NCBI GenBank assembly: GCA_043815815.1
Contig: JBDRIO010000003.1
Coordinates: forward strand, 28,360-92,359
Length of the DNA: 64,000 nucleotides
Origin: Candidatus Eiseniibacteriota bacterium
Lineage (GTDB): Bacteria; Joyebacterota; Joyebacteria; Joyebacterales; Joyebacteraceae
Direction of reading: 5' to 3'
The translations under genes and the position numbers were made by a program. Within the stretch, counting starts at the first letter, position 1. The number at the start of each line of letters is the position of its first letter. The notes below the pieces were generated by a model. It saw only the letters and a program-made list of their open reading frames with translations. It was not told the origin of the DNA and did not search any database. This document shows, in pieces, positions 1 through 64,000 of this stretch.

Positions 1-524
1 AGGCAGTAGAAGGCGCTCCCCTCCTCGCTCGCCCTCACGCCGCGCGACGAGACGACCGCCTTCTCCCCCCTGCGACCGGACAACTCCCCGGCGTCGACCG
101 TGACGCGCGGGTCCGACCCGCGCGCCGCGCGGAGCATGTCCAGCGCCCTCTCGACGGCTTCTCCCACCCCGAAGGAGGACGCTGCGGGGTCCAGAATGCC
201 GTCGCGTTGCGTGAGAGGCGTCGGATCGGGAAGTCCGTTGTGTTCATCGGGCGGCGCCGCTCCCGCGATGCCGAGCGCCCGCTCTACGGACTCGCGAACG
301 GCGTCCTCCTCGAACGTGTTGGCGAACGCGAACCCCGCTCCCCCGCCGCGGAACACCCGCAGCCCCAGACCGTCGCTCTTGATGCTCTTGGCGATCTGAA
401 TGTCGTTCTTCGACAGCTGAACGTCGACCCGGTCGCCGCGGACTGCGAAGGCCTCCGCCTCGTCGGCGCCCGCGTCGAGTGCTGCCTGGACCGCGCGGTC
501 GCAGATGGTGAGGAGTTCGTCCAT
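1..524 (-). CDS. TldD/PmbA-family protease subunit (PmbA/TldE-like), N-terminal part; the gene runs off the left edge
   Basis: Absent from the ORF track because there is no stop inside the window. The minus-strand ATG at 524..522 has GGGAGG just upstream. Hand translation gives MDELLTICDRAVQAALDAGADEAEAFAVRGDRVDVQLSKNDIQIAKSIKSDGLGLRVFRGGGAGFAFANTF... and stays open to nt 1 (174 codons plus 2 nt). It sits directly downstream of tldD, as in tldD-pmbA pairs. Confidence 0.65.
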   Translation of the reverse strand, partial: MDELLTICDRAVQAALDAGADEAEAFAVRGDRVDVQLSKNDIQIAKSIKSDGLGLRVFRGGGAGFAFANTFEEDAVRESVERALGIAGAAPPDEHNGLPDPTPLTQRDGILDPAASSFGVGEAVERALDMLRAARGSDPRVTVDAGELSGRRGEKAVVSSRGVRASEEGSAFYC

Positions 525-646
525 CGATGCCTCCCGCTGGATGTGAGTTCCGGCGTCTCCGGCCCGCGACGTACGGTGTCGTTCAGGCCCTTTCGTTGGA
601 CGCGGGCGTCCTGGCGCCCGCCGACCGCGACGCCGCGGCGGCCGAT

Positions 647-2059
647 CTAACGCCCGCCGACCACGACGTTGCAGCGGACGTGCGAGCCCCCGCCGTCGAC
701 CTTGGCCGGCTGGCCCTTGCCGCAGTGGCCCGTGCCCAGGGCCCACTCGAAGTCGCGGCCGACCATGTCGACGCTCTTGAGGACGTCGAAGGCGTCGCCC
801 GAGATTGACGCGCCGCGAAGCAATCCGCCCAGCTTCCCGCCCTTGATCTCGTACGCCTCGGACACGCCGAACATGAACTCGGCGTTCGCGTCGGCCTGCC
901 CGCTTCCGGCTCCGGCAAGGAAGAACCCGTCGTCGATGCTGGCTATCATCTCCTCCAGCGCCGAGTCGCCGGGCTCGACGCAGGTGTTGCGCATGCGTAT
1001 CAGAGGCTCATCGTCGTAGAGCCACGCGCGCGCGTTCCCGGTCGGAGCGACGCCGAACACGGCGGCCGTCTCCCGATCGTGCAGATACGACCGGAGCACG
1101 CCGCGCTCGATGACGACCGTCTTGCCGGCGGGCACGCCTTCGTCGTCCACGAGCGTGACGCCCCCGGCGGAGGTCCTACCGATGTACGGAGGGCCGCTGT
1201 CGACGAGGGTCACGAGGTCGCTCGCCACACGCTCGCCCAGCTTCCCGCTCACGGCCGATCCGGAGAGGACGAAATCCGCCTCCACCGTGTGGCCGACCGC
1301 CTCGTGCGCCAGCAGGCCCACGAGCTCGGGGTTCAGGATGACGGTGGCCGGGCCGCCCGGCGCGTAGGGCGCCGCGAGGAGGTCCACGGCGGTCCTGCCG
1401 GCGTGCTCGGCGATCTTCTCGGGGGTCCACACCTCGAAGAGATCGGCCCAGCCGCCGGTGACCCCGTTGCCCTTCCAGCCCACGGTCATGTCGCCGTCCT
1501 TCTCGGCCACGGCGCTCCCCATGAACTCGAGCTTGGAGTCGGTCAGGTGTGCGTCCGCTCCGTCGGTCGACACGATCCACTTCTCGTCCATGATTTCCGT
1601 GTAGCGACACATGGCCGAGCGGATCGACGGTGAGGAGGTTCTGATGCGCTGCTCCGTGTCGACCACTAGCGCCGTCTTCTCTTCGGTCGAGCGCGTCGTG
1701 ACGTCGCTCGCGTCCCCCGTCGAGAAGTCGCCGACAGCGAGCGCGCAATCGGCAAGTCTCTCGACCTTCGTGACCTTGCCTCCGGCGGACTTCTCCGCGG
1801 ACGCGGTGGCGTCCCGCACTGCGTCCGCTATGCCCTGCCTGGTCAGCCTGGCCGTCCCCGAGAAGCCCCAGGTCCCGTCAACGAGCACGCGCACGCCGAC
1901 GCCGCGGACGCGCCGGGAAGCCGCGGACTCGACGACGCCCTTGCGGACCGTCACCTGGAGCGAGCGCCTGTCGTGCAGGCGGAGCTCGACCCAGCTCTTC
2001 GATTCGCTAACGATGGACTTCAGAATGTCGCGCATGCGCATCCTCTCAGGTCGCGGCAC
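647..2059 (-). CDS. tldD: TldD-type metalloprotease
   Basis: 470-aa ORF with the HEAVGHTVEADF (HExxGH) zinc motif and family-typical length. A second family member lies downstream. Confidence 0.9.
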   Translation of the reverse strand: MPRPERMRMRDILKSIVSESKSWVELRLHDRRSLQVTVRKGVVESAASRRVRGVGVRVLVDGTWGFSGTARLTRQGIADAVRDATASAEKSAGGKVTKVERLADCALAVGDFSTGDASDVTTRSTEEKTALVVDTEQRIRTSSPSIRSAMCRYTEIMDEKWIVSTDGADAHLTDSKLEFMGSAVAEKDGDMTVGWKGNGVTGGWADLFEVWTPEKIAEHAGRTAVDLLAAPYAPGGPATVILNPELVGLLAHEAVGHTVEADFVLSGSAVSGKLGERVASDLVTLVDSGPPYIGRTSAGGVTLVDDEGVPAGKTVVIERGVLRSYLHDRETAAVFGVAPTGNARAWLYDDEPLIRMRNTCVEPGDSALEEMIASIDDGFFLAGAGSGQADANAEFMFGVSEAYEIKGGKLGGLLRGASISGDAFDVLKSVDMVGRDFEWALGTGHCGKGQPAKVDGGGSHVRCNVVVGGR

Positions 2060-2138
2060 GGGTCACCCCGGCTGGCGCCGGGTCGGGCCCCGCCGCGGGA
2101 AGGCGGACGGGCCTCGCGGCGGCGCCTGGCCTGGACAC

Positions 2139-4529
2139 TCACTCTCCGTCTCCGGCGGGGAAGCCGGTCGTCAGGTGCGGCACGTACAGCGAGCCCGACA
2201 GCGGAGGAAGTGTCACCGTGAAGCTGACACCGTCGAGCGTCGGGCGCACCGGCACCATGGTGCCGTGCAGGAGGTCGTTGACGGCGTCGAACACGCTCTC
2301 CGTCTCCCCGACCGGTCCGCTGTACGTGTCGGGACCCAGGGGGACGGTGACCGTCGCCTCCTCGAGACCCACGTTCATCACGACCACGATGTCGCCCGCG
2401 TCTCCGCGACGCCGGTACGAGTAGACGCGGTCCCGCGCGACCAGGGTCTCGAAGCCGCCGTAGACCAGAACGGGGAATCGCTTCCGGAAGGCCGCCAGCC
2501 GTGAGAATCGGTTGTGGAGCTTCGCCTTCTCCGCGTCCTCGCCCCACTTCCAGTCGAACGGCCGCCTGCAGTCCGGGTCGTGCGCGCCTTCCATTCCGAT
2601 CTCGTCCCCGTAGTAGATGGCCGGCGCGCCCACGTATGTCATCGCGAAGAGCGCAGCGAGCTCGAGCCGTCGCAGATCTCCTCCCGCCGTCGTCAGGAAC
2701 CGCTCCGTGTCGTGGCTGCCGATGAGGTTCATCTGGGCGAGCACACCCTCTTCCGGATAGATGTGGCGTCCCGGGGCGAGCTCGCGGTCGAACTGCGTGG
2801 CGGTGATCTCGCCGCGGCAGATGAACCGCAGCACCGGGTCCCGGAAGAACTTGTAGTTCATGACGGCGTCGAAGTACTTGCCGTTCACCCAGTCGGGCGA
2901 CGCCCCCCACAGCTCGCCCAATATGTACGCATCGGGCTTCGTCTCCCGCACCCTCTCTCTGAAGAGTTCCCAGAACCAGAAAGGCACCTCTCCGGCCACG
3001 TCCAGACGGTATCCGTCGATGTCCATGTCCGCGAGCCAGAACTCCGTCACGTCCAGGAGGTGGTCGACGAGAGGCCGATTGGGCACCGCATCTTCCAAGT
3101 CCCGCACCGAGTGCTCGTCCGGGTTCGCGCGCGAAAGGTCGAAGTTCAGGTTCGGCATCTGTCCGAAGCCCCACCAGCAGTCGTAGTAGTCGAGTGGATT
3201 CTCGGGCGTCGACCCCGGTCCGCCGGGCACGGGCCACGTCTTCCACTCGTACCAGTTCCAGTACTCCGAGTCGGAGCCCTTCTCCCTTCCGTCCACGAAG
3301 GCCCAGTAGGTGTGACCCGTGTGGTTGACGGCAAGGTCGATGATGACGCGCATGCCGTGCTCGTGACACTCGTCGACCAGACCTCTGAACTCCTCGTTCG
3401 TGCCGAAGTGCGGGTCGACCTCCAAGTAGCTCGCCGCGTCGTACTTGTGGTTGCTCTTGGACGTGAAGATCGGATTGAAGTAGATGACCGTGACGCCGAG
3501 TTCGTACAGATAGGAGAGATTCTGCCTGACGCCCTCTATGTCGCCCCCGTAGAACGAGTTCCAGTCCGGCTTCCCATCGGTCTTGTACGGGCTCCGCCTG
3601 AGTCCTCCGTGGTCGTACCAGTCGTCGACGAGATGGAAGTACTCGCCGTTGGTCGTGCCCGACGGCGGCAGCTCACCGAGGCCCTTGTAGTACCACTCCG
3701 AGAAATCGGGATCGTTCGTCGCGTCGCCGTTGGCAAAGCGCTCGGGGAAGATCTGATAGATGACGCCTTCTTTGATCCAGTCGGGCGTCGAGAACGAAGA
3801 GAGCGACGAGACGTCGAACTCGAACCACCCGGCACAACAGACGTCGGAGGCCGCGCCCACGCTCCCGAAGAAGACCGACGACTCCCCGTCGACGACCCGG
3901 AAGGCGTACGCTCCGTCGTTGGCGAGTTCCGGACCGACGGTGATCTCGAAGTAGTCGTGGGTGCCGTCCGAGTCCGTGGGACCTGCAGGCGGGAAGGGAG
4001 GCTTCTCTCCCGCTCCCTTGATGAACACCTCCACGCCCTCCACGTCGCCGGCCCAGGCCCGCATCCTGAGCGTCACGCTGCCGTCGTCGTTCAGCTCGCG
4101 CTCCATAGCGTTCTGACCGTGCGCGAACCCGTCCGTCAGCATCTCGCCGTCGCCGCGCGCGATGACGAGAGGCGGGAACGAGTCGTCCACGAGGATGACC
4201 GAGTTCATCCCACCGTAGCCGTCGGGATGAAAGCCTGCCGCCTTCTCGTCGGTGATCCACTGGGCGTCGGCGACGAACTTGTACTGGTAGTCTCCGGGCG
4301 AGAGAGGGAGCGTGACCTCGAAGTGGCCGTCCACCTCCCTCATCTCCGTCGCCTCTGAGCTCCACTCGTTGAACGTACCGGCGAGGAAGACGCGGTCGAA
4401 GTCGCGGTCGGGTTCGAACGTGAACGTGACGAGCCTCAAGGGCGCGTCCGGCGCGGCGTGGCACGGACAGACGGCCAACACGAACAGGACGGCCGTCAAC
4501 GTCAACGTGACGGATGTTGAGATGCGCAC
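2139..4529 (-). CDS. Secreted GH13 alpha-amylase-family glycoside hydrolase with an N-terminal CBM48-like glycogen/starch-binding module
   Basis: 796-aa ORF with a signal peptide (MRISTSVTLTLTAVLFVLAVCPCHA). GH13 conserved regions are DLAVNHTGH, GYRLDVAGE, ILGELWG and LIGSHDTERF. The N-terminal FLAGTFNEWS...GDYQYKFVADAQW module is present. Confidence 0.9.
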   Translation of the reverse strand: MRISTSVTLTLTAVLFVLAVCPCHAAPDAPLRLVTFTFEPDRDFDRVFLAGTFNEWSSEATEMREVDGHFEVTLPLSPGDYQYKFVADAQWITDEKAAGFHPDGYGGMNSVILVDDSFPPLVIARGDGEMLTDGFAHGQNAMERELNDDGSVTLRMRAWAGDVEGVEVFIKGAGEKPPFPPAGPTDSDGTHDYFEITVGPELANDGAYAFRVVDGESSVFFGSVGAASDVCCAGWFEFDVSSLSSFSTPDWIKEGVIYQIFPERFANGDATNDPDFSEWYYKGLGELPPSGTTNGEYFHLVDDWYDHGGLRRSPYKTDGKPDWNSFYGGDIEGVRQNLSYLYELGVTVIYFNPIFTSKSNHKYDAASYLEVDPHFGTNEEFRGLVDECHEHGMRVIIDLAVNHTGHTYWAFVDGREKGSDSEYWNWYEWKTWPVPGGPGSTPENPLDYYDCWWGFGQMPNLNFDLSRANPDEHSVRDLEDAVPNRPLVDHLLDVTEFWLADMDIDGYRLDVAGEVPFWFWELFRERVRETKPDAYILGELWGASPDWVNGKYFDAVMNYKFFRDPVLRFICRGEITATQFDRELAPGRHIYPEEGVLAQMNLIGSHDTERFLTTAGGDLRRLELAALFAMTYVGAPAIYYGDEIGMEGAHDPDCRRPFDWKWGEDAEKAKLHNRFSRLAAFRKRFPVLVYGGFETLVARDRVYSYRRRGDAGDIVVVMNVGLEEATVTVPLGPDTYSGPVGETESVFDAVNDLLHGTMVPVRPTLDGVSFTVTLPPLSGSLYVPHLTTGFPAGDGE

Positions 4530-4722
4530 TGGTGTGCCTCCTGCATGCGCGGTCGACGGCGAGCACGGACACGACTCGCGTCGCCGGCAGCTCGCAGTGA
4601 TGCCGGAACGTCGACGGACCCGGCGCTACGACGGCGTCCTCGGGAGACCGGGTCTCGATGAACCTGGGGGAACGATGATTGTACCGGAGGCCCGGGGAAC
4701 GGGCAAGGAGGGAGCGGGAGCG

Positions 4723-5919
4723 CTACGACAGGCCGTCGAAGTCGAAGTCCTCGCGGGCCACGGCGTCGCCCCAGCGACTGACGTCCGTGCGCTTCTGGAC
4801 CAGGTCGTTCAGCTGTGTGACGCCCGTTCCGGAACCGACGACCATGGCTCCCGCGATGGCGCCGTCCTTGACGACGACCTTTCTGTAGATGCCGGCCTCC
4901 CGGTCCTCGTGGACGTGTTCCGAGCAGGACGGGTCGGAGCACGACGTCTCTCCCACGGAGAAGACGTCGATGCCGGCTATCTTGAGCGTGTTGTACGAGA
5001 CCGCCGTTGGTCCGCCCGCCGAGGCCACGCCGGCGATGCACCGGGCGGCGGCCTCGGCCTGCGCGGTGGCGACCGGAATGTTGCCGCCGGGCATGCCCGG
5101 AAGCTCCGCGACGTCGCCCGCCGCGAACACGGAAGGCGCGCTCGTTCTCATTTCCGGGTCCACGACGATGCCGCGTCCGATCTCGATGCCGCTGTCCTCG
5201 ACGAATCCGACGGCGCTTCGGATCCCGGTCGAGATGAGGACCAGCTCGCCGGGGTAGACCGTGCCGTCGTCCAGCGAAACGCCCGTGGCTCCTCCGCTGC
5301 CTTCGATGCGCGACACCTTCGCTGAGGCGCGGACGTCGATTCCCATGCGCTTGACGTCCTCGCTCAGGATCTGACCCGCCCTCTCGTCCAGCTGTCTCGG
5401 AAGGAGCCAGTCGGCGCCTTCCAGAACGGTGACGCCCAGCCCCGCCAGCTCGAGCCCCCTGGCGGTCTCCAGGCCGAGGAGTCCGCCGCCTATGACGACG
5501 GCGCGCCGGGAGCCGGTCGCGCGGTCGCGTATCGCCAACGCGTCGTCGATCGTGCGCAGCACGAAGACGCCCGCCAGGTCAGCGCCTTCGATCGGCGGAA
5601 CGAACGGGTCCGCTCCGCTCGCAAGAAGGAGCGTTCCGTAGCCGACGCGCCGCCCCCCCTCCAGAGTGATCGCACGGGCGTCGACGTCGACAGACGTCAC
5701 GGGCTCGGACACCCGAACATCGATCTTCCGTTCGCTGTACCAGTCTCTGTCGTGGGCGATGATGTCGGCGGGATTGACCTCTCCCGCAACAAGATCAGGG
5801 AGCCGCGGCCTGTAGTAGTACAGGTACGGCTCCCGCGTGTAGATCTCAATCCTGACGTCGGGGTCCAGCTCGCGTATGCCGCGTGCCGCGGTTATCCCGG
5901 CGACGCCTGCGCCTACCAC
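4723..5919 (-). CDS. FAD/NAD(P)H pyridine-nucleotide-disulfide oxidoreductase, rubredoxin-reductase-like
   Basis: The GAGVAGITAA dinucleotide fold sits at the very N-terminus, with a second VVIGGGLLGLE fold. The gene is immediately downstream of rubredoxin. The true start is probably a few codons upstream (the frame reads ...STIVVVGAGVAG with a non-ATG start). Confidence 0.8.
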   Translation of the reverse strand: MVGAGVAGITAARGIRELDPDVRIEIYTREPYLYYYRPRLPDLVAGEVNPADIIAHDRDWYSERKIDVRVSEPVTSVDVDARAITLEGGRRVGYGTLLLASGADPFVPPIEGADLAGVFVLRTIDDALAIRDRATGSRRAVVIGGGLLGLETARGLELAGLGVTVLEGADWLLPRQLDERAGQILSEDVKRMGIDVRASAKVSRIEGSGGATGVSLDDGTVYPGELVLISTGIRSAVGFVEDSGIEIGRGIVVDPEMRTSAPSVFAAGDVAELPGMPGGNIPVATAQAEAAARCIAGVASAGGPTAVSYNTLKIAGIDVFSVGETSCSDPSCSEHVHEDREAGIYRKVVVKDGAIAGAMVVGSGTGVTQLNDLVQKRTDVSRWGDAVAREDFDFDGLS

Positions 5920-5940
5920 TACGATTGTCGAAGACAGGGC

Positions 5941-6099
5941 CTACATCTCCTCGAACTGGTCCTTGGTCGCCCCGCACACCGGGCACACCCAGTCGGCGGG
6001 CACGTCTGCGAACGGTGTGTTAGGGGGCACGCCGTTGTCAGGGTCGCCGACGGCGGGATCGTAAACGTAGCCGCAGACAGAGCACTTGTACTTCTTCAA
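5941..6099 (-). CDS. Rubredoxin
   Basis: Below the ORF-track length cutoff. Hand translation from TTG at 6099 (GGAGG 7 nt upstream) gives [52 protein letters not shown]. It has two CxxCG knuckles. Confidence 0.9.
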
Positions 6100-6113
6100 T
6101 GTGGGACCTCCGT

Positions 6114-6626
6114 TCACTTGTCCTTACCGGCGAGTCTCTTCCTGAGACTCGTCAGGCGCTTCGTGATCTCCACGACGTGGCCCTTCTCCTCGTCGATCAG
6201 CCTCTTGAGAGCGTCCTTCGTCTTCTTCTTGCTGGTCGCAGCGTGGGCCTCGGTGTAGTAGAGGACGGCGTCCTTCTCAACCTGCAGGGCAAGCTCGAGC
6301 GCCCTCTCGGGATCGTACTTGCGCCTGCCGGACTTCTCCATCTCGGCGATGCTCCTGAAGATCCCTCCGTCGACGATCGAGCACACGTAGCGAGAGACGT
6401 CCGCGTCGTGGTCCACGGGCTTGGCGCCCATGCCGCCCGCGGTCTGGAGCTCCATCGACTCGAAAAAGGCCAGATGCTGCTCCTCGTCGCGAGCGAGTCT
6501 CTTGAACACGCGCTTCGTGGCAGTGTCGGTGGCTCTCTCCGCCATCTTCGTGTAGAACTCGAGTCCCGCCTCTTCTATGCACATCCCGACCCTGAAGACC
6601 TCGTCCTCGTTCAGGTACTCGATCAT
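6114..6626 (-). CDS. Ferritin-like di-iron protein (rubrerythrin family, no rubredoxin domain)
   Basis: 170-aa ORF with two E...ExxH half-sites (ARDEEQH and IDEEKGH). It lies in an operon with rubredoxin. Confidence 0.75.
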
Positions 6627-6669
6627 TCGGACCCTCCGTTGCCGATCCCCGCCCGTCCGGGCAGCGAAC

Positions 6670-7122
6670 TCAGTTCTCCGACAAGACGTGTTCGTCGTAT
6701 TCCTTCTCCAGAGCCAGCTTGTGCTTCGCCTCTTCCTGCGCCAGCATCTCGAAGACGCGCTTGAGCGCAGACTCCGTCGTGTTGGATGCGAGAATCGTGT
6801 AGAGGTTGTGCGCCCCCTCCTCGCGCTTCATCGCGACGGTCAGCACGTCCTGGTAGTCCATGTCGGCCGTGATCTCCACGCTGTCACTGTAGTCTGAGAT
6901 CCTGAGGTCAGGGATCTTCACGATGTGGGCGCCGTCGAGCGTCTCGAGGTCGATGCCCTGGAGCTTCCGCTTGTGTCGCTCCTCCTGCGCGGCGAACTCG
7001 AGGAGCATGGCCCTGACGTGAGCCCGCTTCACGATCGAGCTGGCCGTCGTGTAGGCGTCGACCGCCTCCTGTTCCTTCTCGATGGCAAAGGCCACCACCT
7101 CGTCGAACTGCCTTCTGTTCAC
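6670..7122 (-). CDS. Ferritin-like di-iron protein (rubrerythrin family)
   Basis: Start trimmed to GTG at 7122 (GGGAGGG 4 nt upstream), downstream of the promoter at 7171..7199. Half-sites are AAQEERH and LAQEEAKH. The 242-aa track ORF extension is read-through of an upstream DNA repeat. Confidence 0.7.
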   Translation of the reverse strand: MNRRQFDEVVAFAIEKEQEAVDAYTTASSIVKRAHVRAMLLEFAAQEERHKRKLQGIDLETLDGAHIVKIPDLRISDYSDSVEITADMDYQDVLTVAMKREEGAHNLYTILASNTTESALKRVFEMLAQEEAKHKLALEKEYDEHVLSEN

Positions 7123-7170
7123 TGATCCCTCCCCGAAGTCACAGGCTCCAGGCGCCTCGCGGCCCGAATG

Positions 7171-7199
7171 AGAATAGCGGGCCGCGTCGCTCAGGTCAA
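7171..7199 (-). promoter_or_regulatory. Sigma70-type promoter of the ferritin-like/rubredoxin operon
   Basis: The minus strand reads TTGACC (7199..7194), a 17-nt spacer, then TATTCT (7176..7171). It is about 45 nt upstream of the GTG start. Confidence 0.55.
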
Positions 7200-7234
7200 C
7201 GCCCAAGGAGCCCGCCGCCGCCCGCGCTGCAGGG

Positions 7235-7300
7235 GGCCCGCGGTCGGGTGTGACAAGAGAACCGCCAGGCCCGCGGTCGGGCGTGACAAGAGAACCGCCG
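7235..7300. repeat. 33-bp direct tandem repeat, 2 copies, upstream of the operon promoter
   Basis: Copy 1 is ggcccgcggtcgggtgtgacaagagaaccgcca (7235..7267). Copy 2 is ggcccgcggtcgggcgtgacaagagaaccgccg (7268..7300). There are 2 mismatches. Confidence 0.9.
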
Positions 7301-7328
7301 CGTGTCGCGAGGACGCCGCGGCGGTTCT
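7291..7328. other. 12-bp-stem inverted repeat overlapping the end of repeat copy 2
   Basis: agaaccgccgcg (7291..7302) and cgcggcggttct (7317..7328) are perfectly complementary, with a 14-nt loop. This gives a third copy of the GGCGGTTCT core in the minus-strand sense. Confidence 0.8.
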
Positions 7329-7464
7329 TCTGTTCTAGGCCTCCGGGAGCACGGTCAAGGGTAGGAGCAGGGCTGCGGCTGACGCTTAGTCTTGGCACTC
7401 ATTTCTAGCCCGTCTTCGCTCGACGTACCCCCAGAGGCTCGATCTCTGTCTGTTCGTTTAGATG

Positions 7465-7500
7465 CGAAAAGCGACGACCGGAATCACACATTCCGGTCGC
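7465..7500 (-). terminator. Intrinsic terminator (minus strand)
   Basis: The minus strand reads GCGACCGGAAU-GUGUG-AUUCCGGUCGUCGC followed by UUUUCG. Confidence 0.65.
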
Positions 7501-7724
7501 TGGCAACGCTGGCACATGTGGCGGAGAACTCGGAGGACGCGGGGCGCGGCCTGTTGCGCCAGGCGCGCGCACGTCCCGACGCGGACGGACACGTCCGACC
7601 GCACAGAAACTGAGGGACTCGGCATCCCAGCCGTGAACTCCGCCGCTGCATTGTCGTGGTGAATCCCTGGTTCTGAAACAGGTCGGGCTTCTCGTCCGGT
7701 CGAGAAGAGAACCTCGGTGGGTTC
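7466..7724 (-). ncRNA. Candidate small non-coding RNA of roughly 260 nt, family unknown
   Basis: Bounded by the TTGACC-17-TAAATT promoter (7759..7731) and the terminator (7500..7465). No credible ORF or Shine-Dalgarno site is present, and several GC hairpins occur. The 5' end is inferred only. Confidence 0.35.
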
Positions 7725-7730
7725 GATGAC

Positions 7731-7759
7731 AATTTACCACCGAACCCGGGGAAGGTCAA
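7731..7759 (-). promoter_or_regulatory. Sigma70-type promoter (minus strand)
   Basis: TTGACC (7759..7754), a 17-nt spacer, then TAAATT (7736..7731). Confidence 0.5.
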
Positions 7760-7900
7760 GGCAATTCCTCGTTCGGCGGCGACGCGTGACCGGACTCCCT
7801 TCACTCCCGGAGCGGCTTCCTGCGTGACCGCGGGTCACATTCGCGCGACCGCTCCGCTCGCCGAAAGGACCGATCTGATCGGCTGTCCCAGAACCGCCCT

Positions 7901-7929
7901 TTGTGTGGGCTGAGTGAGCGTTGTACAAT
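7901..7929 (+). promoter_or_regulatory. Sigma70-type promoter for the GldG-like gene
   Basis: TTGTGT (7901..7906), a 17-nt spacer, then TACAAT (7924..7929). Confidence 0.45.
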
Positions 7930-8024
7930 GCGCCATCGCTGCCCGAACCGTCGCGCAGAAGGTCACCGCGAGGTCCGCTGAGTCACCCGTGTCCGGGATT
8001 CTCCGAAAGGACGGACGAACCCAA

Positions 8025-9056
8025 ATGACTGATGATGGCACGAAAGGTCCGCGACGATCCGTGAGGGGTATCCTGGTGATCGCCCTGGCCGCCGGCGCGG
8101 TGATCGTCACCGCTCTCCTCTTCACGCTCACGGACCTGTCACCGATGCGGAAGGGCGGCCTCGGCGAGCGTCGGGTCGGCGTGCTCTCGGAGCACGCGCC
8201 CGCGTCCTTCGAGACTCACTTCTCGGGACTCGCAGCCGCGCTCGACGACAGATACGCGCTCGAAGAGGTCAACCTGGGAACTCCGGACGCGCTCGACGGC
8301 CTTGACGTCCTCATCGTCCTCGGCCCCGGCCACATCCCCGACGCGCAGCTCTTCGAGATCGACCAGTTCATCATGCGCGGCGGCCGCGCAGCCTTCCTTC
8401 TGGACGGCGCGAGTGTGAGCGCGGACCGGATGGCCGCGACCGTCGTCCGCGGCAACCTCTTCGCCTACGCCGAGGCCTACGGCGCGACCGTCAACCCCGA
8501 TCTCGTCGTCGACCCTCTGAACGGAAGCGCATCGTATCCCGACGCGGCGGGGAGACCGTACGCGTTCTGGCCGGCCGGCACCGCGCAGCCGGGCTCGCGC
8601 GACGGCGTCCGCCTGCCGGACGCCGGGGACGTCGTCTTCGCCTGGACGTCGTCGGTCTCACTGTCGGACCGGCTCCCGAAGACCGCGGCTGCGTCGGTCG
8701 TGGCCAGGTCGACGGGTGACGCCTGGACCACGATCGCGTTCGCCGACCTGGACCCGACGGTGACCCCCAAGCGCACGCCCGACGGTCCCTTCGACGAGGT
8801 CGAGACGACGGACGGTCTTGGGCTCGCGGTCGCGATCGAGGGCACGCTCGTGAGCGCGTTCGACGGAATGCCCGTCATCGTCGAGAGGGAAGGCGGCTCC
8901 GTGGAATTCACGGACCCGCCCGGGAGACTGGCGCGCAGCGAACCGACGCGCGTGTTCGTCGCAGGTAGCTCGAGGATGTTCGACGACTTCGTGCTCGGGA
9001 GCGCCCCAGCGAATCTCGAGTTCCTCTTGAGCGCAGTTGAGTGGCTCGCCCGCTAG
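8025..9056 (+). CDS. GldG-like ABC-transporter auxiliary component (membrane-anchored, periplasmic)
   Basis: Start trimmed to ATG 8025, because the promoter lies inside the longer ORF. It has an N-terminal TM segment (ILVIALAAGAVIVTALLF). The LDVLIVLGPGHIPDAQLFEIDQFIMRGGRAAFLLDG block is typical of GldG/ABC_transp_aux proteins. Confidence 0.6.
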   Translation: MTDDGTKGPRRSVRGILVIALAAGAVIVTALLFTLTDLSPMRKGGLGERRVGVLSEHAPASFETHFSGLAAALDDRYALEEVNLGTPDALDGLDVLIVLGPGHIPDAQLFEIDQFIMRGGRAAFLLDGASVSADRMAATVVRGNLFAYAEAYGATVNPDLVVDPLNGSASYPDAAGRPYAFWPAGTAQPGSRDGVRLPDAGDVVFAWTSSVSLSDRLPKTAAASVVARSTGDAWTTIAFADLDPTVTPKRTPDGPFDEVETTDGLGLAVAIEGTLVSAFDGMPVIVEREGGSVEFTDPPGRLARSEPTRVFVAGSSRMFDDFVLGSAPANLEFLLSAVEWLAR

Positions 9057-10810
9057 CCCGTCGGCTCGTCCGTCGCCGCGACGCGGTCGCCGTCCGCACC
9101 GGCGCGGCGCGACCCACGGAGCACTGACCGCCCGAACGCCGCGTAGGCGCCCGAGAGCAGCAGGCAGAGCGCCGCGAAGTAGTAGACCCACCTGGGCAGC
9201 CCCAGCAGGAGCGCCGGGCGCGCGTCGAAGCCCCACCAGTCGACCGACAGCAGGAAGAACGCGACGAAGACGGCCGACCACCCCAGCGCCCCCCGTCGCG
9301 TGAGGCAGAGCCTCGTCTCGCGTCGCCACCACTCGGGAAGCTCCGTCGCTCCCCCCGGCAACCACCCGCCCACCAGGATCACGCCGCACGCGACGGCGAC
9401 CGCGGGAATCGCCGGCAGGAGACCCGCGTCCGGCAGCAGCCCGAAGTGGTAGAGGACGACGACGGTCTCCCCCGCCACGATGGACAGGATCGACCAGACG
9501 GCGCTCGCCCTCCGCCAGTAGATGGCGGCGAGCACGGACGGGAACAGAACGGCCAGACCCGCGAACGTCTCGGTGGCGATCGCGAGGATGGTGGCCGGGG
9601 GCCTCAGGGCCAGAAGGTACCCCACGCCCGCCAGAACGGCCACGGTCGCCCTGGCGGGCAGACCAACCCGCCAGTCCGGGGCCGTCCGCGCCCCCTCGTC
9701 CCGGGAGACGGCGTCGTGCCCCGGGTCGCCGTCCGGCGGCCGGCGGTCCCATCGACCTCTGACCCCCAGAAGGTCCCTCTCCACGATCGAGCCCAGCGTC
9801 AGGAGCTGCGAGTCCATGGTGGACATGATGGCACCCAGGAGGCCCGCCACCGCGAGCGCGGAGAGCCAGTCGCCGCCAAGGCGGTCCATGAGGAGCGGCA
9901 GCACCTGGTCTGTCCCCCTGCCCGCGAGTTCCGGAAGATGCAGACGCCCGAGCACGCCTATGGCCACCGGGAAGAAGAACAGGACGCACGTCACGATCGG
10001 ATAGAACACCATCGTGGAGACGATCGCGCGCTCTCCCCGCGCGGCGTAGAAACGCTGGAAGAGCTGAGGGAACATGGGGTCGGCGAAGAACCACAGAAGC
10101 ATGTAGCTGGCCCAGACCCCGAGGACGAGGCCCCCTCCCGCTCCGGGTCGCGCGAAGTGCGCGGGCGAGTCCGAGGCGACGCGCGTGAGTCCCGCCGCGA
10201 ATCCGCCGGACGCTCTGGCGACGACGAACAGCCCGGCCGCGAGCAGAGCGGTCATCGCCACGCCCTGCAGAACGTCGGTCCTCGCCACGGCGCGCATCCC
10301 TCCCAGCAGCACGTAGAGGAGAACGAGGGCAGTAACGATGGCCGCCCCGACCTCGTACGGAAGGCCCAGGATACCCTCGAGCGCGTATCCGGCGGCCATC
10401 GGCTGGATGGCGAGGTACGGCAACGTGAAGACCGCCATGGCGGTGCCGAACGTGACCGACAGGGGCCTGCTCCCGTGGCGCGCAGCGAGAAGCTCCGGCG
10501 GTGTGATGAGACCGAGCTTCCGGCCGAGTCGCCAGACGGGGACGCCCACGATGACGAAGGAGATCGCCATCAGGGCGGTGCCGTATGCCATGACCGGGTA
10601 GAACGCGAAGCCCATGCGGTAGCCGGCGCCCGAGAAGCCGAGCACGGTGAAGCCGCTGAAATTCGTGGCCGCCATCGTCGCCAGCAGCACGAACGGACCC
10701 AGCGTCCGCCCGGCGAGGAAGAACGCCTCGTCTCCCCTGCTCCTGCGGCGCGCGAGCGCTCCAACGAGCAGAATGGCCACGAGATACCCGAGCACGATCG
10801 CCGTTCTCAC
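9053..10810 (-). CDS. Sodium:solute symporter (SSS) family transporter with an extra C-terminal membrane extension
   Basis: Polytopic membrane protein with FLAGRTLGPFVLLATMAATNFSGFTVLGFSGAGYRMGF near the N-terminus. Start set to GTG 10810 (GGAGG 8 nt upstream). Confidence 0.75.
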   Translation of the reverse strand: MRTAIVLGYLVAILLVGALARRRSRGDEAFFLAGRTLGPFVLLATMAATNFSGFTVLGFSGAGYRMGFAFYPVMAYGTALMAISFVIVGVPVWRLGRKLGLITPPELLAARHGSRPLSVTFGTAMAVFTLPYLAIQPMAAGYALEGILGLPYEVGAAIVTALVLLYVLLGGMRAVARTDVLQGVAMTALLAAGLFVVARASGGFAAGLTRVASDSPAHFARPGAGGGLVLGVWASYMLLWFFADPMFPQLFQRFYAARGERAIVSTMVFYPIVTCVLFFFPVAIGVLGRLHLPELAGRGTDQVLPLLMDRLGGDWLSALAVAGLLGAIMSTMDSQLLTLGSIVERDLLGVRGRWDRRPPDGDPGHDAVSRDEGARTAPDWRVGLPARATVAVLAGVGYLLALRPPATILAIATETFAGLAVLFPSVLAAIYWRRASAVWSILSIVAGETVVVLYHFGLLPDAGLLPAIPAVAVACGVILVGGWLPGGATELPEWWRRETRLCLTRRGALGWSAVFVAFFLLSVDWWGFDARPALLLGLPRWVYYFAALCLLLSGAYAAFGRSVLRGSRRAGADGDRVAATDEPTG

Positions 10811-11143
10811 GCGTTTCACCTCCGGTCCGGAGGGCCGCCCCGGTCGTCCGGCATCCCCCCTGGAGCCCACCGATCCCGGAGCCGGCAGAGCTGACCTGCT
10901 CGGCCCCCGGGGCAAGAAAAGCGGCCACCCCGAGTCTGGGTGGCCGGAAGCCTGACATGACTCGCGGGGAGTCTAGTATCGCACGAGTCCGGGGTCAACC
11001 GAGAACGATACACACGAGAGGACCCACTTCTAGGGAGCTTCTGACGAGTCAGGCAGGCACGCTCCTTGCATATCTTGACTGCCGGAATGTTCATGCTCGG
11101 CGCAAGGGTGCGTCGGCAGGTTGCTCCCCGGGGGAGGAAGGGA

Positions 11144-11839
11144 ATGTCGGTCCCCAAGCACGTTCTCGTCGCAGAGAGCGACGAGCAGACGCGGGTACAT
11201 CTTGCGGGCGCCTTCAGGGCGTCCGGCTACGCGACCACTGAGTCTGCGACGGGACGTGATGCGCTCCGGTCGATTCAGATCGAGCGGCCGGACGTCGTCA
11301 TCGTCGGGGTGACGCTGCCCGACATCGGCGGCAGAGACCTCGCCCGCATCCTCGCGTCGAACGGCGACCACGAACCGATATGCACGATCGTCGCCGCGGA
11401 GTCAGGTGCGCCTGAAGAGGACGTCTCGCTTCCGGGGGCGCCCGAGATCGAGGTCGCCCACTGGAGCCACGTGGACGAGCTCGTGACGCTCGTGAACGAG
11501 ATGTTCGACGTGTCGGAGGGTCAGGACCCGGAGAGGTTCCGCTCCGCCATCACGTGCGGCGACGTCAAGATAGACCCGAACACCTGGTCGGTGGAGGTCA
11601 ACGGCGTTCCGGTCGACCTGACGAGGAAGGAGTTCCACTTCCTCCACGTTCTCGCAGTCAACAAGGAACGCACGTGCACCCGCGAGGAACTCAGAAGGCT
11701 CGTTTGGGGCGGAAGCACCGACGTGATCGGACGCACGGTCGACGTGCTCGTGAGCAGGCTGCGCTCCAAGTTGACGGCCGCGACGGGCAGAGAGGTGGTC
11801 TCGACCGTCCGCGGTATAGGATACAGATTCATGGGCTAG
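11144..11839 (+). CDS. OmpR/PhoB-type winged-helix response regulator with a degenerate receiver domain
   Basis: ATG 11144 follows GGGGGAGGAAGGGA. The C-terminal trans_reg_C signature is LTRKEFHFLHVLA...VDVLVSRLRSKL...VRGIGYRF. In the receiver domain, the aligned phospho-acceptor position reads DVVIVGVTLPD, with Gly where Asp is expected. Confidence 0.8.
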   Translation: MSVPKHVLVAESDEQTRVHLAGAFRASGYATTESATGRDALRSIQIERPDVVIVGVTLPDIGGRDLARILASNGDHEPICTIVAAESGAPEEDVSLPGAPEIEVAHWSHVDELVTLVNEMFDVSEGQDPERFRSAITCGDVKIDPNTWSVEVNGVPVDLTRKEFHFLHVLAVNKERTCTREELRRLVWGGSTDVIGRTVDVLVSRLRSKLTAATGREVVSTVRGIGYRFMG

Positions 11840-11875
11840 CCGCACGCGAGGGGAAGCGCGTCGAGGAACTGCGAA

Positions 11876-11919
11876 GACCGGGGCTGCGCCGTTGCGGCGT
11901 GGCCCCGGTCTCTCGTTGT
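11876..11919. terminator. Long GC hairpin between convergent genes (possible bidirectional terminator)
   Basis: GACCGGGGCTGCGCCG-TTG-CGGCGTGGCCCCGGTC followed by TCTCGTTGT. The U-tract is weak. Confidence 0.4.
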
Positions 11920-11959
11920 CCCGTGCTCCCGGTCCTTCGTTCCGCCGTCGGCGTGCCGG

Positions 11960-13537
11960 CTACATCACGTCTGCGTAGGTGCTCCTGAGTTCCTCGATGA
12001 AGTAGCTCGAGTCGAGTCCGTCGTATCCGAGGATGCGCGCGATCTCATCCGGGCACAGCTCGGCTCCGTACGACCACAGCTCCTTCAGAAGCTCGCCCGC
12101 CTCGACCGAGTTCCACCACGTCTCCCCGAACCTCTCCACCAGCGCGGCCCTGACCTGGGCGGCCAGGAACCAGGCCTCGAGGTAGTTGACGCCGTAGAAC
12201 TCCTCGTCGCTCGAGAGGTATCCGAACTCGGGACGCTCGAGCGGAACGAGCCTCGACTCCTCCATGAACTCTCCGTAGGCGTCCACGAGTTCCGCGTCCG
12301 TGAGTTCTCCGCGGTGGAGCAACCTCTCGTACCGGAAGAGGCCCGCGTAGTAGCGGGCGCTGCCGAGGTCGCCCAGAAGCTGCTTGCGGCGGAAGAGCTT
12401 CCTCGCGGCGGGATCGGGCAGGAGCCCGTTCTCCTCGAGGAACGCGGGATTCGAGAGCAGGCTCTCAGGCACGTACGCGTGCGTCTCGGTCGTCCCGTAG
12501 TCGCCCAGACGCCTGAACTCGTACTCGTCGACCTCCACGAACGCGTCGTGGAGCGCGTGGCCGATCTCGTGGAAGAGGCTCTGATAGTCGCCCACTCCAC
12601 CGGCGGGCTTCAGCAGTATCCGGACATCCCGGCCCGGGACGATTCCGTAGCTCGCCGGCCGGGGCTCCTTCTCGGGGCGGTCCTCCGAGTCGATGTGGAT
12701 CATCGGCAGCTCGTCGAGGTCGATCCCCATCCCCAGAAGTGTCTTCTCAAGGAGAGGGAGCGCGCCGTCCGCGGGGAAGTGCTCGTCGAATTCGGCTCCT
12801 CGGAATATCCGGCCCCTGTCGTAGTCCTTGACCTCAGTCACGGGAACGCCGAACACGTCGAGCGAGGCATCGTTCGTCAGAGTCCAGTAGATGTCACGGG
12901 TCTCCTCGAGGAAGGACACGACGCTGTCCTCCAGGTCGTCGTGGTCGATGCACCTCCGTTGCGACTCGAACTCGTCCAGGTCGGAGAACCCATAGTCCCT
13001 CAGGCGCTCCCGCGTTCGCTCGACGCGCTCCATCCTGAGAGGATTGGTGTTGCGCGCGTCGAACTCCCCCATCGCCAGGTAGAGGCTCTCTCGAAGCTCG
13101 CTGTCTGTCTCGTTGTACAGCCGGATCCCGGCGTCCCTGTAGGGGATCTCCTCCCCCGCCACGGTGACCGAGCCGCCGGACTCGACGTCGAGGATCTCGT
13201 CCTCGATCGCCGCCAGCTCCTTCCACACCATGGTTCCCACGACGTCGTAGTACAGGTAGCTGAGCTGCTTGCGCGAGCGAGGGTCGCGCGCCTCATCCCG
13301 CCTCTCCGCCACGTAGCGGGCCAGTTCCGGATCGGCCAGGTCGTCGTAGTCCGCCGTGATCTCGGCCATCATCGACTCCTCGCCGTATGCGTCGGAGTCG
13401 TAGTAGGCCGTCAGGATCCGAGTCGACATCTCGTCGGCGCGGGCCCTGACCGACTCGAGATCGTACGGCTCGCCGCATCCCGCCGCGAGGACGCACGCGG
13501 CAACGATGAGGACGAGAGCGGGAACGCCCCTCTTCAT
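11960..13537 (-). CDS. M3-family (oligoendopeptidase F-like) zinc metallopeptidase, lipoprotein
   Basis: 525 aa with a lipobox (LAAGC). The HEIGHALHD zinc site has a downstream Glu (TTETHAY). Confidence 0.75.
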   Translation of the reverse strand: MKRGVPALVLIVAACVLAAGCGEPYDLESVRARADEMSTRILTAYYDSDAYGEESMMAEITADYDDLADPELARYVAERRDEARDPRSRKQLSYLYYDVVGTMVWKELAAIEDEILDVESGGSVTVAGEEIPYRDAGIRLYNETDSELRESLYLAMGEFDARNTNPLRMERVERTRERLRDYGFSDLDEFESQRRCIDHDDLEDSVVSFLEETRDIYWTLTNDASLDVFGVPVTEVKDYDRGRIFRGAEFDEHFPADGALPLLEKTLLGMGIDLDELPMIHIDSEDRPEKEPRPASYGIVPGRDVRILLKPAGGVGDYQSLFHEIGHALHDAFVEVDEYEFRRLGDYGTTETHAYVPESLLSNPAFLEENGLLPDPAARKLFRRKQLLGDLGSARYYAGLFRYERLLHRGELTDAELVDAYGEFMEESRLVPLERPEFGYLSSDEEFYGVNYLEAWFLAAQVRAALVERFGETWWNSVEAGELLKELWSYGAELCPDEIARILGYDGLDSSYFIEELRSTYADVM

Positions 13538-13552
13538 GTGCTGACACTCCTT

Positions 13553-14029
13553 CTAGCGGTATTGCGACTTGATCCTGCCCCAGGATGTCTCTCTGGGGTC
13601 GTCTACGGACGCGGGAGCGCAGGGCAGATACGTCGCAATGAGCACGGGGTCGCTCGTGCCCTCCACGGTCACGGTCCACGGCCCGAGGACAACGCTCTCG
13701 CCGCCCTCGAGGCGTTTCGTGATGGAGACCGAGTACTCGCCGGGGTCCAACCCGCCTATGACGACCGACACGTCGAAACAGCAATCGCAGTCGCACCCGC
13801 CCGACGGACCCAGGTGCTCCCACTCCACGATCTCGATCGAGGTTCCCTCCTGATATGCCTCGAACCCTATCCAGGCGCAGCAGTTGTAGGGCGCCTGATC
13901 GTGGATCACCTCGATCGCCCCCTCCGTGACCTCGAAGAGAACGACCTCCTCGCAAACATCCGCACTGAGCGTCGCCGCGAACAAGAGAACAAGAACAGCC
14001 ACGCCGACAGACGTCTTCATCGCGCGCAC
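13553..14029 (-). CDS. Small secreted Cys-rich protein with the C-terminal WGxIK tag (paralogue 1)
   Basis: 158 aa with a signal peptide (MKTSVGVAVLVLLFAATLSA). Motifs are YNCCAW and GGCDCDCCFD. The tail is ...PRETSWGRIKSQYR*. Confidence 0.8.
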   Translation of the reverse strand: MRAMKTSVGVAVLVLLFAATLSADVCEEVVLFEVTEGAIEVIHDQAPYNCCAWIGFEAYQEGTSIEIVEWEHLGPSGGCDCDCCFDVSVVIGGLDPGEYSVSITKRLEGGESVVLGPWTVTVEGTSDPVLIATYLPCAPASVDDPRETSWGRIKSQYR

Positions 14030-14045
14030 CTCCCTCCGGCGTGTG

Positions 14046-14525
14046 TCAGTGATAGAGCGCCTTCAGAACGCCCCACGTCATCTCAGTACCGCCGTCGTTC
14101 ACGTCCGATTCCACGCAGGCTTCGAACGACGTCGCCAGCGAGGGGTCGGAGTCCCCCTCGACGAGGACGACCTCCTCTGCCGCGAGTTCGAACGTCCAGG
14201 TCCCGTCGAAGTTGTCGAGCGCCTTCCACACCTTCACGGTATACTCCCCAGGCTCCAGGCCGCCCACGAACGCGTCCGCATGGAAGCAGCAGACGCAGTA
14301 GCACGGCCCTTCGTCGAACGTCTCCCACTCCGTGAACTCGATGAGCGACGGAGACTGCTCCACCTCGATCTCGAGCCGGGCGCAGCAGTTGAACATCGCC
14401 TCGTCGTGGATCATCTCGATGGCGCCTGGCGAGGTGGCCAGTGTCACCTCTTCCTCGCAGAGCTGCGCGGAGGAGGGTGAGGATGCAGCGAGGAGGAAGG
14501 CCAAGAGAACGATGGTTCGAGCCAT
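14046..14525 (-). CDS. Small secreted Cys-rich protein with the C-terminal WGxLK tag (paralogue 2)
   Basis: Start trimmed to ATG 14525 (GGGAGGG upstream), giving MARTIVLLAFLLAASSPSSAQ. Motifs are FNCCAR and PCYCVCCFH. The tail is ...GTEMTWGVLKALYH*. Confidence 0.8.
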   Translation of the reverse strand: MARTIVLLAFLLAASSPSSAQLCEEEVTLATSPGAIEMIHDEAMFNCCARLEIEVEQSPSLIEFTEWETFDEGPCYCVCCFHADAFVGGLEPGEYTVKVWKALDNFDGTWTFELAAEEVVLVEGDSDPSLATSFEACVESDVNDGGTEMTWGVLKALYH

Positions 14526-14548
14526 CTGTCCCTCCCGTTCTTTGGCGC

Positions 14549-15280
14549 TCACGCGCCTGCGGCCCCTCCGGACACCTCGGAACCCGCTGCCTCCAGGTCC
14601 TCCGGAGTGCCGACGTCTCTCCAGCCGGCGTCCACCCTGTGCGCGCGCACGACGCGTCCGTCCGCGATCATCATCCTGAACGCGTCCGGAATCTCGTACT
14701 CGCCCCTCTCCGAGCGCTCGAGGTTGGCGGTGTAGTCGAAGAGGACGGGGGTCGATATGAACATCCCCGCGTTGACCCAATTGCTCGGGGCCCGGCCGGC
14801 GGCCGGCTTCTCGACGATCCCCGTGATGCGGTCGCCCTCGGTGCCGACGGCGCCGAACCTGCCCGGGTCGTCCACCTCGCGCACCGCGAGGAGGAGGTCG
14901 GTCGGAACGCTCTCGAAGTCCTGAACCATGGAGGCGTAGACGGAGGGGTCCGTGAGGATGTCGCCGAACGAGAAAAAGAAGGGACCGTCCGAGAGGAATC
15001 GGCTGGCAGGGTCGGCCGCCTTGCCGGTGCCGTCCTGAACCTCCTGGACGAAGTACGAGAGAGAGAGTCCCACCTCCTCACCGCCCCCGAAGTACGAGCG
15101 GATGCTCTCGGCCTTGTACCCCACGATGACGGCGGCGTCGGTGACGCCGGCCGACCTGAGCGCGCGGAGAACGTGCCACAGAATCGGCCTGCCGCCGACC
15201 TCGACCATGGGCTTGGGGATCGAGTCGGTGATCTCCCGCATCCTCGTGCCCTTGCCCGCAGCAAGTACGACCGCCTTCAA
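14549..15280 (-). CDS. Sugar-phosphate nucleotidyltransferase (NTP_transferase family)
   Basis: TTG start at 15280 (GGAGG 8 nt upstream). The N-terminus is LKAVVLAAGKGTRM, containing the GxGTR motif. Confidence 0.8.
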   Translation of the reverse strand: MKAVVLAAGKGTRMREITDSIPKPMVEVGGRPILWHVLRALRSAGVTDAAVIVGYKAESIRSYFGGGEEVGLSLSYFVQEVQDGTGKAADPASRFLSDGPFFFSFGDILTDPSVYASMVQDFESVPTDLLLAVREVDDPGRFGAVGTEGDRITGIVEKPAAGRAPSNWVNAGMFISTPVLFDYTANLERSERGEYEIPDAFRMMIADGRVVRAHRVDAGWRDVGTPEDLEAAGSEVSGGAAGA

Positions 15281-15323
15281 TCCGGGCACCTCCTTCGTGG
15301 AGCCTACCTGCAGGGTAGCACCA

Positions 15324-16406
15324 TCACGCGCTCCCGGCAATAGAGCCCCGGGCGATCGTGGCCCCGCCAAGCACGGCGTCGCCCCGGTAGAGGACGACCG
15401 ACTGGCCGGGCGCCAGCGCTCGCTGCGGCGCGTCGAACAGCACCGCGACCCTGTCGCCGTCGACCCGGACCGAGCAGGGCGCCGCCGCGGCCGTGGAACG
15501 CACCTTGGCGTCCGCCCGAAACTCGGTTCCTGGCGCCTCTCCCGGGATCCAGTGCGCGTCGTGCGCTTCGAGGCTCTGTGAGAGGAGGTCTTCGTCATCA
15601 CCTACGACGACGGTGTTGGCCTCGGGATTCACGGCGAGGACGTACGCGGGGCGAGGGCGGGAGAGCGCGAGCCCCTTCCGCTGGCCGACCGTGTAGAGCC
15701 CGAATCCGCGGTGTTCGCCGATGACGGTCCCCTCCCTGTCGACGATCGCTCCGGGCCGCACGGCGTGCGGGGCCCGTTCCCTGAGGAACGTCTCGAGGTC
15801 TCCACCCGGAACGAAGCACACGTCCTGGCTCTCCGCCCGGTCCGCCACGGCGAGCCCGGCCTCTCTGGCCCGCGCGCGCACGTCGTCCTTCTGGAGCTCT
15901 CCGACTGGAAAGAGAACGTGGTCGAGCTGCTCCCGCGTCACTCTATAGAGGAAGTAGGTCTGGTCCTTGTCGGCGTCGAGCGCCCGCCAGAGCTCCGGCG
16001 CGCCCGAGGCTCCGCGCCGGACGCGCGCGTGGTGCCCGGTGGCCAGGGCGTCGGCTCCGAGGCCACGGGCCCGCGCGAGAAGCTCCTCGAACTTCATGAG
16101 CTCGTTGCATCGGACGCAGGGGTTGGGCGTCCGGCCGGCCCCGTACTCCGCTACGAAGTGAGACACGACCGCGTCCTCGAAGGAGCGGTGCATGGAGAGC
16201 GCGTGGTGGGTGATGCCGAGCGTCGACGCGACGCGGGCCGCGGAGCGGACCGACTCAGGACCGCAGCAGACCTTCGGACCCTCTTCGTCGTCCCCGCAGG
16301 ACCACAACCGCATTGTGAGCCCGAACACGTCGTGTCCCTGCTCGAGCAGCATGAGAGCAGCGACGGAGCTGTCGACTCCGCCGCTCATGGCCACAGCGAT
16401 TCGCAT
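15324..16406 (-). CDS. mnmA: tRNA-specific 2-thiouridylase
   Basis: Start trimmed to ATG 16406. It has the MRIAVAMSGGVDSS PP-loop, the TPNPCVRCN motif, and a length of 360 aa. Confidence 0.9.
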   Translation of the reverse strand: MRIAVAMSGGVDSSVAALMLLEQGHDVFGLTMRLWSCGDDEEGPKVCCGPESVRSAARVASTLGITHHALSMHRSFEDAVVSHFVAEYGAGRTPNPCVRCNELMKFEELLARARGLGADALATGHHARVRRGASGAPELWRALDADKDQTYFLYRVTREQLDHVLFPVGELQKDDVRARAREAGLAVADRAESQDVCFVPGGDLETFLRERAPHAVRPGAIVDREGTVIGEHRGFGLYTVGQRKGLALSRPRPAYVLAVNPEANTVVVGDDEDLLSQSLEAHDAHWIPGEAPGTEFRADAKVRSTAAAAPCSVRVDGDRVAVLFDAPQRALAPGQSVVLYRGDAVLGGATIARGSIAGSA

Positions 16407-16450
16407 GATCTCGATCCGAGGGGTCGTCAGGCCTCTCCCGACACGGCGGC

Positions 16451-17602
16451 CTAGAACTCGTAGCCGACGGTGGCGTAGAGACCGTAGTTGGTGACCTGGC
16501 CGCTCTCGCCGCCCTCCAGGAACGTCTCGCGCACGACCGCCAGCTCGGCCACGTACTGGTCGAACAGGAAGCTGCCGCCCAGTCCCATCGAGTTCTCGGG
16601 CACGATGGCGTTGTCTATGTCTGCGCCGAGCTCGCGGGAGTAGCCGGCGCGGACCAGCGCCTTGCCGTCCGCCAGCGCGACCTCGACCCCCACGGCGACC
16701 GTCCTCAAGGTCTCGCTGAAGGGCTTCCACGCGTCGTCACCGTAGGCAGTTTCGTAGGCCGCGAGCGAGGACTTCGCCTGGTCCCATCCGTCCTGGACGT
16801 AGCTCGCGTGAACCGTGATCGCGTCGGTCGGGCGCACCCTCAAGCCTCCGACCGTAGCCGACTGCGTCACCGACTCCCCGCTGCGCGAGGATTTGTAGTG
16901 TTCGCCGTCGACTCCGATGGTGGAGCTCAGGCGGTGACCCAGGCCGACCGTGACCGCTTCGGTCACATCGAAACTGAAGCCCACCGAGTAGCACGCGGCG
17001 ATCCCGTCGATCCGCGCGGTGTTCAACTCCTCGCCCACCACCCGCTCCCTGGCCTCCTCGCTCAGATTCACGATGCCGACGGTCGCGCCGAGTCCGCCCT
17101 GTCCGTGGTCGCCTATCCTGGCGGCCCCGATAAGCTCGAAGTACCGGAGCGCTCCCGAGAATGTGCCTTCGTAGCCCTTGAGCTCCTCCTCGTGGTAGCG
17201 CTGACCGGTGATCTCGAGGCTACGGTACGAAGGATTCGAGTACCCGAATCCGATGACCGCGGAGCCCGACCGCTTCACGGCCACGAACTGCGTGAAGAGG
17301 AACCCATCGTCGGACGCGTCCAGGCTCTCCTCTCCGTCGGGCAGGTAGTCTCGGGTCTTCACGTTGTACCGGGCGGTCGCCTGCCCGGCGATGTCGGAGA
17401 TCTCGGTGACCGACGCCGGGTTCAGGAAGTACGAGCCGATCCCTCCCGTGGCCGCGTTGGCGCGACAGAGCGCCGCCTCCTGAGCGTTGAGGTAGTGCGA
17501 GTACGTTCGGGGTATGTCCCCCAGCGTCGTCCTCGATTCGTCCGCCGGAACGGCGGTCACGGCCATCGAGACCGCGAGCAGCGTGAGTATGATCGTGCGC
17601 AT
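16451..17602 (-). CDS. Outer-membrane beta-barrel protein, family unknown
   Basis: Signal peptide MRTIILTLLAVSMAVTAVPA, an alternating beta-strand pattern, and the C-terminal ...YATVGYEF aromatic terminus. Confidence 0.7.
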   Translation of the reverse strand: MRTIILTLLAVSMAVTAVPADESRTTLGDIPRTYSHYLNAQEAALCRANAATGGIGSYFLNPASVTEISDIAGQATARYNVKTRDYLPDGEESLDASDDGFLFTQFVAVKRSGSAVIGFGYSNPSYRSLEITGQRYHEEELKGYEGTFSGALRYFELIGAARIGDHGQGGLGATVGIVNLSEEARERVVGEELNTARIDGIAACYSVGFSFDVTEAVTVGLGHRLSSTIGVDGEHYKSSRSGESVTQSATVGGLRVRPTDAITVHASYVQDGWDQAKSSLAAYETAYGDDAWKPFSETLRTVAVGVEVALADGKALVRAGYSRELGADIDNAIVPENSMGLGGSFLFDQYVAELAVVRETFLEGGESGQVTNYGLYATVGYEF

Positions 17603-17865
17603 GTCTCTCTCCAGTCCGGGGGGAACCGAGACTCACGGCGGACCGCAGTGCGCGCCCACCGGATAGAGTATTCACGGTCATCATGCAGTAAGGGACTAAG
17701 GGAGTCAACACGCGATGGAGGGGCCTGTGACGCAGATGCGGGTCCCGAGGGACCCGCACGTAATCGTGTTCTCGACTTCCGCCCGAGCCGGCTCGAGGCG
17801 CCTTCGCCCTGCGGAACGGTCGGGCCGCGCCCGCTGGACCACACGGAACGGCCGGGCCGCTCCTG

Positions 17866-18432
17866 TCACCGATAGAGGGCCTTGATGGAACCCCAGCTCT
17901 TCGCCTCGACGGGGTTGTTCGCGTTCCGGAACTGCACGTAGTCGACCCGGCAGAGGCCTCCCGACACGTGTTCGACGTAGAAGAAGTAGGTGCCGGCGTC
18001 CAGGCAGAATTCGCCGCTCCCGGCGGCGAGCGCGAACGGTCCTCAGCCGAATCCCCAGCCGTCCGTGAACCAGTAGTCTGCGGTCAGCTCCTGGCCCGGT
18101 ACTGGAGCTTCGGCGATGCGGACCCGCGTCTGCACGTGGTCGCCGTATCCGGACTGATACGCGACCGTGCTCGTGTAGCAGCCCGGCGCGGGGAACGTCA
18201 CCTTGAGCCTGAGCCACTCGCCCGGCACGTCGAGTCCTCCCGCAGCGAAAAACCCGCTCGCTCCGGAACAGAATTCCGTGCCGATCGCGACACCGCCCAG
18301 GTCGTTCGACCCGTAGGTCTCGTACTCCTCCCCTTCTATGAAGAGGTCGTCGGCCGCGAGCGCCGCCGGCGAGATCGCCAGCAGCACGAACGCCGCCGCG
18401 AACATCGGGAACATCGCTCGGGAAGTCATCAT
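17866..18432 (-). CDS. Secreted CBM6/35-like (galactose-binding-like) protein with the C-terminal tag; interrupted by one in-frame TGA (18045..18043)
   Basis: ATG 18432 starts MMTSRAMFPMFAAAFVLLAISPAALA (signal peptide). The frame continues ...DYWFTDGWGFG-[TGA]-GPFALAAGSGEFCLDAGTYFFYVEHVSGGLCRVDYVQFRNANNPVEAKSWGSIKALYR*. The same frame runs on both sides of the TGA, and the domain spans it. Confidence 0.6.
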
Positions 18433-18605
18433 CGTGGTGCGTCTCCCTGGTGTGCTCTCCGGGTCGCCTTCCGACTCACTCCTGGCCGGCGCGGGGCGCA
18501 AATGGCCCTCAAGTGATTCTGATGCGCTTCCGGGGGAGCGGATTCCCGACCAGAAGCAGGGGCCGCCGCGTCGGAGGCCCGTGCCGTCGGGACCGCGTGC
18601 GCGAC

Positions 18606-21194
18606 CTACCTGTACAGCTCCCGGGCGATGCCTATCTCGTAGCTCCGCCCGGGCTGCGGGAAGCCGTCCTCGTCCTCGTAGAGCGCGTCGAAGACGTTGT
18701 CGACACCGACGAAGACGTCTCCCCACGCGGTGGCGAAGGTGGCCCTCGCGTCCACCAGGTAGTACGGGTCCAGCGTGCCGTACCCGTCGTCGTATCTCGA
18801 ACCCACGCGGGTCATGCGTGCGAGATACGTGCCAGGACCCCGCTCGTAGCTCGTTTCCAGCACGGCCATCGTGCGCGGAACGAGCGGGACGAACTCGTTC
18901 GTCTCGATGTCCCTCGCCGAGGTCATGGCCAGGCTCATCCTGACGTCGAGCCCGCGGGCGAGCGAGTGCTCGACCCCGAACTCGGCGCCCCACGAGGAGA
19001 CCGTTCCGATGTTCTCGGCGGGCGCGCCCCAGCCGCCGGCCACGATCATGTCCTCCACCGACTGTTTGAACCCGAGCACCGAGACACGCGAGCCCTCCGC
19101 CGTCCGCTTGGCGAGCTCCACCTCGACCGAAGTGCTCCGCTCGGGCCTGAGATCCGGATTCCCGATCTCGGTGCTGAACCACTCCTTGAGTGTCGGGAAC
19201 CGCGTCTTCATCCCGGCCAGGAGTCGCACGGAAAGCCCGTCACCCATCCTGTGGGTCCACGCCGCCTGCGGGTTGAACCGCAGGAGCGCCCGTCCCTCGC
19301 CGGACATCAAGTCCGTGTTCACGGCGAGAGCGAGCCGGTCGGCGTCGGTGATCGTGATGACGTCCTGCCCGTAGAGGGACGACGTCGTCGCCTCGTAGCG
19401 CCGCCAGTCCTCGCCGACGTCGCCCTGGAGCCGCGCGATGTCACCACGGACGTTCATGCCGCCCGAGAGTCTGTGTCCGTCGATGCCGCGGAACTCCGAG
19501 TACGCGTAGCCGCCGAACGCCCGGTTCGAGACGGTCGACAGCCAGCGCCGGTCGGTCCGCTCGAAGTCGTTGTAGGCGGCGAGCTGGTTGTCGTTCGTGC
19601 CGTAGTAGACCTTGGTCTCCACGAAGAGGGCGTCGCTCGGACGGAACGCGACCGACCCGATCGTCCGGACCTCGCGCCAGAACGGGAAGCGCCAGAAACG
19701 CGGACGGTCCGAGCTCGTCGACGCCGGCGCGTCCCTTCGTCCGTCGCCGACCTGGACCGACACGGAGGCGTCGGTGCGCGGACCCATCTTCCACGCCGCG
19801 CGTCCCCAGACCAGGAGGTCCTCCTTGCCCGAGTGGTCGCGCGTCCCGCCGTCCTCCCAGGCCTCCGCCTCGTAGGAGCCCGGAAGCCCGAACCCGGAGC
19901 GGCCGTTCGCGGCCACTCCGCCCGCCAGATGGACGACCCCTATCCTGCCGCCTCCTGAGACGTACCCCGCGTACCGACCTCCGTCGCCCGCGGAGAGCCT
20001 GTATCCCATGCCGGTGCGGTCGTCGGTGACGGTGGTGACCTCGACGATGCCGCCCAGGGCGTTCGCGCCGTAGACGCTGGCGGCCGGCCCCTTGGTGACG
20101 CGTACCGATCCCAGCGCTCCGGCAAGGACCATCGAGGAGTTGACCGAACCCGTGTACGGATCGGAGATCGGCACGCCGTCGACGAGCACGACGATCTCGC
20201 GCTCGGCCAGGCCCCTGGTCGAGAGCTTGGACTCTCCCCGGGAGTTGGTGCGGACCACGACGCCGGGGACCATCTCGAGAGCCTGTGACAGGTCCTCCGC
20301 CCCCGCGTCTTCGATGTCCGACGAGGACAGCTGGAAGACCGAGTACGGCCCGAACAACCTCGTTCCGTACACGGTGAGTTCCGGAAGCTTGTAGTAAAGG
20401 TCCTGGGAGCCGCCCTCGGAGTGGATACGCGACGGGTCCGTCTGTTGCGCACACGCCGGGGCGACCGCGGTCACGAGGAGGATCCCGGCGATGAGCAGCC
20501 CGAGGGCGGACCCTCCGGGCGGGGTCGACCCGCCTCGCCCCGAGCCGCGTGAACCGGTCTCGGCGCGCCGTGCGCGCGCCCCCGGCGCCAGCAGTATCCT
20601 GTCTACGAACATCACTGCGCTGACCCCCAGAGCTATGTGGACGATGACCAGGAAGATGAAGACGAGCACCGCCTGCGTCGAGCCGGGCGTCTCCTGGTTC
20701 GCAATGAAACCCACGGTGAAGCGGAACACACCCGCCGGCCCGTAGCCTGCGAGATAGCCCTGTACGACGAACGGGTGCGCGAGCGCCCAGAGAACGGCCA
20801 GCGCTCCGGCGACGAGTCTCGAGCGCTGCCTCGGCGGCATGAAGCTCAGGACCAGCTCGACGATCAGGGCCTCGGCGGCGATCCCGAGGGCCGCGAAGGC
20901 CGCTCCCCCAAACCCCGAGACGAACCTTATCCCCGCCGCCGCCAGTCCGACCAGGATGGAGGACCACCGGCGGGGGACGTTCGCGCGCGCGGTCAGCAGT
21001 ATGACCACTCCGAACGTCGAGAGGAACGAGCCGCCGAACGGGACGTGCCAGCTCTTGATCATTCCCCCGACGGTTATCTCGATCACACCCCAGAGGGCCG
21101 CCATCAGCCCGAGGAGCGCTATCTCCCTGCTCGCGAACGGGGCGCGTCCGCCGGTCGTGGGTTCGACCTTCGGCCCGCGCTCCCCGCTCTCCAT
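18606..21194 (-). CDS. Single ORF fusing a roughly 200-aa polytopic membrane domain to a BtuB-sized TonB-dependent receptor
   Basis: The 862-aa ORF has about 5-6 hydrophobic helices in residues 20-200. A Gly/Arg linker follows, then a signal-peptide-like segment LGLLIAGILLVTAVAPACAQQ. TBDR plug motifs follow (ELTVYGTR, DGVPISDP, RVTKGPAASVYGANALGGIVEVTT) and then a barrel. Confidence 0.7.
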   Translation of the reverse strand: MESGERGPKVEPTTGGRAPFASREIALLGLMAALWGVIEITVGGMIKSWHVPFGGSFLSTFGVVILLTARANVPRRWSSILVGLAAAGIRFVSGFGGAAFAALGIAAEALIVELVLSFMPPRQRSRLVAGALAVLWALAHPFVVQGYLAGYGPAGVFRFTVGFIANQETPGSTQAVLVFIFLVIVHIALGVSAVMFVDRILLAPGARARRAETGSRGSGRGGSTPPGGSALGLLIAGILLVTAVAPACAQQTDPSRIHSEGGSQDLYYKLPELTVYGTRLFGPYSVFQLSSSDIEDAGAEDLSQALEMVPGVVVRTNSRGESKLSTRGLAEREIVVLVDGVPISDPYTGSVNSSMVLAGALGSVRVTKGPAASVYGANALGGIVEVTTVTDDRTGMGYRLSAGDGGRYAGYVSGGGRIGVVHLAGGVAANGRSGFGLPGSYEAEAWEDGGTRDHSGKEDLLVWGRAAWKMGPRTDASVSVQVGDGRRDAPASTSSDRPRFWRFPFWREVRTIGSVAFRPSDALFVETKVYYGTNDNQLAAYNDFERTDRRWLSTVSNRAFGGYAYSEFRGIDGHRLSGGMNVRGDIARLQGDVGEDWRRYEATTSSLYGQDVITITDADRLALAVNTDLMSGEGRALLRFNPQAAWTHRMGDGLSVRLLAGMKTRFPTLKEWFSTEIGNPDLRPERSTSVEVELAKRTAEGSRVSVLGFKQSVEDMIVAGGWGAPAENIGTVSSWGAEFGVEHSLARGLDVRMSLAMTSARDIETNEFVPLVPRTMAVLETSYERGPGTYLARMTRVGSRYDDGYGTLDPYYLVDARATFATAWGDVFVGVDNVFDALYEDEDGFPQPGRSYEIGIARELYR

Positions 21195-21320
21195 ACCCGT
21201 CCCCCGATGTTCGCGTGAGGCCTCTTGCCGTGCGGTCTCGCTCCCGACCTCACCGAAGCCGTTCGCCCTTACGCTCCGATACTACATGAGCGATGTCAAG
21301 GACGCAACACCCCGGCGGAC

Positions 21321-24026
21321 TCAGCGCCGGCCGCGCATGATCTCCGCCGCGGCGGCCGTGTCGCCCGCCGCCAGCTCCAGCTCGCTCCAGGCGGCCAGGA
21401 ACTGCTCGCCCTGTCCGCCCAGCTCGCGCGCGCGCTGGAAGAACCGCCTCGCCTCCGTGTGGAACCCCAATCCGCCGAGTACGGTCGCCTTGAGACCCAG
21501 CGGCTGCCAGGCCGTGGGGAGCAGGCGCACGACATCGTCCAGATATTCGAGCGCCTCTTCGGGCTGGCCGTTTCTGGCCAGCATGACTGCCAGGTCATAC
21601 TTGAGCCGCGGATTGTGCGGCTGCAGCTCCACGGAGCGCCGCATCGCCGCCACCGCCGCGTCGAGGTCGTCCATCTCCCAGTAGCAGCGGGAGAGGCTCG
21701 TGAACACGCCGGCCGAGGACGGGCCCGACTCCTCGGCGCGCCTGAAGGCGGCGACCGCCTCGGTGTATCGTTCCTGCCTCAGGAGGAAGTCGCCGTAGGC
21801 GAGGCGCGCCGCCGGGTCGTCCGCGGCGTTCCTCTCGGCCCATCTGAGGAGCGTCTCGGCGCGCTCCACGCCGCCCTCACGCTCCAGGAGTGCCGCAAGT
21901 TCCATCTTGTAGCGCACGCTCCCCGGGTCGAGACGCACCGCCCGCTCGAGCGCCCCGATCGCCGCCTCGACGTCGCCCGCCGCCAGGTCGAGCCTGGACA
22001 GGTTGTGGTACGTGTCCGCTCTGCCGGGCGCCAGCGAGATGGCGGCAGCAAGCTCCTCGCGCGCCGCCTTGAGCCTGCCGGCCTCGCGATACGCGACACC
22101 GAGATTGTTGTGTATGTGAGCGGCGCCCGGCGCGGCATCGCGGGCCGCCTCGAGAACGCGAATGCCGCGCCCGACCTGACCGCGGACGAGAAGGAGCTGG
22201 CCGAAGTCGGCGAGCGTCGTCGCGTACGCCTCCAGGGTGCCGTCGTCCGGCCGCGGACCGTGCGCGTCTCCGGAGTGGGCGAACTCGCTCACGTAGCCCT
22301 CGAGCGCTTCGTTGTCGAGCGCTGTCGAGCTCGCGGCGTCGGTCGACGCGCCGGAGATCCGGACGAGCAGTCCGGGCGCGGACAGACGTCTCGGGAACGC
22401 GTCTCTGCCGATGTCGATGTCCGCCACGATGGGCCGAACGTCGCCGTTCAGCTCGACCAGGAGCGGCAGATAACCGGACACCGGCATCGACGCGCGGGCC
22501 GGCGGCACGCACGGGACGGAAGGGTCGCGTCCCTCGAGCGTCGCGAGTTCTCCCTCCGTCGGGAACTCGACGCCCGGGTACCACTTCTCCAGATGCGGCG
22601 CCCGCTCGCGTATGTTGATGACCGCGATGTCGTCGCGGGTCCCGTCGACGAACCGCGAGTACCAGAGCGGGAACACGGTGCGGTCGTTCTGCGCGAGGAC
22701 GACGGCGTTGGGAGGCACCTCCGAGAGCATCCTCTCGAGATAGACGCGCCCGCCGGTGGCGTCGCTGAGATCGCGCTCCGGCCAGAGAACCGCCGTGTGA
22801 AGAAAGACCGAGACGCCCGCAACGGCCGCAAGTCCGAAGGCGGCGGCCAGACGGGAGCGCGAGCCGGCCCGCGAGACGAGACGCGGCAGTTCCGCGACCG
22901 CCAGACCCGCGCATGCGGCCAGGACGGCGTAGACGGGGATGTAGTAGTTGCCGATGTCCGGGATGCGGTAGTTGACCGCGTGGACGACCACGAGGATCGC
23001 CTCGAGTGCGAGAACGGCGAAGAGCCTCTTCGAGCGGATCCAGAGCGTGGCGACACCGACGCCCGCGAGCGAGAGAACCGGCCACGTGAGTGCGGAGGGC
23101 AGACCCGAGAAGAACGACCTGAGATTCGCGAGCACGCCCGGAAGCGGTTCGGCGAAGAGCCGGGACGTGTACTGCGAACCGGAGACGTGCCCTACGAAAG
23201 AAGGCAGCGAGTCCAGCCTCGTCCAGAGAACGGCGGGGTCCTGCGCCGACCGGAGGGGCAGATAGGCGTAGAGCGAGAGCCCCGCCAGAACGAAGAGGAG
23301 CATCCTCCACACGCTCCGGGACGGGGCGTGCCGGCCCTTCCCTGCCGCGAGAGCGACCGCTACCGACGGAACGGCCAGCGCCGCGGTCAGATGATGCGCG
23401 AGAGACAATCCCAGCAGGAGTCCGCCGACCCAGAGCAGCCGCTCTCCGCGAAGTCCCGCGGACACGAGGCCCTCCTCCGCCATCCTGCGCCACCGCACGA
23501 AGACGAGCAGGGCGCCGAACACCAGAAGGGCAGAGAGCGTGTAGACCTCCGGAACGGTCGCCTGTGACCAGAGCGCCGGCGAGAACGAGAACGCAAGCCC
23601 CGCAACGACCGCCCCCAGCACCCTGGGCACGAGGGACCTGCGCTCGCCGCCCGGGCCTCCCTCACGTTCGTGGCCCGAAGCCCCTCCGAGCCCGATTCCC
23701 CGCCCGGCCGTCAGCTCCCACACGAGGAGCGACAGGACGCCGGACGCAACGGCCGCGAAGAGCGCCGAGAGGAGCGAGAGTCTGAAGAACGGAGTCCCGG
23801 CGGGGACGCGAACGGCCAGCGCCGAGAGGAGCGTGTAGAGCGGATAGCCGGGCGGATGAGCGACGCCGAGGGTCCGCGCCACTGCCACGAACTCGGCCGA
23901 GTCTCCAAGCGTGAGGTCGCGGGCGGCGGTCAGGCAGTAGACGGCGAACGACGTGACGGACACGAGCGCCGCCGAGCAGAGCGGCGCCGCCCCGAGCTCG
24001 CCGATGTCTCCGGCCGGGTCTCTCAT
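21321..24026 (-). CDS. DUF2723 (TMEM260-like glycosyltransferase-fold) membrane protein with C-terminal TPR repeats
   Basis: 901 aa. The N-terminal GDSAEFVAVARTLGVAHPPGYPLYTLL motif is followed by many TM helices. The C-terminal roughly 350 aa are TPR-like repeats. Confidence 0.75.
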   Translation of the reverse strand: MRDPAGDIGELGAAPLCSAALVSVTSFAVYCLTAARDLTLGDSAEFVAVARTLGVAHPPGYPLYTLLSALAVRVPAGTPFFRLSLLSALFAAVASGVLSLLVWELTAGRGIGLGGASGHEREGGPGGERRSLVPRVLGAVVAGLAFSFSPALWSQATVPEVYTLSALLVFGALLVFVRWRRMAEEGLVSAGLRGERLLWVGGLLLGLSLAHHLTAALAVPSVAVALAAGKGRHAPSRSVWRMLLFVLAGLSLYAYLPLRSAQDPAVLWTRLDSLPSFVGHVSGSQYTSRLFAEPLPGVLANLRSFFSGLPSALTWPVLSLAGVGVATLWIRSKRLFAVLALEAILVVVHAVNYRIPDIGNYYIPVYAVLAACAGLAVAELPRLVSRAGSRSRLAAAFGLAAVAGVSVFLHTAVLWPERDLSDATGGRVYLERMLSEVPPNAVVLAQNDRTVFPLWYSRFVDGTRDDIAVINIRERAPHLEKWYPGVEFPTEGELATLEGRDPSVPCVPPARASMPVSGYLPLLVELNGDVRPIVADIDIGRDAFPRRLSAPGLLVRISGASTDAASSTALDNEALEGYVSEFAHSGDAHGPRPDDGTLEAYATTLADFGQLLLVRGQVGRGIRVLEAARDAAPGAAHIHNNLGVAYREAGRLKAAREELAAAISLAPGRADTYHNLSRLDLAAGDVEAAIGALERAVRLDPGSVRYKMELAALLEREGGVERAETLLRWAERNAADDPAARLAYGDFLLRQERYTEAVAAFRRAEESGPSSAGVFTSLSRCYWEMDDLDAAVAAMRRSVELQPHNPRLKYDLAVMLARNGQPEEALEYLDDVVRLLPTAWQPLGLKATVLGGLGFHTEARRFFQRARELGGQGEQFLAAWSELELAAGDTAAAAEIMRGRR

Positions 24027-24976
24027 CGCCTGAACGTCGCCTTTATCGTGCCCCAGGTGGCCGGTTCCACCTCGGTCTCATTGTAGTAGACGTCGTCGAC
24101 CTCGTAGATGGTAGCGTCGACGTGCGACTCCACCGGGCCGTAGCTGGACGTCCAGAGCGACCTGCCCCGAGTGGCGCGTCCCACGGCCACTCCGGCCATT
24201 CGAAGGGCCGTCGGGTGCGTGACGAAGAGGTCCACGACGTTCATGCCGGAGTCGCAGACGTAGACGGACCCGAACCATCGTTCCGACACGTAGTAGAGCC
24301 CGGTGTCGGGGTCGTGGTCCAGGCCGCCGGCGGAGTCGGCGTTCGGCATCGGGTGGTCGAACACGGCCGTCGTCTGGAACAGCGTGTCGCAGCGGACGAT
24401 CTCCATCCGGGCGCTCGACTGGAGCCAGAAGCTCTGCCCGTCGAAGCAGATGCCCACGACCTGGTCGGCGACGGATTCCACGTTCCAGCTCCCGACGAGC
24501 GTGCCGTCGAGCTCGAACTGGTAGACCCGGTCCACGGGATCGTCGAGGTGCCCTCCGAAGTCCGTCACGTACAGGTACTCACCGCGCCCGGTCTCGACGT
24601 GGCAGATGCCGTTGCCGATGTCCGTCGCCAGCGGGTATCCAATCTGTGGTCCCATTCTGAAGAGGTAGGTTGCGACGCCCGCGGGCGAGATGGCGTAGAC
24701 CTCACCCAGCACCTCGTCGACGTGATAGAGGACGCCCTGCGGCCCGACCCAGTCGACGCCCATCGCCGCCGTGCCGGGAGCCGCGAACGAGTCGAGCACT
24801 GCTCTCGCGAGCGGTTCCCCGGTGTCCCCCCAGGGGGAGGCCGTCGGGGTCGCTCCGCTCAAGGCCGTCGGCTCGGCCGCCGGGCGCTGCACCGCGCTCG
24901 GGCCTTTCACTCCTGGCCCCGCCCGGGCCGCACACGCGACCGCCAGCAACACCACGGCAACGACAGCGGGTTTCAT
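24023..24976 (-). CDS. Secreted beta-propeller-like hypothetical protein with the C-terminal tag
   Basis: Start trimmed to ATG 24976 (GGGAGGG upstream), giving the signal peptide MKPAVVAVVLLAVACAARA. The tail is ...VEPATWGTIKATFRR*. Its stop overlaps the next gene's start (ATGA). Confidence 0.7.
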   Translation of the reverse strand: MKPAVVAVVLLAVACAARAGPGVKGPSAVQRPAAEPTALSGATPTASPWGDTGEPLARAVLDSFAAPGTAAMGVDWVGPQGVLYHVDEVLGEVYAISPAGVATYLFRMGPQIGYPLATDIGNGICHVETGRGEYLYVTDFGGHLDDPVDRVYQFELDGTLVGSWNVESVADQVVGICFDGQSFWLQSSARMEIVRCDTLFQTTAVFDHPMPNADSAGGLDHDPDTGLYYVSERWFGSVYVCDSGMNVVDLFVTHPTALRMAGVAVGRATRGRSLWTSSYGPVESHVDATIYEVDDVYYNETEVEPATWGTIKATFRR

Positions 24977-25100
24977 GGGGTCCCTCCCGTCCTCTCGCTC
25001 CATTGAGGGTTTGCATCCCGGCCGGCGCATGATACCATGCTGTCCTGGTCGGTCCAGAGTCAAACGCGCCCAGGAGCCGCGCCCGGCCTCCCCACGTATC

Positions 25101-25130
25101 TTGACTGGCTCCCGGCCACTGTGCTATAAT
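25101..25130 (+). promoter_or_regulatory. Sigma70-type promoter
   Basis: TTGACT (25101..25106), an 18-nt spacer, then TATAAT (25125..25130). Confidence 0.65.
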
Positions 25131-25221
25131 GCGGTGAGAGGGTGCGCCTTGGGGGAACGACCCTTGGCGACTCAATGGTGTGGACGCACTCTGACGAACC
25201 CTCCGACACGGGAGGTCGGGT

Positions 25222-26091
25222 ATGAGAGTACTGCTAGTGCTGATGCTCGTCATGGCATTCGTCTCGGGAGCCATGGGCGCCAGCTCACGGCTGGGCGGAC
25301 CGGACGTGGGCACGGGTCATCCCGCGCCCGGCTCTCTCCAGGTGCCCGTGGCCGACGTCCTCATCTGCATCGACGTGGACGCGAACTGGGGGCTCTTCGC
25401 CGACCCGACTCCCAAGTACTCCTCCGCGTTCGTCGCGGCGGGAGCCACGGTGATCGCCACGTGCGGCGTCGAGTCGTCCGGAGGGTCGATCAGCTTCCCC
25501 GCGAGCGTCACGGTCGACAACTACCCGCTCGTGGTCGTCCTGACGAGCGAGAACTGGTGGTCGTCGCCGCAGAACATAGACCCCACCGATGAGGCCGTGC
25601 TCGCGAGCTACCTCGACTCCGGCGGCAACCTGCTCTTCGTCGGACAGGACTACATGTACGGAGCGCATACCACGATGGGAACGTGCTCCGGCTTCCCGCG
25701 CGACTACCTCGGAATGGACATCTGCTATCAGGAAGTGACGTACGGCCCCATCACCGCGACGGTGTCCGGCTCCACGGGCTGGATCTTCGACGGCGAGTCG
25801 GTCGTCCTCGACTCGGCCAACGTCTTCATGAACAACCCCTTCTTCCCGGATTGCGCCGACCCCGTCGCGACGACGGCGGGATACGGTCTCTACTACGACG
25901 AGGCCGGTCAGGACGGCGTCCTCATCTACAACGAGACCGAGGTGTTCAAGACGGTGTGGGCCGGGATCGAACTTGCCGGGGCGTCCACGGACGACTTCAA
26001 CATGATGATCGAACTCCTCTACGACTGGTTCCTGGGGATCACGCCCGTCGAGGAGACCTCCTGGGGGCACATCAAGGCCCTGTACAGGTAG
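25222..26091 (+). CDS. Secreted hypothetical protein with the C-terminal tag
   Basis: 289 aa with the signal peptide MRVLLVLMLVMAFVSGAMGA. The tail is ...PVEETSWGHIKALYR*. Confidence 0.75.
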   Translation: MRVLLVLMLVMAFVSGAMGASSRLGGPDVGTGHPAPGSLQVPVADVLICIDVDANWGLFADPTPKYSSAFVAAGATVIATCGVESSGGSISFPASVTVDNYPLVVVLTSENWWSSPQNIDPTDEAVLASYLDSGGNLLFVGQDYMYGAHTTMGTCSGFPRDYLGMDICYQEVTYGPITATVSGSTGWIFDGESVVLDSANVFMNNPFFPDCADPVATTAGYGLYYDEAGQDGVLIYNETEVFKTVWAGIELAGASTDDFNMMIELLYDWFLGITPVEETSWGHIKALYR

Positions 26092-26118
26092 TGAGCCACA
26101 CAGCGGAGATGCGTAGCG

Positions 26119-26150
26119 GCGGGCGGAGGTCTTCCTCCGCCCGCTTCTTC
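26119..26150 (+). terminator. Intrinsic terminator
   Basis: GCGGGCGGAGG-TCTT-CCTCCGCCCGC followed by TTCTTCC. Confidence 0.6.
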
Positions 26151-26359
26151 CTGTCGGCCCGGACGATCCTTCGGCGGAGCCCGCGGCCGCCCCGTGGTCG
26201 CGACTCCCCTGAGAGGGCATCGTTCTCACCTCACCCTTGATTGTTGCCGCGACCAGATGTTCGGCTATACTCGTCCGGTCTACCACGGCATTCCTACCAC
26301 GGCATTGCGGTACCGGCTGCTGACGCCGCCGGCCACCGGACCCAGACACGGAGCCACCG

Positions 26360-26626
26360 ATGACAGAAGAGCGAGAGAACAGAGAGGCGGACGTCACGTT
26401 CGAGGTGGTCTACACGGCGAACGGCGAGGCGGAGGCGCACGGTGTGAGAACGGCGCTCGATGCCGCGGGAATACCGACGGAACTCAAGGTCGCGTCGGCG
26501 ACGAAGCTCTTCCCCGTCACGGTCGACGGTCTCGGAGCGGTCGGGATACTGGTCCCGGTCGACAGACTGGAAGAGGCGCGCGCCATCATCGAGACGCCCG
26601 CGGAGCTGGCGTCGAGCGACGAGTAG
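26360..26626 (+). CDS. DUF2007-like small protein (putative signal-transducing fold)
   Basis: 88 aa with an EVVYTANGEAEAHGVRTALDAAGIP...ILVPVDRLEEARAII pattern. Confidence 0.5.
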   Translation: MTEERENREADVTFEVVYTANGEAEAHGVRTALDAAGIPTELKVASATKLFPVTVDGLGAVGILVPVDRLEEARAIIETPAELASSDE

Positions 26627-26690
26627 ATTCCGCCTGAATCCGAAGACGGTCGGCCGCCGCGGCGCTCCGACCGGAACGAGCGGAGGGAGC

Positions 26691-27104
26691 GTGTCCCGGA
26701 TCGACCTGTCCGATGACAGCATGTGCTTCGCCTGCGGCAAGCGCAACGAACAGGGGCTCAAGCTCTCGTTCGAGGAGGACGGCGAGGACGTCGTGGCGTC
26801 GGTCTCGTTCGCGAGGCACTTCCAGGGGTACCGAGGGATCGTGCACGGCGGCCTCATCTCCACGGTCCTCGACGAGGCGATGGTCACCCTGGTGAACAGG
26901 CTCGGATTCCTGGCCGTGACCGCGGACCTGAGCGTCAGGTTCCTGCGTCCCCTGCCGGTAGAGACGCCCGTTCGGGTCCGTGCGCGGCTCGTCGCAAGGC
27001 GCCGCAACGTGTTCAAGCTCGAGTCGGTCGCAAGCCTCGCGGACGGCACGGAGGTGGCGAGAGCGCGCTCGACGTTCCTGGCGCAGGGCGCGGCTACGGA
27101 GTAG
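26691..27104 (+). CDS. PaaI-family hot-dog thioesterase
   Basis: GTG 26691 follows GGAGGGAGC. Motifs are CFACGKRNEQGLKL and HGGLISTVLDEAM. Confidence 0.75.
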   Translation: MSRIDLSDDSMCFACGKRNEQGLKLSFEEDGEDVVASVSFARHFQGYRGIVHGGLISTVLDEAMVTLVNRLGFLAVTADLSVRFLRPLPVETPVRVRARLVARRRNVFKLESVASLADGTEVARARSTFLAQGAATE

Positions 27105-27170
27105 ACGGCGCGGGGCGAGATCCCCAAGCAGCCGGCGCGGGACGCTGTCCCCCACCCGAGCCATCATTCA

Positions 27171-27199
27171 TTGACTACTGAGAGAAACTGCGGTATAAT
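27171..27199 (+). promoter_or_regulatory. Sigma70-type promoter of the C25 peptidase gene
   Basis: TTGACT (27171..27176), a 17-nt spacer, then TATAAT (27194..27199). Confidence 0.65.
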
Positions 27200-27281
27200 G
27201 AAGGGGACGGCTGAGTTGCGCCGTTCGCTGCGTCCACGCTGTCCAGCGCTTCCCGTACCTCACATCGAGGAGGACGATACC

Positions 27282-30200
27282 ATCAGACGCCACGAGAGAC
27301 GACACCTGACAGCCGCGGTCGTGACGGCCGCCGCCATCTTCGCGCTCGTAGCTCTTCCAGAAGTGCTGCCCGCCTACGAGGGCGCCGGGGCCGCCGACCC
27401 TGCCCCGCCCGCGCTCGAGTCATCGGTTCGGGTGGTCGAGCAGGCGGGCGACCGGCTCGTCGTGAGATTCACCGCCGAGTCGTCGGGCAGGTGGAACCTC
27501 GCCTCGCCGGATGGCCCCGAGCCCCTTGAGCTGGCGGCCTACGGGAGCGCCGGGTCCGGCCGGACCGGGGGCCTCACCGACATCTGGCGCGCCTCGTCGC
27601 GCGCTCCGGCGTCGTTCTCCGTCATGCTGCAGGTGCCGGACCGTGGACCCGTCGAGTTCGACGTGGTCGCGTCGAACCTGAGCGGCGGACTCGCGGAAGG
27701 CTCCATCGAGATGTCCGAACCGTCAGTCATCAGGGACATACGGGTGGTGACGGTGACCTTCACGCCGCCTCTCGACGGACCGGGGCAGGCGTGCTCGCTC
27801 GACCTGGCGATCACGGCCGGGGCGGGCCGAGGCGCGAACGAGAAGACGAGACACCTCCCCTACCTGTCGCCCGCGTTCCGGAGGCTCTACGAGAGCACGA
27901 CGCTGAACTACCGTCCCGACGCGGAGGGCCCGCCGACTGTGAGCTTCCGCGATCCAGCGCCGGACGGGGCACGCTATCTCATCATCACCGCGAACGCTTA
28001 CGAGTCGGAGATCATGCCGCTCGCGGAGTGGAAGCACGCGAAGGGGCTCCTGACGAAGGTCGTCAATCTCAGCACCGTCGGTTCGACGACGACCGACATA
28101 AAGAACTACATCCAGAACGCGTACGACACGTGGACCGTACCACCCGAGTTCGTGCTGCTGGTCGGCGACACCGAGCAGCTCCCGACCAACATGGTCCAGC
28201 ATCCGATCCTCGAGGTCTACACCGACAACCCCTATTCGATGCTCGAGGGTTCGGACGTCTTCTCAGACGTCTTCATCGGGCGTATCTCGGCCGACTCCGA
28301 CTCCCACGTTAACACGCAGGTCGCCAAGATCCTCGGCTACGAGCGGACGCCCGTGACCGGGGACCCCGACTGGCCGCTCTCCGCGTCGCTCCTCATCGCC
28401 GACGACCACGACTCGGGAGACTGGGTCTACTACGACAACACGTGGCACATCTACGACCTCATGGAGAGCGCCTCGTTCGCGACCATCGACACGCTTTTCC
28501 ACAAGAACGACGTCACGCGGACTCAGGTCTACAACTCGGTGAACAACGGAGCCGGGTTCATCAACTTCCGCGGGCAGGCCTGGTACGACTGGCCGTATCC
28601 GTTCGACCTCGACACGGGCAGCGTCACTACGGGCTGGCGCCTGCCGGTCGTCGTTTCGGCGACGTGCTACACCGGCTACTACGCGAACGACTCCTTCATG
28701 TGCGAGGACTGGGTGCGCGCGGGCACGCCCACGTCGCCCAAGGGAGGCGTCGCCTTCTTCGCGACGGGAACGGCCTACCCGGGCGAGCTCGAGCTGGCGC
28801 TGAGGCGAGGCTACGTTGACGAGGGCTTCTTCTCGAACGTCTTCAGCCAGAGCGGCCTGACGCTCGGCGAGGCGTGCGTGGCCGGCAAGAACAACATGTA
28901 CAAGCTCACGACCGAGGAGGAGGAATACGACGGCTGGAACCTCCTGGGCGACCCCGGGATGGACCTCTGGTCCGGACCGATGCGGACGCTCACGGTGTCG
29001 CACGACCAGGCCGTCCCTCCTGGACACAGCGACTTCGCCGTCACGGTCACGAACGGTCGAGCGTACGTGGAGGGGGCGCTCGTCGCCTGCGTCAAGGGGG
29101 ACGAGACCTACTCGTGGGGCTACACCGATGCGCTCGGTGAGGTGACGCTGTCGGTCGACCCGACGACGCAGGGAACGGGCACTGTGACGGCGACGGCGAA
29201 GAACGCCGTCCCCTACGAGGGAACGCTCGAGGTCGTGACCGGACCGTACCCGACCCTCGAGGCTCTCACGCTGGACGACTCGACGGGCGGGAACGGCGAC
29301 GGCCACCTGAGTCCGGGCGAAACGGCGATCCTCGGCACGGCGCTCACGAACATCGGCGACGCGACGGCGACAGCGGTGCAGGCGACGTGGAGAACGCAGG
29401 ACCCGTACGTGACCGTGCTGGACAGCACGTCGTCGTACGCGGACATACCTCCGGACTCCGTGCGTTGGGCGTCGGGCAGCTTCGAGATCTCGCTGTCACC
29501 GACGTGTCCTTCAGGACACCGCCTGCACTACACGCTCCACGTGAGCTACAACGGCACGGACAACACCCTCGCGCCGCCGCCGATGACGGTCGAGACCGGA
29601 CATCTCACCGACTCGTCGGTCGTCGTGGACGACGCGGCGCCCGGTGGAGACGGAAGCGGCACGTTGTCTCCCGGTGAGACCGTCGGACTCTGGGTGTCCC
29701 TGTCGAACGACGGCCCGTGCGACCTGGCAGGCGTGAGCGCCGTCCTCACCACGGCCGATCCGAACGTGGTCGTCACGTCCTCCAGCGCCTCGTTCGGCGA
29801 CGCGCCGTCGGGTGGCGCCGCCGACAACGCGGCGAGCCCCTACGTGCTGACCGTGTCACCCAGCGCGTCGGGCGGCCACGTCGTCACGCTGTCGCTGGAC
29901 GTGACCGCGGACGGCGGGCACTACACGTACTCCGACACGCTCGAGCTTGCCTTCGAGCTCACGGGCGGCGCAACGATGCTGCCGACGGGCCCCGACGCCT
30001 ACGGCTACTACGTCTACGACCAGACGGACGGGCTCTTCGGACCGGCGCCCACGTACGACTGGGTCGACATCTCCCCCCCGGGACCGGGCACGCTCATCGC
30101 CGAGGTCACCGACGCGGACGCCGGCGTTACGACGTTCAGCATTCTATGGAACTTCCAGTACTACGGGGACACCTACAACCAGCTCTCGGTGAACTCGAAC

Positions 30201-31319
30201 GGCTTCTTCGCGCTCGGCTGGACCGACTACCGGCTCGGCGACAACTCGGCGATCCCGAGCGCTCACGGGCCGCAGAACATGCTCGCCCCGTTCTGGGACG
30301 ACCTCGACCCGTCCGCGGGCGGAGACGTCTACAAGTGGTTCGACTCCGTCGACCACAGATGGGTGTTCCAGTTCGACAACGTGCGTCATTGGGGAATGCC
30401 CTTCGAAGAGACGTTCCAGGTGATCCTGCTGCACCCGACCTACTACCCGACCGCGTCAGGCGACGGGCAGATCATCATCCAGTACGAAGAGGTGTCGCTG
30501 GTCGACGGCTGCACGATCGGGTTTGAGAACATCACGCAGGACGACGGCATCCAGTGCCTCTACGACGGTGCGTACGACCCGCAGATCGCGCCCATCGGCC
30601 CGGGGTCGGCGCTCCTCATAACGACCACTCCCCCGACGGGCGGCGGGCTCCCGTGGCTCGTCCTGGGCGACGTGACCGTCGACGACTCCACCTACGGGAA
30701 CGGGAACGGCCGGGCCGAGCCGGGCGAGACCGTGGCCCTGTCGTTGGAGCTGACGAACCAGGGAGGCCTCGCGGTGGAGGGCGTCTCGCTCACGCTCTCG
30801 TCGCCGGACGGGCTGGCCGCCATCTCGGACAGCACGGGCACGATGGCCGACCTCCCACCCAGCGGGACGGCCGACAACGCGGGAGATCCGTTCGTCCTCA
30901 CGGTCTCGGAGGCCGTGTCAGACACGGTGGCGACGCTCTGGACGACCATCGACGCCAACGGGGGCGACTACGACGGGGCTCAGAGGATCGAGCTGCACAT
31001 AGACCTCACGGGCACGTCCGTGACCGAGGGAGGCCTTCCCTCGGTGTTCAGGTTCCACCCGTGCCACCCGAACCCGTTCACGTCGGGGACGGCCATGCGC
31101 CTCGCGCTTCCGGAGCGGGCTCACGCGTCCGTCAGGATCTACAATGTGTCGGGGCGCCTCGTGAGGACGCTGATCGACGAGCCGCTCGAGGGAGGCGAAC
31201 GTAAGCTCGAGTGGGACGGAAGAAACGACGAGGGGCTGCGGTGTGCGTCCGGCGTCTATCTTGTGAGGGTCGAGGCCGGCGGCAGCGCTGCGACGAGGAA
31301 GGCCGTGCTGCTCAGGTAG
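27282..31319 (+). CDS. Peptidase C25 (gingipain-like) family protein with a T9SS-type C-terminal sorting domain; the start is uncertain
   Basis: The C25 block is YLIITANAYESEIMPLAEWKHAKGLLTKVV...PEFVLLVGDTEQLPT. The CTD is ...HPNPFTSGTAMRLALPERAHASVRIYNVSGRLVRTL...GVYLVRVEAGGSAATRKAVLLR*. In-frame start candidates are TTG 27216, ATC 27282 (6 nt after GAGGAGGA) and GTG 27321. Confidence 0.85.
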   Translation: MRRHERRHLTAAVVTAAAIFALVALPEVLPAYEGAGAADPAPPALESSVRVVEQAGDRLVVRFTAESSGRWNLASPDGPEPLELAAYGSAGSGRTGGLTDIWRASSRAPASFSVMLQVPDRGPVEFDVVASNLSGGLAEGSIEMSEPSVIRDIRVVTVTFTPPLDGPGQACSLDLAITAGAGRGANEKTRHLPYLSPAFRRLYESTTLNYRPDAEGPPTVSFRDPAPDGARYLIITANAYESEIMPLAEWKHAKGLLTKVVNLSTVGSTTTDIKNYIQNAYDTWTVPPEFVLLVGDTEQLPTNMVQHPILEVYTDNPYSMLEGSDVFSDVFIGRISADSDSHVNTQVAKILGYERTPVTGDPDWPLSASLLIADDHDSGDWVYYDNTWHIYDLMESASFATIDTLFHKNDVTRTQVYNSVNNGAGFINFRGQAWYDWPYPFDLDTGSVTTGWRLPVVVSATCYTGYYANDSFMCEDWVRAGTPTSPKGGVAFFATGTAYPGELELALRRGYVDEGFFSNVFSQSGLTLGEACVAGKNNMYKLTTEEEEYDGWNLLGDPGMDLWSGPMRTLTVSHDQAVPPGHSDFAVTVTNGRAYVEGALVACVKGDETYSWGYTDALGEVTLSVDPTTQGTGTVTATAKNAVPYEGTLEVVTGPYPTLEALTLDDSTGGNGDGHLSPGETAILGTALTNIGDATATAVQATWRTQDPYVTVLDSTSSYADIPPDSVRWASGSFEISLSPTCPSGHRLHYTLHVSYNGTDNTLAPPPMTVETGHLTDSSVVVDDAAPGGDGSGTLSPGETVGLWVSLSNDGPCDLAGVSAVLTTADPNVVVTSSSASFGDAPSGGAADNAASPYVLTVSPSASGGHVVTLSLDVTADGGHYTYSDTLELAFELTGGATMLPTGPDAYGYYVYDQTDGLFGPAPTYDWVDISPPGPGTLIAEVTDADAGVTTFSILWNFQYYGDTYNQLSVNSNGFFALGWTDYRLGDNSAIPSAHGPQNMLAPFWDDLDPSAGGDVYKWFDSVDHRWVFQFDNVRHWGMPFEETFQVILLHPTYYPTASGDGQIIIQYEEVSLVDGCTIGFENITQDDGIQCLYDGAYDPQIAPIGPGSALLITTTPPTGGGLPWLVLGDVTVDDSTYGNGNGRAEPGETVALSLELTNQGGLAVEGVSLTLSSPDGLAAISDSTGTMADLPPSGTADNAGDPFVLTVSEAVSDTVATLWTTIDANGGDYDGAQRIELHIDLTGTSVTEGGLPSVFRFHPCHPNPFTSGTAMRLALPERAHASVRIYNVSGRLVRTLIDEPLEGGERKLEWDGRNDEGLRCASGVYLVRVEAGGSAATRKAVLLR

Positions 31320-31328
31320 AAGGCTGCC

Positions 31329-31415
31329 GGGGCCGAACGCAGGCTCGGGTGGAACGCGGACCCCGGTGGAACGCGGGCCCGAGTGGAACGAAGGCCGGGG
31401 CCGAACGCAGGCTCG
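31329..31415. repeat. Composite intergenic micro-repeats
   Basis: ggggccgaacgcaggctcg occurs at 31329..31347 and 31397..31415. They flank three 17-bp units that start gtggaacg at 31349, 31366 and 31383. Confidence 0.85.
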
Positions 31416-31432
31416 AGCGAACGCACAGAGAA

Positions 31433-31466
31433 AGGGGCCCGCATGTTCTGCGGGCCCCTCTTCTCA
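31433..31466. terminator. Hairpin between convergent genes (bidirectional terminator candidate)
   Basis: AGGGGCCCGCA-TGTTC-TGCGGGCCCCT, followed by CTTCTC on the plus strand and TTCTCT on the minus strand. Confidence 0.6.
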
Positions 31467-31538
31467 TCCAGAGAACGAGTCGTACGCCGTCTCATCCAGA
31501 GATCGAGTCGTACCGTACGCACATCCCCCCTATCCCTG

Positions 31539-32351
31539 CTACTGATAGAGAGCCTTTATCGCCGTCCAGGTCTCTTCCTCCACGGTCGTGATCTCGGTGG
31601 CTTCCATCTCCACCATGATCGAGCCGTAGTTGTTGCCGATGTCGGCGTAGCTCTGGTCGACGAGGAACATGTAGATCCACGACGTGGCGTGCATCTCGAA
31701 CGTGAACTCCTGTCCGTACTCGAGTTCGAGAATGATCGGGTGGAGCGGTCGGTTGCGGTCGCGGGTAAAGACGAAGACGCCCTCGTAACCGCCCGACGGC
31801 ATCCCGTTGGTCGCCGCGTCACCCCACGCTATCGAGAGCGCGCACAGATAGTCGGGCGGGACGTCCACGTTCTTGATCGAACCGAAGTCCTCGAGTCCGA
31901 GGCAGTTGAACACCGCGTCGACCACCAGCGTCTCGCGTGACTTGTCGCCACCGGTGAACGTGAGCGTCAAGAACCCGGAGTTGTCCGGCACGTCCTTGAG
32001 ACCCTTGTCGACCAGGAACGCGTAGAAATCGATGCTGCTCGCCACGAACGAGTGGACCGCGCCCTTCTCGAGGTACTTCGTGACCGGATGGTCCACGTCG
32101 CCGTTGTCGTAGTAGAAGATGAACAGGCCATCGAAGAACGAGTCGGGGTCCGGGTTCGCCTTGGCGTTGCCGTCGACGCTGACGTCGTAGGCCGTGCCCG
32201 GAGTGAGCGAGATGTGCGCCCCGCCGGCCTGGAAGAGGCCTATGCAGTTCTTGACCGCATTGACTTCCTGCTGCAGCTGGCCGAACGCTGCGGACGACGC
32301 GATCAGGACTATCGCCAGTACTGCCAGCCAGTACCTGTTTGCCATGGGCAC
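31539..32351 (-). CDS. Secreted two-domain hypothetical protein with a variant of the C-terminal tag
   Basis: 270 aa with the signal peptide MPMANRYWLAVLAIVLIASSAAFG. It has an internal duplication (FYAFLVDKG... / IYMFLVDQS...). The tail is ...TVEEETWTAIKALYQ*. Confidence 0.75.
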   Translation of the reverse strand: MPMANRYWLAVLAIVLIASSAAFGQLQQEVNAVKNCIGLFQAGGAHISLTPGTAYDVSVDGNAKANPDPDSFFDGLFIFYYDNGDVDHPVTKYLEKGAVHSFVASSIDFYAFLVDKGLKDVPDNSGFLTLTFTGGDKSRETLVVDAVFNCLGLEDFGSIKNVDVPPDYLCALSIAWGDAATNGMPSGGYEGVFVFTRDRNRPLHPIILELEYGQEFTFEMHATSWIYMFLVDQSYADIGNNYGSIMVEMEATEITTVEEETWTAIKALYQ

Positions 32352-32434
32352 ACACCCTCCGCGTTGGGATCTCAGGAAGGCCGCGCGCCCTTGTCGGGGC
32401 GCGCGGGCTCCCGTCTCATCGATTCACAACGTCC

Positions 32435-32463
32435 AGCATACCACACATCTTGCTGTCCGTCAA
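32435..32463 (-). promoter_or_regulatory. Sigma70-type promoter
   Basis: The minus strand reads TTGACG (32463..32458), a 17-nt spacer, then TATGCT (32440..32435). Confidence 0.55.
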
Positions 32464-32484
32464 GCAGCGAGCGCCCGGCAGCCC

Positions 32485-33510
32485 TCAGCGGACCTTGACG
32501 ACCCTGGCGCGGGCCGTCCCGCCGCGCTCCGCGACGAGCCTCGCGAAGTAGATGCCGGGTGCGCAGTCGTTCCCGTCGGTGTCCCTGCCGTTCCAGACGA
32601 CCTCGTGCTCGCCTCCGCCCATCACGCGGTCCGCGAGAACGGCGACGCGGCGTCCGGCCACGTCGAAGAGCTCAAGGGAAGCGTGGGACGGCGAGGGCAG
32701 CACGAACGAGAGCCGCGTGCCCGCGCTGAACGGATTCGGCGAGGGAGGAAGGAGCGAGAGCCCCGACACGTCATCGAACTCGGGGACGTCCGCCGACATC
32801 GCTCCCAGGAAGGCCGCCTGCAGAACCTTGTTCTTGATGGAGAGGTCGCCGTAGGGCTGCGGGCTCGGGTTCGTGCCTCCCGCCTGCTGCACCCAGCACG
32901 CGACGCCCATCTTCGCGTAGTCCCACGAGGGGTCCAGAGCGAAGGCCTTCTGTATGTCGACCTTCTCCCCCGCCCCGAGGGTCAGGGCATCGCCGGACGT
33001 TGACGTCATGTATGCGACGGCGTGGTACGGAAGGTGGGACTGTCCGCCGCCGTACGCCGCCACGTACTCGTCGAGCGTGGCGACCATGCAGAACCGGGCG
33101 TCGGTGACCGCCTGCTCTGCCTCTATGTGAGCCGTGAAGTCACCCACGCCGTTCTCGATGAGCGAGATCGTGAGCGGGGACGATTCGGCCGCGTGCGCCT
33201 GGTAGTCGACCTCGAGCCAGGAGAAGGGCCAGACGTCCGAGACGCCGTTCCCGGCCGCGGTCGGCATGGCGGTGATGTCGTAGTAGTTCGTGCGAGGGGT
33301 CCAGTAGAGGTCCCCGGACGTGTGCTGAACCAGAACGACTTCGTTTCGAGTGTGGGTCTGCTGCCAATCATCGACCGCAACTGCGGCCGCAGGGCAGGAG
33401 CTTCACCACACCGCCGTGAAGTGTTCATACAGAACGGTCCTCGTGGCGCCGCCCGCGGCACCTGCGAGGACGAGAGTGACAAAGGTGAGCACAACGAGAA
33501 GCCTGGACAC
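32485..33510 (-). CDS. Secreted thioredoxin-like (Omp28-related-type N-terminal motif) protein with a T9SS C-terminal domain; one in-frame TGA (33405..33403) in a W-[TGA]-S-S-C-P motif
   Basis: The track lists only 32485..33267. The same frame is open up to GTG 33510 (GGAGG 5 nt upstream) apart from one TGA. It reads MSRLLVVLTFVTLVLAGAAGGATRTVLYEHFTAVW-[TGA]-SSCPAAAVAVDDWQQTHTRNEVVLVQHTSGDLYWTPRTNYYDITAMPTAAGNG.... The CTD is ...PSPNPFSAGTRLSFVLPSPSHASLELFDVAGRRVAVL...GIYFARLVAERGGTARARVVKVR*. Confidence 0.65.
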
Positions 33511-33631
33511 GGCCGCCTCCCTTCGCTCCGCTAGCTCTTCGCGCTGACATTACTGATCACCGCTACGCGCTGCAGAGTGATTGGGCAGCGTGTCTCAGGA
33601 TCTGAGAGTGGGTCTGATCGAACCCACCGGT

Positions 33632-33660
33632 AGTTTAGCACACGCGAGGCCGCAGGTCAA
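33632..33660 (-). promoter_or_regulatory. Sigma70-type promoter of the thioredoxin-like gene
   Basis: The minus strand reads TTGACC (33660..33655), a 17-nt spacer, then TAAACT (33637..33632). This independently supports the upstream-extended gene model. Confidence 0.6.
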
Positions 33661-33757
33661 GACCGGTGGCCGGCCGCGCGCATCGGGCGCGTGTCCGGCG
33701 CCTCGCTAGCGTGCTCGCTCCCCGGCGCGCGCGGCGAACGCGCAGACCCTCTCGCCA

Positions 33758-33786
33758 TTGAATGTCACGCTCCGTCCGGCTACTAT
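33758..33786 (+). promoter_or_regulatory. Sigma70-type promoter of hflKC
   Basis: TTGAAT (33758..33763), a 17-nt spacer, then TACTAT (33781..33786). Confidence 0.55.
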
Positions 33787-33858
33787 GTGTTGTGAACCTG
33801 GCGCGAGCGCGAACCGACGAAGCTCGCGACCCCCGCACGCAACTGAAAGGAGCCCCGG

Positions 33859-34854
33859 ATGGAGTTCGACCCTGAGATGCTCGTGAGACCGCGTCCGCGA
33901 ATCCCGACGCTGTCCTCGCTGGGGTCCAAGGGCCCGCGCTGGATAGGCCTCGGGCTCGTGGCGCTCATCTTCCTCACGACGACGTTCTACTCGGTCGCCA
34001 CCGACGAGGTGGGAGTCGTCAAGCGGCTGGGGATCTACGTCAGGACCGCGCAACCCGGGCTGCACCTGAAGCTGCCCTTCGCGTTCGAGAAGGTCCACAA
34101 GGTCCGCGTCAAGCACGTCTTCAAGGAGGAGTTCGGCTTCGCGACCGAGCGTCCGGGCGTGCGGACGGTCTACAGACGCGGCGACTACACCGGCGAGTCG
34201 CTCATGCTGACGGGCGACTTGAACTCCGCGGTGGTCGAGTGGATCGTGCAGTACCGGGTGGAGGACCCGGTCCAGTTCCTCTTCCAGGTCCGGGGCGTTC
34301 CGGAGACGATCCGGGACGTGGCGGAGTCCGCCATGCGGAGCATCGTCGGTGACCGCAGCGTCACCGAGGTGCTCACGATCGGACGCCGCGAGGTGGCCGC
34401 CGAAGTGCAGCTCCTGATGCAGCAGGTGCTCGACGAGTACGGCACCGGGGTCGAGATCGTGACGGTGAACCTGAAGGACGTCAACCCGCCGGACCCGGTC
34501 AAACCGTCCTTCAACGAGGTCAACGAAGCGAAGCAGGAACGCGAGACGCTCATCAACGAGGCCTGGTCCGAATACAACAGCGCCATTCCGGCAGCGGAGG
34601 GCGAGGCTCAGAGAGTCATACGCGACGCGGAGGGCTACGCGCTCGCCCGCGTGAACATAGCGGAGGGCGACGCGGAGCGCTTCCTGGCCGTGTGGAGGGA
34701 GTACTCGCGCGCCAAGGACGTCACCAGGCGGCGCCTCTATCTGGAGACGATGAGCAAGATACTGCCTGAGATAGAGAAGAAGTTCATCATCGACCCCGAG
34801 CTCAAGAACCTCATCCCGCTGCTCCAGCTCGACGGGAAGGGAGGCCAGGGATGA
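33859..34854 (+). CDS. hflK: SPFH/band-7 protein HflK
   Basis: 331 aa with an N-terminal TM segment. It has the SPFH core (VDEVGVVKRLGIYVRTAQPGLHLKLPF) and is followed by an overlapping hflC. Confidence 0.85.
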   Translation: MEFDPEMLVRPRPRIPTLSSLGSKGPRWIGLGLVALIFLTTTFYSVATDEVGVVKRLGIYVRTAQPGLHLKLPFAFEKVHKVRVKHVFKEEFGFATERPGVRTVYRRGDYTGESLMLTGDLNSAVVEWIVQYRVEDPVQFLFQVRGVPETIRDVAESAMRSIVGDRSVTEVLTIGRREVAAEVQLLMQQVLDEYGTGVEIVTVNLKDVNPPDPVKPSFNEVNEAKQERETLINEAWSEYNSAIPAAEGEAQRVIRDAEGYALARVNIAEGDAERFLAVWREYSRAKDVTRRRLYLETMSKILPEIEKKFIIDPELKNLIPLLQLDGKGGQG

Positions 34855-35792
34855 ACGCTCGCGTGGTAGTCACCGCAGCGGTCGTGGTCGTTCTCGGCCT
34901 CATCGTGTTCTCGAACTCGCTGTACGTCATCGACATGACCGAGCAGGTCGTGGTCACTCAGTTCGGAAGGCCTATAGGGGACCCGATAAGGGAGCCGGGC
35001 CTTCGCGTGAAGATACCGTTCATCCAGAAGGTCAACACGTTCGACAAGCGCGTGCTCGAGTGGGACGGGAGCCCCGACCAGATACCGACCAAGGACAAGA
35101 AGTACATCTGGGTCGACACCTTCGCCCGCTGGAGGATCGCCGACCCCCTCAAGTTCATGCAGTCGGTCTCGAGCGAGATGAGCGCGCACGCAAGACTTGA
35201 CGACGTGATCGACGCGGTAACGCGCGACCTCATAACGGGGAACGAGCTCATCGAGGTGGTGCGGAACTCGAACCGTGAGATGGCGGCTTCCGACACGAAC
35301 GTCGTCGCGTCGACGGAGGTCGAGGAGCTCATCGAGGTCGGCCGCACGGCCATCACCCGCGAGATCCTGGCGAGAGCCGCGGAACAGATGCCGCGATACG
35401 GCATCGAGCTGGTCGACGTCGAGATCAAGAGGGTGAACTACGTCGAGGAGGTCAGGCGCAAGGTCTACGAGCGCATGATCTCGGAGCGCCAGAGGATCGC
35501 GGAGCGGTACCGCTCGGAGGGACAGGGTCAGAGCGCGGAGATCCGAGGCCAGAAGGAGAAGGAGCTTCACCGCATCACGTCGGAGGCCTATCGTATCGCG
35601 GAGGAGATCCGGGGGGACGCGGACGCCGAGGCTGCGAGGATCTACGCCGAGGCGTTCGGCCGCGACCCGGAGTTCTACACGTTCCTGCGCACCCTCGAGA
35701 GCTACGGCGAGACGATCGATAAGGAGACGTCGCTCATCCTGACCACGGAGAGCGAGTACTTCAGGCTGCTCAAGGACTCGTCCGGAAGGTGA
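34851..35792 (+). CDS. hflC: SPFH/band-7 protein HflC
   Basis: 313 aa with the TEQVVVTQFGRPIGDPIREPGLRVKIPFIQKV motif. It overlaps hflK by 4 nt. Confidence 0.85.
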   Translation: MNARVVVTAAVVVVLGLIVFSNSLYVIDMTEQVVVTQFGRPIGDPIREPGLRVKIPFIQKVNTFDKRVLEWDGSPDQIPTKDKKYIWVDTFARWRIADPLKFMQSVSSEMSAHARLDDVIDAVTRDLITGNELIEVVRNSNREMAASDTNVVASTEVEELIEVGRTAITREILARAAEQMPRYGIELVDVEIKRVNYVEEVRRKVYERMISERQRIAERYRSEGQGQSAEIRGQKEKELHRITSEAYRIAEEIRGDADAEAARIYAEAFGRDPEFYTFLRTLESYGETIDKETSLILTTESEYFRLLKDSSGR

Positions 35793-35811
35793 ACGACCGC
35801 CGAGAGGATGG

Positions 35812-36561
35812 TCACGGCTTCCTCGCTACCGTGACCATCCTCCTCGACCCCCGCGTGTGCGGCCCGCAGCTCACGCCCCCGTAGAGGCGCTCGAGTTCGA
35901 GGCCTGCCCGTCCGAGAAGCCGTTCCATCTGGCGCGGCGTGTACATTCTCATCGACGACCTGCGAACCTGACGTTCGCCGTCCCTCACCATCGTCCACGA
36001 ACCCTCTATGCGCTGCGTGGAGGGGTCCCACCTGTTCCTGACGTGGACGCGCACGGGACCGTAGTCGTCCCACGCCGCCGCCCTGAAGTTCCGAAGCATC
36101 CACTCGCGGTTGATCTGGTCGATGAGGACCCTGCCCCCCCGCGAGAGCAGCTCCGAGAAGCGCATCAACATGGACAGATTCGCGGGATCGTCGAAGTAAC
36201 CGAAGCTCCCCCACCAGTTCAGGACCGCCTTGAAGGGGCGGCGGACCTCGAGTTCGCGCATGTCGCCGACATGGAACTCGGGCGGCCACTGCTTCCATCG
36301 GCGCGCCCTCGCCAGTCGCCTGGCGCGCCTGACACTCGGAACGCACGCGTCGACTCCGGTGACCCGGCAGCCCATCCCGGCCAGCGCGAGAGATATGCGC
36401 CCGTCCCCGCAGGGCGCGTCGAGCACCCGGCTCCCGGGCCGCAGCCGAAGCGCCTGTCGAATGAACCTGGCCTCTTCGAGCGACTCCTCGGGTGTGTAGA
36501 CCTTGCGGATGATGGTGTCCCACTCGCCCTCGAAGAACGTGTCTGTCCAGTGGGCCGGCAT
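35812..36561 (-). CDS. Class I SAM-dependent methyltransferase
   Basis: Motif I is VLDAPCGDGRISLALAGMGCRVTGVD. The start is probably ATG 36561 (GGGAG upstream); the longest ORF starts at 36624. Confidence 0.75.
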   Translation of the reverse strand: MPAHWTDTFFEGEWDTIIRKVYTPEESLEEARFIRQALRLRPGSRVLDAPCGDGRISLALAGMGCRVTGVDACVPSVRRARRLARARRWKQWPPEFHVGDMRELEVRRPFKAVLNWWGSFGYFDDPANLSMLMRFSELLSRGGRVLIDQINREWMLRNFRAAAWDDYGPVRVHVRNRWDPSTQRIEGSWTMVRDGERQVRRSSMRMYTPRQMERLLGRAGLELERLYGGVSCGPHTRGSRRMVTVARKP

Positions 36562-36650
36562 GAAATTCTCCCGTGCGCTGCCGTGCATCCGTTGCGGTCG
36601 ACGTCCGCTTCCGCTGTTCGCCACGTTAGCACGGCCTCACACAGGATGGA

Positions 36651-36750
36651 AGGTCCGCAGGCCTCACTCCGTGAAGTGCTCTCCGGGGTTCGGGAGCCTG
36701 AGGTCCGCGGGCCTCACTCCGCGAAGTACTCCCCGGGGTTCGGGAGCCTC
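36651..36750. repeat. 50-bp tandem duplication covering the 3' end of gene 36714..37961
   Basis: 36651..36700 and 36701..36750 differ at about 5 positions. The upstream copy holds the real stop (...RLPNPGEYFAE*). The downstream copy would encode ...RLPNPGEHFTE*. Confidence 0.9.
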
Positions 36751-37961
36751 ACGCGGCGTTCGTCGGCGGCGGCGAGCAGTCCTGCGAAGTCTACGCCGTC
36801 GCGGAGGGCCAGCTCGGAGGCGTCCTTGAGATAGCGCGCCCACGCCAGGTCGTCCGGCGTCTTCTCCGCGTGCCTCGGGTACTGCGCGCCGCTCCGGGCG
36901 AGCTCGCGGTCCAGGAACCACTCAACGGCGACCCTGGCGAACTCGGTGTACGCGACCCCCGTGGGCTTCGTGGCAGCGACGGTGCCGTCCTCGTTCAGCG
37001 AGAACCGTTCGGCCTCGGCGAGGAGCGCCTCCACGCGCTCCACTGCCCGCACGGGCGCGTCACCGGCGAGTCCGCTCGCCTCTTCGAGCATGGCCCTGGC
37101 CCGCCGAAGAGAACTGACGAGTTCAGCGTGCCTCGTGGGCCGCGGGATCTCCGAGACCGACTCGGCGATGTCGCCGGCCGACGCCAGAAGCTCGCCGACG
37201 CGTGACTGGCGGATCCTCCGTTCGAGGACCTCGACCGCTCCGGAGGAGAGAACGAAGTCCCCGTCGATGCCGTCTCGCAGCGACCGGGCAAGGTCAATGC
37301 GCCCGCTGTCCAGAGCCGCGTGCACCAGATGGACCCTTTCGAGATCCCTGGCGTTCGCCTCCGACATCGAGGACATCTCGGCGACCGACAGGGGCACGAG
37401 GACGGACTCGCCCACCTCCAGCTCTCGCAGCCCGTTCATGTCCGTGAGCGCGTCCCATGCCGCGTAGACCTCCGGGCCGTCGCGCGGGACGTCCGTCGGG
37501 GTCACGCCTCTCCGAGCCGCGGCCAGGTCGACCGCCAGGCTCCAGAGGCTCTCCCCCGGAAGGGCCACGGTCGTCCTGTGGGCTGCCAGGACCGCGCCCC
37601 CATCGTCGAACTCGAGCACGTCGGGCTCGCCTCCGAGCAGCCGGTCGCGCGCGGCCTCCGTGTCACGGGCCGTCCTCATCGCGCGCCTGACGCCCGAGAG
37701 TTCGGACGCGTACTGGCGTCCCGGCTCGACCTTCTCGGCGGTCTTGAGATAGCGGATCGCCAGGGCGAACTCCTCGCCCTCGAGCGAGGCCAATGCCAGA
37801 GCGTGCCATTCCGCGGCCGTCTTCCCCGCGTAGCGCGGCGCAGCGGCCTCGGGGGACGCGGGAGGTCGGCTACCCCCTCCGCCCACGACCGCGGGTATCG
37901 CGAGGCCAAGTGCCACGAGGAGCGCGGGAAGCGCCAGCGTTGCTCTCCTCAGGTGTCTCAT
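36714..37961 (-). CDS. Secreted hypothetical protein (possible LysM-like segment)
   Basis: Start trimmed to ATG 37961 (GGGGGAGA upstream), giving the signal peptide MRHLRRATLALPALLVALGLAIPAVVG. The GESLWSLAVDL...LRELEVGESVLVPL stretch resembles a LysM pattern. Confidence 0.6.
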   Translation of the reverse strand: MRHLRRATLALPALLVALGLAIPAVVGGGGSRPPASPEAAAPRYAGKTAAEWHALALASLEGEEFALAIRYLKTAEKVEPGRQYASELSGVRRAMRTARDTEAARDRLLGGEPDVLEFDDGGAVLAAHRTTVALPGESLWSLAVDLAAARRGVTPTDVPRDGPEVYAAWDALTDMNGLRELEVGESVLVPLSVAEMSSMSEANARDLERVHLVHAALDSGRIDLARSLRDGIDGDFVLSSGAVEVLERRIRQSRVGELLASAGDIAESVSEIPRPTRHAELVSSLRRARAMLEEASGLAGDAPVRAVERVEALLAEAERFSLNEDGTVAATKPTGVAYTEFARVAVEWFLDRELARSGAQYPRHAEKTPDDLAWARYLKDASELALRDGVDFAGLLAAADERRVRLPNPGEYFAE

Positions 37962-38151
37962 CGTCTCCCCCTCTCGTCCCCTTCCGGACGGGCCGGACAC
38001 TGCGTCCGGCCTCCTGTCCAACGGACGTACGGGAAGCCCGATCTCTTCCCAGAGGAGAGGGGCCGAAGCGATGCTCCGGCCCCTCTCGTCATCATGCACG
38101 CGCTTCGCCAGCGTCCGCGCGTCGGCGTCGATCCAGACGCCGACCCCGGTG

Positions 38152-39504
38152 CTACTCGAGGTCGACCCAATCTCCGAGGTCTTCGGGGTCGACCCTCGTG
38201 ACCTCGAACAGCGTCGCGATGAGCGAGCCGTCCTTGCCGGCGCGCTCCTGGCTCACGAACTCCCACACGATGCGGCCGTCGGGCGCTACCTCGAAGGCGC
38301 GTCCGTAGTCGGACTCGGTGACGAGCGTGTTGCCGTTCTCGAGCCTATAGCTCGCGCCGCACATCTGGCTGTAGAAGGGCTCGCTGTCCTTGCCGTAGTA
38401 GCTCCACGCGACTTCGAACGTCAGGGGGTCGAACTCGACGACCTTCGACTGACCGCCGTATCCCTTGTTGTCGAAGAGCAGCATGTTGCCGTTGGGAAGC
38501 ATCTTCGGGTCGTGCTGTTGCCTCCACATGCCGGACGCTATCCATGCGACCTGCTCGTATTCCATGTCGACGATCGCGATGAGGTTGAGCTGCCGCATGG
38601 AGACGAGGACGTTCCCCTTTCTGAACGCGGGGTGCCGGTCCTCGAGCATGCCGTCCAGAACCCGGATCGCATTCGTGTGGAACAGGTCACCGGTCTTGCC
38701 CATGCCGTACACGAATGGCGCGTTCTCGTAGCGCGAGTCCAGGAACGCGGCCAGGACCGACACGCTCCTGAGCTCATTGCCGTTCGCGTCGAGGATCGTG
38801 ATGAAGTCCTCGAGCACGGGCTGCACGGTGTTGACGCTCGGGACGATGTGAGCCTTCCTCGTGAGGACGTAGATCCGCCCGTCGTCCATGGCGTGGAGCG
38901 CGTGATGCTCGCTTCCCGCGTGGGCCCACAGAAGCCTCGAGTCCTTGTCGACCTTGATGAGCCCCAGACCCTCGAAGATGGCCAGCACGTCTCCGTTCTC
39001 GAAGAGCTTCGCGTATCGCCAGTACTCGGCTCCGTCGTTCTTGGACGCCGCGAGCGAGTCGGGAAACGCCTTGAGAAACGGGAACTCCCACTCGTGCAGG
39101 ATGTCCCCGTCCATCGTCATGAGAGCGGCGCCCGCGTGGTGCCCCGAGTTGTAGAAGTTGAGTCCGGGCTGCGCCGAGTCCATGTCGTAGACCGTGATGC
39201 CGGTCGCCTCCGGCGCGGGGTTCGTTCCGCTCAGATACCCGATGGACCGGAGGCGCTCCACCTCCGCTCGCTGCGCGGCCGTCATCCCGGTGTGACCCAG
39301 GGACGGCCTCGCCCGACGCCACCGTCCCGACGGACCCATGGTGCTGGATCCCGCGGCCGGGTCGTTGTCGAATCTGCGCTGCGAGAGAGAGACGTCCGGC
39401 GTTCCGACGACGAGGACGGCGGCGAGGATCAGCAGCAACCGACCTCCCGACGCCCCGGCGGACCACCTCGGCCGCGAGGTCTGCAACCTGGCACTCTTAG
39501 GCAA
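38152..39504 (-). CDS. Membrane-anchored arylsulfotransferase(ASST)-like beta-propeller protein, paralogue A1
   Basis: TTG start at 39504 (GGAGG 6 nt upstream) with an N-terminal TM segment. Motifs are GRWR, AEVERLRSIGYLSG, YNSGHHAGAALMTMDGDILHEW, EHHALHAMDDGRIYVL, FHTNAIRVLDG, QHDPKMLPNGNMLLFDN and LENGNTLVTESDYGRAFEV. Confidence 0.6.
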   Translation of the reverse strand: MPKSARLQTSRPRWSAGASGGRLLLILAAVLVVGTPDVSLSQRRFDNDPAAGSSTMGPSGRWRRARPSLGHTGMTAAQRAEVERLRSIGYLSGTNPAPEATGITVYDMDSAQPGLNFYNSGHHAGAALMTMDGDILHEWEFPFLKAFPDSLAASKNDGAEYWRYAKLFENGDVLAIFEGLGLIKVDKDSRLLWAHAGSEHHALHAMDDGRIYVLTRKAHIVPSVNTVQPVLEDFITILDANGNELRSVSVLAAFLDSRYENAPFVYGMGKTGDLFHTNAIRVLDGMLEDRHPAFRKGNVLVSMRQLNLIAIVDMEYEQVAWIASGMWRQQHDPKMLPNGNMLLFDNKGYGGQSKVVEFDPLTFEVAWSYYGKDSEPFYSQMCGASYRLENGNTLVTESDYGRAFEVAPDGRIVWEFVSQERAGKDGSLIATLFEVTRVDPEDLGDWVDLE

Positions 39505-39516
39505 ACCCTACCTCCG

Positions 39517-40872
39517 TTATCTGTCGCCCGCGAGCCACCCGGCTCCGAAGTCGAGCGGGAGACGCCTCATCTCGAAGATGGTGGCTATGAGTTCTCCCTC
39601 TCCGCCCGCCCTGGCCGGGTTCAGGTACTCCCACACGACGTCGCCGTCGGGAGTGACCTCGAGAGCCCTGCCGTAGTCGGACTCGGTTATCAGCGTGTTC
39701 CCGTTCGGGAGCCTGCTCGCTGCGCCGCACATGCCCGTGTAGAGCGGGTCGTCGTCCTCGCCCAGATACGCCCACGTGATCCCCTGCGTCGCCGGGTTGA
39801 ACTCGAGCACCTTCGAAAGGCCGGCCTGTCCCTTGTTGTCGAAGAGCATGATGTTCCCGTTCGCGAGCACCTTCGAATCGTGCTGGGCCCTCCACATGCC
39901 CGAGCCGGACCAGATGACGGCCTCGCGCTCCATGTCGATGATCGCGATCATGTCTATCTGCCGCATCGACACCAGCACGTTACCCTTCTCATACGGCGGC
40001 ATGCGCTTCGAGAAGCGGCCGTCCATGACGTCGACGGCATTGGTGTGAAGGAGATCTCCGACTCTGCGCATGCCGTGAACCGTGAGCGCAGTCGAGAAGT
40101 ACGAGTTCTCGAACGCGTCGAGCACCGAGACGCTGCGCAGGACCTTCCCGTTGGAGCTCAGGATCGTGATGAAGTCCTCGAGAACCGGCGCGGTCGAATT
40201 GATCCTGGGAATGAGATGAGCCTTCCGGGTGAGAACGTATATGCGGCCGTCGTCCATGACCTGGAGCGCGTGGTGCTCGCCTCCGGCGTGCGCCCAGATG
40301 AGCCTCGAGTTCCTGTCGACCTTGATGAGCCCCAAGCCCTCGAATATGGCCAGCGCGTCCCCGTTCTCGAAGACGTGGACATATCTCCAGAAGTCCGCGC
40401 TCTCGTTGTTCTCCGCCGCCCTCACCGAGTCCGGGAATGCCCTGAGGAACGGAAACTCCCACTCGTGCAGGACGCGTCCGTCCATAGTCGCGAGGATCGC
40501 GCCCGCGTGATGCCCCGAGTTGTACAGGTTGAGGCCGGGCTGAACGCGGTCGGGGATGTGGACGGTGACGCCGGACCTCCCGGGCGCAGGCGTGGTGCCG
40601 CTCAAGTACCCGATCGAGCGGAGCCGCTCCACTTCCTCTCTCTGGGCGTCCGACATGACGCTCGACCTGTCAGTGGGCTTGAGCGTTCGCCAGCGCCCCG
40701 TCGGGGCGATCTCGTGGAGCGTCCTCCCGGAGTCCACGCCCTGGCGACTGCTCTGAGCGACCGAGGACGTCTCACCCGCTCCGACCATGCAGAGGATAAG
40801 CACGAGGAACACACCCCGGAAGGCCATTCCCCGCGGCGAACGCGCACACAGGTTGTCGTTGTCGCGACGCAA
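39517..40872 (-). CDS. ASST-like beta-propeller protein, paralogue A2
   Basis: TTG start at 40872 (AGGAGG 5 nt upstream). It has the same motif series as A1 (EEVERLRSIGYLSG ... QHDSKVLANGNIMLFDN). Confidence 0.6.
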   Translation of the reverse strand: MRRDNDNLCARSPRGMAFRGVFLVLILCMVGAGETSSVAQSSRQGVDSGRTLHEIAPTGRWRTLKPTDRSSVMSDAQREEVERLRSIGYLSGTTPAPGRSGVTVHIPDRVQPGLNLYNSGHHAGAILATMDGRVLHEWEFPFLRAFPDSVRAAENNESADFWRYVHVFENGDALAIFEGLGLIKVDRNSRLIWAHAGGEHHALQVMDDGRIYVLTRKAHLIPRINSTAPVLEDFITILSSNGKVLRSVSVLDAFENSYFSTALTVHGMRRVGDLLHTNAVDVMDGRFSKRMPPYEKGNVLVSMRQIDMIAIIDMEREAVIWSGSGMWRAQHDSKVLANGNIMLFDNKGQAGLSKVLEFNPATQGITWAYLGEDDDPLYTGMCGAASRLPNGNTLITESDYGRALEVTPDGDVVWEYLNPARAGGEGELIATIFEMRRLPLDFGAGWLAGDR

Positions 40873-40884
40873 ACGCTGCCTCCT

Positions 40885-42198
40885 CTACTCGTCGACGGCG
40901 AGCCAGTCGAGAGGGAAGTCGGCGGGCAGTCTCGTCATTTCGAAGATGGTGGCGATGAACCTGCCGTCCTCGCCGGCGCGCTCGGGGTTCAGGTACTCCC
41001 AAACGATCGAGCCGTCCTGCGTCACCTCTATGGCCCGTCCTCTGTCCGACTCGGTCGCGAGCGTGTTGCCGTTCGGCAACCTCTGCACGGTGCCGCACGT
41101 CAGGGAGAAGAAGAGCGCGGGCACCTCTCCGACGTACGTCCACACGACGTCGCCGCTCCGGGGATCGAACTCGATCAGACGCGACTTCTCCTCGTACCCC
41201 TTGTTGTCGAAGAGAAGCACCGTGCCACCGGGCAACACGGACGGGTCGTGCTGCGAACGCCATTCACCGCGCGTCGCCCACGTGATCTCCCCGATCTCCA
41301 TGTCGAGGATCGCCAACAGATTGGGAATGCGCAGAGACAGGAGGATGCTCCCCTTGCGGAACTCCGGAACGCCGTCGACCATACCGTCCTCGAGCAGGAC
41401 CATCGCGTTCGTGTGGAAGATGTCGCCGTAGATCTGGATCTCGTCCAGCACGTAGGCGTACTCGGAACGCAGGAGTCCGTCGAGGACGGAGAAGCTCAAG
41501 ATCTCGTTGCCGTCCGGGCCGAGCACGACGACGAAGTCCTCCAGGATGGGCGCGCCGGGCCTCACCTTCGTCGACGTCGTGGCGACGCGCGAGAGCGAGT
41601 AGATGCTGCCGTCGTCGGCCACCTGGACCTCGTGATGCTCGCCCCCGAGCCTGGCCCAGAGAACGTTCGAGTCCTTGTCCAGCTTCGCCAGCCCGTAGCC
41701 CTCGAATATCACGAGAACGTCGCCGTTCTCGAAGAGGTACGCCGAGCGCCAGTACTCCGAGTTGTCGTTCAGGTACTCCCCCGCCATCCCGGGCCAGACG
41801 TCGAGGAAACCCGCGGACCACTCGTGCAGAACGTCGCCGTCCATGTCCAGGAGCGCGGCTCCGGGACGGTGACCCGACGAAAAGAAGTTGAGCCCTGCGT
41901 AGACGGCGTCCTTCTCGTGAACGGTGACGCCCATGCGGTTCGGAGCCTCGACCGATCCGGTGAGATATCCGATGGAACGCAGGCGCTCCAACTCCGCGCG
42001 CTGCTCGTCCGTCAGCTCCTCGTCCGACTCGATGTCATCGATCGAGCGCCAGCGGCCGGGGTAGCTCTTCGAGATATGCTCGCCGGCCTTGAAGACGTTG
42101 TCCGCCTCCTCGCCCGCCGCGGGGGCGGGCGGAAGGAGAACAAGGAGCGCGGCAAGCGTGATAAGCAGGTGTGCGCCGGAGCGCATGCGCGACGACAC
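40885..42198 (-). CDS. ASST-like beta-propeller protein, paralogue A3
   Basis: Start trimmed to GTG 42198 (GGAGG 6 nt upstream) or ATG 42186, giving the signal/anchor segment MRSGAHLLITLAALLVLL. It has the same motif series (AELERLRSIGYLTG ... QHDPSVLPGGTVLLFDN). Confidence 0.6.
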   Translation of the reverse strand: MSSRMRSGAHLLITLAALLVLLPPAPAAGEEADNVFKAGEHISKSYPGRWRSIDDIESDEELTDEQRAELERLRSIGYLTGSVEAPNRMGVTVHEKDAVYAGLNFFSSGHRPGAALLDMDGDVLHEWSAGFLDVWPGMAGEYLNDNSEYWRSAYLFENGDVLVIFEGYGLAKLDKDSNVLWARLGGEHHEVQVADDGSIYSLSRVATTSTKVRPGAPILEDFVVVLGPDGNEILSFSVLDGLLRSEYAYVLDEIQIYGDIFHTNAMVLLEDGMVDGVPEFRKGSILLSLRIPNLLAILDMEIGEITWATRGEWRSQHDPSVLPGGTVLLFDNKGYEEKSRLIEFDPRSGDVVWTYVGEVPALFFSLTCGTVQRLPNGNTLATESDRGRAIEVTQDGSIVWEYLNPERAGEDGRFIATIFEMTRLPADFPLDWLAVDE

Positions 42199-42327
42199 TC
42201 GTGACCTCCGTGGGCTTTTGGGAGCGGCCTGCCGGACCCGGGCGTTCTCCCGGACCGACGCCGCCCCGAAGTCGAATGCGGCTTCAGAGAGTGCAACGGG
42301 AGCGGCGCTTACGTCCGCTCCTGTACG

Positions 42328-42356
42328 AATATAGCACGACGGACGAGCGGCTTCAA
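42328..42356 (-). promoter_or_regulatory. Sigma70-type promoter of the A3-A2-A1 triad
   Basis: The minus strand reads TTGAAG (42356..42351), a 17-nt spacer, then TATATT (42333..42328). Confidence 0.6.
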
Positions 42357-42461
42357 CCGACGCGCCCGCAGGGCCCGGAGGGCGGCGCCAATCGACGGCG
42401 CGCAGGGGCCCCGCGCGGGGGCACCCCGACCCGCTCGGCCCGCCCTCTCCGGCCGGGCGAG

Positions 42462-42491
42462 TTGACACCGCATCGCTCCAGGGGATAGCAT
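42462..42491 (+). promoter_or_regulatory. Sigma70-type promoter of the Kelch/ABC operon (divergent from the previous promoter)
   Basis: TTGACA (42462..42467), a 17/18-nt spacer, then ATAGCAT (42485..42491). Confidence 0.5.
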
Positions 42492-42569
42492 GACGCATCT
42501 CAGGCACAATGGAAGACCGCGTTCAGGGACACATCTCGTTCCAGAGTCTCGCTCCAGAGGAGGAGAAAC

Positions 42570-43514
42570 GTGAACAGGAGAGACGTCAAGCGAACCGGGA
42601 TCGCGACGGCCTGCGCTGTCGCAGCCGTGATGCTCGCAACGCTCGCAGGCTGTTCGTCCAGCACGTCCCCGTCCGCCATCGTCGACTGGTTCCTGGACGC
42701 GACGTGGGAGACGCTCGCCGACTTCCCTAACGGGAGCTACCACGGCGCCGCACTCGAGTACGACGGCGACGACTCCGTATACGCTCTCCGGGGGTGGGAC
42801 GCGCCCGACGGCGAGCAGTTCTGGAGGTACGACATCTCCACGGACGACTGGACGCGTCTCGGCGACGCGCCCTTCAGCGCGTTCTGGGCGGCCTCGCTCG
42901 CATACACCGGCGGCGACAACCTGTACGCCTTCCAGGGCAACGGAACGGAGGCCTTCTACAGGTACACGATATCGACGGACGTCTGGGACCGGATGGCTGA
43001 CTACGTGGAGACCGGGGTCCGACGCACCGGGCGGAGCCTCGCGTGGCCCGGGGGCGGAGATTACGTCTACGGGATAAAGGGAAACGGCGAAGCCGTCTTC
43101 GCGCGGTACAGCATCGGCGGGGACCAGTGGGAGTACCTCTCCCCCGTGCCCGAGCCGGTCCAGTTCGGCGGATCGCTGAGCTGGGGAGGCGGGTCGCGGC
43201 TGTTCGCAACGGCAGGGGACACGAGCTTCTACAGGTACAGCATCGGAAGCGACGCGTGGAGTGCGGCCGCCCCGCTGCCCGGCGCGATCCACTACGGCAG
43301 CTCTCTCTGCTACGATGGCGAGGGGTCGCTCTTCATGGTCCAGGGCGACACGATGGCCGGATTCTGGCGCTACGACATCCCGGAGGACCGGTGGGAGACC
43401 CTCGAAGACACGCCCGTCGAGGTCCGCCCGGGCGGAGCCGTCGCGTCCGACGGCGGCGCGGTCTACGCGTTCCCCGGAGGAGGCTCCACCGACTTCTGGG
43501 CGTTCAGGCCATAG
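42570..43514 (+). CDS. Kelch-repeat beta-propeller lipoprotein
   Basis: GTG start at 42570 follows GGAGGAGAAAC. It has a lipobox (LATLAGC). Six blades share the pattern F[WY]RY(D/S/T)I..D.W....P. Confidence 0.75.
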   Translation: MNRRDVKRTGIATACAVAAVMLATLAGCSSSTSPSAIVDWFLDATWETLADFPNGSYHGAALEYDGDDSVYALRGWDAPDGEQFWRYDISTDDWTRLGDAPFSAFWAASLAYTGGDNLYAFQGNGTEAFYRYTISTDVWDRMADYVETGVRRTGRSLAWPGGGDYVYGIKGNGEAVFARYSIGGDQWEYLSPVPEPVQFGGSLSWGGGSRLFATAGDTSFYRYSIGSDAWSAAAPLPGAIHYGSSLCYDGEGSLFMVQGDTMAGFWRYDIPEDRWETLEDTPVEVRPGGAVASDGGAVYAFPGGGSTDFWAFRP

Positions 43515-43526
43515 AGGAGGCACCAC

Positions 43527-44777
43527 GTGCGTAGACGCTTCACACTGACCGTTCTCTTCGTAGCGCTCGCCGCCACGGTCGGCGGCTGCGGCGGCGAGAG
43601 CGGAGGCGACATCGAGCTCGTGTTCGCCGCGGGCAACGATCCGTCGGGCGCGACCGAAGCGCTCATCGACGAGTACAACGCGGCGCACCCGGGAGTCACG
43701 GTCCGGTTCCAGGCGATGCCGGCTAACACCGACACCCAGCACGACGCCTACGTGACCTACCTCTCCGCCCGCGAGTCGAACATCGATCTCTACAGCCTCG
43801 ACGTCATATGGACCGCGGAGTTCGCCAAGGCCGGATGGATCACCGAGCTCCCGGACGGGTTCCTGAACGCCGACGAGTTCCTGAGCGGGCCCCTCGAGAG
43901 CGTGACCTACGAGGGCCGTCCGCACGCGGTCCCCTGGTTCACGGACGCCGGGGTCCTCTACTACAGAAGAGACCTTCTGGAAGAGGCGGGGCGTCCGGTC
44001 CCTGAGACGTGGGACGAGTTCGTGGCCACGTGCAAGGCGGTCGTCGTCGAGCCGGACATGGACGGGTTCGTCTGGCAGGGGGCAAGATACGAGGGGCTCG
44101 TCTGCGACTTCCTCGAGTTCCTGTGGGGCATGGGCGGGACTCTCGACGCGGAAGCCCTCGCCGCCGACCCGGAGGGCTCGAGGCGGAACATCGAGGCGAC
44201 GCTCGACAGGATGCGCTCTCTCATGGACGAGGGCGTGACTCCCGAGAGCGTCCTGACCTACAAGGAGGAGGACTCGAGACGCGTGTTCACCGAGGGTCAC
44301 GCGCTCTTCCTGCGCAACTGGCCGTACGCCTGGAGCATGGCGGAGGGCGCCGAGTCCAAGGTGAAGGGCGCCGTGGGCATAGCCCCCCTCGCCCACGCCC
44401 CGGGGCAGACCGCCTACTCGACGATCGGCGGCTGGAACGTGGCCGTGTCGGCCTACACCGAGCATCCGGACGAGGCGCTCGAGTTCCTGCGCTTCATCAC
44501 GGGAGAGAAGTCTCTGAAGGAACGGGCCATCGCCGGCGCGTACCTCCCCACGAGGAAGAGCATCTACGAGGACGCGGACGTGCTGGCGGCGAATCCTCAC
44601 TTCGCGAGCTTCTTCGATGTCTTCCAGTACACGCGCAACCGTCCCCGCTCGCCGCACTACCCGAGGGCCTCCGACGTCATCCAGGAGCAGGTCCACGGCG
44701 CCCTCGCGGGTGAGAGGGACCCGGGCGAGGCGGCGGCCACGATCGTTGCCGAGCTTTCGCGAATACTGACCGACTGA
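43527..44777 (+). CDS. Sugar ABC transporter substrate-binding lipoprotein (family 1 SBP)
   Basis: 416 aa with a lipobox (TVGGCGG). It has the general maltose/trehalose-type SBP pattern. Confidence 0.8.
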   Translation: MRRRFTLTVLFVALAATVGGCGGESGGDIELVFAAGNDPSGATEALIDEYNAAHPGVTVRFQAMPANTDTQHDAYVTYLSARESNIDLYSLDVIWTAEFAKAGWITELPDGFLNADEFLSGPLESVTYEGRPHAVPWFTDAGVLYYRRDLLEEAGRPVPETWDEFVATCKAVVVEPDMDGFVWQGARYEGLVCDFLEFLWGMGGTLDAEALAADPEGSRRNIEATLDRMRSLMDEGVTPESVLTYKEEDSRRVFTEGHALFLRNWPYAWSMAEGAESKVKGAVGIAPLAHAPGQTAYSTIGGWNVAVSAYTEHPDEALEFLRFITGEKSLKERAIAGAYLPTRKSIYEDADVLAANPHFASFFDVFQYTRNRPRSPHYPRASDVIQEQVHGALAGERDPGEAAATIVAELSRILTD

Positions 44778-44800
44778 GACGGTTCGACGACGGGAGCCGG

Positions 44801-45676
44801 ATGAACAGAGAACAGAACCGCCGGTTGGCCGCGTGGATGCTGGCGCCGGCGCTCACGTTCATCGTCGTCGTCGGCGCCTTCCCCGTGCTGAGCCAGTTCG
44901 TGCTCTCGTTCGCGGAGTTCAACCTCAAGTTCGTCGAGGAGCGGAGCTTCGTGGGCCTCGGCAATTTCGCCAGGCTCGCGACGGACGCGATCTTCTGGCG
45001 TGACCTCTGGCACACCGCCTACTTCACTGTCGTCTCGGTCGGGCTGGAGCTGGTGCTCGGCCTGGCCGCGGCGCTCCTTCTGAACCGGATCCGCTTCGGT
45101 CGGACCGCCGCCACGTCGGCGGTCATCATGCCGTGGGCACTCCCGACGGTCGTCGCCGCCACGATGTGGTCACTCATCCTGAACGACCGCATAGGCCTCG
45201 TGAACTCGCTGTTGTCGCGCGTCGGGCTCCTGCGCGAGCCGATCGTCTGGCTCGGACCCAGGCTCGCGATGACGTCCGTGATCCTCGCGGACGTGTGGAA
45301 GACGACGCCGTACGTCGCGATCATCCTCCTGGCGGGACTGAAGTCGATACCTTCGCACTACTACGAGGCGGCGTCACTCGACGGCGCCGGCTGGTGGCAG
45401 TCGTTCAAGGCCATCACCTTCCCGCTCCTGCGTCCGTTCATCGCCGTGGCGCTTCTCTTCCGCGTGATGGACGCCTTCCGGATCTTCGACCTCGTCTGGA
45501 TACTGACGGGCGGGGCCTCGGGGACGGAGACGGTCTCCGTGTACATCTACAAGACGCTCTTCAGGTACGCCGACATGGGTTACGGGTCGGCGATGACGGT
45601 CGCGCTCTTCGGCATCGTCTTTGTGCTGAGTCTGGGACTGGTGCGGTTCATGAAGGTCACCGCGGAGGCGCGATGA
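44801..45676 (+). CDS. Sugar ABC transporter permease (MalF-like)
   Basis: 291 aa. The EAA loop is YEAASLDGAGWWQSFKAITFPLLRP. Confidence 0.85.
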   Translation: MNREQNRRLAAWMLAPALTFIVVVGAFPVLSQFVLSFAEFNLKFVEERSFVGLGNFARLATDAIFWRDLWHTAYFTVVSVGLELVLGLAAALLLNRIRFGRTAATSAVIMPWALPTVVAATMWSLILNDRIGLVNSLLSRVGLLREPIVWLGPRLAMTSVILADVWKTTPYVAIILLAGLKSIPSHYYEAASLDGAGWWQSFKAITFPLLRPFIAVALLFRVMDAFRIFDLVWILTGGASGTETVSVYIYKTLFRYADMGYGSAMTVALFGIVFVLSLGLVRFMKVTAEAR

Positions 45677-46500
45677 GCGGGCGCGGCTTCGCGAAGGGAG
45701 GGACGTGGGCGCTGCGGGCGCTCATCGTCGTCGTGTGTCTCATCCCGCTCTACTGGATAGCCAACGTCAGCCTCTCCCACCCGTCGGCGCTCTACAAGAC
45801 GCCGCTCGACTACTTCCCCACGCCCCCGACGATCGACAACTTCAGGGCGGTCTTCGAGGTCAACCAGTTCCCGGGGAACGTGGCGAACAGCTTCGTGGTC
45901 GCCGCTCTCACGACGCTCCTGACGCTCGCGCTCGGCTCGCCGGCGGCCTACGCGCTCTCCAGGCTCAAGGTCAGGCGGAAGAACGCGATCATGGCCCTCT
46001 TCCTCGGCGTCGCCATATTCCCGGCCATCGGAATGGTCGGCCCGCTCTACGTCGCAATGGCCAGGCTCGGACTGATCAATAAGTACCCGGCGCTCGTCAT
46101 CCCATACACCCTCCTGACGATGCCGCTCGCGGTGTGGATCCTGACGCAGTTCTTCTCGACGCTGCCTGACAGTCTGGAGGACGCAGCGCTCATCGACGGC
46201 TGCACGCCCGTTCAGGCGTTCGTCAGGGTGATACTGCCTCTCTCGGCGCCCGGTCTCTTCACCGCGGCGATACTGATCTTCATCTGGGCGTGGAACGAGT
46301 TCCTCTTCGCGCTCATCATGACCTCGACGCCGGAGTCGCGAACGGTCCCCGTGGCGCTCGCGCTCTTCGCGGGACTCCACGAGCTTCCGTGGGCCACGAT
46401 CGCGGCCGCCACGGTCGTGAGCGTCGTGCCGGTGCTCGTTCTGGTCATTCTGTTCCAGAGGAGGATCGTGGAGGGCTTGACGAGCGGCGTGGAGAAGTGA
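45673..46500 (+). CDS. Sugar ABC transporter permease (MalG-like)
   Basis: ATG 45673 overlaps the previous stop (ATGA). The EAA loop is EDAALIDGCTPVQAFVRVILPLSAP. Confidence 0.85.
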   Translation: MSGRGFAKGGTWALRALIVVVCLIPLYWIANVSLSHPSALYKTPLDYFPTPPTIDNFRAVFEVNQFPGNVANSFVVAALTTLLTLALGSPAAYALSRLKVRRKNAIMALFLGVAIFPAIGMVGPLYVAMARLGLINKYPALVIPYTLLTMPLAVWILTQFFSTLPDSLEDAALIDGCTPVQAFVRVILPLSAPGLFTAAILIFIWAWNEFLFALIMTSTPESRTVPVALALFAGLHELPWATIAAATVVSVVPVLVLVILFQRRIVEGLTSGVEK

Positions 46501-46560
46501 GCGACGCAAACCGCCGCCCGTTCGCTCTCGTCCGGCAGACCGGTGACTCGGGGTCGAACG

Positions 46561-47949
46561 TCAGGGCCCGTCCGCGCTCATCCACTCCAGGGGGAATCCC
46601 GGGTCGAGCCTGACGATCTCGAACAACGTTGCCACGTACTCGCCGTCGTCTCCAGCGCGGTACGGACTGACGAACTCCCACACGATGGCTCCGTCCGGAG
46701 TGACCTCGATCGCGCGGCCGTTGTCCGACTCGGTCAAGAGCGTGTTGCCGTTCGGAAGGCGTTGATTCGAGCCGCACGACGACGTGTAGAAGAGCGCGCT
46801 TTCGCTGCCCTCGTACCTCCAGAAGACTTCCTGAGACAGCGGGTCGAGTTCGACGGAACTCGACGCTCCGGGGTGGGCCTCGTTGTCGAAGACGAGCATG
46901 CGCCCGTTCGGGAGCATCGTCGGCTGATGCTGCTGACGCCACCGCCCCGCCAGCGCCCACGGGACCGTCTCGCCATCGAGGTCGACGACCGCGACCGTGT
47001 CCAGCATGAGGATGGAGATGAGCACGTTCCCTCGCGCGAACGCCGGCGACGAACTCTCGAGCGTGCCGTCCAGGACCTCGAGCGTGTTCGTGTGGAAGAT
47101 GTCGCCGGGCTCGCGCACGCGTCTGAGGAGCGGCTCGAAGTCCGAACGCTCCAGCGCCTTCAGTATCGAGACCCTGCGGACGAGTTCGCCCTCGGGGCTC
47201 AGCGCGGCGATGAAGTCCTCCAGCACGGGAAACTCGTCGTGGAACCGCGGAACGATCCTGGGCTCGCGCTCGAGAACGAGTATCGTCCCGTCCTCGAGGA
47301 CGTCGAGGTCGTGGTGGCAGAACCCGTCGTACACCCACAGCAGCTTCGACTCGCTGTCGAGTTTGATGAGCCCCAGTCCCTCGAAGATGGCCAGCACGTC
47401 GCCGTTGGGGTACAGGTGAGCCCGTCTCCAGAAGTGCTGGCTCTCCTCGCCCCGCGGGAGCACCCGGCCCGGCCAGACGTCCTCGAAGCTCCGGGCCCAC
47501 CTGTGGAGCACGCGCCCGTCCATGTCGGCGAGCAGCGCCTCGGGCGCGTGCCCCGAGACGACGAAGTTCAGGCCCTCGAACGCGGACGCCGCGTCGTGAA
47601 CGGTCACTCCGGCGTCGGCGCCCGCCGGGACGGAGCCGCCGACGTATCCGAGCGCCATCAGGCGCTCGACCTCCGCGAGCTGCTCGTCGCTGAGTTCCGC
47701 GTCGGCCAGCTCGCCGCGGACCGGCCGCCACCGCCCCGGGGCGACCTCGCGCTGACCTGCCCGGCCCTCAAGGCGCCTCGCGATGGAGGTCAACTGCCTG
47801 TACGGGAACGCGCGGGTCCGGACCACGAATACACCGGAGGCGAACCCGACGCCGAACACGACGAGCGCCAGGAGCACCACGCCGACGACGCGTCGCGCTC
47901 TGCGCGGCCGGTGGCCGGCCCCCTCGTTCCTGCCTGCGTCTGCTCGCAT
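46561..47949 (-). CDS. ASST-like beta-propeller protein, paralogue B1
   Basis: Start trimmed to ATG 47949 (GAGG upstream; 10 nt after the B2 stop), followed by a TM anchor. Motifs are FPY, GRWR, AEVERLMALGYVGG, CHHDLDVLEDGTILVL, FHTNTLEVLDG and QHQPTMLPNGRMLVFDNE. Confidence 0.6.
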   Translation of the reverse strand: MRADAGRNEGAGHRPRRARRVVGVVLLALVVFGVGFASGVFVVRTRAFPYRQLTSIARRLEGRAGQREVAPGRWRPVRGELADAELSDEQLAEVERLMALGYVGGSVPAGADAGVTVHDAASAFEGLNFVVSGHAPEALLADMDGRVLHRWARSFEDVWPGRVLPRGEESQHFWRRAHLYPNGDVLAIFEGLGLIKLDSESKLLWVYDGFCHHDLDVLEDGTILVLEREPRIVPRFHDEFPVLEDFIAALSPEGELVRRVSILKALERSDFEPLLRRVREPGDIFHTNTLEVLDGTLESSSPAFARGNVLISILMLDTVAVVDLDGETVPWALAGRWRQQHQPTMLPNGRMLVFDNEAHPGASSSVELDPLSQEVFWRYEGSESALFYTSSCGSNQRLPNGNTLLTESDNGRAIEVTPDGAIVWEFVSPYRAGDDGEYVATLFEIVRLDPGFPLEWMSADGP

Positions 47950-47959
47950 CAAGCGCACC

Positions 47960-49408
47960 TCACTTCGCGGCCCGCGCCCAGTCGATGGGGGTGTCGGGCG
48001 ACAGCCGCACCATCTCGTAGAGCGAGGCAATGAGTTCGTCGTTCTGGCCCGCGCGCATCGGGTTCACGAACTCCCAGACGATCCCGCCGTCCGGCGTGAC
48101 CTCGATGGCGCGCCCGTTGTCGCTCTCGGTGATGAGCGTGTTGCCGTTGGGAAGCCTCTGACAGGATCCGGACGCCTGCGAGTAGAGCCCGCCGGGCGCG
48201 TTGCCGTCGTACGACCAGCGCACGTCCTGCGTCAGGGGGTCGAACTCCACCACCTCCGAGATCGCCTCTCCCCTGGCGTCCGTCCCCGCCTCGTTGTTGA
48301 AGAGGAGCATCCGACCGTCCGGAAGAAACGTCGGCTGGTGCTGTCGGTCCCACCGACCGACGAGCGCCCAGACCACGGAGCCCGCCTCCATGTCGATCAC
48401 GGCGATCGTGTCGACCTCACGAAGGGAGACGAGCACGTTGCCTCGCCGAAACGCGGGACTCGCGTCGGCGAACGTCCCGTCCAGGACCTCCAGCGTGTTC
48501 GTGTGAAGGATGTCGCCCCACTCGGGCATGGCGCGAAGAACCGGCGCGTAGTCCGAGTTCTCGAACGCCTGGAGGAGGGACAGGCGCATCCTGGGCGAGC
48601 CGTCCGGGTCGAGCACTGCTATGAAGTCCTCTGACACCGGCTGTCGCTCGTGCACGCGTGGTACCAGCCGGAGTTCGTGTTCCAGAACGTAGATGGTGCC
48701 GTCGTCCAAGACGTCGAGATCGTGGTGGTTGCCGTGAAGACGAGACCAGATGAGTCGGGAGTCGCTGTCGAGCTTCACAAGCCCCAGGTAGTCGTAGATG
48801 GCGAGGAGCTCCCCGTTCTCGAGGAGCCGCGCCCTGCGCCAGACCTGGCCCGCAGGGTCCTGGACGGGGCCGTCGTAGTCCGGCCAGACGTCCAGGAACC
48901 CGAGGGTCCAGCTATGGAGGACGTTCCCGTCCATGTCGAGCAGGAAGGCCTCGGGACCGTGCCCGGAGGTGTACATGTTGTACCCGTCGTACGCCTTCCG
49001 CACGTCACGGTGGGTGACACCTCCCTCGCCGGAGGCGGGCTTCGAGCCGGCCAGGTAGCCGAGCGTCATGAGCTCGCGGAGCTCCGCCTCTTCCTCGGGC
49101 GTGAGAGCCCGGACCTGCGCCGGGCCGCGCGCCTCGCTCCAGCGTCCGGACGGCTTGTCGCGGACCTCGCTCTCGATGCGTCCGGCGCCGCGTCGCAGGG
49201 AGCTCGTGACCGTGTGCGCTAGTTCGTAGGGGAAGATCCCCGTACGCACCACCAGCGTTCCGTAGGCGGTCCCCAGCCCGAACGCCACAAGCAGGACGAC
49301 GATTCGCGCGAGCGCGCGGGCGGGACCTCCTCCGCGACCCGCGACGACCCCTCGCCCGCGGCCTGGCGCCGCTCCGAATGCGGAGCCGACTCCGGGGAGA
49401 ACGCTCAC
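47960..49408 (-). CDS. ASST-like beta-propeller protein, paralogue B2
   Basis: GTG 49408 overlaps the B3 stop (GTGA). It has a TM anchor (IVVLLVAFGLGTAYGTLVV) and the same motif series. The remainder of the 916-aa track ORF is off-frame overlap with B3. Confidence 0.6.
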   Translation of the reverse strand: MSVLPGVGSAFGAAPGRGRGVVAGRGGGPARALARIVVLLVAFGLGTAYGTLVVRTGIFPYELAHTVTSSLRRGAGRIESEVRDKPSGRWSEARGPAQVRALTPEEEAELRELMTLGYLAGSKPASGEGGVTHRDVRKAYDGYNMYTSGHGPEAFLLDMDGNVLHSWTLGFLDVWPDYDGPVQDPAGQVWRRARLLENGELLAIYDYLGLVKLDSDSRLIWSRLHGNHHDLDVLDDGTIYVLEHELRLVPRVHERQPVSEDFIAVLDPDGSPRMRLSLLQAFENSDYAPVLRAMPEWGDILHTNTLEVLDGTFADASPAFRRGNVLVSLREVDTIAVIDMEAGSVVWALVGRWDRQHQPTFLPDGRMLLFNNEAGTDARGEAISEVVEFDPLTQDVRWSYDGNAPGGLYSQASGSCQRLPNGNTLITESDNGRAIEVTPDGGIVWEFVNPMRAGQNDELIASLYEMVRLSPDTPIDWARAAK

Positions 49409-50808
49409 ATGCCCTCCCCGAGCCAGCCGGCCCCGAAGGACTCGGGCAACCTGACGGCCTCCAGCAGCGTGGCGATGAGTTCGCCGTCCTCTCCGGCCCT
49501 GAAGGGGCTCACGAACTCCCACACGATCGTCCCGCCGGGGGTCACCTCGAGCGCGCGCCCGTTGTCGGACTCGGTGATGAGGGTGTTGCCGTTGGGCAAC
49601 CTCTGACAGGAACCACAGGTCTCGCTGTAGAGCGGACGCCCGGCGGTGCCGGAGTAGGTCCAGAAGGTCGTCTGCGTGAACGGGTCCAGTTCGACGACCG
49701 AGGACCCCCTCGGGCCCGTGGGCGCGCCGCCCGCAGCGACCGGACCTGCCTCGTTGTTGAAGACCATGAGGTGCCCGTTCCCGAGCACGGTCGGCTGATG
49801 CTGCCGGCTCCAGCGCCCGGTCAGCGCCCAGACGACCTCCTCGGACTCCATATCGACGACCACCACAGCCTCTATGTTGCGGACACAGAGCAGCACGTTG
49901 CCGGCACGGAACGCCGGGGACACGTGCGCCAGACTTCCGTCCAGGACCTCTATCGTGTTCGTGTGGAAGACGTCCCCGGCCTCCGGCGTCCTCTGGAGCA
50001 GCGGCGCGTACGGCGACCGCTCGAACGCCTCGAGGAGCGACACGCGGCGCAGCAACCTGCCGTCCGGGCTCAGAACGGACACGCAATCGACGAGGACCGG
50101 CCGGTTCTCGCTGAACCTGGAGATGACGCCCGCTTCCTGCTCGAGCGCGTAGATGAGTCCGTCCTCCGTCACGCACAGGTCGTGGTGGCACGCTCCCGGG
50201 TACGACCAGAGCAGATTCGAACGCGCGTCCAGCTTGACGAGGCCCAGCCTGTCGTATATCGCGAGGAGGTCGCCGTTCGGAAAGACGTGCGCGCGCCGCC
50301 AGAACTGCGCGTCCCGATCGTCGCGCGCCCCCGACGCGTCGGGCCACACGTCGAAGAAGTCGTACGACCACCTGTGCAACACGCGCCCCTCCATGTCGAC
50401 GAGGAGCGCCACGGGGCCGTGCCCCGACACGATGAGGTTCACCCCGGGCAGGGCCGACTCCCGGTCGTGCGCGGTGACGCCTGCCACCGCGGGGGTCGGT
50501 CGCGAGCCGGACGTGTGCCCGAGGGCCATGAGCCGTTCTACCTCGGCCCGTTGGTCGTCCGAGAGCCCGCTCGGACGGTCGTCCGCGCGCCAGGCGCGGA
50601 ACCGACCCGGGACGGCATCGGACGCCGTGGTCGACCCTCTGCCGCTCAGGAGCGACCGCGCGGCGGCCAGCTGTGGATAGGGGAAGACACCCCGGCGACC
50701 GGTCGGCCACCCGTACACGAAGCCGCAGACGAAGACGAGGACGACCAGGACGACGAAGCGCAGGGGCCTTCGCCGACCGCCGGCTCGCTGCCTCTGCGCC
50801 GCTGTCAT
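49405..50808 (-). CDS. ASST-like beta-propeller protein, paralogue B3
   Basis: Start trimmed to ATG 50808 (AGGAGAGGG upstream). It has a TM anchor (FVVLVVLVFVCGFVYG) and the same motif series. Confidence 0.6.
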   Translation of the reverse strand: MTAAQRQRAGGRRRPLRFVVLVVLVFVCGFVYGWPTGRRGVFPYPQLAAARSLLSGRGSTTASDAVPGRFRAWRADDRPSGLSDDQRAEVERLMALGHTSGSRPTPAVAGVTAHDRESALPGVNLIVSGHGPVALLVDMEGRVLHRWSYDFFDVWPDASGARDDRDAQFWRRAHVFPNGDLLAIYDRLGLVKLDARSNLLWSYPGACHHDLCVTEDGLIYALEQEAGVISRFSENRPVLVDCVSVLSPDGRLLRRVSLLEAFERSPYAPLLQRTPEAGDVFHTNTIEVLDGSLAHVSPAFRAGNVLLCVRNIEAVVVVDMESEEVVWALTGRWSRQHQPTVLGNGHLMVFNNEAGPVAAGGAPTGPRGSSVVELDPFTQTTFWTYSGTAGRPLYSETCGSCQRLPNGNTLITESDNGRALEVTPGGTIVWEFVSPFRAGEDGELIATLLEAVRLPESFGAGWLGEGM

Positions 50809-50994
50809 GCCCTCTCCTGTAGCGCCGACAACTCGTTTCCTCTTGATGGGGCCGAGAGTCGCGTACGGCGGAACGGGACCTCTACCGGGCCGGCCTCGTG
50901 CTGTCTGTTCTCCCGGGCTCCTCTGCCAGCGCGAGTCTAGCATCAAACTCCACCCCTCCGAAACGCGTTGTTCCCGAGGTTCGGGGCCTCCCCA

Positions 50995-51023
50995 TTGACC
51001 CGGAGGGCCTGTCGCGATATCAT
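50995..51023 (+). promoter_or_regulatory. Sigma70-type promoter
   Basis: TTGACC (50995..51000), a 17-nt spacer, then TATCAT (51018..51023). Confidence 0.55.
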
Positions 51024-51070
51024 GTCTTGCACACGAGATTGGCTCCCTGCGCACACGGAGCTGGGACAGC

Positions 51071-52117
51071 ATGCGAACTCAATCAAAGAGCGCCTGGTCC
51101 ACCGTCGCGCCCGCCGCGGGCGCGGGGTTCGTCGTGCTCGTCCTTGCGACACAACTCCTCGCCAGCACGGTCTTCGTGTCATCGGACGGCCTGGGAGACT
51201 ACCCCGACATCCAGGCCGCGATCGACGCCGTGCCCGACAGCAGCACGGTCTATCTGCTGCAGGGCACGTACACGGGCTACGGCAACCGCGGCGTCGTGCT
51301 CAGCGGGAAGAACGTGTCCCTTCTCGTCTTCGGGCCGCCGGGCTCCGCGGTCATCGACTGCCAGGGCGGCGACAGAGCCCTCGAGGTCGGCGCGGGCGTC
51401 GACTCCACGTCGGTCATAGACGGTATCACGTTCCGGAACGGAAACGCGCGGAGCGGGAGCGGTGGCGCCGTCTACTGTGAGAGCGGGGGACCGAAGATCC
51501 TGAACTGCTCGTTCGCCGACAACTCCGCCACGTACGGCGGGGCCCTGCGGTCGAACGGCGAGCCGGCGCCCATCGTCAGAGGGTGCGTCTTCACCGGCAA
51601 CAGCGGGGTCTACGGAGGCGCGATCGACGCGAGGGAGGTCGCGATCCGGGTGGAGAACTCGACCTTCACCGGCAACTCCGCAAGCCGCGGAGGAGCCATG
51701 AACTTCTTCGACTCCTCCCCCACGATCTCGAACTGCACGATGTGCATGAACTCCGCGGACTTCGGAGCGGCCGTGAAGCTGGACCAGAGCTCTGCGCTGA
51801 TCGTGCGATGCATCGTGGCGCTCAACCGAACGAACGAGGCACTGTACGGTGAGGAGAGCTCAGAGACGAGTTACTCGTGCGTGTTCGGGAACGCGGACGG
51901 CGACGAGGTCGACGGCAACGCCCACCACAACTCTACGGTCGATCCTCTCCTCTGTGACGCCGAGGGTGGTGACTATCACCTGTGCTCGAACTCCTATTGC
52001 CTGCCCTCAGGTAACCCGTGGAGCGTCCACATAGGACACCAGGCCCAGGGTTGCGCGAGCTGTATGTCCCCCGTGAGTGAGATGTCCTGGGGCGCTCTCA
52101 AGGCCCGCTACCGCTGA
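51071..52117 (+). CDS. Secreted right-handed parallel beta-helix repeat protein with the C-terminal tag
   Basis: 348 aa with an N-terminal signal/anchor segment. It has repeated GGA(V/L/I/M)-type turns (SGGAVYC, YGGALRS, YGGAIDA, RGGAMNF). The tail is ...GCASCMSPVSEMSWGALKARYR*. Confidence 0.75.
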   Translation: MRTQSKSAWSTVAPAAGAGFVVLVLATQLLASTVFVSSDGLGDYPDIQAAIDAVPDSSTVYLLQGTYTGYGNRGVVLSGKNVSLLVFGPPGSAVIDCQGGDRALEVGAGVDSTSVIDGITFRNGNARSGSGGAVYCESGGPKILNCSFADNSATYGGALRSNGEPAPIVRGCVFTGNSGVYGGAIDAREVAIRVENSTFTGNSASRGGAMNFFDSSPTISNCTMCMNSADFGAAVKLDQSSALIVRCIVALNRTNEALYGEESSETSYSCVFGNADGDEVDGNAHHNSTVDPLLCDAEGGDYHLCSNSYCLPSGNPWSVHIGHQAQGCASCMSPVSEMSWGALKARYR

Positions 52118-52265
52118 CGTTCTCAGGCCCCTCTGCCGCCAGCGTTCTCAAGCCCGTCTGCCGCCGGCGCTCTCAAGCCCCTCTACCACCGGCGCTCTCA
52201 AGCCCCTCTACCGCCGGCGCTATCGAGTCCTTCCATCCCCACCGCTGTCAGGACCCTCCGTCGCG
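52091..52265. repeat. 25-bp tandem array, 7 units; the first unit is the tag-coding 3' end of the preceding gene
   Basis: The anchor t(c/a/g)tc(a/g)(a/g)g recurs at 52096, 52121, 52146, 52171, 52196, 52221 and 52246, an exact 25-bp period. Units look like ggcgctctcaagcccctctaccgcc, versus the coding sequence ggcgctctcaaggcccgctaccgct(ga). Confidence 0.9.
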
Positions 52266-52436
52266 CAGCCCCGCGTCGTCAGCGCCCCCGCGTCTCCGCG
52301 AGCGCTCAGCCTGGTTCCTCCGTCTGAGCTGGCTTGATTCTCGCTACCCTCTCTCTCACCGCAAGCTCGCATGGAACGAGCACTTCATGCGCGACGCGCA
52401 TAAGCTGTGACACGTCGTCCTGTACGCAGAAGACGC

Positions 52437-52465
52437 TTGACAACTTTCATGCTCGCGCCTATACT
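52437..52465 (+). promoter_or_regulatory. Sigma70-type promoter
   Basis: TTGACA (52437..52442), a 17-nt spacer, then TATACT (52460..52465). Confidence 0.65.
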
Positions 52466-52492
52466 CCGCGCAACTTGAGCCCGGGAGTGCCC

Positions 52493-55048
52493 ATGCTCTG
52501 CGCAATTGCGCGCGTGGTCTATGGACAGTTGTATCCAACGCCCGCGAACCTCACGCGGCACGTCGTTCTGTGCCTCGCGGTCGTCGCGCTCGCTGCCTCC
52601 CCCGCTCTCGCCGACAACCCTCCGGATTCGGACTCGACCGGCCACGTGCTCATCGGCATGACGCCCGGGCAGGGGTTCGAGGTCTCCTGCGAGGACTCCG
52701 TCCTGTTCCTGGACCCCGTCGTCGCCAGTGACCTCGGGATCCTCGAGTTCCACATAGAGGGTCGGCACGGCCCCTTCCCCAACACCGTGTGCATTCGGAT
52801 CCCGGCGCCGCCGCAGATCATGTCGGTGCACGCCTCCGCGCTCGCCGACGTATCCGCCACCATAAGCTGGCTCACGGACCGCCCGGCCACTTCGCGCGTG
52901 GAGTACGGCCTCACGGGTTCGTACGGCATGGCGACGCCCGAGGACCCGACGCTCGTCGTCTCCCACGACGTCCCGCTCACGTATCTCGAGCCGGAACTCA
53001 CTTATCACTACCGTGTCGTCTCGACGGACGCCTTCGGGAATCAGACCTTCGGCGGCGACCGGACGTTCACGACGCTCCCGCCGCACCCAACGCTCTCCGG
53101 GGTCTCGGTGAGCGGCGTCACGGAGACGTCGTTCGATGTGACCTGGGCCACGAGCAGCCCGTGCGACTCGTACGTCGAGTACGGACCGACGGACTCCTAC
53201 GGAGCCATCACGCCGACGTCCCAGGAGTTCCAGACCGACCATGTGGCGACGGTGAGCGGCCTCATTCCCGGCGCAACGTATCACTTCCGGGCCTGCGGGA
53301 CCGACGATCTGGGCAGAGCGGTCTGCTCGCCGGACTTCAGCGCGACGACCCTCGCCGGGGCTCTTGTGGTATTCAACCTCTCGGTGACCGACACGACAGC
53401 GACGAGCGCGATGATCGAGTGGCAGACCACCCGACCAGCGTCGTCCTGGGTGCTGTACGGTCAATCCGACGTCTCCGAGAACCAGACGGGCAACAACGAC
53501 CTCGTCACGGATCACCAGATCACCATCGACGGACTGGAGCCCAACACGCTCTACATCTTCCGGGTGCTGTCGATGAGCGCATCCGGATCGTACGACGAGT
53601 CGGACGTGCATCAGTTCGAGACGCCCTGCTACCCGCTCGAGATAGGCGGACCTCTCATCGCCGGCAGGACACACACCACGGTGACGGTCTCCTGGACGAC
53701 CAGCAGGCCGGCGGACGGCCGCATCGAGTACGGGGAGGACGAGAGCTACGGACAGGTCGCGGATGGCGATCCGGATCTGTCACTCGGGCACGAGGTGACC
53801 ATAGAGGGTCTCTCGGCCGGCATGCGGTACCACGTTCGCGCGGTCAGCACCGACGCCAACGCGTGCACGGCCCGTTCTCCGGACGTCGTAGTGTCTACCG
53901 AGCCGTACGCCCTCTCGCTCTTCTCCGTGTCCGTGCCGGAGACGACGGCCACCTCGGCGACGATCTCATGGCAGACGAACAACGCGTCCGCCTGCCGCGT
54001 GGAGTACGGGCCCACGGCCAACTACGGTTTCTTCAGTGAGGAGAACCCCTTCCCGCTGACCGAGCACACCGTCGTTCTGGGCGACCTGGCCCCGAGAACG
54101 CTCTACTACTTCCGGATACACGCGACAGACACACACGGACAGAACGCAATCTCGGCGCGCCTCCAGTTCTCGACGCCGAACCAGGACGGCCCTGGAGGGC
54201 TTCTCATACACGGGGTCGTCGCCAACCAGATCGGCCCCACCTTCGCCGCCATCTGCTGGCAGACCAACGCCGACGCCACGTCGACGGTGCACTACGGGAC
54301 GACGCCGGAGCTGGGCCTCACTGCTTGGGACCAGGAGATGACGTCCGACCACTGTCTGGTTCTGACGGGGCTCGCTCCGGGCACGCGCTACTACTACCGC
54401 GTGAGTTCAGAGGACGGCGGTCAGTTCACGGCCGAGTCGCAGATGTACAGTTTCCTCACGCCCTCGCACGACAATGTGGCGCCGGGTGCCCCGGACGGGC
54501 TGACGGCGTCTCAGTGCCACGAGGGCGTTCGGCTCTTGTGGAACGCAGGACCGGAGTTCGATCTCGACGGGTACCGCGTGTATCGCCGCGTGGAGGACGA
54601 CACGCACTTCGACAGGGTCGCGGAGCTCTCGCAGTACGAGACGTCCTGGGTCGACGACGGCGTCGTCGAGCGCTGGACGTACGAGTACGCGGTGACCGCG
54701 CTCGACCTCGAAGGCAACGAGAGCGGACTCTCGCCCATCGTCGCGGTGACCGCGGGCACGAGCGCGTCGGGACGGCTCTGGGTCTATCCGAACCCCGTGA
54801 CGCAGAAGACGACCACGATCAGCTTCGCGGCGCCGTACGATTGCGACGGTTCGTTCACCGTGTCGATCTACGACGCGCGGGGCAGGCTCGTGAAGACGGT
54901 AGCGAAGGGCCGTGCCGGCAGGGACGTCTCGTCGGTCCTGTGGAACACTCGTGACAACACGGACAACCCTGTGTCCAGCGGCATCTACTTCTGCGTCGTC
55001 TCGTTCTCCTCCCAGTCGGTTCGCTCCAAGATCATGGTCGTTCGCTGA
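52493..55048 (+). CDS. Secreted protein with six tandem FN3/purple-acid-phosphatase-N-like modules, one more FN3 domain and a T9SS C-terminal domain
   Basis: Start trimmed to ATG 52493, downstream of the promoter. The repeated module is (A/V)TISW.T..PA.S.VEYG.T..YG...........H.V.L..L.P.T.Y(H/Y)(Y/F)R, six times. The CTD is ...YPNPVTQKTTTISFAAP...SGIYFCVVSFSSQSVRSKIMVVR*. Confidence 0.8.
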   Translation: MLCAIARVVYGQLYPTPANLTRHVVLCLAVVALAASPALADNPPDSDSTGHVLIGMTPGQGFEVSCEDSVLFLDPVVASDLGILEFHIEGRHGPFPNTVCIRIPAPPQIMSVHASALADVSATISWLTDRPATSRVEYGLTGSYGMATPEDPTLVVSHDVPLTYLEPELTYHYRVVSTDAFGNQTFGGDRTFTTLPPHPTLSGVSVSGVTETSFDVTWATSSPCDSYVEYGPTDSYGAITPTSQEFQTDHVATVSGLIPGATYHFRACGTDDLGRAVCSPDFSATTLAGALVVFNLSVTDTTATSAMIEWQTTRPASSWVLYGQSDVSENQTGNNDLVTDHQITIDGLEPNTLYIFRVLSMSASGSYDESDVHQFETPCYPLEIGGPLIAGRTHTTVTVSWTTSRPADGRIEYGEDESYGQVADGDPDLSLGHEVTIEGLSAGMRYHVRAVSTDANACTARSPDVVVSTEPYALSLFSVSVPETTATSATISWQTNNASACRVEYGPTANYGFFSEENPFPLTEHTVVLGDLAPRTLYYFRIHATDTHGQNAISARLQFSTPNQDGPGGLLIHGVVANQIGPTFAAICWQTNADATSTVHYGTTPELGLTAWDQEMTSDHCLVLTGLAPGTRYYYRVSSEDGGQFTAESQMYSFLTPSHDNVAPGAPDGLTASQCHEGVRLLWNAGPEFDLDGYRVYRRVEDDTHFDRVAELSQYETSWVDDGVVERWTYEYAVTALDLEGNESGLSPIVAVTAGTSASGRLWVYPNPVTQKTTTISFAAPYDCDGSFTVSIYDARGRLVKTVAKGRAGRDVSSVLWNTRDNTDNPVSSGIYFCVVSFSSQSVRSKIMVVR

Positions 55049-55231
55049 CCCACCATCTGCTTTCGCCCTTGAATAGATCCGTGCATGCGCTAGTCTGTAC
55101 GTCAGCAGACGGGCGGCAGTTCGTGCGCGTGGAAACGGGCAGCAGTTCGTGTGCGGGAAAGCAGGCACCCACGTTGCGGCCCCCCCACAGGCGGGTCCGC
55201 GGCGCAATCGTACGGAGATGGAGGTGAAGAC

Positions 55232-55906
55232 ATGGCAAGAAGAATGATCACGCTCACGCTCGTGCTCGCGATGGTCGCGGGCGTCGTGGGCTGTGCCTCG
55301 ATGAGCCGCAGGGACACTGGAGTGGCCATCGGCGCAGGAGCGGGGGCCGTCGTCGGCGGAGCGATCGGCAGCCGGTCCGACAACACCGCGCTCGGAGCCA
55401 TACTCGGCGCCGTGGTCGGCGGAGCTGCCGGGGGCGTCATCGGCAACTACATGGACGACCAGGCCGAGGAGATGGAGCGCGACCTAGAGGGCGCCAGCAT
55501 CGAACGCGTCGGCGAGGGCATCAAGATCACCTTCCAGTCGGGAATCCTCTTCGACGTGGGCAAGGCGGACCTCAGGTATGAAGCCAGGGAGAGCCTGACC
55601 AGCCTCGCCGAGATCCTCAACAAGTACGACGACACGAACATCCTGCTCGAGGGCCACACGGACTCGGACGGAGCGGAAGACTACAACATGGCGCTCTCCG
55701 AGAGGCGCGCGCGCGCGGTCTCGAGCTTCCTGGCCCAGCGGCAGGTGATGTCACCGCGCATGACGATCATGTGGTACGGCGAGTCCCAGCCCGTGGCCGA
55801 CAACGCGACGGTGGAGGGCAAGCAGCAGAACAGACGCGTCGAGGTCGCGGTCATGGCCAACGACGATCTGAAGAAGGCGGCGGAGAAGCAGACGAAGCAG
55901 GGCTAG
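55232..55906 (+). CDS. OmpA-family lipoprotein (glycine-zipper plus OmpA_C peptidoglycan-binding domain)
   Basis: ATG 55232 follows GGAGGTGAAGAC. It has a lipobox (VVGC). Motifs are LLEGHTDSDGAEDYNMALSERRARAV and NRRVEV. Confidence 0.85.
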   Translation: MARRMITLTLVLAMVAGVVGCASMSRRDTGVAIGAGAGAVVGGAIGSRSDNTALGAILGAVVGGAAGGVIGNYMDDQAEEMERDLEGASIERVGEGIKITFQSGILFDVGKADLRYEARESLTSLAEILNKYDDTNILLEGHTDSDGAEDYNMALSERRARAVSSFLAQRQVMSPRMTIMWYGESQPVADNATVEGKQQNRRVEVAVMANDDLKKAAEKQTKQG

Positions 55907-56005
55907 ACCTGCTGAGCGTCCGTTCGCCGGCCGGGACCCATTGCGTCAGTTCGCCGGCGCCGTCCCGGCGTAGTCGGACGCCGAACAACGCTGAACGAAG
56001 ACTCA

Positions 56006-56033
56006 ACGGGGCCGCACTCGCGGCCCCGTTTGC
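56006..56033 (+). terminator. Intrinsic terminator
   Basis: ACGGGGCCGC-ACTC-GCGGCCCCGT followed by TTGCG. Confidence 0.55.
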
Positions 56034-56154
56034 GTCGTGCAGGCGCAGCCCGGCCGCCGGGGTTCGCGGAGCGGCACCGATCGTCGCGTCCCCACGCGGT
56101 GTGAGGTCGCGGCACGTGGCGCGTGCGGCACCGCTGACGCGATGGGGAGCCGTG

Positions 56155-56183
56155 TTGACTCGCCGCGGACGCGGGTCTATCCT
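56155..56183 (+). promoter_or_regulatory. Sigma70-type promoter
   Basis: TTGACT (56155..56160), a 17-nt spacer, then TATCCT (56178..56183). Confidence 0.55.
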
Positions 56184-56234
56184 GAGAGTGCCACGAGGTT
56201 CCCCCCATTCCCGCCCCCCCGGAGGATCATCATC

Positions 56235-57527
56235 ATGGTGCGCATGGCGATTCTCTCAGGAGTGCTGACCCTCGCGGCCGCCACGGCATCCGCGGCGACC
56301 ATCCTCGTGGACCTGGAAGGACACGGGGACCACTTGACCATACAGGAGGGCCTCAATGCGGCCGTGTCCGGGGACACGGTCGTCGTTGCGCCCGGCGTCT
56401 ACTCGGGCCCGCTGAATCGCGACATCGACTTCGGCGGACGCAGGGTGAAGCTCGTCTCGTCCGACGGAAGCGAGTCGACGATCATCGACTGCCAGTCCGC
56501 CGGAAGGGCGTTCGCCTTCTCGAACGGCGAGACGCGTGACGCCGTGGTCCGGGACCTGACGGTCAGGAACGGGTACGCCGTCGAGGGAGGGGCGGTCCGG
56601 CTCTACGAGGCGTCGCCCGCGTTCATCGGTTGCGTGTTCGAGGACAATGTCGGCGAGTTCGGGGGCGCGTTCTACGTAGGCCGCAGTTCCGAGACCAGCA
56701 TCGAGTGGTGCGAGTTCACGGACAACACCGCGGAGAAGTACGGCGGGGCGATCTACGCTCACGGGAGCCGACCCTACGTGTACGAGTGCGGCTTCACGGG
56801 GAACAGCTCCGCGATCAGCGGGGGCGCGATCTCGTGCAAGAGCTGGACGGTGAGCAGCATCTACAACTGCCGTTTTACCGGCAACTCGTCTCTCGACGGC
56901 GGCGCCGTATATGTCGCAACGCTGTACGGATGGGACCAGTGGGAGTGGGATACGACGCGCGTCGGGTTCTGCTGGTTCGCCGAGAACACCGCGGACCGAG
57001 GAGGAGCCTTGCTCGTTCGGGCCTTCTCGCAGGTCGACGTGGTCTGGAGCTCGTTCGTGCGCAACTCGGCCGAGCAGGGCGGCGCAGCATACTGCGAGAC
57101 CGACGCCGAGGGTTCGGTCCGGTTCCAGAGCTGCTCGATGCTCTACAACAACGCCGAGTACGGCGGGGGGCTCTGCTCGTCGGGCTTCTCGTACTACAAC
57201 GAGGTCGTGCTGGAGCAGTGTCTGATCGCCTTCAGCACGGAGGGCAGTTCCCTTCTGAGGCGCGACTACTCGCGCGTCACGGCGGACCTGTGTCTGGCGT
57301 ACGGAAACGCTGGTGGAGACGCCCTCTACGGCACGCGCAACCAGTTCACGGATCCGCTCCTCTGCGATGTGTACTCAGACGACTTCAACCTCTGCGAGAA
57401 CTCGCCGTGTCGAGGCGCCAACAACGAGTGGGGATTCCTCGTGGGGTCGTACAGACTCGTCTGCGGAGAGTGCGGATCGCAGGTGCGCGAGGCGTCGTGG
57501 GGGTCCATCAAGGCCCTGTATCGCTGA
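56235..57527 (+). CDS. Secreted parallel beta-helix repeat protein with the C-terminal tag (paralogue of 57770..59071)
   Basis: Start trimmed to ATG 56235 (GGAGG upstream), giving the signal peptide MVRMAILSGVLTLAAATASA. It has repeats of the form F.(G/D)N.(A/S)...GGA(I/V)Y. The tail is ...VCGECGSQVREASWGSIKALYR*. Confidence 0.8.
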   Translation: MVRMAILSGVLTLAAATASAATILVDLEGHGDHLTIQEGLNAAVSGDTVVVAPGVYSGPLNRDIDFGGRRVKLVSSDGSESTIIDCQSAGRAFAFSNGETRDAVVRDLTVRNGYAVEGGAVRLYEASPAFIGCVFEDNVGEFGGAFYVGRSSETSIEWCEFTDNTAEKYGGAIYAHGSRPYVYECGFTGNSSAISGGAISCKSWTVSSIYNCRFTGNSSLDGGAVYVATLYGWDQWEWDTTRVGFCWFAENTADRGGALLVRAFSQVDVVWSSFVRNSAEQGGAAYCETDAEGSVRFQSCSMLYNNAEYGGGLCSSGFSYYNEVVLEQCLIAFSTEGSSLLRRDYSRVTADLCLAYGNAGGDALYGTRNQFTDPLLCDVYSDDFNLCENSPCRGANNEWGFLVGSYRLVCGECGSQVREASWGSIKALYR

Positions 57528-57687
57528 GTCGCTCGCCCGTGGTCCCGCTCGCCGGGTGTCGGAGAGGCGCCGCCCCGCCCGCCTCTAAACGCGCCCCTCC
57601 CGGCCGTGTCGAACTGGCTGGGGGCAAACCTGAGGCGGGCGTCGGCGAAGGGGCCGCCACGCCCCCGGCCTCAAGATCGGAATGATG

Positions 57688-57716
57688 TTGTGCCGCGGGA
57701 GTCCCGGGACTAGACT
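57688..57716 (+). promoter_or_regulatory. Sigma70-type promoter (weaker -35)
   Basis: TTGTGC (57688..57693), a 17-nt spacer, then TAGACT (57711..57716). Confidence 0.45.
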
Positions 57717-57769
57717 GAGGGTACCGAGCGTCACCTGCCCCCCAGAGAATCCCCCCGTGGAGGACCAGC

Positions 57770-59071
57770 ATGATAGTACGTCTGACTATCGCCGTCGGCG
57801 TCCTTGCCATCGCGTTCGCGACGGCGCAGGCCGCGACCATCCACGTGGACGTGGGCGGAGGGGGAGACTTCCTGACGATCCAGGAGGGCGTGGACGCGGC
57901 GGCATCGGGTGATACCGTGCTCGTGGCGCCGGGAACCTACACCGGCGCGCTCAATCGCGACATCAACTTCGACGGCCGGCTGCTGAAGCTGATCGCGGAC
58001 GGCGGCAGAGACGCGACGGTCATCGACTGCCAGTCAGCCGGCAGGGCGTTCGTCTTTTCGAGCGGCGGGACGCCCGACGTCCGTGTGGAGGGGTTCACGG
58101 TCAGGAACGGGGCGGTCGGCGCCGGCAACGGGGGCGCGGTCTCGATGGCCGGTGGCTCGGCCACGTTCTTCGAGTGCGCCTTCGAGAACAACTCTGCCAC
58201 GTGGGGCGGCGTGTTCTACTTGGGACACGAGGCCTGGCCGTACATAGAGTACTGCACGTTCGAGGGCAACACCGCCGTGGACTACGGTGGCTGCATATAC
58301 ACGTACGCCTCGCAGCCGTACGTCTATGAGTGCGATTTCACGAACAACACCGCGGGCATCAGCGGCGGCGCCATATCGTGCAAGACGTGGACGGTGGCGA
58401 GCATCTACAACAGCCGATTCATCGGCAACAGCGCGCAGGACGGAGGCGCAATCTACATCGGCACGCTGTTCTCCCTGGACGACGACGTGGCCCCCTCGTA
58501 CATCGGGTTCAGCTGGTTCGAGGACAACACCGCCGACCGTGGAGGAGCGATATTCCTCAACAGCTTCTCGTGGGTGACCTCGATGTGGAACACGCTCGTC
58601 CGCAACACCGCCCAGCAGGGCGGGGCCGTCTTCTGCCAGACCGACGCGCAGGGGTCCCTCAAGCTGCAGAACTGCACGCTCGCCTACAACCACGGCGAGT
58701 ACGGGGGCGGCATATGCTCCGCGGGGAACTCCGCCTACAACCACCTGACCGTCGAGCAGTGCGTGATCGCCTTCAGCACGTCGGGCAACTCGCTGCACAG
58801 GCTGGACTACTCCCCCGTGAACGCCGACCTGAGCCTCGCCTTCGGGAATGAGGGGGGCGACGTCCTCTACGGCGGAGTGCGGAACCTCTTCGTCGATCCG
58901 CTCTTCTGCGACGTCTATTCGGACGACTTCAACCTGTGCGAGAACTCGCCGTGCAGGAGCGTGAACAACGAGTGGGGATTCCTGATGGGCTCGTTCCGGC
59001 AGGTCTGCGGAGAGTGCACGACGCCGGTGCAGGAGACATCGTGGGGTTCGATCAAGGCGATGTACCGCTGA
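57770..59071 (+). CDS. Secreted parallel beta-helix repeat protein with the C-terminal tag
   Basis: 433 aa with the signal peptide MIVRLTIAVGVLAIAFATAQA. It is collinear with 56235..57527 (for example DPLFCDVYSDDFNLCENSPCR in both). The tail is ...VCGECTTPVQETSWGSIKAMYR*. Confidence 0.8.
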   Translation: MIVRLTIAVGVLAIAFATAQAATIHVDVGGGGDFLTIQEGVDAAASGDTVLVAPGTYTGALNRDINFDGRLLKLIADGGRDATVIDCQSAGRAFVFSSGGTPDVRVEGFTVRNGAVGAGNGGAVSMAGGSATFFECAFENNSATWGGVFYLGHEAWPYIEYCTFEGNTAVDYGGCIYTYASQPYVYECDFTNNTAGISGGAISCKTWTVASIYNSRFIGNSAQDGGAIYIGTLFSLDDDVAPSYIGFSWFEDNTADRGGAIFLNSFSWVTSMWNTLVRNTAQQGGAVFCQTDAQGSLKLQNCTLAYNHGEYGGGICSAGNSAYNHLTVEQCVIAFSTSGNSLHRLDYSPVNADLSLAFGNEGGDVLYGGVRNLFVDPLFCDVYSDDFNLCENSPCRSVNNEWGFLMGSFRQVCGECTTPVQETSWGSIKAMYR

Positions 59072-59078
59072 CGCTACG

Positions 59079-61671
59079 CTAGATCGAGAACCAGTACGTG
59101 AGCTTCGCCAGAACGACGTTCTCTGGCTCGCTGTCGAACATCCCACCCGGATCGAGGGCGGGATCGAAACCGCCCACCGAGCCTCTGTCCTCGTAGAGGT
59201 CGCGGCCCTGCTTCCACACCAGATAGAACGTGCTCCCGGGCGCGTACTCCCACCGCAGGACCGCGTTGACGTTGACCGCGCTGTACTTGAAGTCGTAGTC
59301 GCTGACCGTGGCCGGGTCGAACTCCGGGACGTCGTCGGCCTCGTCGAACTCATAGCTGGCCGGGCGGGCGAGCTGCCGCGCGTTCGAGAACTCACCCACG
59401 GTCATGTAGGGCTGAGCGTACAACTGCAGCGACACGTTGCGCGTGAACAGGATATCGGCTCTGAGCGTGGCGTCGATCGTCCTGCGATCCATCTCGGCGA
59501 AGACGTAGCTCACGCCCCCGATGCCCCCTCCCGGGTTCTCGAAGTTCTCGACGTGCTGCGCGTCGGAGTGATGCTCCGCGTATCCCAGATCCAGTGAGAA
59601 CATGGTCGCGTCCGTGGCGGTCCAGCGGGTGTGGAGTTCGGCGTCGTAGGCCAGCGCCGCCCTTCTCGTTCCTGCTGTAGCTGCCCTCCAGCTCGCAGTG
59701 AACGGGCTTCCGCCAGTCGGTGCCGATCCCTCCCCACGCCCACATCGAGTCGAGGTCGGTCATGAGAGGCCCGCGTTCGCCGTCGTAGGTCCTGGTCTCG
59801 TACTTATCCACTCCGTCGAGGTCCCCCCCGCCTCCGAGCCACACGGCCCAGAAGTTGCGGAACTGCCAGAAGGAACTGGTGCTCAGGTCCAGCGACCGCG
59901 GCCTGCCCCTCCCGTACGACCAGATCTTCTCACCCGTATCTCTGTCGTATCCGGCCGCGTCGGCGTAGAGCCAGGCCCTCGATACGTTGACCTCCACGTT
60001 GCCCTGGGTGAAGGGCCCCTCCCCGTTCTCGGGGTGGTGCTCGAAGCGGAACCACGCTCCCGCGCCGATCTCGTCGGGCGCGCTCAGAAAGCCGACGTCG
60101 TTCAAGTCCAGCTTCTCCGTCTCCCACCTGCCGTGGACGCCGCCCATGAAGGTGCCGCCGCTCTTCCGCACCGACAGGGCTCCCGCGGTCCCGTGAATGG
60201 GCTCGTGCGGCCGCCCGGGATCGGAGAGCGAGGGCGCCGGATCGATCACGGAACCGATGACCGAGCCCTGGACGTTCAGCGTTCTGTCCCTGAAGTGGAG
60301 ATCGAAGTCGGCTCCGCTCGTCCACGCGTCCCGCGACAGGTAGCTGCCGAAGCTGTCGCGGTCGGCGGATTTGTACACGGCCGTCTGCAGGACGTTGAAG
60401 CGGTGATTGCCTTCGTTGAACTCCTTCCCGAACCTGCCGACGAAGTACTGCGCGGGCCGCTCGCCGTCGTTAAAGAGCTGGTGGGCCTGCCCGTCACCCG
60501 TCACGTCGGTGAGCGCGTAGAGCGCCGCGATAGAGTATCCGCTTGGCGTCTTCCCCGTGACCTTGCCGGCGGCCCGGATCCGCGAGTTCTCCTCCCCCGT
60601 GCCGATCCGCCGCGAGTAGAACATGTTGAAGTCGGGATGGCTGAAGAAGCGGCTCCCCTCGACGAAGAAGGGTCTCTTCTCCTGGTAGTAGGTCTCGAAC
60701 GGCGAGAGATTGAGGAGCGCCGGGTCGGCCTCGACCTGTCCGAAGTCGGGCTGGACGGCGGCGTTCAGAGTGAGATCCGCGGTGACACCGTACTTGACGT
60801 CGAGCCCGACGTTCTGGAAGTGGTCGAGACGGTCGTCGTCGCCCGTCGCGGACGGGTCTGTCGTGCGCGTCACGACGTACGGAAGCAGCTCGAGCTGGCG
60901 AGGCGCCGAGACTCCCGAGATGCCCGTCAGACTTCCGAACCTGCTCACGAAGCCCGTCTTGTCCCGGCTCCAGTTCGCCCACGAGGTATCCTCTCCCAGA
61001 TCGTAGAGGAACCGGTACACCTGACACCCCCACGTCATCTCGTCGGCGGGGCTGTAGCGGACGCAGGAGAACGGTATCTTCATCTCCACGTACCAGCCGT
61101 CTTCGTCCCGCCACGTGGCCGCGTCCCAGACGGCGTCCCAGTCACGGTCCATCATCCGTCCGTCGTCACCGACGTACCTGTCGCCTTGCACGCCCTCCGG
61201 GTTGACACGGAAGTTGTAGCCGCTCGTCCTGTCGTGATAGGTGTCGAGGTACAGACTGATCATGTCGGAGCTTCCGATCTGGTCGCGCCGACAGAGCTGA
61301 CTCTGGATGTCTTCGCAGCTCTCCTGCAGACAGGCCACGCCGAAGTAGACGGCGTCCTCGTCGTACACGACCTTGAAGATCGTCTCTTCCGTCGGAAGCT
61401 CGCCGCGAGCGGGATCCCAGGTGAGAAACCCGCACGCCGCCTCTGCCCGCGCCCAGAACGACTCGTCGAGACGCCCATCCAGCACGATCGCCTCACCGTC
61501 CAGCCTGAGCGCTGCGACCGAGGGCTCATCCGAGTCGCGGCCGTTCGACGTGGAGGACCCGTTCGACGCGCAGCCGTCGAGGCTGAAGGCAGGAAAGCCC
61601 GCCGGAGACGTGGAGACCGCGAGGATGAGAGCGAGAAGGGTCACACACGGGCAAGTGGCTGTGCTGCGCAA
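59079..61671 (-). pseudogene. CBM9-like plus DUF5916-like outer-membrane protein, split by a frameshift near 59650..59665
   Basis: Two overlapping track ORFs lie in different frames (59392..61821 and 59079..59603). The upstream frame makes sense through ...VHCELEGSYSRNEKGG. The other frame continues ALAYDAELHTRWTATDATMFSLDLGY...FYLVWKQGR...VLAKLTYWFSI*. The total length from TTG 61671 is not a multiple of 3. Confidence 0.6.
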
Positions 61672-61842
61672 TGTCACCTCCGTGCCGCGCACGCGGCTCT
61701 GCCTTCTGCTACACCGAATCGGGGTGGAAGGGGGCGATACGGAAGTTTTGACACGCCCGAAGCGCCGTTGGTTGGGCTCGGGGCCGGCGGCGGCGGCCGC
61801 GCGACGTGGACGAATGGTCAATGGTCACTCACCGCCTCGAGT

Positions 61843-62838
61843 TCAGTAGCCCTCTCTGACGTCGACGGGATGAGGGACCGGGCCTCCCGCGGCGGCGGCA
61901 TTGAGGGTGGCGGCGAGCGCGTCGACGCGGGCCTCTTCGACCTCCCTGACGGCGAACGCGCCGGCCCTGTGCGGACTCATGACGACGTTGTCCAGGTCGC
62001 GGAACGGGAAGCGCGAGGGCGGTGTGGAGACCCTGCTCTCCTCCGACTTCGGATACGCGTACCAGACATCGAGACCCGCCGCCCGGATCGAGCCCTCCGA
62101 GAGGGCGCGGAACAGCGCCTCCTCGTCGACTATCGGGGCGCGCGCGACGTTCACGACGACGGAGTCAGAAGGGAGAAGCGACAACTCGCGCTCGCCGATC
62201 AGGCCTCTGGTGGCGTCCGTGTGAGGGAGCGCGATCTGCAGAACGCCCGCACCGGGAAGAACGTCGTGGAGCGCGTCGGGCGGCAGGACGCGGTCCGGAC
62301 ACCCGGGCTCGACGTCCCCCGGTCTCCGCTTGAGAGCCGTGACGGACATGCCGAGCGCCCTGCACGCCGCGGCGATGCGCCGGCCGATGGCGCCGTAGCC
62401 CAGGACGACGGCCGTCCTCCCCTCGAGCAGGAGGGCCCGGCCAGGTTCGTACCTCGGGGACCAGTCGTCCCTCCGCATGCTGCGGTCGACCGGCACGATG
62501 GACTTGGAGGCGGCCAGCATGAGGGCGACGGCCATCTCGGCGGCGGGTGCCGCGTTGTGGTGGATGTTGTGGACGGCTATCTCGGGACGCTCGAGCAGCG
62601 CGAGCCTCGTCGATTGAGGGAGGCCGGACCAGGGAATCACGAGCATCTTGAGCGACGAACTCGCGGCGAGCTCGGACGGCGTGGGGCGCCCGGCCACGAG
62701 CACATCGTAGTCGGCGGCGTCGGGAAGGTCGGGTCCGACGGTCAGCCTCACGCCGGGGTCGAGCCGGGCGCGCAGGCGCCCGGGCGCCCACGACTCCGAC
62801 AGCTCCTGAACGTGAACGCTGAGCGCGGCCTCGGGCAT
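61843..62838 (-). CDS. D-isomer-specific 2-hydroxyacid dehydrogenase family (NAD-binding)
   Basis: 331 aa. Motifs are VLGYGAIGRRIAAACRALGM, VNVARAPIVDEEAL and AAGLDVW. Confidence 0.8.
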   Translation of the reverse strand: MPEAALSVHVQELSESWAPGRLRARLDPGVRLTVGPDLPDAADYDVLVAGRPTPSELAASSSLKMLVIPWSGLPQSTRLALLERPEIAVHNIHHNAAPAAEMAVALMLAASKSIVPVDRSMRRDDWSPRYEPGRALLLEGRTAVVLGYGAIGRRIAAACRALGMSVTALKRRPGDVEPGCPDRVLPPDALHDVLPGAGVLQIALPHTDATRGLIGERELSLLPSDSVVVNVARAPIVDEEALFRALSEGSIRAAGLDVWYAYPKSEESRVSTPPSRFPFRDLDNVVMSPHRAGAFAVREVEEARVDALAATLNAAAAGGPVPHPVDVREGY

Positions 62839-62857
62839 GGTCGTGTCGCGCGGCGGG

Positions 62858-64000
62858 CTAGCGCCCGTCGGCCCCTTCGACGAGGTCGTAGAGGAAGTGG
62901 ACGAGCGTCTGAATGCCGCGCCCCCACGTGGGAAGGTGCAGTTTCTCGTTCGGGCCGTGCACGCGGTCGTCGGGAAGAGAGAAACCGGTCAGCACGGAGT
63001 CGACGCCAAGTATCTCCTGCATCTGGCCCACCGCGGCGATGCTGCCGCCGCTCCTGTGAAACACGGGCGGCCTACCCCACACCGACTCCAGCGACCTCGC
63101 CAGCGCGCGGACGGCCGGCGCGTCGCGGTCGGTGATGGAGGCCGGGAACCCCTCGGAGTCCTGAAGCTCCCAGTGGATCGACGCCGGAGCGTGAGCCTCG
63201 ATGTGGCTGGCGAGCTGTCGACGCACGTCGTCAGGACGCTGGTCGGGGACCATCCGGACGGTTACGAGGGCCGAGGCGCCTGTGGGGATGGCCGCCTTCG
63301 GACTTCCGCCGTCGATGCAGATGACATCGAGGGCGGGACGTGCTCCGGCCCGCTCGACCGGCGCGTAGTCTCTGTCGCCCCAAAGCTCGGGCGCGCCTGA
63401 CTGCTCCAGGTATGCCTCCTCGTCCAGCGGAAGCGCCGCCATCTCTGCGCGCTCGCTCTCGGTGATCGGGCGCACGCTGTCGTAGAAGCCGGGGAGCACC
63501 ACGCGGCCCGCGGAATCGTGGAACCCGGCCACGAGGTCGCAGAGCGCGTGGATCGGGTTGCGGACCACACCTCCGTACCCTCCGGAGTGCAGATCCCGCG
63601 AGGGTCCGCTGATGGCGAGACGGCACATGAACATGCCTCGCAACCCGTAGTAGATCGTCGGAAGGTCCTCGCCCAGGATGCCCACGTCAGGATTGAGAAC
63701 GAAGTCGCACGCCAGGAGCTCGCGGTGCTTCCGGAGGAAGTCGGCGAGGTGCACCGACCCGATCTCCTCCTCTCCCTCTATCAGGAACTTCACGTTCACG
63801 GGCAGGGCGCCGGAACGCGCGGCGGCCTCCACGGCCGCGACGCAAGCCATGATCATTCCCTTGTTGTCCGACGCGCCCCTGGCGAGCAACTCGTCTCCGC
63901 GGATGACGGGCTCGTACGGATCGTTGTCCCAGGCGTCCAGGGGGGCCGCCGACTGGACGTCGTAGTGACCGTAGAACATCACCGTCGGTGCGGCCGGACC
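62858..64000 (-). CDS. M20-family dipeptidase/deacylase, C-terminal part; the gene continues past the right edge
   Basis: Motifs are FYGHYDVQ and RGASDNKG. The frame stays open from 63982 to 64000 (..GPAAPTVMFYGHYDVQ). Confidence 0.8.
   Translation of the reverse strand, partial: GPAAPTVMFYGHYDVQSAAPLDAWDNDPYEPVIRGDELLARGASDNKGMIMACVAAVEAAARSGALPVNVKFLIEGEEEIGSVHLADFLRKHRELLACDFVLNPDVGILGEDLPTIYYGLRGMFMCRLAISGPSRDLHSGGYGGVVRNPIHALCDLVAGFHDSAGRVVLPGFYDSVRPITESERAEMAALPLDEEAYLEQSGAPELWGDRDYAPVERAGARPALDVICIDGGSPKAAIPTGASALVTVRMVPDQRPDDVRRQLASHIEAHAPASIHWELQDSEGFPASITDRDAPAVRALARSLESVWGRPPVFHRSGGSIAAVGQMQEILGVDSVLTGFSLPDDRVHGPNEKLHLPTWGRGIQTLVHFLYDLVEGADGR

Follow-up and report, generated by a model that had tools for sequence, protein, structure and literature searches.

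A short C-terminal tag on exported proteins of Candidatus Eisenbacteria that looks like a sorting or docking signal used alongside the T9SS domain

Several C-terminal signals of exported proteins have been described that invite comparison with the tag reported here. The tripartite signals, namely LPXTG (sortase), PEP-CTERM (exosortase) and GlyGly-CTERM (rhombosortase), require a transmembrane helix and a basic cluster past their signature. The T9SS type A C-terminal domain folds into a beta-sandwich of 40-100 aa and carries the motifs B, D (GxY) and E. In the secretin S-domain (PulD-PulS), a disordered C-terminal peptide becomes an amphipathic helix on a pilotin lipoprotein and thereby decides outer-membrane targeting. 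In eukaryotes, the C-terminal targeting motifs PTS1, whose -SKL is read by the TPR domain of PEX5, and KDEL are each served by one receptor. The T9SS signals of Prevotella intermedia measure 40-55 aa, and in Hbp35 only the last 22 aa were reportedly indispensable for GFP to be secreted and attached (PMC11969387).

The window, a whole stretch of 64 kb from a Candidatus Eisenbacteria MAG, encodes nine proteins with a common short C-terminal tag, and this tag resembles a sorting or docking signal, so far undescribed, that is employed next to the T9SS signal. An earlier note had reported the nine tails, and all were recovered at their coordinates with a stop codon immediately after each. When the whole window was read in six frames, the loose pattern W-x-x-[ILVM]-K-[AS]-x-[YF] gave nine matches, all C-terminal and none internal, against a chance expectation of 0.01 matches on average in 200 mononucleotide shuffles and 0.0 in 100 dinucleotide shuffles. 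Synonymous codon use differs across the copies, Ser being encoded by TCC, TCG or AGC, Thr by ACG or ACC and Gly by GGC, GGG or GGT, with further variation in Ile (ATC, ATA), Leu (CTG, CTC) and Arg (CGC, CGG, AGG). Because the tag codons vary between copies, conservation acts on the peptide and not on a DNA repeat, as the earlier note had inferred. The notion that the tails are non-functional, as a DNA repeat, a terminator-linked element, an assembly artefact or a product of chance, is refuted by this variation, by the almost complete absence of matches in shuffled DNA and by the spread of the tag over about 70 independent MAG species, among the matches listed, and 189 clusters; nothing was found in its favour, and we give it practically no credence.

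The nine bodies had been taken to be unrelated, which proved incorrect: the window carriers form six families, including two sets of paralogues. The first set comprises tagged gene 1 (13553..14020, minus strand; tag at 13556-13600), a small Cys-rich exported protein of 155 aa that ends in DPRETSWGRIKSQYR and has no match in Pfam or NCBIfam, and tagged gene 2 (14046..14525, minus strand), whose 159-aa product ends in GTEMTWGVLKALYH and shares 40% identity with that of gene 1 (E = 6e-35); the orthologue of gene 2 in locus L119 has the tail ETSWGVIKGLYR. The second set consists of paralogous PMP-repeat beta-helices, all encoded on the plus strand: tagged gene 7 (51071..52117), a right-handed beta-helix of 348 aa ending in SPVSEMSWGALKARYR, tagged gene 8 (56235..57527; ABIG03_00915), of 430 aa and ending in SQVREASWGSIKALYR, and tagged gene 9 (57770..59071; ABIG03_00920), of 433 aa and ending in TPVQETSWGSIKAMYR. 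Tagged gene 5 (25222..26091, plus strand; NCBI locus tag ABIG03_00800) encodes 289 aa ending in TPVEETSWGHIKALYR, with a body of glutamine-amidotransferase/ThuA-like fold according to a fold search. The tail of tagged gene 6 (31539..32345, minus strand; 268 aa), TVEEETWTAIKALYQ, is the most divergent copy, with T replacing G and Q replacing R; its orthologues end in EETWGAIKALFR (L119) and STSWGTIKAEYR (L121). Tagged gene 4 (24023..24976, minus strand) encodes an exported protein of about 317 aa, possibly a lipoprotein, that ends in EVEPATWGTIKATFRR. Its stop codon overlaps the start of a TMEM260-like/TPR gene (ATGA).

The remaining carrier, tagged gene 3 (17866..18432, minus strand), encodes a CBM-like beta-sandwich with a signal peptide and ends in PVEAKSWGSIKALYR. 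Its tail is as previously described, but the frame is interrupted by an in-frame TGA at 18043-18045, in the motif GWGFG-TGA-GPF, leaving only 58 codons from stop to stop. Since the same TGA is kept in five homologues, the sequence suggests that this is probably a single 188-codon gene with a signal peptide. The TGA is probably decoded as selenocysteine, and the product is a candidate secreted selenoprotein.

The tag conforms to the consensus (C)-x-[TS]-P-V-E-x-[STA]-[ST]-W-G-x-I-K-A-[LM]-Y-R-COOH, of 15-18 residues; the motif first noticed stands, and its conserved part extends further upstream than had been claimed. Among 152 tails, position -10 is S or T in 139, and E at -13, V at -14, P at -15 and T, V or S at -16 are conserved, with Cys enriched at -18 to -20. 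Positions -10 and -13 to -16 lay outside the DNA search pattern, so conservation there was not selected for. Arg closes 147 of the 152 tails, a count that is not independent because the pattern demanded Arg there; no such selection applied to the nine tails of the window, of which seven end in R and the others in H or Q, never in K. The invariant Lys lies at -5. In two orthologue families (85-91 sequences), W and K never vary, and conservation is at least 93% for P-V and for I.

Scanning of relatives placed the tag almost always within three residues of the C-terminus. This was the case for 34 of 38 matches in fetched loci that were not selected by the DNA pattern (the other four lie at most eight residues from the stop or at a contig end), and for 133 of the best 150 matches of an unbiased profile search of 1.84 billion proteins. 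About 10% of the profile-search matches have 4-11 additional residues beyond R, and one NTF2-like family carries well-conserved copies right after the signal peptide and between tandem domains, from which it follows that a free C-terminus is not strictly required.

The profile search yielded 189 clusters at 50% identity (E <= 0.001). The tagged proteins listed come from about 70 species-level genomes labelled Eisenbacteria, Latescibacterota, Krumholzibacteriota or Coatesbacteria. The labelled lineages among the 118 stretches listed are these four and Effluviviaceae MAGs. A few further listed matches are labelled Gemmatimonadota, Fibrobacteraceae or Saccharimonadaceae; as their GC content is 67-71%, mislabelling is suspected. 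Clearly unrelated lineages account for only two listed matches, both with a non-stop TGG within an unrelated protein.

The carriers are predominantly exported. By a crude hydrophobicity test, 102 of 108 (94%) have an N-terminal signal-peptide-like segment, compared with 46% of other ORFs, the enrichment that the earlier note had proposed as a check. Clustering of the 121 tagged ORFs (from the 118 loci listed and the window) left 27 singletons beside 17 clusters, and the tag is modular in that it ends proteins of at least 40 unrelated families, with bodies including PMP beta-helix, NHL propeller, Cleaved_Adhesin, InhA-like MAM, CBM-like and amidotransferase-like folds. Carriers are small, with a median of 285 aa versus 761 aa for T9SS-domain proteins. 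Convincing lipoboxes were seen in six or seven carriers, all in the NTF2-like family, and in none of 37 T9SS-domain proteins. Such lipoprotein carriers sit oddly with a pure outer-membrane export signal.

The window also contains three proteins with a T9SS type A C-terminal domain, as had been noted and is now confirmed by FlgD_ig, Por_Secre_tail and TIGR04183 matches: a Peptidase_C25 protein (27171..31319, plus strand) ending in KAVLLR, a second protein (32485..33267, minus strand) ending in VVKVR, and an Fn3/purple-acid-phosphatase-N repeat protein (52334..55048, plus strand) ending in KIMVVR. The reported coexistence of the two signals extends to other loci, where both are again found. None of the 55 T9SS-domain proteins that a home-built domain profile found in the loci listed bears the tag, and some members of the beta-helix family end in the tag, others in the T9SS domain. 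The two are mutually exclusive and exchanged on homologous bodies, and the tag occupies the same C-terminal slot as known sorting signals.

The earlier statement that no named signal matches the tag also survived comparison with the databases. Whole tagged proteins gave no match to Por_Secre_tail (PF18962/TIGR04183) or FlgD_ig (PF13860) at E <= 1, isolated tails found nothing in Pfam or NCBIfam even at E <= 10, no PDB entry matched the tag, and profile-profile comparison with the local T9SS domain tails (hhalign) returned a probability of 0.15%. The tag is not itself a T9SS type A domain, being only 15-18 aa long and consisting of a disordered linker and a short helix rather than a folded beta-sandwich; it shows a loose likeness to motif E, and motifs B and D are absent. 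It could, however, be an extremely reduced T9SS signal, recognised by the T9SS shuttle or translocon (PorV/SprA-like) and perhaps removed by a PorU-like C25 sortase, the carriers then being ordinary T9SS cargo. The tag is indeed confined, among the matches listed, to lineages that encode type A domain proteins, is exchanged with the domain as described, occurs on typical T9SS cargo types (Cleaved_Adhesin, MAM, beta-helix), is often adjoined by C25/PorU-like genes and shares with the domain a basic-hydrophobic run-basic-COOH ending (...RK[MVLI]VLL[RK] in the domains, IKALYR in the tag), and T9SS signals are able to shrink (PMC11969387). We nevertheless regard this reading as doubtful, in view of the negligible profile-profile probability, the lack of a Por_Secre_tail or FlgD_ig match at E <= 10, the missing motifs B and D, a K-to-terminus register that is off by one residue, a prediction of helix or disorder without beta-sheet, the lipoprotein carriers and internal or N-terminal copies seen for no T9SS-domain protein, and a length of 15 aa, far under that of the shortest known functional T9SS domain.

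AlphaFold2, applied to two carriers of unrelated fold, predicts the tag with low confidence as a helix that is detached from the body and follows a disordered linker. For gene 5, pLDDT exceeds 90 in the body, drops below 50 in the linker (274-279) and is about 51-55 in the tail helix; for gene 9, it exceeds 95 in the body and falls from 82 to 60 over the last 20 aa, with W425-Y432 modelled as a short helix. As a helix, the tag would have a hydrophobic moment of about 0.4-0.5, with a W, I, L, Y face and K and R. Such a moment and the helix prediction are what an aromatic and basic amphipathic helix would display if it stuck directly to the outer membrane or LPS with no protein receptor. We think this very unlikely: a helix of eight or nine residues is too short to be anchored stably in the plane of the membrane, W-G, K and Y-R hardly vary from phylum to phylum, which indicates a specific binding pocket rather than generic amphipathicity, and the conserved upstream P-V-E-x-S/T-S/T would be left unexplained.

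On balance, we read the tag as a modular short linear motif that an envelope receptor reads in trans for sorting or docking, an interpretation held with moderate confidence; the organisms are all uncultured, and there are no experimental data. It would have been grafted onto many unrelated, mostly small single-domain Sec-exported proteins of Eisenbacteria and neighbouring T9SS-bearing candidate phyla. After export, the tag would hang from the folded body on its flexible linker and be recognised in trans by a conserved receptor of the cell envelope, on which it would probably fold as a two-turn amphipathic helix or an edge strand. Binding would then sort, retain or dock the cargo at the outer membrane or cell surface, as a second route parallel to the T9SS domain. 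What the sequences and models show is the motif itself, where it sits, which proteins bear it, the selection on it, its modularity, its exclusivity with the T9SS domain and its detachment from the body; the existence of the receptor, its location and the consequences of binding are all inferred. The leading partner candidates are T9SS-linked components, either a PorV-like shuttle or the C25/PorU-like peptidases that are often neighbours, a link that is unproven.

The gene neighbourhoods are suggestive at best in this respect. T9SS-domain proteins and a PorU-like C25 protein occur in tag-bearing MAGs, the latter scoring 267 bits where the cut-off is 420. In 21 of the 118 loci listed, and in several different gene orders, tagged genes are adjoined by T9SS-domain C25 peptidases, among them the best PorU-like candidate; the window protein ending in KAVLLR belongs to this recurring family. 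Although this might point to the peptidase as the partner of the tag, that has not been demonstrated, and the association may reflect only the clustering of secreted-protein genes and shared synteny. The FadL-like barrel and the arylsulfotransferase-like paralogues of the window do not recur beside tagged genes elsewhere, and the DUF5916 barrel, the OmpA protein and the TMEM260-like part of the TMEM260/TPR gene recur only in closely syntenic relatives. No receptor or enzyme for the tag was found among the recurring neighbours; as no machinery has been identified, the dedicated recognition system that the note had suggested remains an inference.

The adjacency to large C25 proteins with a T9SS domain, which is repeated and yet partly a matter of shared synteny, also bears on whether the tag has a transport role at all. 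It might instead be a non-covalent docking peptide, a mini-dockerin that tethers small accessory modules, such as binding domains, adhesins and beta-helices, to a scaffold or to large surface enzymes like the adjacent C25 peptidases, much as cleaved adhesin domains stay assembled with gingipains. The N-terminal and internal copies of the NTF2-like family and the lipoprotein carriers are no harder to reconcile with docking or binding than with pure export; also in favour of docking are the tolerance of residues beyond R, the traits of a short linear motif (disordered linker, low pLDDT, invariant W and K), the small size of the carriers and the Cleaved_Adhesin and MAM modules among them. No receptor domain has been identified for such docking, though, and it would not explain how soluble tagged proteins cross the outer membrane, so that we consider it possible but improbable.

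Two further roles are suggested by the C-terminal position, that of a degron for a periplasmic tail-specific protease and that of a peptidoglycan-attachment motif. Braun's lipoprotein (Lpp) ends in ...YRK, the terminal Lys of which is linked by an L,D-transpeptidase; Y-R is common to both tails, and the invariant Lys of the tag could serve as a nucleophile. The tag does not end in that Lys, neither an L,D-transpeptidase gene nor a Prc-like one is associated with it, and a degron is implausible on a fifth of the genes of a 64-kb region, where purifying selection maintains it; we hold out barely any hope for either role. Attachment of the Braun-lipoprotein type in particular was rejected, with Lys at -5 and never terminal in the window tails, although the chemistry is inferred from sequence alone. 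A BAM beta-signal was likewise rejected, the carrier bodies being soluble (beta-helix, alpha/beta) and the tag ending in Arg, not in an aromatic residue.

Like the LPXTG, PEP-CTERM and GlyGly-CTERM signals, the tag marks many unrelated exported proteins of one genome with a short conserved signature close to the C-terminus. The body families overlap as well, the NHL body resembling the PEP-CTERM protein ScyF and the beta-helix the GlyGly-CTERM protein RbtA, and related Eisenbacteria contain both the tag and PEP-CTERM proteins. In contrast to these tripartite signals, only nine residues follow the W of the tag, and the absence of a hydrophobic helix noted earlier holds, there being no stretch of 15 or more hydrophobic residues; with its W-G-x-I-K-A-L-Y-R-stop ending and no NCBIfam sorting-domain match, it cannot be assigned to this type. 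The T9SS domain is closer, being likewise a modular C-terminal signal of Sec-exported proteins in FCB-type bacteria, found in the same genomes and neighbourhoods on similar, interchangeable cargo bodies, with a basic residue closing a hydrophobic run. The tag differs from that 40-100 aa beta-sandwich in being unfolded or helical over its 15-18 aa, and in occurring on lipoproteins and occasionally at internal positions. The secretin S-domain is comparable in that the tag, too, is predicted to be a short disordered or helical C-terminal peptide, except that no partner of the tag has been identified; the S-domain belongs to one protein family, whereas the tag is found on dozens of unrelated cargos, and there is no sequence similarity. 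PTS1 and KDEL, although from another domain of life and serving other compartments, are similarly very short, highly conserved and transferable between unrelated proteins, the tag being longer and tolerating extensions and internal copies. A more far-reaching proposal, which we put forward only tentatively, takes the tag for the address label of an envelope sorting or surface-display system that has not been described before. Found in Eisenbacteria, Latescibacterota and Krumholzibacteriota, this system would depend neither on T9SS nor on sortase-like or exosortase-like machineries, and its receptor would read a linear peptide of 15 residues on folded periplasmic proteins. If true, the tag would be the first case in bacteria of a PTS1/KDEL-type signal for targeting to the outer membrane or the surface.

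The tag, a C-terminal peptide carried by nine of the about 45 genes of the window, is neither a product of base composition nor a repeated piece of DNA. Applied to the six reading frames, a loose peptide pattern, W-x-x-[ILVM]-K-[AS]-x-[YF], gives exactly nine matches, each one or two residues ahead of a stop codon, with no internal match in any frame; these are the nine tails that an earlier note on this DNA had placed at 13553(-), 14046(-), 17866(-), 24023(-), 26091(+), 31539(-), 52117(+), 57527(+) and 59071(+). At the window's G+C content of 67%, shuffled versions yield a mean of 0.01 matches (200 mononucleotide shuffles) or 0.0 (100 dinucleotide shuffles). Synonymous codons differ among the nine copies at nearly every position, as that note had argued from the different codons in use, and the peptide is therefore the conserved object; codon variation and shuffles together rule out a DNA repeat or a chance origin. 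Besides the 17866(-) copy, taken up below, two of its statements need amendment. The bodies, held to be mutually unrelated, actually fall into six families, the 13553 and 14046 proteins being paralogues (40% identity) and the 52117, 57527 and 59071 proteins paralogous PMP-repeat beta-helices, and the motif reaches farther upstream than had been described. Both the 25222-26091 (+) protein and the 57770-59071 (+) protein are identical to products of a Candidatus Eisenbacteria MAG (ABIG03_00800 and ABIG03_00920, respectively, on a contig of 109,540 bp), each named 'hypothetical protein' by NCBI.

The tag is not confined to this genome. Its core and stop codon, back-translated to a degenerate DNA pattern and searched for in one genome per species (185,579 species), matched at least 118 stretches, and 116 of the 118 listed are real tags at ORF ends; two matches, labelled Isosphaeraceae and proteobacterium, were rejected, having TGG rather than a stop, within an unrelated protein. 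Among the matches listed, the tags come from about 70 MAG species, labelled mostly Eisenbacteria but also Latescibacterota, Krumholzibacteriota, Coatesbacteria and Effluviviaceae, while a few other high-GC bins are probably mislabelled. Positions that the DNA pattern left free are conserved too: -10 is S or T in 139 of 152 tails, E, V, P and T/V/S are conserved at -13, -14, -15 and -16, and Cys is enriched at -18 to -20, giving the consensus (C)-x-[TS]-P-V-E-x-[STA]-[ST]-W-G-x-I-K-A-[LM]-Y-R-COOH. As to position, 34 of the matches in the fetched loci that had not been seeded by the pattern lie no more than three residues from the stop and the other four within eight residues or at a contig end, and no tag was found deep inside a protein in the six-frame translation of these loci (1.6 million residues). 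An unbiased HMMER search, with a profile derived from the nine window tails alone and run against 1.84 billion representative proteins, returned 189 proteins at E <= 0.001; of the best 150 of these, 133 end within three residues of the motif, and the remainder carry 4-11 added residues after it or belong to an NTF2-like family. With that family excepted, the C-terminal placement originally proposed for the tag is borne out in both data sets.

The carriers are small and mostly exported. By a crude test, an N-terminal signal-like segment is present in 102 of 108 tagged proteins (median 285 aa), in 84% of proteins with a T9SS type A C-terminal domain (CTD; median 761 aa) and in 46% of other ORFs, an enrichment in keeping with the signal peptides first seen on the nine window proteins. 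Among proteins with such a segment, lipobox-like sequences number 11/102, 0/37 and 19/164, respectively, and the convincing ones, in six or seven tagged proteins, all belong to the NTF2-like family. The bodies are diverse: 121 tagged ORFs form 17 BLAST clusters and 27 singletons, with PMP-repeat beta-helices, NHL propellers, Cleaved_Adhesin, InhA-like MAM domains, CBM-like sandwiches and an amidotransferase/ThuA-like fold among those recognisable. Members of the NTF2-like family (proteins P0124, P0128, P0156, P0136, P0166, P0185, P0232 and P0261; tag loci L044, L054 and L077), often lipoproteins, have the C-terminal tag and a second well-preserved copy, which either follows the signal peptide directly or lies between domains in tandem. 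Internal copies, lipoproteins and small carriers would all fit a docking peptide by which small modules are tied to a scaffold on the surface or to the large C25 enzymes, a reading that we regard as doubtful but worth keeping.

Selection on the tag is strong in the two families aligned in depth. It ends 111 of 121 homologues in the beta-helix family and 88 of 90 in the family of the 25222 protein; in both, W and K never change and conservation of P-V and I is 93% or higher. These columns rank among the best conserved in the alignments, with free variation at the intervening residues. AlphaFold2 models of two unrelated bodies, made with the family alignments, place the body at pLDDT > 90-95, with confidence dropping through a linker (in the 25222 protein, residues 274-279 fall below 50), and the tag is predicted as a short helix (pLDDT 51-65) undocked from the body. 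That the tag is a piece of the body fold is ruled out by these models and by the diversity of bodies. A peptide under strong selection that does not pack against the protein carrying it has the hallmark of a motif recognised by another molecule, and the data support a short linear motif, modular and C-terminal, that a conserved envelope component reads in trans, the mechanism being inferred. Such a motif would add a second route, for sorting or docking, to that of the T9SS CTD; a direct membrane anchor, a degron or a peptidoglycan attachment signal is unlikely.

No reader of the motif stands out among the machinery candidates of the window, namely a FadL-like barrel (16454-17602), a DUF5916 barrel, a TMEM260-like/TPR protein, five arylsulfotransferase-like paralogues and OmpA. 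The FadL-like barrel, not recognisable as PorV, and the arylsulfotransferase-like proteins have no homologues in the 118 tag loci listed, and matches to the DUF5916 barrel and OmpA are limited, among the same loci, to closely syntenic ones (L090; L084 and L074). Two overlapping frames, 59079-59603 (-) and 59392-61821 (-), share the gene of the DUF5916/CBM9 outer-membrane barrel between them; both match one intact homologue in L090, and the split is probably a frameshift or sequencing error. The five arylsulfotransferase-like (Arylsulfotran_2) beta-propellers lie within 13 kb (38155-42507 (-), 46564-48030 (-), 49408-51072 (-)), with related copies in the orthologous region L119; they have N-terminal hydrophobic segments and a common C-terminal ...IATLFE..RL....W... 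ending, and no link between them and the tag was found. TPR domains can read C-terminal peptides. At 21321-24026 (-), the start codon of a gene for a TMEM260-like protein (GT-C type, protein O-mannosyltransferase-like) with a long TPR region overlaps the TGA of the fourth tagged gene (24023-24976 (-); ATGA). The 118 listed tag loci match this protein through its TPR part only; the TMEM260 part adjoins the 25222 orthologue in two close relatives (L119, L122), and the gene is not seen again in other tag loci.

Among neighbours without the tag, C25 peptidases with a T9SS CTD are the commonest, found in 21 of the 118 loci listed and in several gene orders. Large Peptidase_C25 proteins with this domain lie at 27171-31319 (+) in the window and in L007, L008, L012, L014, L027, L036, L038, L059, L074, L078, L083, L093, L097, L118, L121 and L122; the window gene follows the 25222 gene, an order kept in three of four orthologous regions. 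The window protein was rejected as a PorU orthologue (it scores 65 bits where the cut-off is 420), and the best PorU-like candidate, in the neighbouring C25 family, stays under the same cut-off (267 bits, model positions 4-770). Whether function or synteny alone accounts for this neighbourhood is undecided, and the association is suggestive only and confounded by synteny and by the clustering of secreted-protein genes. The other recurrent non-tag neighbours (YceG, radical SAM proteins, epimerases, GlcE/GlcF and a multihaem cytochrome) are housekeeping genes carried by synteny, and an Rce1-like CPBP protease occurs in three loci, all of one synteny. No known machinery fits the tag, which would suit a wholly separate system; this is possible, and we take it seriously without calling it probable. 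Our estimates for these versions overlap, as a docking peptide could itself be part of a separate system.

One of the tagged genes raises a separate matter. The tail at 17866(-) is present as first described, but an in-frame TGA precedes the part that bears it: the 17866-18432 (-) gene forms a single frame of 188 codons (signal peptide, CBM-like body and tag), with a TGA at 18043-18045 breaking it within the motif GWGFG-TGA-GPF. The TGA falls at the same alignment column in five homologues of 28-49% identity (L122 ~2802-3380(-); L121 6409-6960(-) and 5771-6346(-); L085 2623-3075(-); L113 1424-1981(+)), within the family motif G-[WFLA]-G-[FIL]-G-TGA-[GS], and homology runs past it to the tag. 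About 20 nt downstream lies a hairpin with a G-rich 5-nt loop, in which 5 of 10 predicted pairs stay paired despite two-sided changes in at least one of four sequences; judged from sequence, it is compatible with a bacterial selenocysteine insertion element, and Rfam and tRNA scans around the TGA gave no match. In locus L081, an ORF ending ...NDATWGRIKALYR contains a second in-frame TGA, 'ETCDPNP-TGA-TPLFVCC', at the Cys position of a C[DE]PNPC motif repeated in the same protein (also in P0263 and P0266), which, going by the repeats, is a Sec/Cys-type correspondence. The TGA-containing tagged proteins look like a candidate family of exported selenoproteins, with no data on Sec machinery or on Cys-containing homologues, and for these bacteria the UGA conserved in frame in the CBM-like members points to selenoproteins that are exported.

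Should the tag prove to serve sorting or docking, it labels a sizeable share of the secretome of several uncultured phyla that has had no annotation until now, and it would offer a simple sequence rule to predict surface or extracellular proteins in those organisms. With its partner known, so short a peptide could also be put to use as a portable tag for display or affinity work.

Set against known signals, the tag finds no counterpart in the sources searched. No model of Pfam (2025) or NCBIfam (June 2026) touches the tail, whether whole proteins or, at E <= 10, isolated 20-42-residue tails are searched, which upholds the original failure to match it to a named signal; PDB sequences contain no significant match, and full-text literature searches with sequence strings and topics found no description of it. 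The LPXTG, PEP-CTERM and GlyGly-CTERM class is excluded by the sequence itself, because the tag has no hydrophobic helix. Classical PEP-CTERM proteins (…PEPSTLLLLGSGLLGLG…RRRR) do occur in orthologous regions of related Eisenbacteria (L119 13855-14520 (-); L121 17511-18167 (-) and 18437-19090 (-)), and at least three C-terminal signals, the T9SS domain, PEP-CTERM and the tag, therefore coexist. The window TonB-dependent receptor (18606-21194 (-)) and its orthologues (L119 4336-6966; L121 7121-9745; L122 3521-6166) end in ...R[ED]L[YF][RHQ] rather than the usual terminal aromatic residue, which faintly recalls the ...ALYR of the tag.

The three window proteins previously assigned a T9SS type A CTD do have one. 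That the tag is a remnant of the CTD is rejected for want of profile similarity (hhalign of tag tails against CTD tails, probability 0.15%). A local-CTD profile identifies 55 CTD proteins in the same loci, and none of them bears the tag. The only likeness is in the ending, ...RK[MVLI]VLL[RK] in CTDs and IKALYR in the tag, and even there the register differs. T9SS signals can be as short as 40-55 residues, and for Hbp35 the final 22 residues have been reported as all that is absolutely needed for GFP to be secreted and attached (PMC11969387), a precedent that keeps a T9SS link open without establishing one. A minimal signal coupled to T9SS would account for phyletic co-occurrence, cargo type, exchange with the CTD and C25 neighbours, but it has to contend with the absence of similarity, the helical prediction and the lipoprotein carriers, and we hold it with low confidence.

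Where testable, none of the defining features of known signal families is met, and the tag's kind is therefore rated new, its mechanism being inferred. By likeness of the carriers, it sits in the same slot as sorting signals: some members of the beta-helix family have the tag and others a CTD, a tagged NHL protein resembles the PEP-CTERM protein ScyF, and a tagged beta-helix resembles the GlyGly-CTERM protein RbtA. To our knowledge, the well-described bacterial C-terminal sorting signals all rely on a motif with a membrane helix after it, on a folded domain or on a barrel strand. A soluble linear tag of 15 residues, shared by dozens of unrelated folds, would work by another principle of recognition and points to a receptor still to be found.

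Follow-up and report, generated by a model that had tools for sequence, protein, structure and literature searches.

Comparative evidence for a probable exported UxxC selenoprotein of the Omp28/HBP35-like kind, with a compact SECIS-type hairpin, in Eisenbacteria

The closest described counterpart of the protein considered here is GOS_C, a predicted selenoprotein (Zhang & Gladyshev 2008, PMC2398784; PMC13188914 Table 1) that corresponds to NCBIfam NF045500, 'Omp28-related selenoprotein', and for which a thiol-based redox function has been presumed. Like our putative selenoprotein, GOS_C is predicted to combine a thioredoxin-like fold with one selenocysteine (Sec) in a UxxC motif and to have a SECIS-like hairpin downstream. 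Another counterpart is HBP35 of P. gingivalis (PG0616/PGN0659; structure 5y1a), whose architecture resembles that of our protein: a signal peptide (predicted in ours), a thioredoxin-like motif, a further beta-rich part and a C-terminal T9SS domain. HBP35 is a surface protein and is secreted via the Por system/T9SS (PMC2907840, PMC3120885), and both cysteines of its motif, C48 and C51, are needed for thioredoxin (insulin-reducing) activity (PMC2907840). The Omp28 lipoproteins (NF033782; PF11551) carry the same N-terminal thioredoxin-like motif, E-x-F-T-x-x-W-C-x-x-C-P. With respect to the RNA, the canonical bacterial SECIS (E. coli fdhF type) is found in the coding sequence just past the UGA and has a small apical loop with G, then U, as does the element described below. 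The published bSECIS criteria specify a loop of 3-9 nt that has G within its first two positions and then G or U, a stem no shorter than 4 bp, a spacing of 16-37 nt and a minimum free energy (MFE) of at most -7.5 kcal/mol (PMC13188914).

In the window (the whole 64-kb stretch of DNA that was analysed) a minus-strand frame runs from GTG 33510..33508 to TGA 32487..32485 over 342 codons, i.e. 341 amino acids and the stop, and its sole internal stop is the TGA at 33405..33403. This codon takes the position of the first Cys of a W-C-x-x-C-P motif, here U-S-S-C-P, and the product reads VSRLLVVLTFVTLVLAGAAGGATRTVLYEHFTAVW, then the TGA (residue 36), then SSCPAAAVAVDDW... (Table 1). It is very likely, on the basis of sequence comparison, that the gene encodes a 341-residue exported UxxC selenoprotein and that the hairpin behind the TGA is its SECIS; we put the probability of this interpretation at roughly 0.8. 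A sequence-only reading of the same DNA had arrived at this core proposal, and the uniform TGA among orthologues, the covariation, the frozen synonymous sites and the Cys-containing relatives described below strongly support it. Re-reading of the frame also agreed with its observations that a mechanical ORF list yields only the downstream part while the frame stays open to the GTG save for the one TGA, and that a ribosome-binding site lies 5 nt upstream of that GTG. The promoter that it proposed is present as a match to the consensus; two promoter-like sites were found around the gene, where 0.1 would be expected.

Table 1. Features of the putative selenoprotein gene and its surroundings (positions in the window)
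Feature	Position	Strand	Remarks
Predicted full selenoprotein CDS	32485..33510	-	341 aa, U = residue 36; GTG start, TGA stop
TGA, putatively read as selenocysteine	33403..33405	-	TGA in 37/37 orthologous loci and 2 second-clade loci; Cys in remote relatives
Shine-Dalgarno-like GGGAGG	33516..33521	-	5 nt before the GTG start; direct sequence read
Sigma-70-like promoter candidate TTGACC-17-TAAACT, with TG extension	33632..33660	-	consensus match only
Predicted signal peptide, ~residues 1-22 (MSRLLVVLTFVTLVLAGAAGGA)	33445..33510	-	read from the sequence; cleavage site approximate
Beta1 strand and redox motif Y-E-H-F-T-A-V-W-U-S-S-C-P, residues 28-40	33391..33429	-	matches FTAEWCGYCP of HBP35, and thioredoxins, in alignment
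SECIS-type hairpin	33372..33389	-	5' arm CGGCCGC 33389..33383, loop AGUU 33382..33379, 3' arm GCGGUCG 33378..33372
Outer helix CUGCC 33397..33393 / GGCAG 33365..33361	33361..33397	-	in the window sequence, not conserved
Mature Omp28/HBP35-like module, ~residues 23-245	32776..33444	-	profile against PDB; AlphaFold model pLDDT 86.5
T9SS type-A-like C-terminal sorting domain, residues 258-341, ends K-V-R	32488..32739	-	TIGR04183, PF13860
Publicly annotated short ORF	32485..33267	-	260 aa; P0001, 100% identity
Conserved downstream neighbour, 270 aa	31539..32351	-	hydrophobic N-terminus, ends ...ETWTAIKALYQ

A TGA was identified at the same column in all 37 orthologous loci that cover the site, and TGC or TGT, the outcome that would have pointed to a nonsense mutation or a sequencing error, in none of them. 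These loci stem from more than 20 independent assemblies (metagenomes and MAGs); they share 42-69% identity with the query and give tblastn matches that cover query residues 1-341 in one frame. The orthologues begin with M-(S/T/A)-R at the position equivalent to the GTG start. The signal peptide and the YEHFT strand upstream of the TGA are kept in frame among them, and residue 32 is Thr in 31/31 sequences although it is encoded by all four codons, which together argue for selection at the protein level, in the same frame, ahead of the TGA.

In a second clade, forms with a hidden TGA (L072 and L073, with a GGUC loop that is also at +20) occur alongside Cys forms, and the U column is filled by Cys in five remote relatives (P0134, P0155, P0137, P0142 and P0139), as it is in thioredoxins. 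As U36 also aligns with C48 in the FTAEWC48GYC51P motif of HBP35, which has Cys where the window protein would have Sec, the earlier placement of the TGA exactly at the first Cys, giving U-x-x-C, is well founded. Within the close clade (at least 40% identity) the database homologue searches retrieved no Cys form, and a scan of the genome collection with the full protein gave generic T9SS-tail matches only (L001-L032). Such an absence of Cys forms is atypical for selenoprotein families: GOS_C counts 312 Cys homologues against 74 Sec forms, whereas the close clade of the window protein is Sec-only (37 loci and the window).

The hairpin in the window consists of a 7-bp stem and an AGUU loop that starts 20 nt past the UGA (-12.7 kcal/mol), and the MFE fold of a 57-nt segment beginning with the UGA (-21.1 kcal/mol) holds this inner helix, its loop and an outer helix. 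Taken alone, the fold of the window is within chance (z = -1.58; 14 of 200 shuffles were as stable), and its significance therefore derives only from the comparison of orthologues. These share a stem of 5-8 bp and a 4-nt loop, AGUU or GGUC. The hairpin scan placed the loop at +20 for the window and for 36 of the 37 loci, and the exception, L065, folds with its loop at +20 as well. The inner helix is paired in 90.8% of the cells, and five of its seven pairs show compensatory changes, e.g. from CCGC/GCGG to CAUC/GAUG, by which the peptide AAAVAV becomes QASVDV. The covariation score of 0.367 was reached by none of 500 shuffles (0.181±0.021), and register-shift controls gave at most 0.12. In addition, the fourfold-degenerate third positions of codons 42-45 are frozen, with an entropy of 0.0-0.59 bits against at least 0.91 bits for all other such sites of the gene. 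The bases fixed there are A and U, although this gene otherwise seldom uses them at third positions.

The window hairpin passes the bSECIS criteria, as do 29 of 34 sequences when these are applied strictly, and all 34 show a fold of -8.0 kcal/mol or lower over 42 nt, a loop at +20 and a G in loop positions 1-2. The spacing of 20 nt falls in the allowed range of 16-37. The proposed resemblance to bacterial SECIS elements thus stands, as does the conservation of the inner hairpin among TGA-bearing orthologues. Of the nested structure put forward in the sequence-only reading, the inner helix with its AGUU loop has held up. The outer helix was discarded as part of the element: it is paired in 43.8% of the cells, lacks any compensatory change and is dropped by RNAalifold. 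The element differs from the canonical type in being very short and uniform, with no conserved lower stem or bulged U evident, and Rfam yielded no match when the window was searched at the gathering threshold or 33300..33460 at E <= 10. Such a compact, uniform SECIS (5-8 bp, tetraloop, fixed +20) could sharpen bacterial SECIS models.

In the mechanism that we propose, translation would start at GTG 33510 and the ribosome would not stop at the UGA. The G+C-rich stem with its AGUU cap, 13 nt past the UGA, would act as SECIS and recruit SelB with Sec-tRNA(Sec), and selenocysteine would therefore be inserted as residue 36. That the UGA is recoded and the hairpin conserved is shown by the comparative data, which do not by themselves specify the amino acid. 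Insertion of another residue, i.e. Cys through a SelB-delivered, tRNA-Cys-like tRNA with a UCA anticodon, or Trp, Cys or Gly through hairpin-stimulated read-through, is nevertheless unlikely in our view. Genes for the Sec machinery were not seen in the window or the fetched loci: selA, selB, selD and tRNA-Sec were absent from the 64-kb window according to an NCBIfam survey and ARAGORN, and also from the fetched loci, and ARAGORN reported no tRNA of any kind in the window and no tRNA-Sec in 54 loci. tRNA-Cys-like UCA tRNAs do exist. On the other hand, the element agrees with the bSECIS model in each point, the apical G-U and the spacing among them, and the site is that of the nucleophilic Cys of a CxxC motif, the typical position for Sec. 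If Cys were to be inserted, a plain TGC or TGT would be simpler, yet none of the 37 loci uses one. Such a recoding would still yield a full-length product, though not a selenoprotein. We therefore retain Sec insertion, for which the host would presumably possess SelA, SelB, SelD and tRNA-Sec; the data suggest that Sec is decoded in Eisenbacteria-like lineages.

The public annotations in effect assume that the UGA terminates translation. The 260-aa P0001, named 'FlgD immunoglobulin-like domain containing protein' at NCBI, has neither signal peptide nor redox motif, and the database homologues are all N-terminally truncated gene calls that begin just past the TGA site (73 in one search, 65 in another). 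The gene would then specify a 35-residue leader and a separate, shorter protein from an internal start, with the hairpin in a role of translational coupling or regulation. Some orthologues possess a GTG or ATG roughly 8 codons past the TGA, which would fit this scheme, but no restart codon is conserved: the gene calls of the orthologues begin at no fewer than four positions, and in the window the first internal start is ATG 33267, 46 codons past the TGA. Moreover, a protein started internally would bear a secretion tail but no signal peptide, and it would lack beta1 and the first redox residue, while C39, P40 and P83 of the fold are invariant. In addition, the 35 codons ahead of the TGA show in-frame homology to the N-terminal ends of Cys relatives that are full-length. 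We consider termination at this UGA highly improbable.

If only one sequence were considered, a nonsense mutation, a lesion in a pseudogene or an error of sequencing or assembly would look identical, as one base change turns TGC or TGT into TGA; given the same TGA in 37/37 loci from independent metagenomes and MAGs and in a second clade, with purifying selection on both sides, the chance of such an origin is close to nil, and the comparative data have in effect already refuted it. Reassignment of UGA in the genetic code was rejected because TGA, which the sequence-only reading rightly regarded as an ordinary stop elsewhere in the window, is the commonest stop there and ends 19 of the 36 likely genes, including hflK, hflC and the putative selenoprotein gene itself, and frameshifting because the frame is the same across the site. 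A scan of the window for other in-frame UxxC/CxxU TGAs, or pairs of a TGA and a hairpin, left the site at residue 36 as the only credible one.

The domain architecture of the full-length product is in line with that of an exported thioredoxin-like protein. Read from the sequence, the N-terminus of all orthologues has a positive n-region, a hydrophobic h-region and a c-region of small residues. In the motif that follows, 19 orthologues show no variation at H30, F31, T32, U/C36, C39 and P40. The mature module comprises a thioredoxin-like part with the invariant P83 (M-P-T cis-Pro) and then a beta-sandwich with the conserved motifs SHLPYH and W-D-Y-x-x-M-G-V-A-x-W. A family profile searched against PDB retrieved HBP35 as its best match (5y1a, E 3e-6) over two colinear stretches (query 21-47 and 153-209), and then thioredoxins, with a match from the CxxC motif to the cis-Pro region. 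The C-terminal tail scores 26.7 bits with TIGR04183 (cutoff 23) and 32 bits with FlgD_ig PF13860 (cutoff 27). The earlier description as a thioredoxin-like/Omp28-type motif with a T9SS tail was thereby corroborated, and the signal peptide that it named is probable. The structure model (pLDDT 86.5) spans residues 37-341 only and so lacks beta1; it contains a confident beta-sandwich, the C-terminal domain, at model residues 229-303. With this whole-chain model, from which beta1 is missing, 5y1a was absent from the top 50 Foldseek matches, which were mainly to Ig-like tandem-domain proteins (TM ~0.2) and gave no information on the redox domain.

The relation to the described families appears to be remote. 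NF045500 is matched weakly by 16 of 19 orthologues, with 22.7-24 bits against a cutoff of 200 and over model positions 34-169 only, which places the protein outside NF045500, as a distant relation of it. The Omp28 lipoprotein model NF033782 is likewise matched weakly by 14 of the 19 (about 30 bits, cutoff 150), and a Pfam Omp28 search with the window protein gave no match at E <= 1. Unlike the Omp28 family, the protein has no lipobox Cys in its signal peptide and would have Sec for Cys; as to HBP35, overall similarity is low and the phylum is a different one. Judged by sequence, the family is a new, unannotated member of the Omp28/HBP35-like UxxC selenoprotein kind, which had already been catalogued. 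The sequence-only reading considered a Sec protein exported with a T9SS tail unusual, but it is less so than was thought, since GOS_C/NF045500 has been known since 2008 and T9SS-tailed Cys relatives are common.

By analogy with HBP35 of P. gingivalis, the Sec-pathway signal peptide would direct export, and the protein would be exposed on the cell surface or released from it. There it may work as an oxidoreductase of the selenol/thiol type, or bind heme or metal in a redox-linked manner. In the active site the selenolate of U36 would replace the attacking N-terminal Cys of the CxxC motif (C48 in HBP35). The analogy points to a selenoprotein that acts at the cell surface. Bacteroidota is the phylum for which T9SS is best established, which weighs against the proposed route. 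In Eisenbacteria a working T9SS is suggested by the domain similarity and by a nearby C25/PorU-like gene far below the cutoff: the single candidate for T9SS machinery in the window is a C25 peptidase with a T9SS-like tail (27171..31319), which scores 65 bits with the PorU model against an equivalog cutoff of 420.

More tentatively, the Sec-only clade could represent an obligately Sec-dependent surface redox family with a T9SS-type tail in the uncultivated phylum Eisenbacteria, in which we found no published use of Sec; we regard this as possible, though rather less likely than its opposite. If true, a bacterial selenoenzyme would be active outside the cell envelope, which would imply an unrecognised extracellular selenium chemistry, e.g. 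in heme/metal capture or in detoxification. We know of no reductant that recycles a selenoenzyme outside the cell envelope. A sister group has a short, undescribed C-terminal tag, ...SWGxIKxLYR, which would be a candidate export signal if the family is indeed a Sec-dependent surface family. A literature search for Omp28 selenoproteins, selenocysteine in Eisenbacteria, type IX-secreted selenoproteins or this tag returned nothing relevant.

The public copies that we found (over 70 clusters, including the NCBI record of this contig) are all truncated "FlgD Ig-like" or "T9SS sorting domain" proteins. With both the signal peptide and the catalytic motif missing from these records, selenoproteome surveys overlook the family, and its presumed redox nature is hidden. 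The family would add a Sec-only clade to the Omp28/HBP35 superfamily; the general picture would not change, as thioredoxin-fold UxxC proteins are already the commonest predicted kind of bacterial selenoprotein.

Finally, the 270-aa protein encoded downstream yielded no match in family searches. Its gene has a promoter-like site of its own (32463..32435) and is syntenic in three of the orthologous loci (L069, L071 and L054), and the protein may be functionally linked to the putative selenoprotein.

Read on the minus strand, the frame that starts at GTG 33510 and stops at 32487..32485 contains a single internal TGA (33405..33403) and is otherwise open, just as the sequence-only reading had described it; it translates to VSRLLVVLTFVTLVLAGAAGGATRTVLYEHFTAVW*SSCPAAAVAVDDW... 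(the asterisk being the internal TGA). It is almost certainly a genuine, mis-annotated selenoprotein gene. The mechanical ORF list gives only the stretch 32485..33267 of this frame. The public record P0001, from a Candidatus Eisenbacteria MAG, is 100% identical to that stretch (260 aa) and carries the name "FlgD immunoglobulin-like domain containing protein". The promoter-like site proposed upstream of the GTG was recovered by a promoter scan (see table). TGA is, as had been stated, an ordinary stop in the window, where it terminates 19 of the 36 likely genes, among them hflK, hflC and the selenoprotein gene itself.

A search of a protein database of 5.8 billion sequences yielded 73 close homologues, none of which covers more than 87% of the query; their starts are scattered just downstream of the TGA, the expected output of a gene caller at an in-frame stop. 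Orthologous DNA was taken from metagenomes and MAGs, in which 37 loci from more than 20 different assemblies (42-69% identity to the query) span the TGA site. The comparison of Cys versus TGA at this column, suggested from the sequence alone, came out entirely on the side of TGA (37/37), with TGC or TGT in none. Upstream of the TGA and in the same frame, a signal peptide and the motif (R/K)-x-V-x-Y-E-H-F-T-x-x-(W/Y/T) are conserved across the orthologues, and the codons vary synonymously while the residues remain fixed (Thr32 is Thr in 31/31, with all four codons in use). Since the TGA is conserved among orthologues it is not a lesion, and this conservation together with the upstream synonymous variation leaves no room for a sequencing error, a pseudogene or a mere leader ORF. 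No selA, selB, selD or tRNA-Sec was found within the 64-kb window or the fetched loci.

The sole sequence seen at odds with the TGA pattern is P0132, a 136-aa fragment with 68% identity to target residues 44-105. The 66 residues at its N-terminus resemble neither the signal peptide nor the redox motif, perhaps because the copy is frameshifted or chimeric. The terminal stops of the orthologues (loci L033-L071) are mostly TAG (19) or TAA (6) and rarely TGA (2), in contrast to the window, where TGA closes 19 of 36 genes including the selenoprotein gene. A message that decodes Sec may avoid carrying a second UGA, or the difference may be one of base composition only.

Folding the 57 nt from the UGA onward gives the proposed nested hairpin as the MFE structure (-21.1 kcal/mol), a stability that on its own is unexceptional in 67% G+C sequence (z = -1.58; 14 of 200 shuffles equally stable). 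Its inner helix stood up to covariation analysis of 34 distinct sequences; its outer helix is not conserved. In the inner helix (alignment columns 17-23 with 28-34) 90.8% of the cells are paired and both sides have changed at five of the seven pairs (21 cells). At 0.367, the covariation score compares with 0.181+-0.021 for shuffled data and is attained by 0 of 500 shuffles; controls in which the pairing register is shifted by 1-3 columns stay at or below 0.12. In one lineage CCGC/GCGG has become CAUC/GAUG and the peptide AAAVAV has become QASVDV; the peptide is altered yet the stem is intact, and therefore pairing has been preserved at the protein's expense. At codons 42-45 (GCC GCA GUU GCG) the fourfold-degenerate third positions have entropies of 0.59, 0.23, 0.21 and 0.00 bits, compared with at least 0.91 bits at all others in the gene, and the bases fixed there are A and U, otherwise rare at its third positions. 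In 36 of the 37 loci, as in the window, the apical loop (AGUU; GGUC in three sequences) starts exactly 20 nt past the UGA. The lone exception in the hairpin scan is L065, whose stem is interrupted and whose loop, GAGC, is also placed at +20 by folding. The outer helix CUGCC/GGCAG is paired in 43.8% of the cells with zero compensatory changes, is absent from the RNAalifold consensus, and is incidental to the W-Q codons of some lineages.

The published model of bacterial SECIS elements describes a loop of 3-9 nt closed by a stem of 4 bp or more, a G within the first two loop positions with G or U as the usual next base, a UGA-to-loop distance of 16-37 nt and an MFE of at most -7.5 kcal/mol (PMC13188914). 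The window element agrees with this model (MFE -12.7 kcal/mol); 29 of the 34 sequences pass strictly and four others fall just short of the energy cutoff, while the MFE over 42 nt is at most -8.0 kcal/mol in all 34. No Rfam family matches the element.

In Pfam and NCBIfam searches the N-terminal part of the protein weakly matched the Omp28 lipoprotein family NF033782 and NF045500 ("Omp28-related selenoprotein"). For a profile of 19 full-length orthologues, with U written as C, the best solved relative was HBP35 of P. gingivalis (5y1a; E 3e-6, two colinear stretches), followed by many thioredoxins, with alignments spanning the CxxC to the cis-Pro M-P-T motif. HBP35 is a surface-displayed protein made up of a signal peptide, a thioredoxin domain and a T9SS C-terminal domain (PMC2907840, PMC3120885). 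Its insulin-reducing activity needs C48 and C51 (PMC2907840), and C48 aligns with the U column in the profile. A confident AlphaFold model of residues 37-341 (pLDDT 86.5) has two beta-sandwiches, one of them C-terminal, in addition to a small alpha/beta part; a whole-chain fold search with it was uninformative. We infer the residue inserted at the UGA, the export route and the substrate.

A subfamily of ~255 aa (L049, L050, L052, L053, L055, L056, L058, L059, L060, L061) is without the T9SS-like tail, keeps the TGA and the AGUU hairpin, and ends in a short ...SW(S/G)x(I/V)Kx(L/M)(Y/F)(R/K) tag directly after the conserved VLQSRWV motif. This suggests that tail and tag are two interchangeable export/anchoring signals.

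Database homologue searches found no Cys form in the close clade. When 1.84 billion representatives were searched exhaustively with HMMER, remote relatives whose N-termini are intact proved to carry Cys at the U column; P0137, P0138, P0139 and P0142 have T9SS tails and match NF045500 at 47-68 bits. Two truncated calls of the P0134/P0155 clade (loci L072 and L073) hide an in-frame TGA, followed in both by a GGUC-loop hairpin at +20. Given these TGA forms and the Cys relatives, the wider family therefore has the usual Sec/Cys mixture. The L072/L073 clade has lower G+C, a Pro/Thr-rich linker and a distinct non-T9SS C-terminal domain; P0134 and P0155 are the Cys-bearing sisters of these loci, and its public gene calls (P0133 and P0131) are cut short.

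Features of the selenoprotein gene, its relatives and its surroundings
Feature	Position	Strand or orientation	Sequence or basis
Ribosome-binding-type site	5 nt upstream of GTG 33510	-	GGGAGG; sequence
Promoter-like site	33660..33632	-	TTGACC-17-TAAACT; scan, 2 sites in region vs 0.1 expected
Inner helix	33389..33383 with 33378..33372	-	covariation, 34 sequences
T9SS type-A sorting domain / FlgD_ig	residues 258-341		Pfam and NCBIfam, above cutoffs
P0134, Cys relative	Cys at U column		YEHFSEDLCLYCP
P0155, Cys relative	Cys at U column		FEHFSQEWCLSCP
P0137 and P0142, Cys relatives	Cys at U column		GTGTWC(Y/Q)YCPGA
P0138 and P0139, Cys relatives	Cys at U column		NASCGPCA
L072, TGA locus	TGA 1470-1472		FEHFTQDG-TGA-SSCP
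L073, TGA locus	TGA 1474-1476		YEHFTQDG-TGA-GACG
hflK-hflC pair	33859..35792	divergent from selenoprotein gene	flanks it on one side
Conserved secreted protein, 270 aa	31539..32351	-	flanks it on the other side
C25/PorU-like peptidase with T9SS-like tail	27171..31319		next after the 270-aa neighbour

Selenoproteins with a thioredoxin fold and a UxxC motif are already known in the Omp28/HBP35 superfamily, and the protein belongs to this group. A 2008 study described GOS_C from ocean metagenomes (74 Sec sequences and 312 Cys homologues) as having a Trx-like fold and unknown function (PMC2398784), and a 2026 review of the prokaryotic selenoproteome lists NF045500 under the name "Hypothetical protein GOS_C", giving it one Sec and a UxxC motif (PMC13188914). 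The window family scores ~24 bits against this model, the cutoff of which is 200, and is therefore not a member, but it is clearly the same kind of protein. The selenoprotein interpretation of the sequence-only reading is supported overall, except for the outer helix and for its degree of novelty, GOS_C/NF045500 having been catalogued already. A literature search found no paper tying Eisenbacteria to selenocysteine and none joining selenoproteins with T9SS.

The gene order around the selenoprotein gene is retained in L069 and L071. The downstream neighbour, without a Pfam or NCBIfam match, is 267-270 aa long across loci, has a hydrophobic N-terminus and its own promoter-like site (32463..32435), and stays adjacent in distant loci (L069:11068-11871, L071:10929-11732); it may be a functional partner of the selenoprotein.

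The C-terminus of this neighbour, ETWTAIKALYQ, is an instance of a recurrent tag with the consensus ...(T)PVE-x-x-[ST]-W-[GSTA]-x-[IVL]-K-x-[LM]-[YF]-[RKQH]-stop. The tag terminates at least five window ORFs (ends 26091 (+), 57527 (+), 59071 (+), 31539 (-) and 14046 (-)) and also occurs in the related loci L002, L004, L054, L069 and L071; two of its carriers are Chlamydia-PMP-repeat proteins. The pattern had 0 matches across 20 shuffles of the window, was found in no paper by literature search, and has the look of a C-terminal sorting signal not described before.

Finally, three consecutive minus-strand ORFs (38152..42507), for which no strong NCBIfam match (E <= 1e-40) was found, are 450-540 aa long with high GC3, and are overlapped by a 1377-aa plus-strand ATG ORF (38071..42204).

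Follow-up and report, generated by a model that had tools for sequence, protein, structure and literature searches.

Cpz4, the caprazamycin enzyme of Streptomyces sp. MK730-62F2, acts in the cytoplasm, in an antibiotic pathway that has its own aryl-sulfate donor, made by a type III PKS. The enzyme is PAPS-independent and sulfates, by preference, a sugar hydroxyl (review PMC13426309), and its structures (PDB 9KF4 and 9KF6) make it the nearest solved relative of the proteins described here. The arylsulfotransferase (ASST) AssT of E. coli (PDB 3ELQ, 3ETS and 3ETT; PF05935 and PF17425) is an extracytoplasmic β-propeller; it is a soluble periplasmic dimer with an N-terminal β-sandwich (PF17425), and the adjacent dsbL/dsbI are needed for its active-site-proximal disulfide. 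In Mycobacterium tuberculosis, the Rv3035-FecB-AftB system provides a periplasmic β-propeller that physically works with an AftB-type GT-C (PMC13041763). Rv3035 is an eight-bladed PQQ/WD40-like lipoprotein that lacks the ASST residues and is not fused to AftB.

The window, which is the whole 64,000-nucleotide stretch of DNA analysed here, contains six ASST-like propeller genes on the minus strand, and the ORF calls place them in the two tight triads that the initial annotation of this DNA had delineated, A3-A2-A1 (38152-42198) and B3-B2-B1 (46561-50808). The host is an uncultured soil bacterium of the Candidatus Eisenbacteria. The first gene of the A operon, A3 (40885-42198), starts with a GTG located 6 nt 3' of a GGAGG and encodes a signal-peptide-like N-terminus, GRWR and the LGY helix. 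A 12-nt spacer with AGGAGG separates it from A2 (39517-40872), which arose from the A1 lineage by a lineage-specific duplication, is 60% identical to A1 and clusters with A1 and a copy from another locus (L001); a second 12-nt spacer, with GGAGG, leads to A1 (38152-39504). The B genes encode membrane-anchored propellers. B3 (49405-50808), with FPY, GRFR and an LGH that replaces LGY, is followed by B2 (47960-49408), whose GTG start overlaps the B3 stop (ATGTGA), and a 10-nt spacer with GAGG precedes B1 (46561-47949), which has a Leu at the AssT Arg374 position and an HHNLHC signature. The spacer sequences thus agree with the 10-12-nt gaps, GGAGG-type sites and B3/B2 overlap reported earlier, and both triads are arranged as operons that would be translationally coupled. 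The six proteins are 42-59% identical, and their alignment contains all of the common motifs that had been listed (GRW/GRF, E..ERL..LGY..G, SGH, LH.W, HH, FHTN, QH(D/Q), FDN/FNN and LPNGNTL.TESD.GRA.EV), with FPY restricted to the B copies as proposed.

The six genes belong to a large branch of the ASST family, which we found in at least ten phyla. Arylsulfotran_2 (PF14269, cut-off 27 bits) matched all six proteins at 81-96 bits (A3 81.3, A2 89.4, A1 83.1, B3 87.8, B2 96.1 and B1 91.6), while Arylsulfotrans (PF05935, cut-off 24.2 bits) exceeded its cut-off in five at 37-45 bits, A3 remaining below it at 20.2 bits. We modelled A1 with AF2 (pLDDT 84, pTM 0.79) and compared the model with known structures by Foldseek, which placed Cpz4 at ranks 1-2 (9KF4/9KF6, E 4e-16, TM 0.56) and AssT at ranks 8-16 (3ELQ, E 5e-11), the ranks in between being occupied by designer propellers. 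A family profile searched against the PDB sequences matched Cpz4 only (E 3e-5), with the S-x-R and W-Q-H-D segments aligned. The family call, originally made from motifs, is therefore supported by Pfam and by the best-matching folds, and the proteins did not fall into another propeller family without the ASST catalytic histidines, which are conserved. NCBI already names the gene product "arylsulfotransferase family protein"; the novelty lies in the subfamily and not in the family call itself.

Like Cpz4, the six proteins are about 460 aa in size and have no AssT-type N-terminal sandwich, but they are only 18% identical to it, appear to be exported or anchored, carry a GRW/LGY stalk, and are encoded in arrays that are not surrounded by a biosynthetic cluster. 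The window shows no pathway for making a sulfate donor. Nor are the six proteins of the enterobacterial AssT type (MF_00933): Pfam finds PF17425 in none of the six while all AssT homologues match it, and no Dsb genes were found among their neighbours in the window.

With an identity to AssT of 13%, the AssT residue set, His252, His356, Asn358 and His436, appears to correspond to near-invariant residues of the branch. In hhalign alignments with E. coli AssT and with the AssT family, H276 and N278 of A1 align with His356 and Asn358, R304 with Arg374, and H331, in the Q-H motif, with His463 of the precursor, which is the nucleophile His436 of the mature protein; H201 would correspond to His252, an assignment from an extended low-confidence global alignment only. 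The proteins share just 13-18% identity with Cpz4 and AssT, and hhalign gives low probabilities (16-25%, E about 1e-3), so residue assignments beyond the HxN...R...QH block should be regarded as tentative. Among the 150 best family representatives, mutually at most 50% identical, H201 is conserved in 149, H276 in 150, N278 in 148 and H331 in 149, and the 93 locus copies show a matching pattern. All six copies here have the H331 equivalent. The Arg374 equivalent is kept in five and is the Leu in B1, a replacement that recurs in 21 of the 93 locus copies and 28 of the 150 representatives. The position of AssT Thr501 is a Cys in this family (Cys382), or a Ser in B2.

Another trait of the branch is the segment that joins export signal and propeller, a GRW stalk with an L(G/P)Y helix, E..L.x(L/I)(G/P)Y. 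Both elements are present in all six copies, with the variant LGH in B3, and the helix Tyr, found in 148 of the 150 representatives, equals the catalytic histidines in conservation. In A1 the motif (AEVERLRSIGYLSG, 39226-39264, minus strand) is part of a predicted helix (residues 76-86, pLDDT about 72); its equivalents, also on the minus strand, are at 40597-40635 (A2), 41956-41994 (A3), 47635-47673 (B1), 49046-49084 (B2) and 50506-50544 (B3), and a regular-expression search of the six frames of the window matched only within these six genes. The N-termini show a positive-inside charge distribution. We infer the topology from them: a type-II membrane anchor is suggested for B1-B3, which have Arg-flanked uncharged stretches of 19-23 residues (20 residues in B3), while A1-A3 have a hydrophobic core of just 12-14 residues, of the kind usually seen in signal peptides that are cleaved. 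The transmembrane anchor previously assigned to all six proteins was thus retained for the B copies and not for the A copies.

Between the triads, the Kelch lipoprotein and sugar ABC operon described in the initial annotation were both found on the plus strand. The predicted A-operon promoter, TTGAAG-17-TATATT, was located on the minus strand at 42328-42356 and is TG-extended, and a divergent promoter-like site, TTGACA-18-TAGCAT (42462-42491, plus strand), precedes the Kelch/ABC operon; the 16-kb region has three sites of this promoter-like kind, where shuffled sequence would lead one to expect 0.6. The Kelch-repeat lipoprotein (42570-43514, plus strand; LAGC lipobox, Kelch_1/Kelch_6) has weak, sub-threshold similarity to NanM/mutarotase and recurs in one other locus only (L002). 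It is followed by a CUT1-type sugar ABC importer (43527-46500, plus strand; SBP_bac_1, BPD_transp_1), consisting of a binding protein (43527-44777) and two permeases (44801-45676 and 45673-46500), with no ATPase gene in the operon. Directly downstream of A1 lies a gene for a secreted LysM-like hypothetical protein (36714-38099, minus strand) that had no match in Pfam, NCBIfam or PDB searches; it trails the A-type array in eight other loci and probably closes the A operon. The divergently transcribed importer is the conserved partner in Eisenbacteria, being divergent from an A-type array in nine other genomes. The synteny block also reaches into unrelated genes (SPFH, methyltransferase), and therefore the conserved gene order may mean relatedness rather than function.

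The most informative evidence on function, which the initial annotation did not include, is the association of the branch with GT-C enzymes, which are membrane glycosyltransferases, and with LGY-tailed sulfatase-like proteins in other phyla. An AftB-like GT-C lies within 5 kb in 15 of 78 related loci, and a sulfatase-family gene likewise in 15, often adjacent and on the same strand (sulfatase, GT-C and ASST in L022 and L056); 24 of the 78 loci, and at least 14 of the 150 representatives, show one or both links. The operon-mate Thr-type "sulfatase-like" enzymes, of the alkaline-phosphatase superfamily, carry the LGY motif at their own end. The partner GT-C family matches mycobacterial AftB (9DLF, E 5e-31), so that the membrane or fusion partner of the branch is an AftB homologue, as in the Rv3035 complex; the window itself has no AftB homologue. 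AftB-like-GT-C::ASST fusions account for 10 of the best 150 representatives, and PMT_2::ASST, GT87-PMT_2-TPR::ASST and Phosphodiest::ASST fusions were also found. The ASST domain is the C-terminal part of the GT-C fusions (AftB-like, PMT_2 and GT87), and the catalytic residues are kept in every fusion. These fusions, and the operons with GT-C and Thr-type enzymes, make sugar acceptors likelier and point to a cell-surface sugar-modifying role, not simple phenol detoxification.

With moderate confidence, we propose that the products of the six genes are ASSTs of the Arylsulfotran_2 branch that are exported and competent for catalysis, and whose acceptors may be envelope or extracellular sugars rather than free phenols. 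Each protein would consist of an export signal, a disordered stalk of about 40 residues with G-R-W, a helix ending in L-G-Y, and a propeller whose central face presents His-His, His-x-Asn, (Arg) and Gln-His. On the model of AssT, the histidine of the Gln-His pair (H331 in A1) may take the sulfuryl group from a sulfate-ester donor as a sulfohistidine intermediate and then pass it to a hydroxyl of an extracytoplasmic acceptor, in a compartment that has no PAPS available. The A operon would be expressed divergently from the sugar importer. More tentatively, the acceptors are likelier to be oligosaccharides or the sugars of glycoconjugates, in the envelope or outside the cell, than free xenobiotic phenols, and if the acceptors are glycans, the six copies may differ in acceptor or donor specificity.

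The same chemistry could instead serve its classical role, with sulfate exchanged among small phenolics that are free in the periplasm or in the medium. The substrates would be soil aryl sulfates and phenols derived from lignin or humic matter, the purpose would be to detoxify them or to scavenge sulfur, and the several paralogues would broaden the range of substrates. Every characterised ASST accepts small phenols (review PMC13426309), broad-substrate detoxification families typically occur in multi-copy arrays, and the adjoining importer could import the products. In addition, neither a GT-C nor a sulfatase-like gene occurs less than 10 kb from the six genes in the window, where the nearest GT-C is a TMEM260-like protein 14 kb away (21321-24077), and the linkage is absent from the ten Eisenbacteria syntenic loci. 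However, repeated covalent fusion to three GT-C families is hard to explain by a role in phenol metabolism, Cpz4 prefers a sugar hydroxyl (PMC13426309), and the importer is of a sugar type and not a sulfate or aromatic type. We therefore regard this alternative as rather unlikely.

It is less probable still that the propellers have no catalytic activity and serve GT-C enzymes as scaffolds or as subunits that bind the acceptor. The ASST domain does sit at the periplasmic end of the GT-C, the usual site of acceptor modules, the Rv3035 propeller that bridges to AftB is a precedent (PMC13041763), and weak PQQ_2/BamB-like Pfam matches are present. Nevertheless, each of the four catalytic residues of the AssT type is present in 98.7-100% of the 150 representatives, among them every fusion, and pure scaffolds rarely keep such a set; Rv3035 itself is a PQQ-type and not an ASST-like propeller (PMC13041763).

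The initial annotation speculated that the enzymes sulfate or otherwise modify a conserved Tyr in the C-terminal region of secreted tag proteins, and this we consider very improbable. ASSTs do sulfate Tyr-containing peptides in vitro (review PMC13426309), at least seven window proteins end in ...SWGxIKA(L/M)YR, and B3 is divergent from a tagged gene (51071-52117). Yet B3 alone of the six adjoins such a gene, ASST and tag genes are not regularly neighbours, and the tag is confined to Eisenbacteria-type loci (the window, L005-L008, L029 and L030) and does not occur at any ASST locus from another phylum, whereas the ASST branch spans many phyla. The Tyr, described as the final residue, is in fact penultimate.

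An assembly artefact or a decaying pseudogene array, for which we found nothing in favour, has practically no probability, since the copies are only 60-79% identical in DNA over 200-266 nt (maximum 88% over 80 nt) and so are not collapsed or duplicated, all six frames are intact, GC3 is 0.85-0.89 in the five scored (all but B2), the catalytic residues are kept, and orthologous copies occupy the same positions in other MAGs. The A- and B-type orthologues in other Eisenbacteria genomes, with A3 orthologues in L002, L004 and L010 and a B1 orthologue at L002:2763-4310 (67%), also support the earlier view that the duplications are old and retained. NCBI lists an Eisenbacteria protein that is 100% identical to A1 over 95% of the A1 length and whose start is called 22 codons further in.

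The six ASST-like propeller genes lie on the minus strand in two triads, A3, A2 and A1 at 38152-42198 and B3, B2 and B1 at 46561-50808. The ORFs, their spacing and their motifs are as the initial annotation described them, and every motif listed there is common to the protein alignment of all copies. Within a triad, the genes either overlap in ATGTGA or are 10-12 nt apart, the spacer then containing a Shine-Dalgarno-like GGAGG or GAGG, so that each triad looks like one translationally coupled operon. Two divergent promoter-like sites were observed in the spacer at 42199-42569, one for the A operon and the other for the plus-strand Kelch/ABC operon, and the 16-kb region contains three such sites in all, against 0.6 expected. 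In the window, which has a G+C content of ~67%, the six copies share 42-59% protein identity and only 60-79% DNA identity, all frames are intact and the GC3 is 0.85-0.89 (five of the six frames scored), which rules out both an artefact of assembly and an array of pseudogenes.

All six proteins comfortably clear the cut-off of Pfam Arylsulfotran_2 and five clear that of Arylsulfotrans, with A3 slightly below it, while an NCBIfam scan of the six matched no model. The NCBI set contains an Eisenbacteria protein, named "arylsulfotransferase family protein", that is 100% identical to A1 over 95% of A1 and has its start called 22 codons further in. A direct phmmer search of A1 against PDB sequences gave no match; a family profile built from 36 sequences was needed to reach the sole solved protein matched by sequence, the Streptomyces sulfotransferase Cpz4. 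The AlphaFold model of A1 (pLDDT 84; propeller mostly >90) also gave Cpz4 as the top Foldseek match (4e-16), and the next natural enzyme was E. coli AssT (5e-11).

For the profile comparison of the active site, we used E. coli CFT073 assT, which is adjoined by dsbL and dsbI, as the reference. In the hhalign alignment, the FHTN...S.R...QH block is matched with AHVN...SSR...TQH of AssT, placing H276 and N278 (A1 numbering) at His356 and Asn358, R304 at Arg374, and H331 at His436, which bears the sulfuryl group in AssT (PMC13426309). The confident alignment is limited to the C-terminal half, and the pairing of H201 with His252 and of Cys382 with Thr501 appears in a forced longer alignment only and is tentative. 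H201, H276, N278 and H331 are each kept in 148-150 of 150 representatives with at most 50% mutual identity and, among the 93 copies of related loci, in 91-93. B1 and roughly one-fifth to one-quarter of the family have leucine instead of arginine at the R304 position. From the Pfam matches, the Cpz4/AssT fold and the near-invariant catalytic positions, the initial family call is correct, and the searches placed the proteins with the ASST enzymes and their catalytic histidines rather than in another propeller family. The six genes are new members of an auto-annotated family, which is expanded to six copies in one Eisenbacteria genome.

The N-terminal region differs from that of AssT. The six proteins are without the N-terminal sandwich of AssT (PF17425), and the Dsb partners are missing from their surroundings. 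In place of the sandwich, the six proteins have an export signal, a low-confidence G-R-W stalk and a predicted helix with L-G-Y at its end. A transmembrane anchor had been proposed for all of them. This fits B1-B3, where uncharged stretches of 19-23 residues lie between arginines and are followed by FPY, and these N-termini are predicted to be signal anchors. It does not fit A1-A3, whose hydrophobic cores of just 12-14 residues resemble cleavable signal peptides. All six proteins carry positive charge ahead of the hydrophobic segment, so the propellers should face outward.

The branch to which these proteins belong is large and entirely uncharacterised, comprising 3,307 clusters (50% identity) at E < 1e-30 and 15,571 at E < 1e-3. 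Its members, mostly single-copy, are found in Planctomycetota, Acidobacteriota, Myxococcota, Hydrogenedentota, Nitrospirota, Verrucomicrobiota, KSB1, Calditrichota and other phyla. We found no description of the branch in the literature on PF14269, the 9KF4/9KF6 structures, Eisenbacteria ASST, or fusions of ASST to membrane glycosyltransferases of the GT-C class, and it is an undescribed architectural variant.

Neighbour clustering over 78 related loci revealed two recurrent partners of the branch outside Eisenbacteria, each within 5 kb of the ASST gene in 15 of the 78 loci: sulfatase-family (PF00884) proteins and a polytopic membrane protein. The latter had no match in a Pfam scan; in a profile search of the PDB, its profile matches the mycobacterial arabinofuranosyltransferase AftB (9DLF, 5e-31), indicating that it is a GT-C glycosyltransferase. 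Both partners are often same-strand neighbours of the ASST gene, with the order sulfatase-GT-C-ASST in L022 and L056. The accompanying "sulfatases", which have threonine at the nucleophile position (WTxPS, TTPSH; DT(L/T/V)RAD), are not of the formylglycine type. In 16 of 26 of them, E..L.xLGY, the same motif as in the ASST stalk, occurs within 12 residues of the C-terminus; PF00884 ORFs with Thr nucleophiles and such E..L.xLGY(V/L/I) C-termini are present in L013, L019, L022, L030, L046, L049, L050, L056, L062, L070 and L073, and the canonical CxPxR sulfatases of those same loci are without the tail.

The same associations occur within single polypeptides. Among the best 150 representatives, ten are fusions of an AftB-like GT-C to ASST, and PMT_2::ASST, GT87-PMT_2-TPR::ASST and Phosphodiest::ASST fusions were also found; GRW/LGY and the catalytic residues are kept in all fusion proteins. 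An N-terminal domain of ~300-400 residues is also repeatedly fused to the ASST propeller (P0262, P0347, P0352, P0367, P0368 and P0389); it carries the shared segment '...RALSAVGRAGRNPV..LY.L...' and has no Pfam match in the three proteins scanned (P0262, P0352 and P0368). In addition, the 853-residue P0241 is a tandem double ASST propeller, so duplication of the ASST domain occurs within a gene too.

The Eisenbacteria copies have a different neighbourhood, as seen from a rough NJ tree and tblastn synteny. The A copies fall in a clade restricted to Eisenbacteria, whose members occur as one to three tandem genes in ten genomes. In every case the array is transcribed divergently from a conserved SBP-permease-permease operon, and a conserved LysM-like secreted protein is usually encoded downstream. 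The gene for this protein (36714-38099, minus strand), which lies directly downstream of the A-type array in eight other Eisenbacteria loci, is probably co-transcribed with the array, and its product had no match in Pfam, NCBIfam or the PDB. In the NJ tree, A1 and A2 are a younger duplication, and the B copies, lineage-specific triplicates of a single gene located at the corresponding position in L002, L020 and L029, are nearer to the copies from other phyla. The Kelch lipoprotein is common only to the window and L002, and sequence relatives of it were not found in the PDB. The sugar ABC operon (43527-46500, plus strand) encodes an SBP and two permeases and has no ATPase gene; CUT1 systems can borrow a shared MsiK-type ATPase, and we liken this operon to these. 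The sole GT-C enzyme of the window is encoded at 21321-24077 on the minus strand, 14 kb away from the A operon; it is a TMEM260-like protein O-mannosyltransferase in fusion with a long TPR array.

The best-supported reading of these data is that the six proteins are active extracytoplasmic PAPS-independent sulfuryl transferases. The branch may act alongside glycosyltransferases that use lipid-linked sugars and Thr-type phospho/sulfo-ester enzymes, and all three, ASST included, would be able to act outside the cytoplasm without nucleotide-activated donors, a combination that suggests decoration of envelope or extracellular glycoconjugates. Among solved proteins the nearest relative is Cpz4, which sulfates a sugar hydroxyl (PMC13426309), and the mycobacterial Rv3035 is a periplasmic propeller working with AftB (PMC13041763), although its propeller family differs from ASST. 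The evidence for glycan decoration is thinner for the six Eisenbacteria genes than for the branch: no GT-C or LGY-sulfatase gene was found near them, the sugar ABC importer is their only conserved partner by synteny, and no sulfate-activation or sulfate-donor genes were found within the window. A classical role on small phenols therefore stays a serious rival for these enzymes. Because the catalytic constellation is conserved almost perfectly, we disfavour a pure scaffold role for the propellers.

Natural acceptors and physiological role are unknown for most bacterial PAPS-independent aryl sulfotransferases, according to a 2026 review (PMC13426309). The GT-C fusions, the operons with Thr-type enzymes of the alkaline phosphatase superfamily and the shared Tyr-bearing LGY provide a handle on the role of ASST in free-living bacteria, and the role so suggested, modifying glycoconjugates of the surface or envelope in a compartment that lacks PAPS, makes the link of this undescribed branch to glycan modification testable.

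The LGY tyrosine is present in 148 of the 150 representatives, a conservation like that of the catalytic histidines, and its placement does not depend on the architecture of the protein: it lies in the flexible ASST stalk, in the GT-C::ASST linker and in the C-terminal tail of the partner enzyme. It could consequently serve the ASST pocket as a phenolic ligand, a relay or a substrate. We consider it improbable that the ASST active site has this tyrosine as its phenolic partner and that the residue becomes sulfated, as an intramolecular plug, sulfuryl relay or substrate tag, forming a Tyr-sulfate-relay module with the partner enzymes. If true, this would be an undescribed periplasmic, PAPS-free module that decorates envelope glycans by a Tyr-sulfate relay and spans Planctomycetota, Acidobacteriota, Myxococcota, Eisenbacteria and other phyla.

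The initial annotation had instead speculated on a link between the ASST enzymes and a C-terminal tyrosine of the secreted tag proteins, which found no support when co-occurrence was examined. Two kinds of tag protein can be distinguished. At least seven secreted proteins have a short tail, ...E(T/S)SWGxIKA(L/M)YR, with tyrosine penultimate and no transmembrane segment (minus strand: 13553-14029, 14046-14780 and 24023-25063; plus strand: 25222-26091, 51071-52117, 56037-57527 and 57770-59071), and the tail also occurs in L005-L008, L029 and L030. It is confined to Eisenbacteria-type loci, the ASST loci of other phyla all being without it, and thus has no specific association with the widespread branch. 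This tail, for which we know of no described family, resembles a C-terminal tag for sorting or processing that is particular to Eisenbacteria and differs from T9SS-type CTDs. The second kind are large secreted proteins with FlgD_ig or Por_Secre_tail C-terminal domains (27105-31319, plus; 32485-33402, minus; 52334-55048, plus), among them a 1,404-residue Peptidase_C25 (gingipain/PorU-like) protein and a multi-FN3/purple-acid-phosphatase-N protein, which suggests a T9SS-like cargo system.
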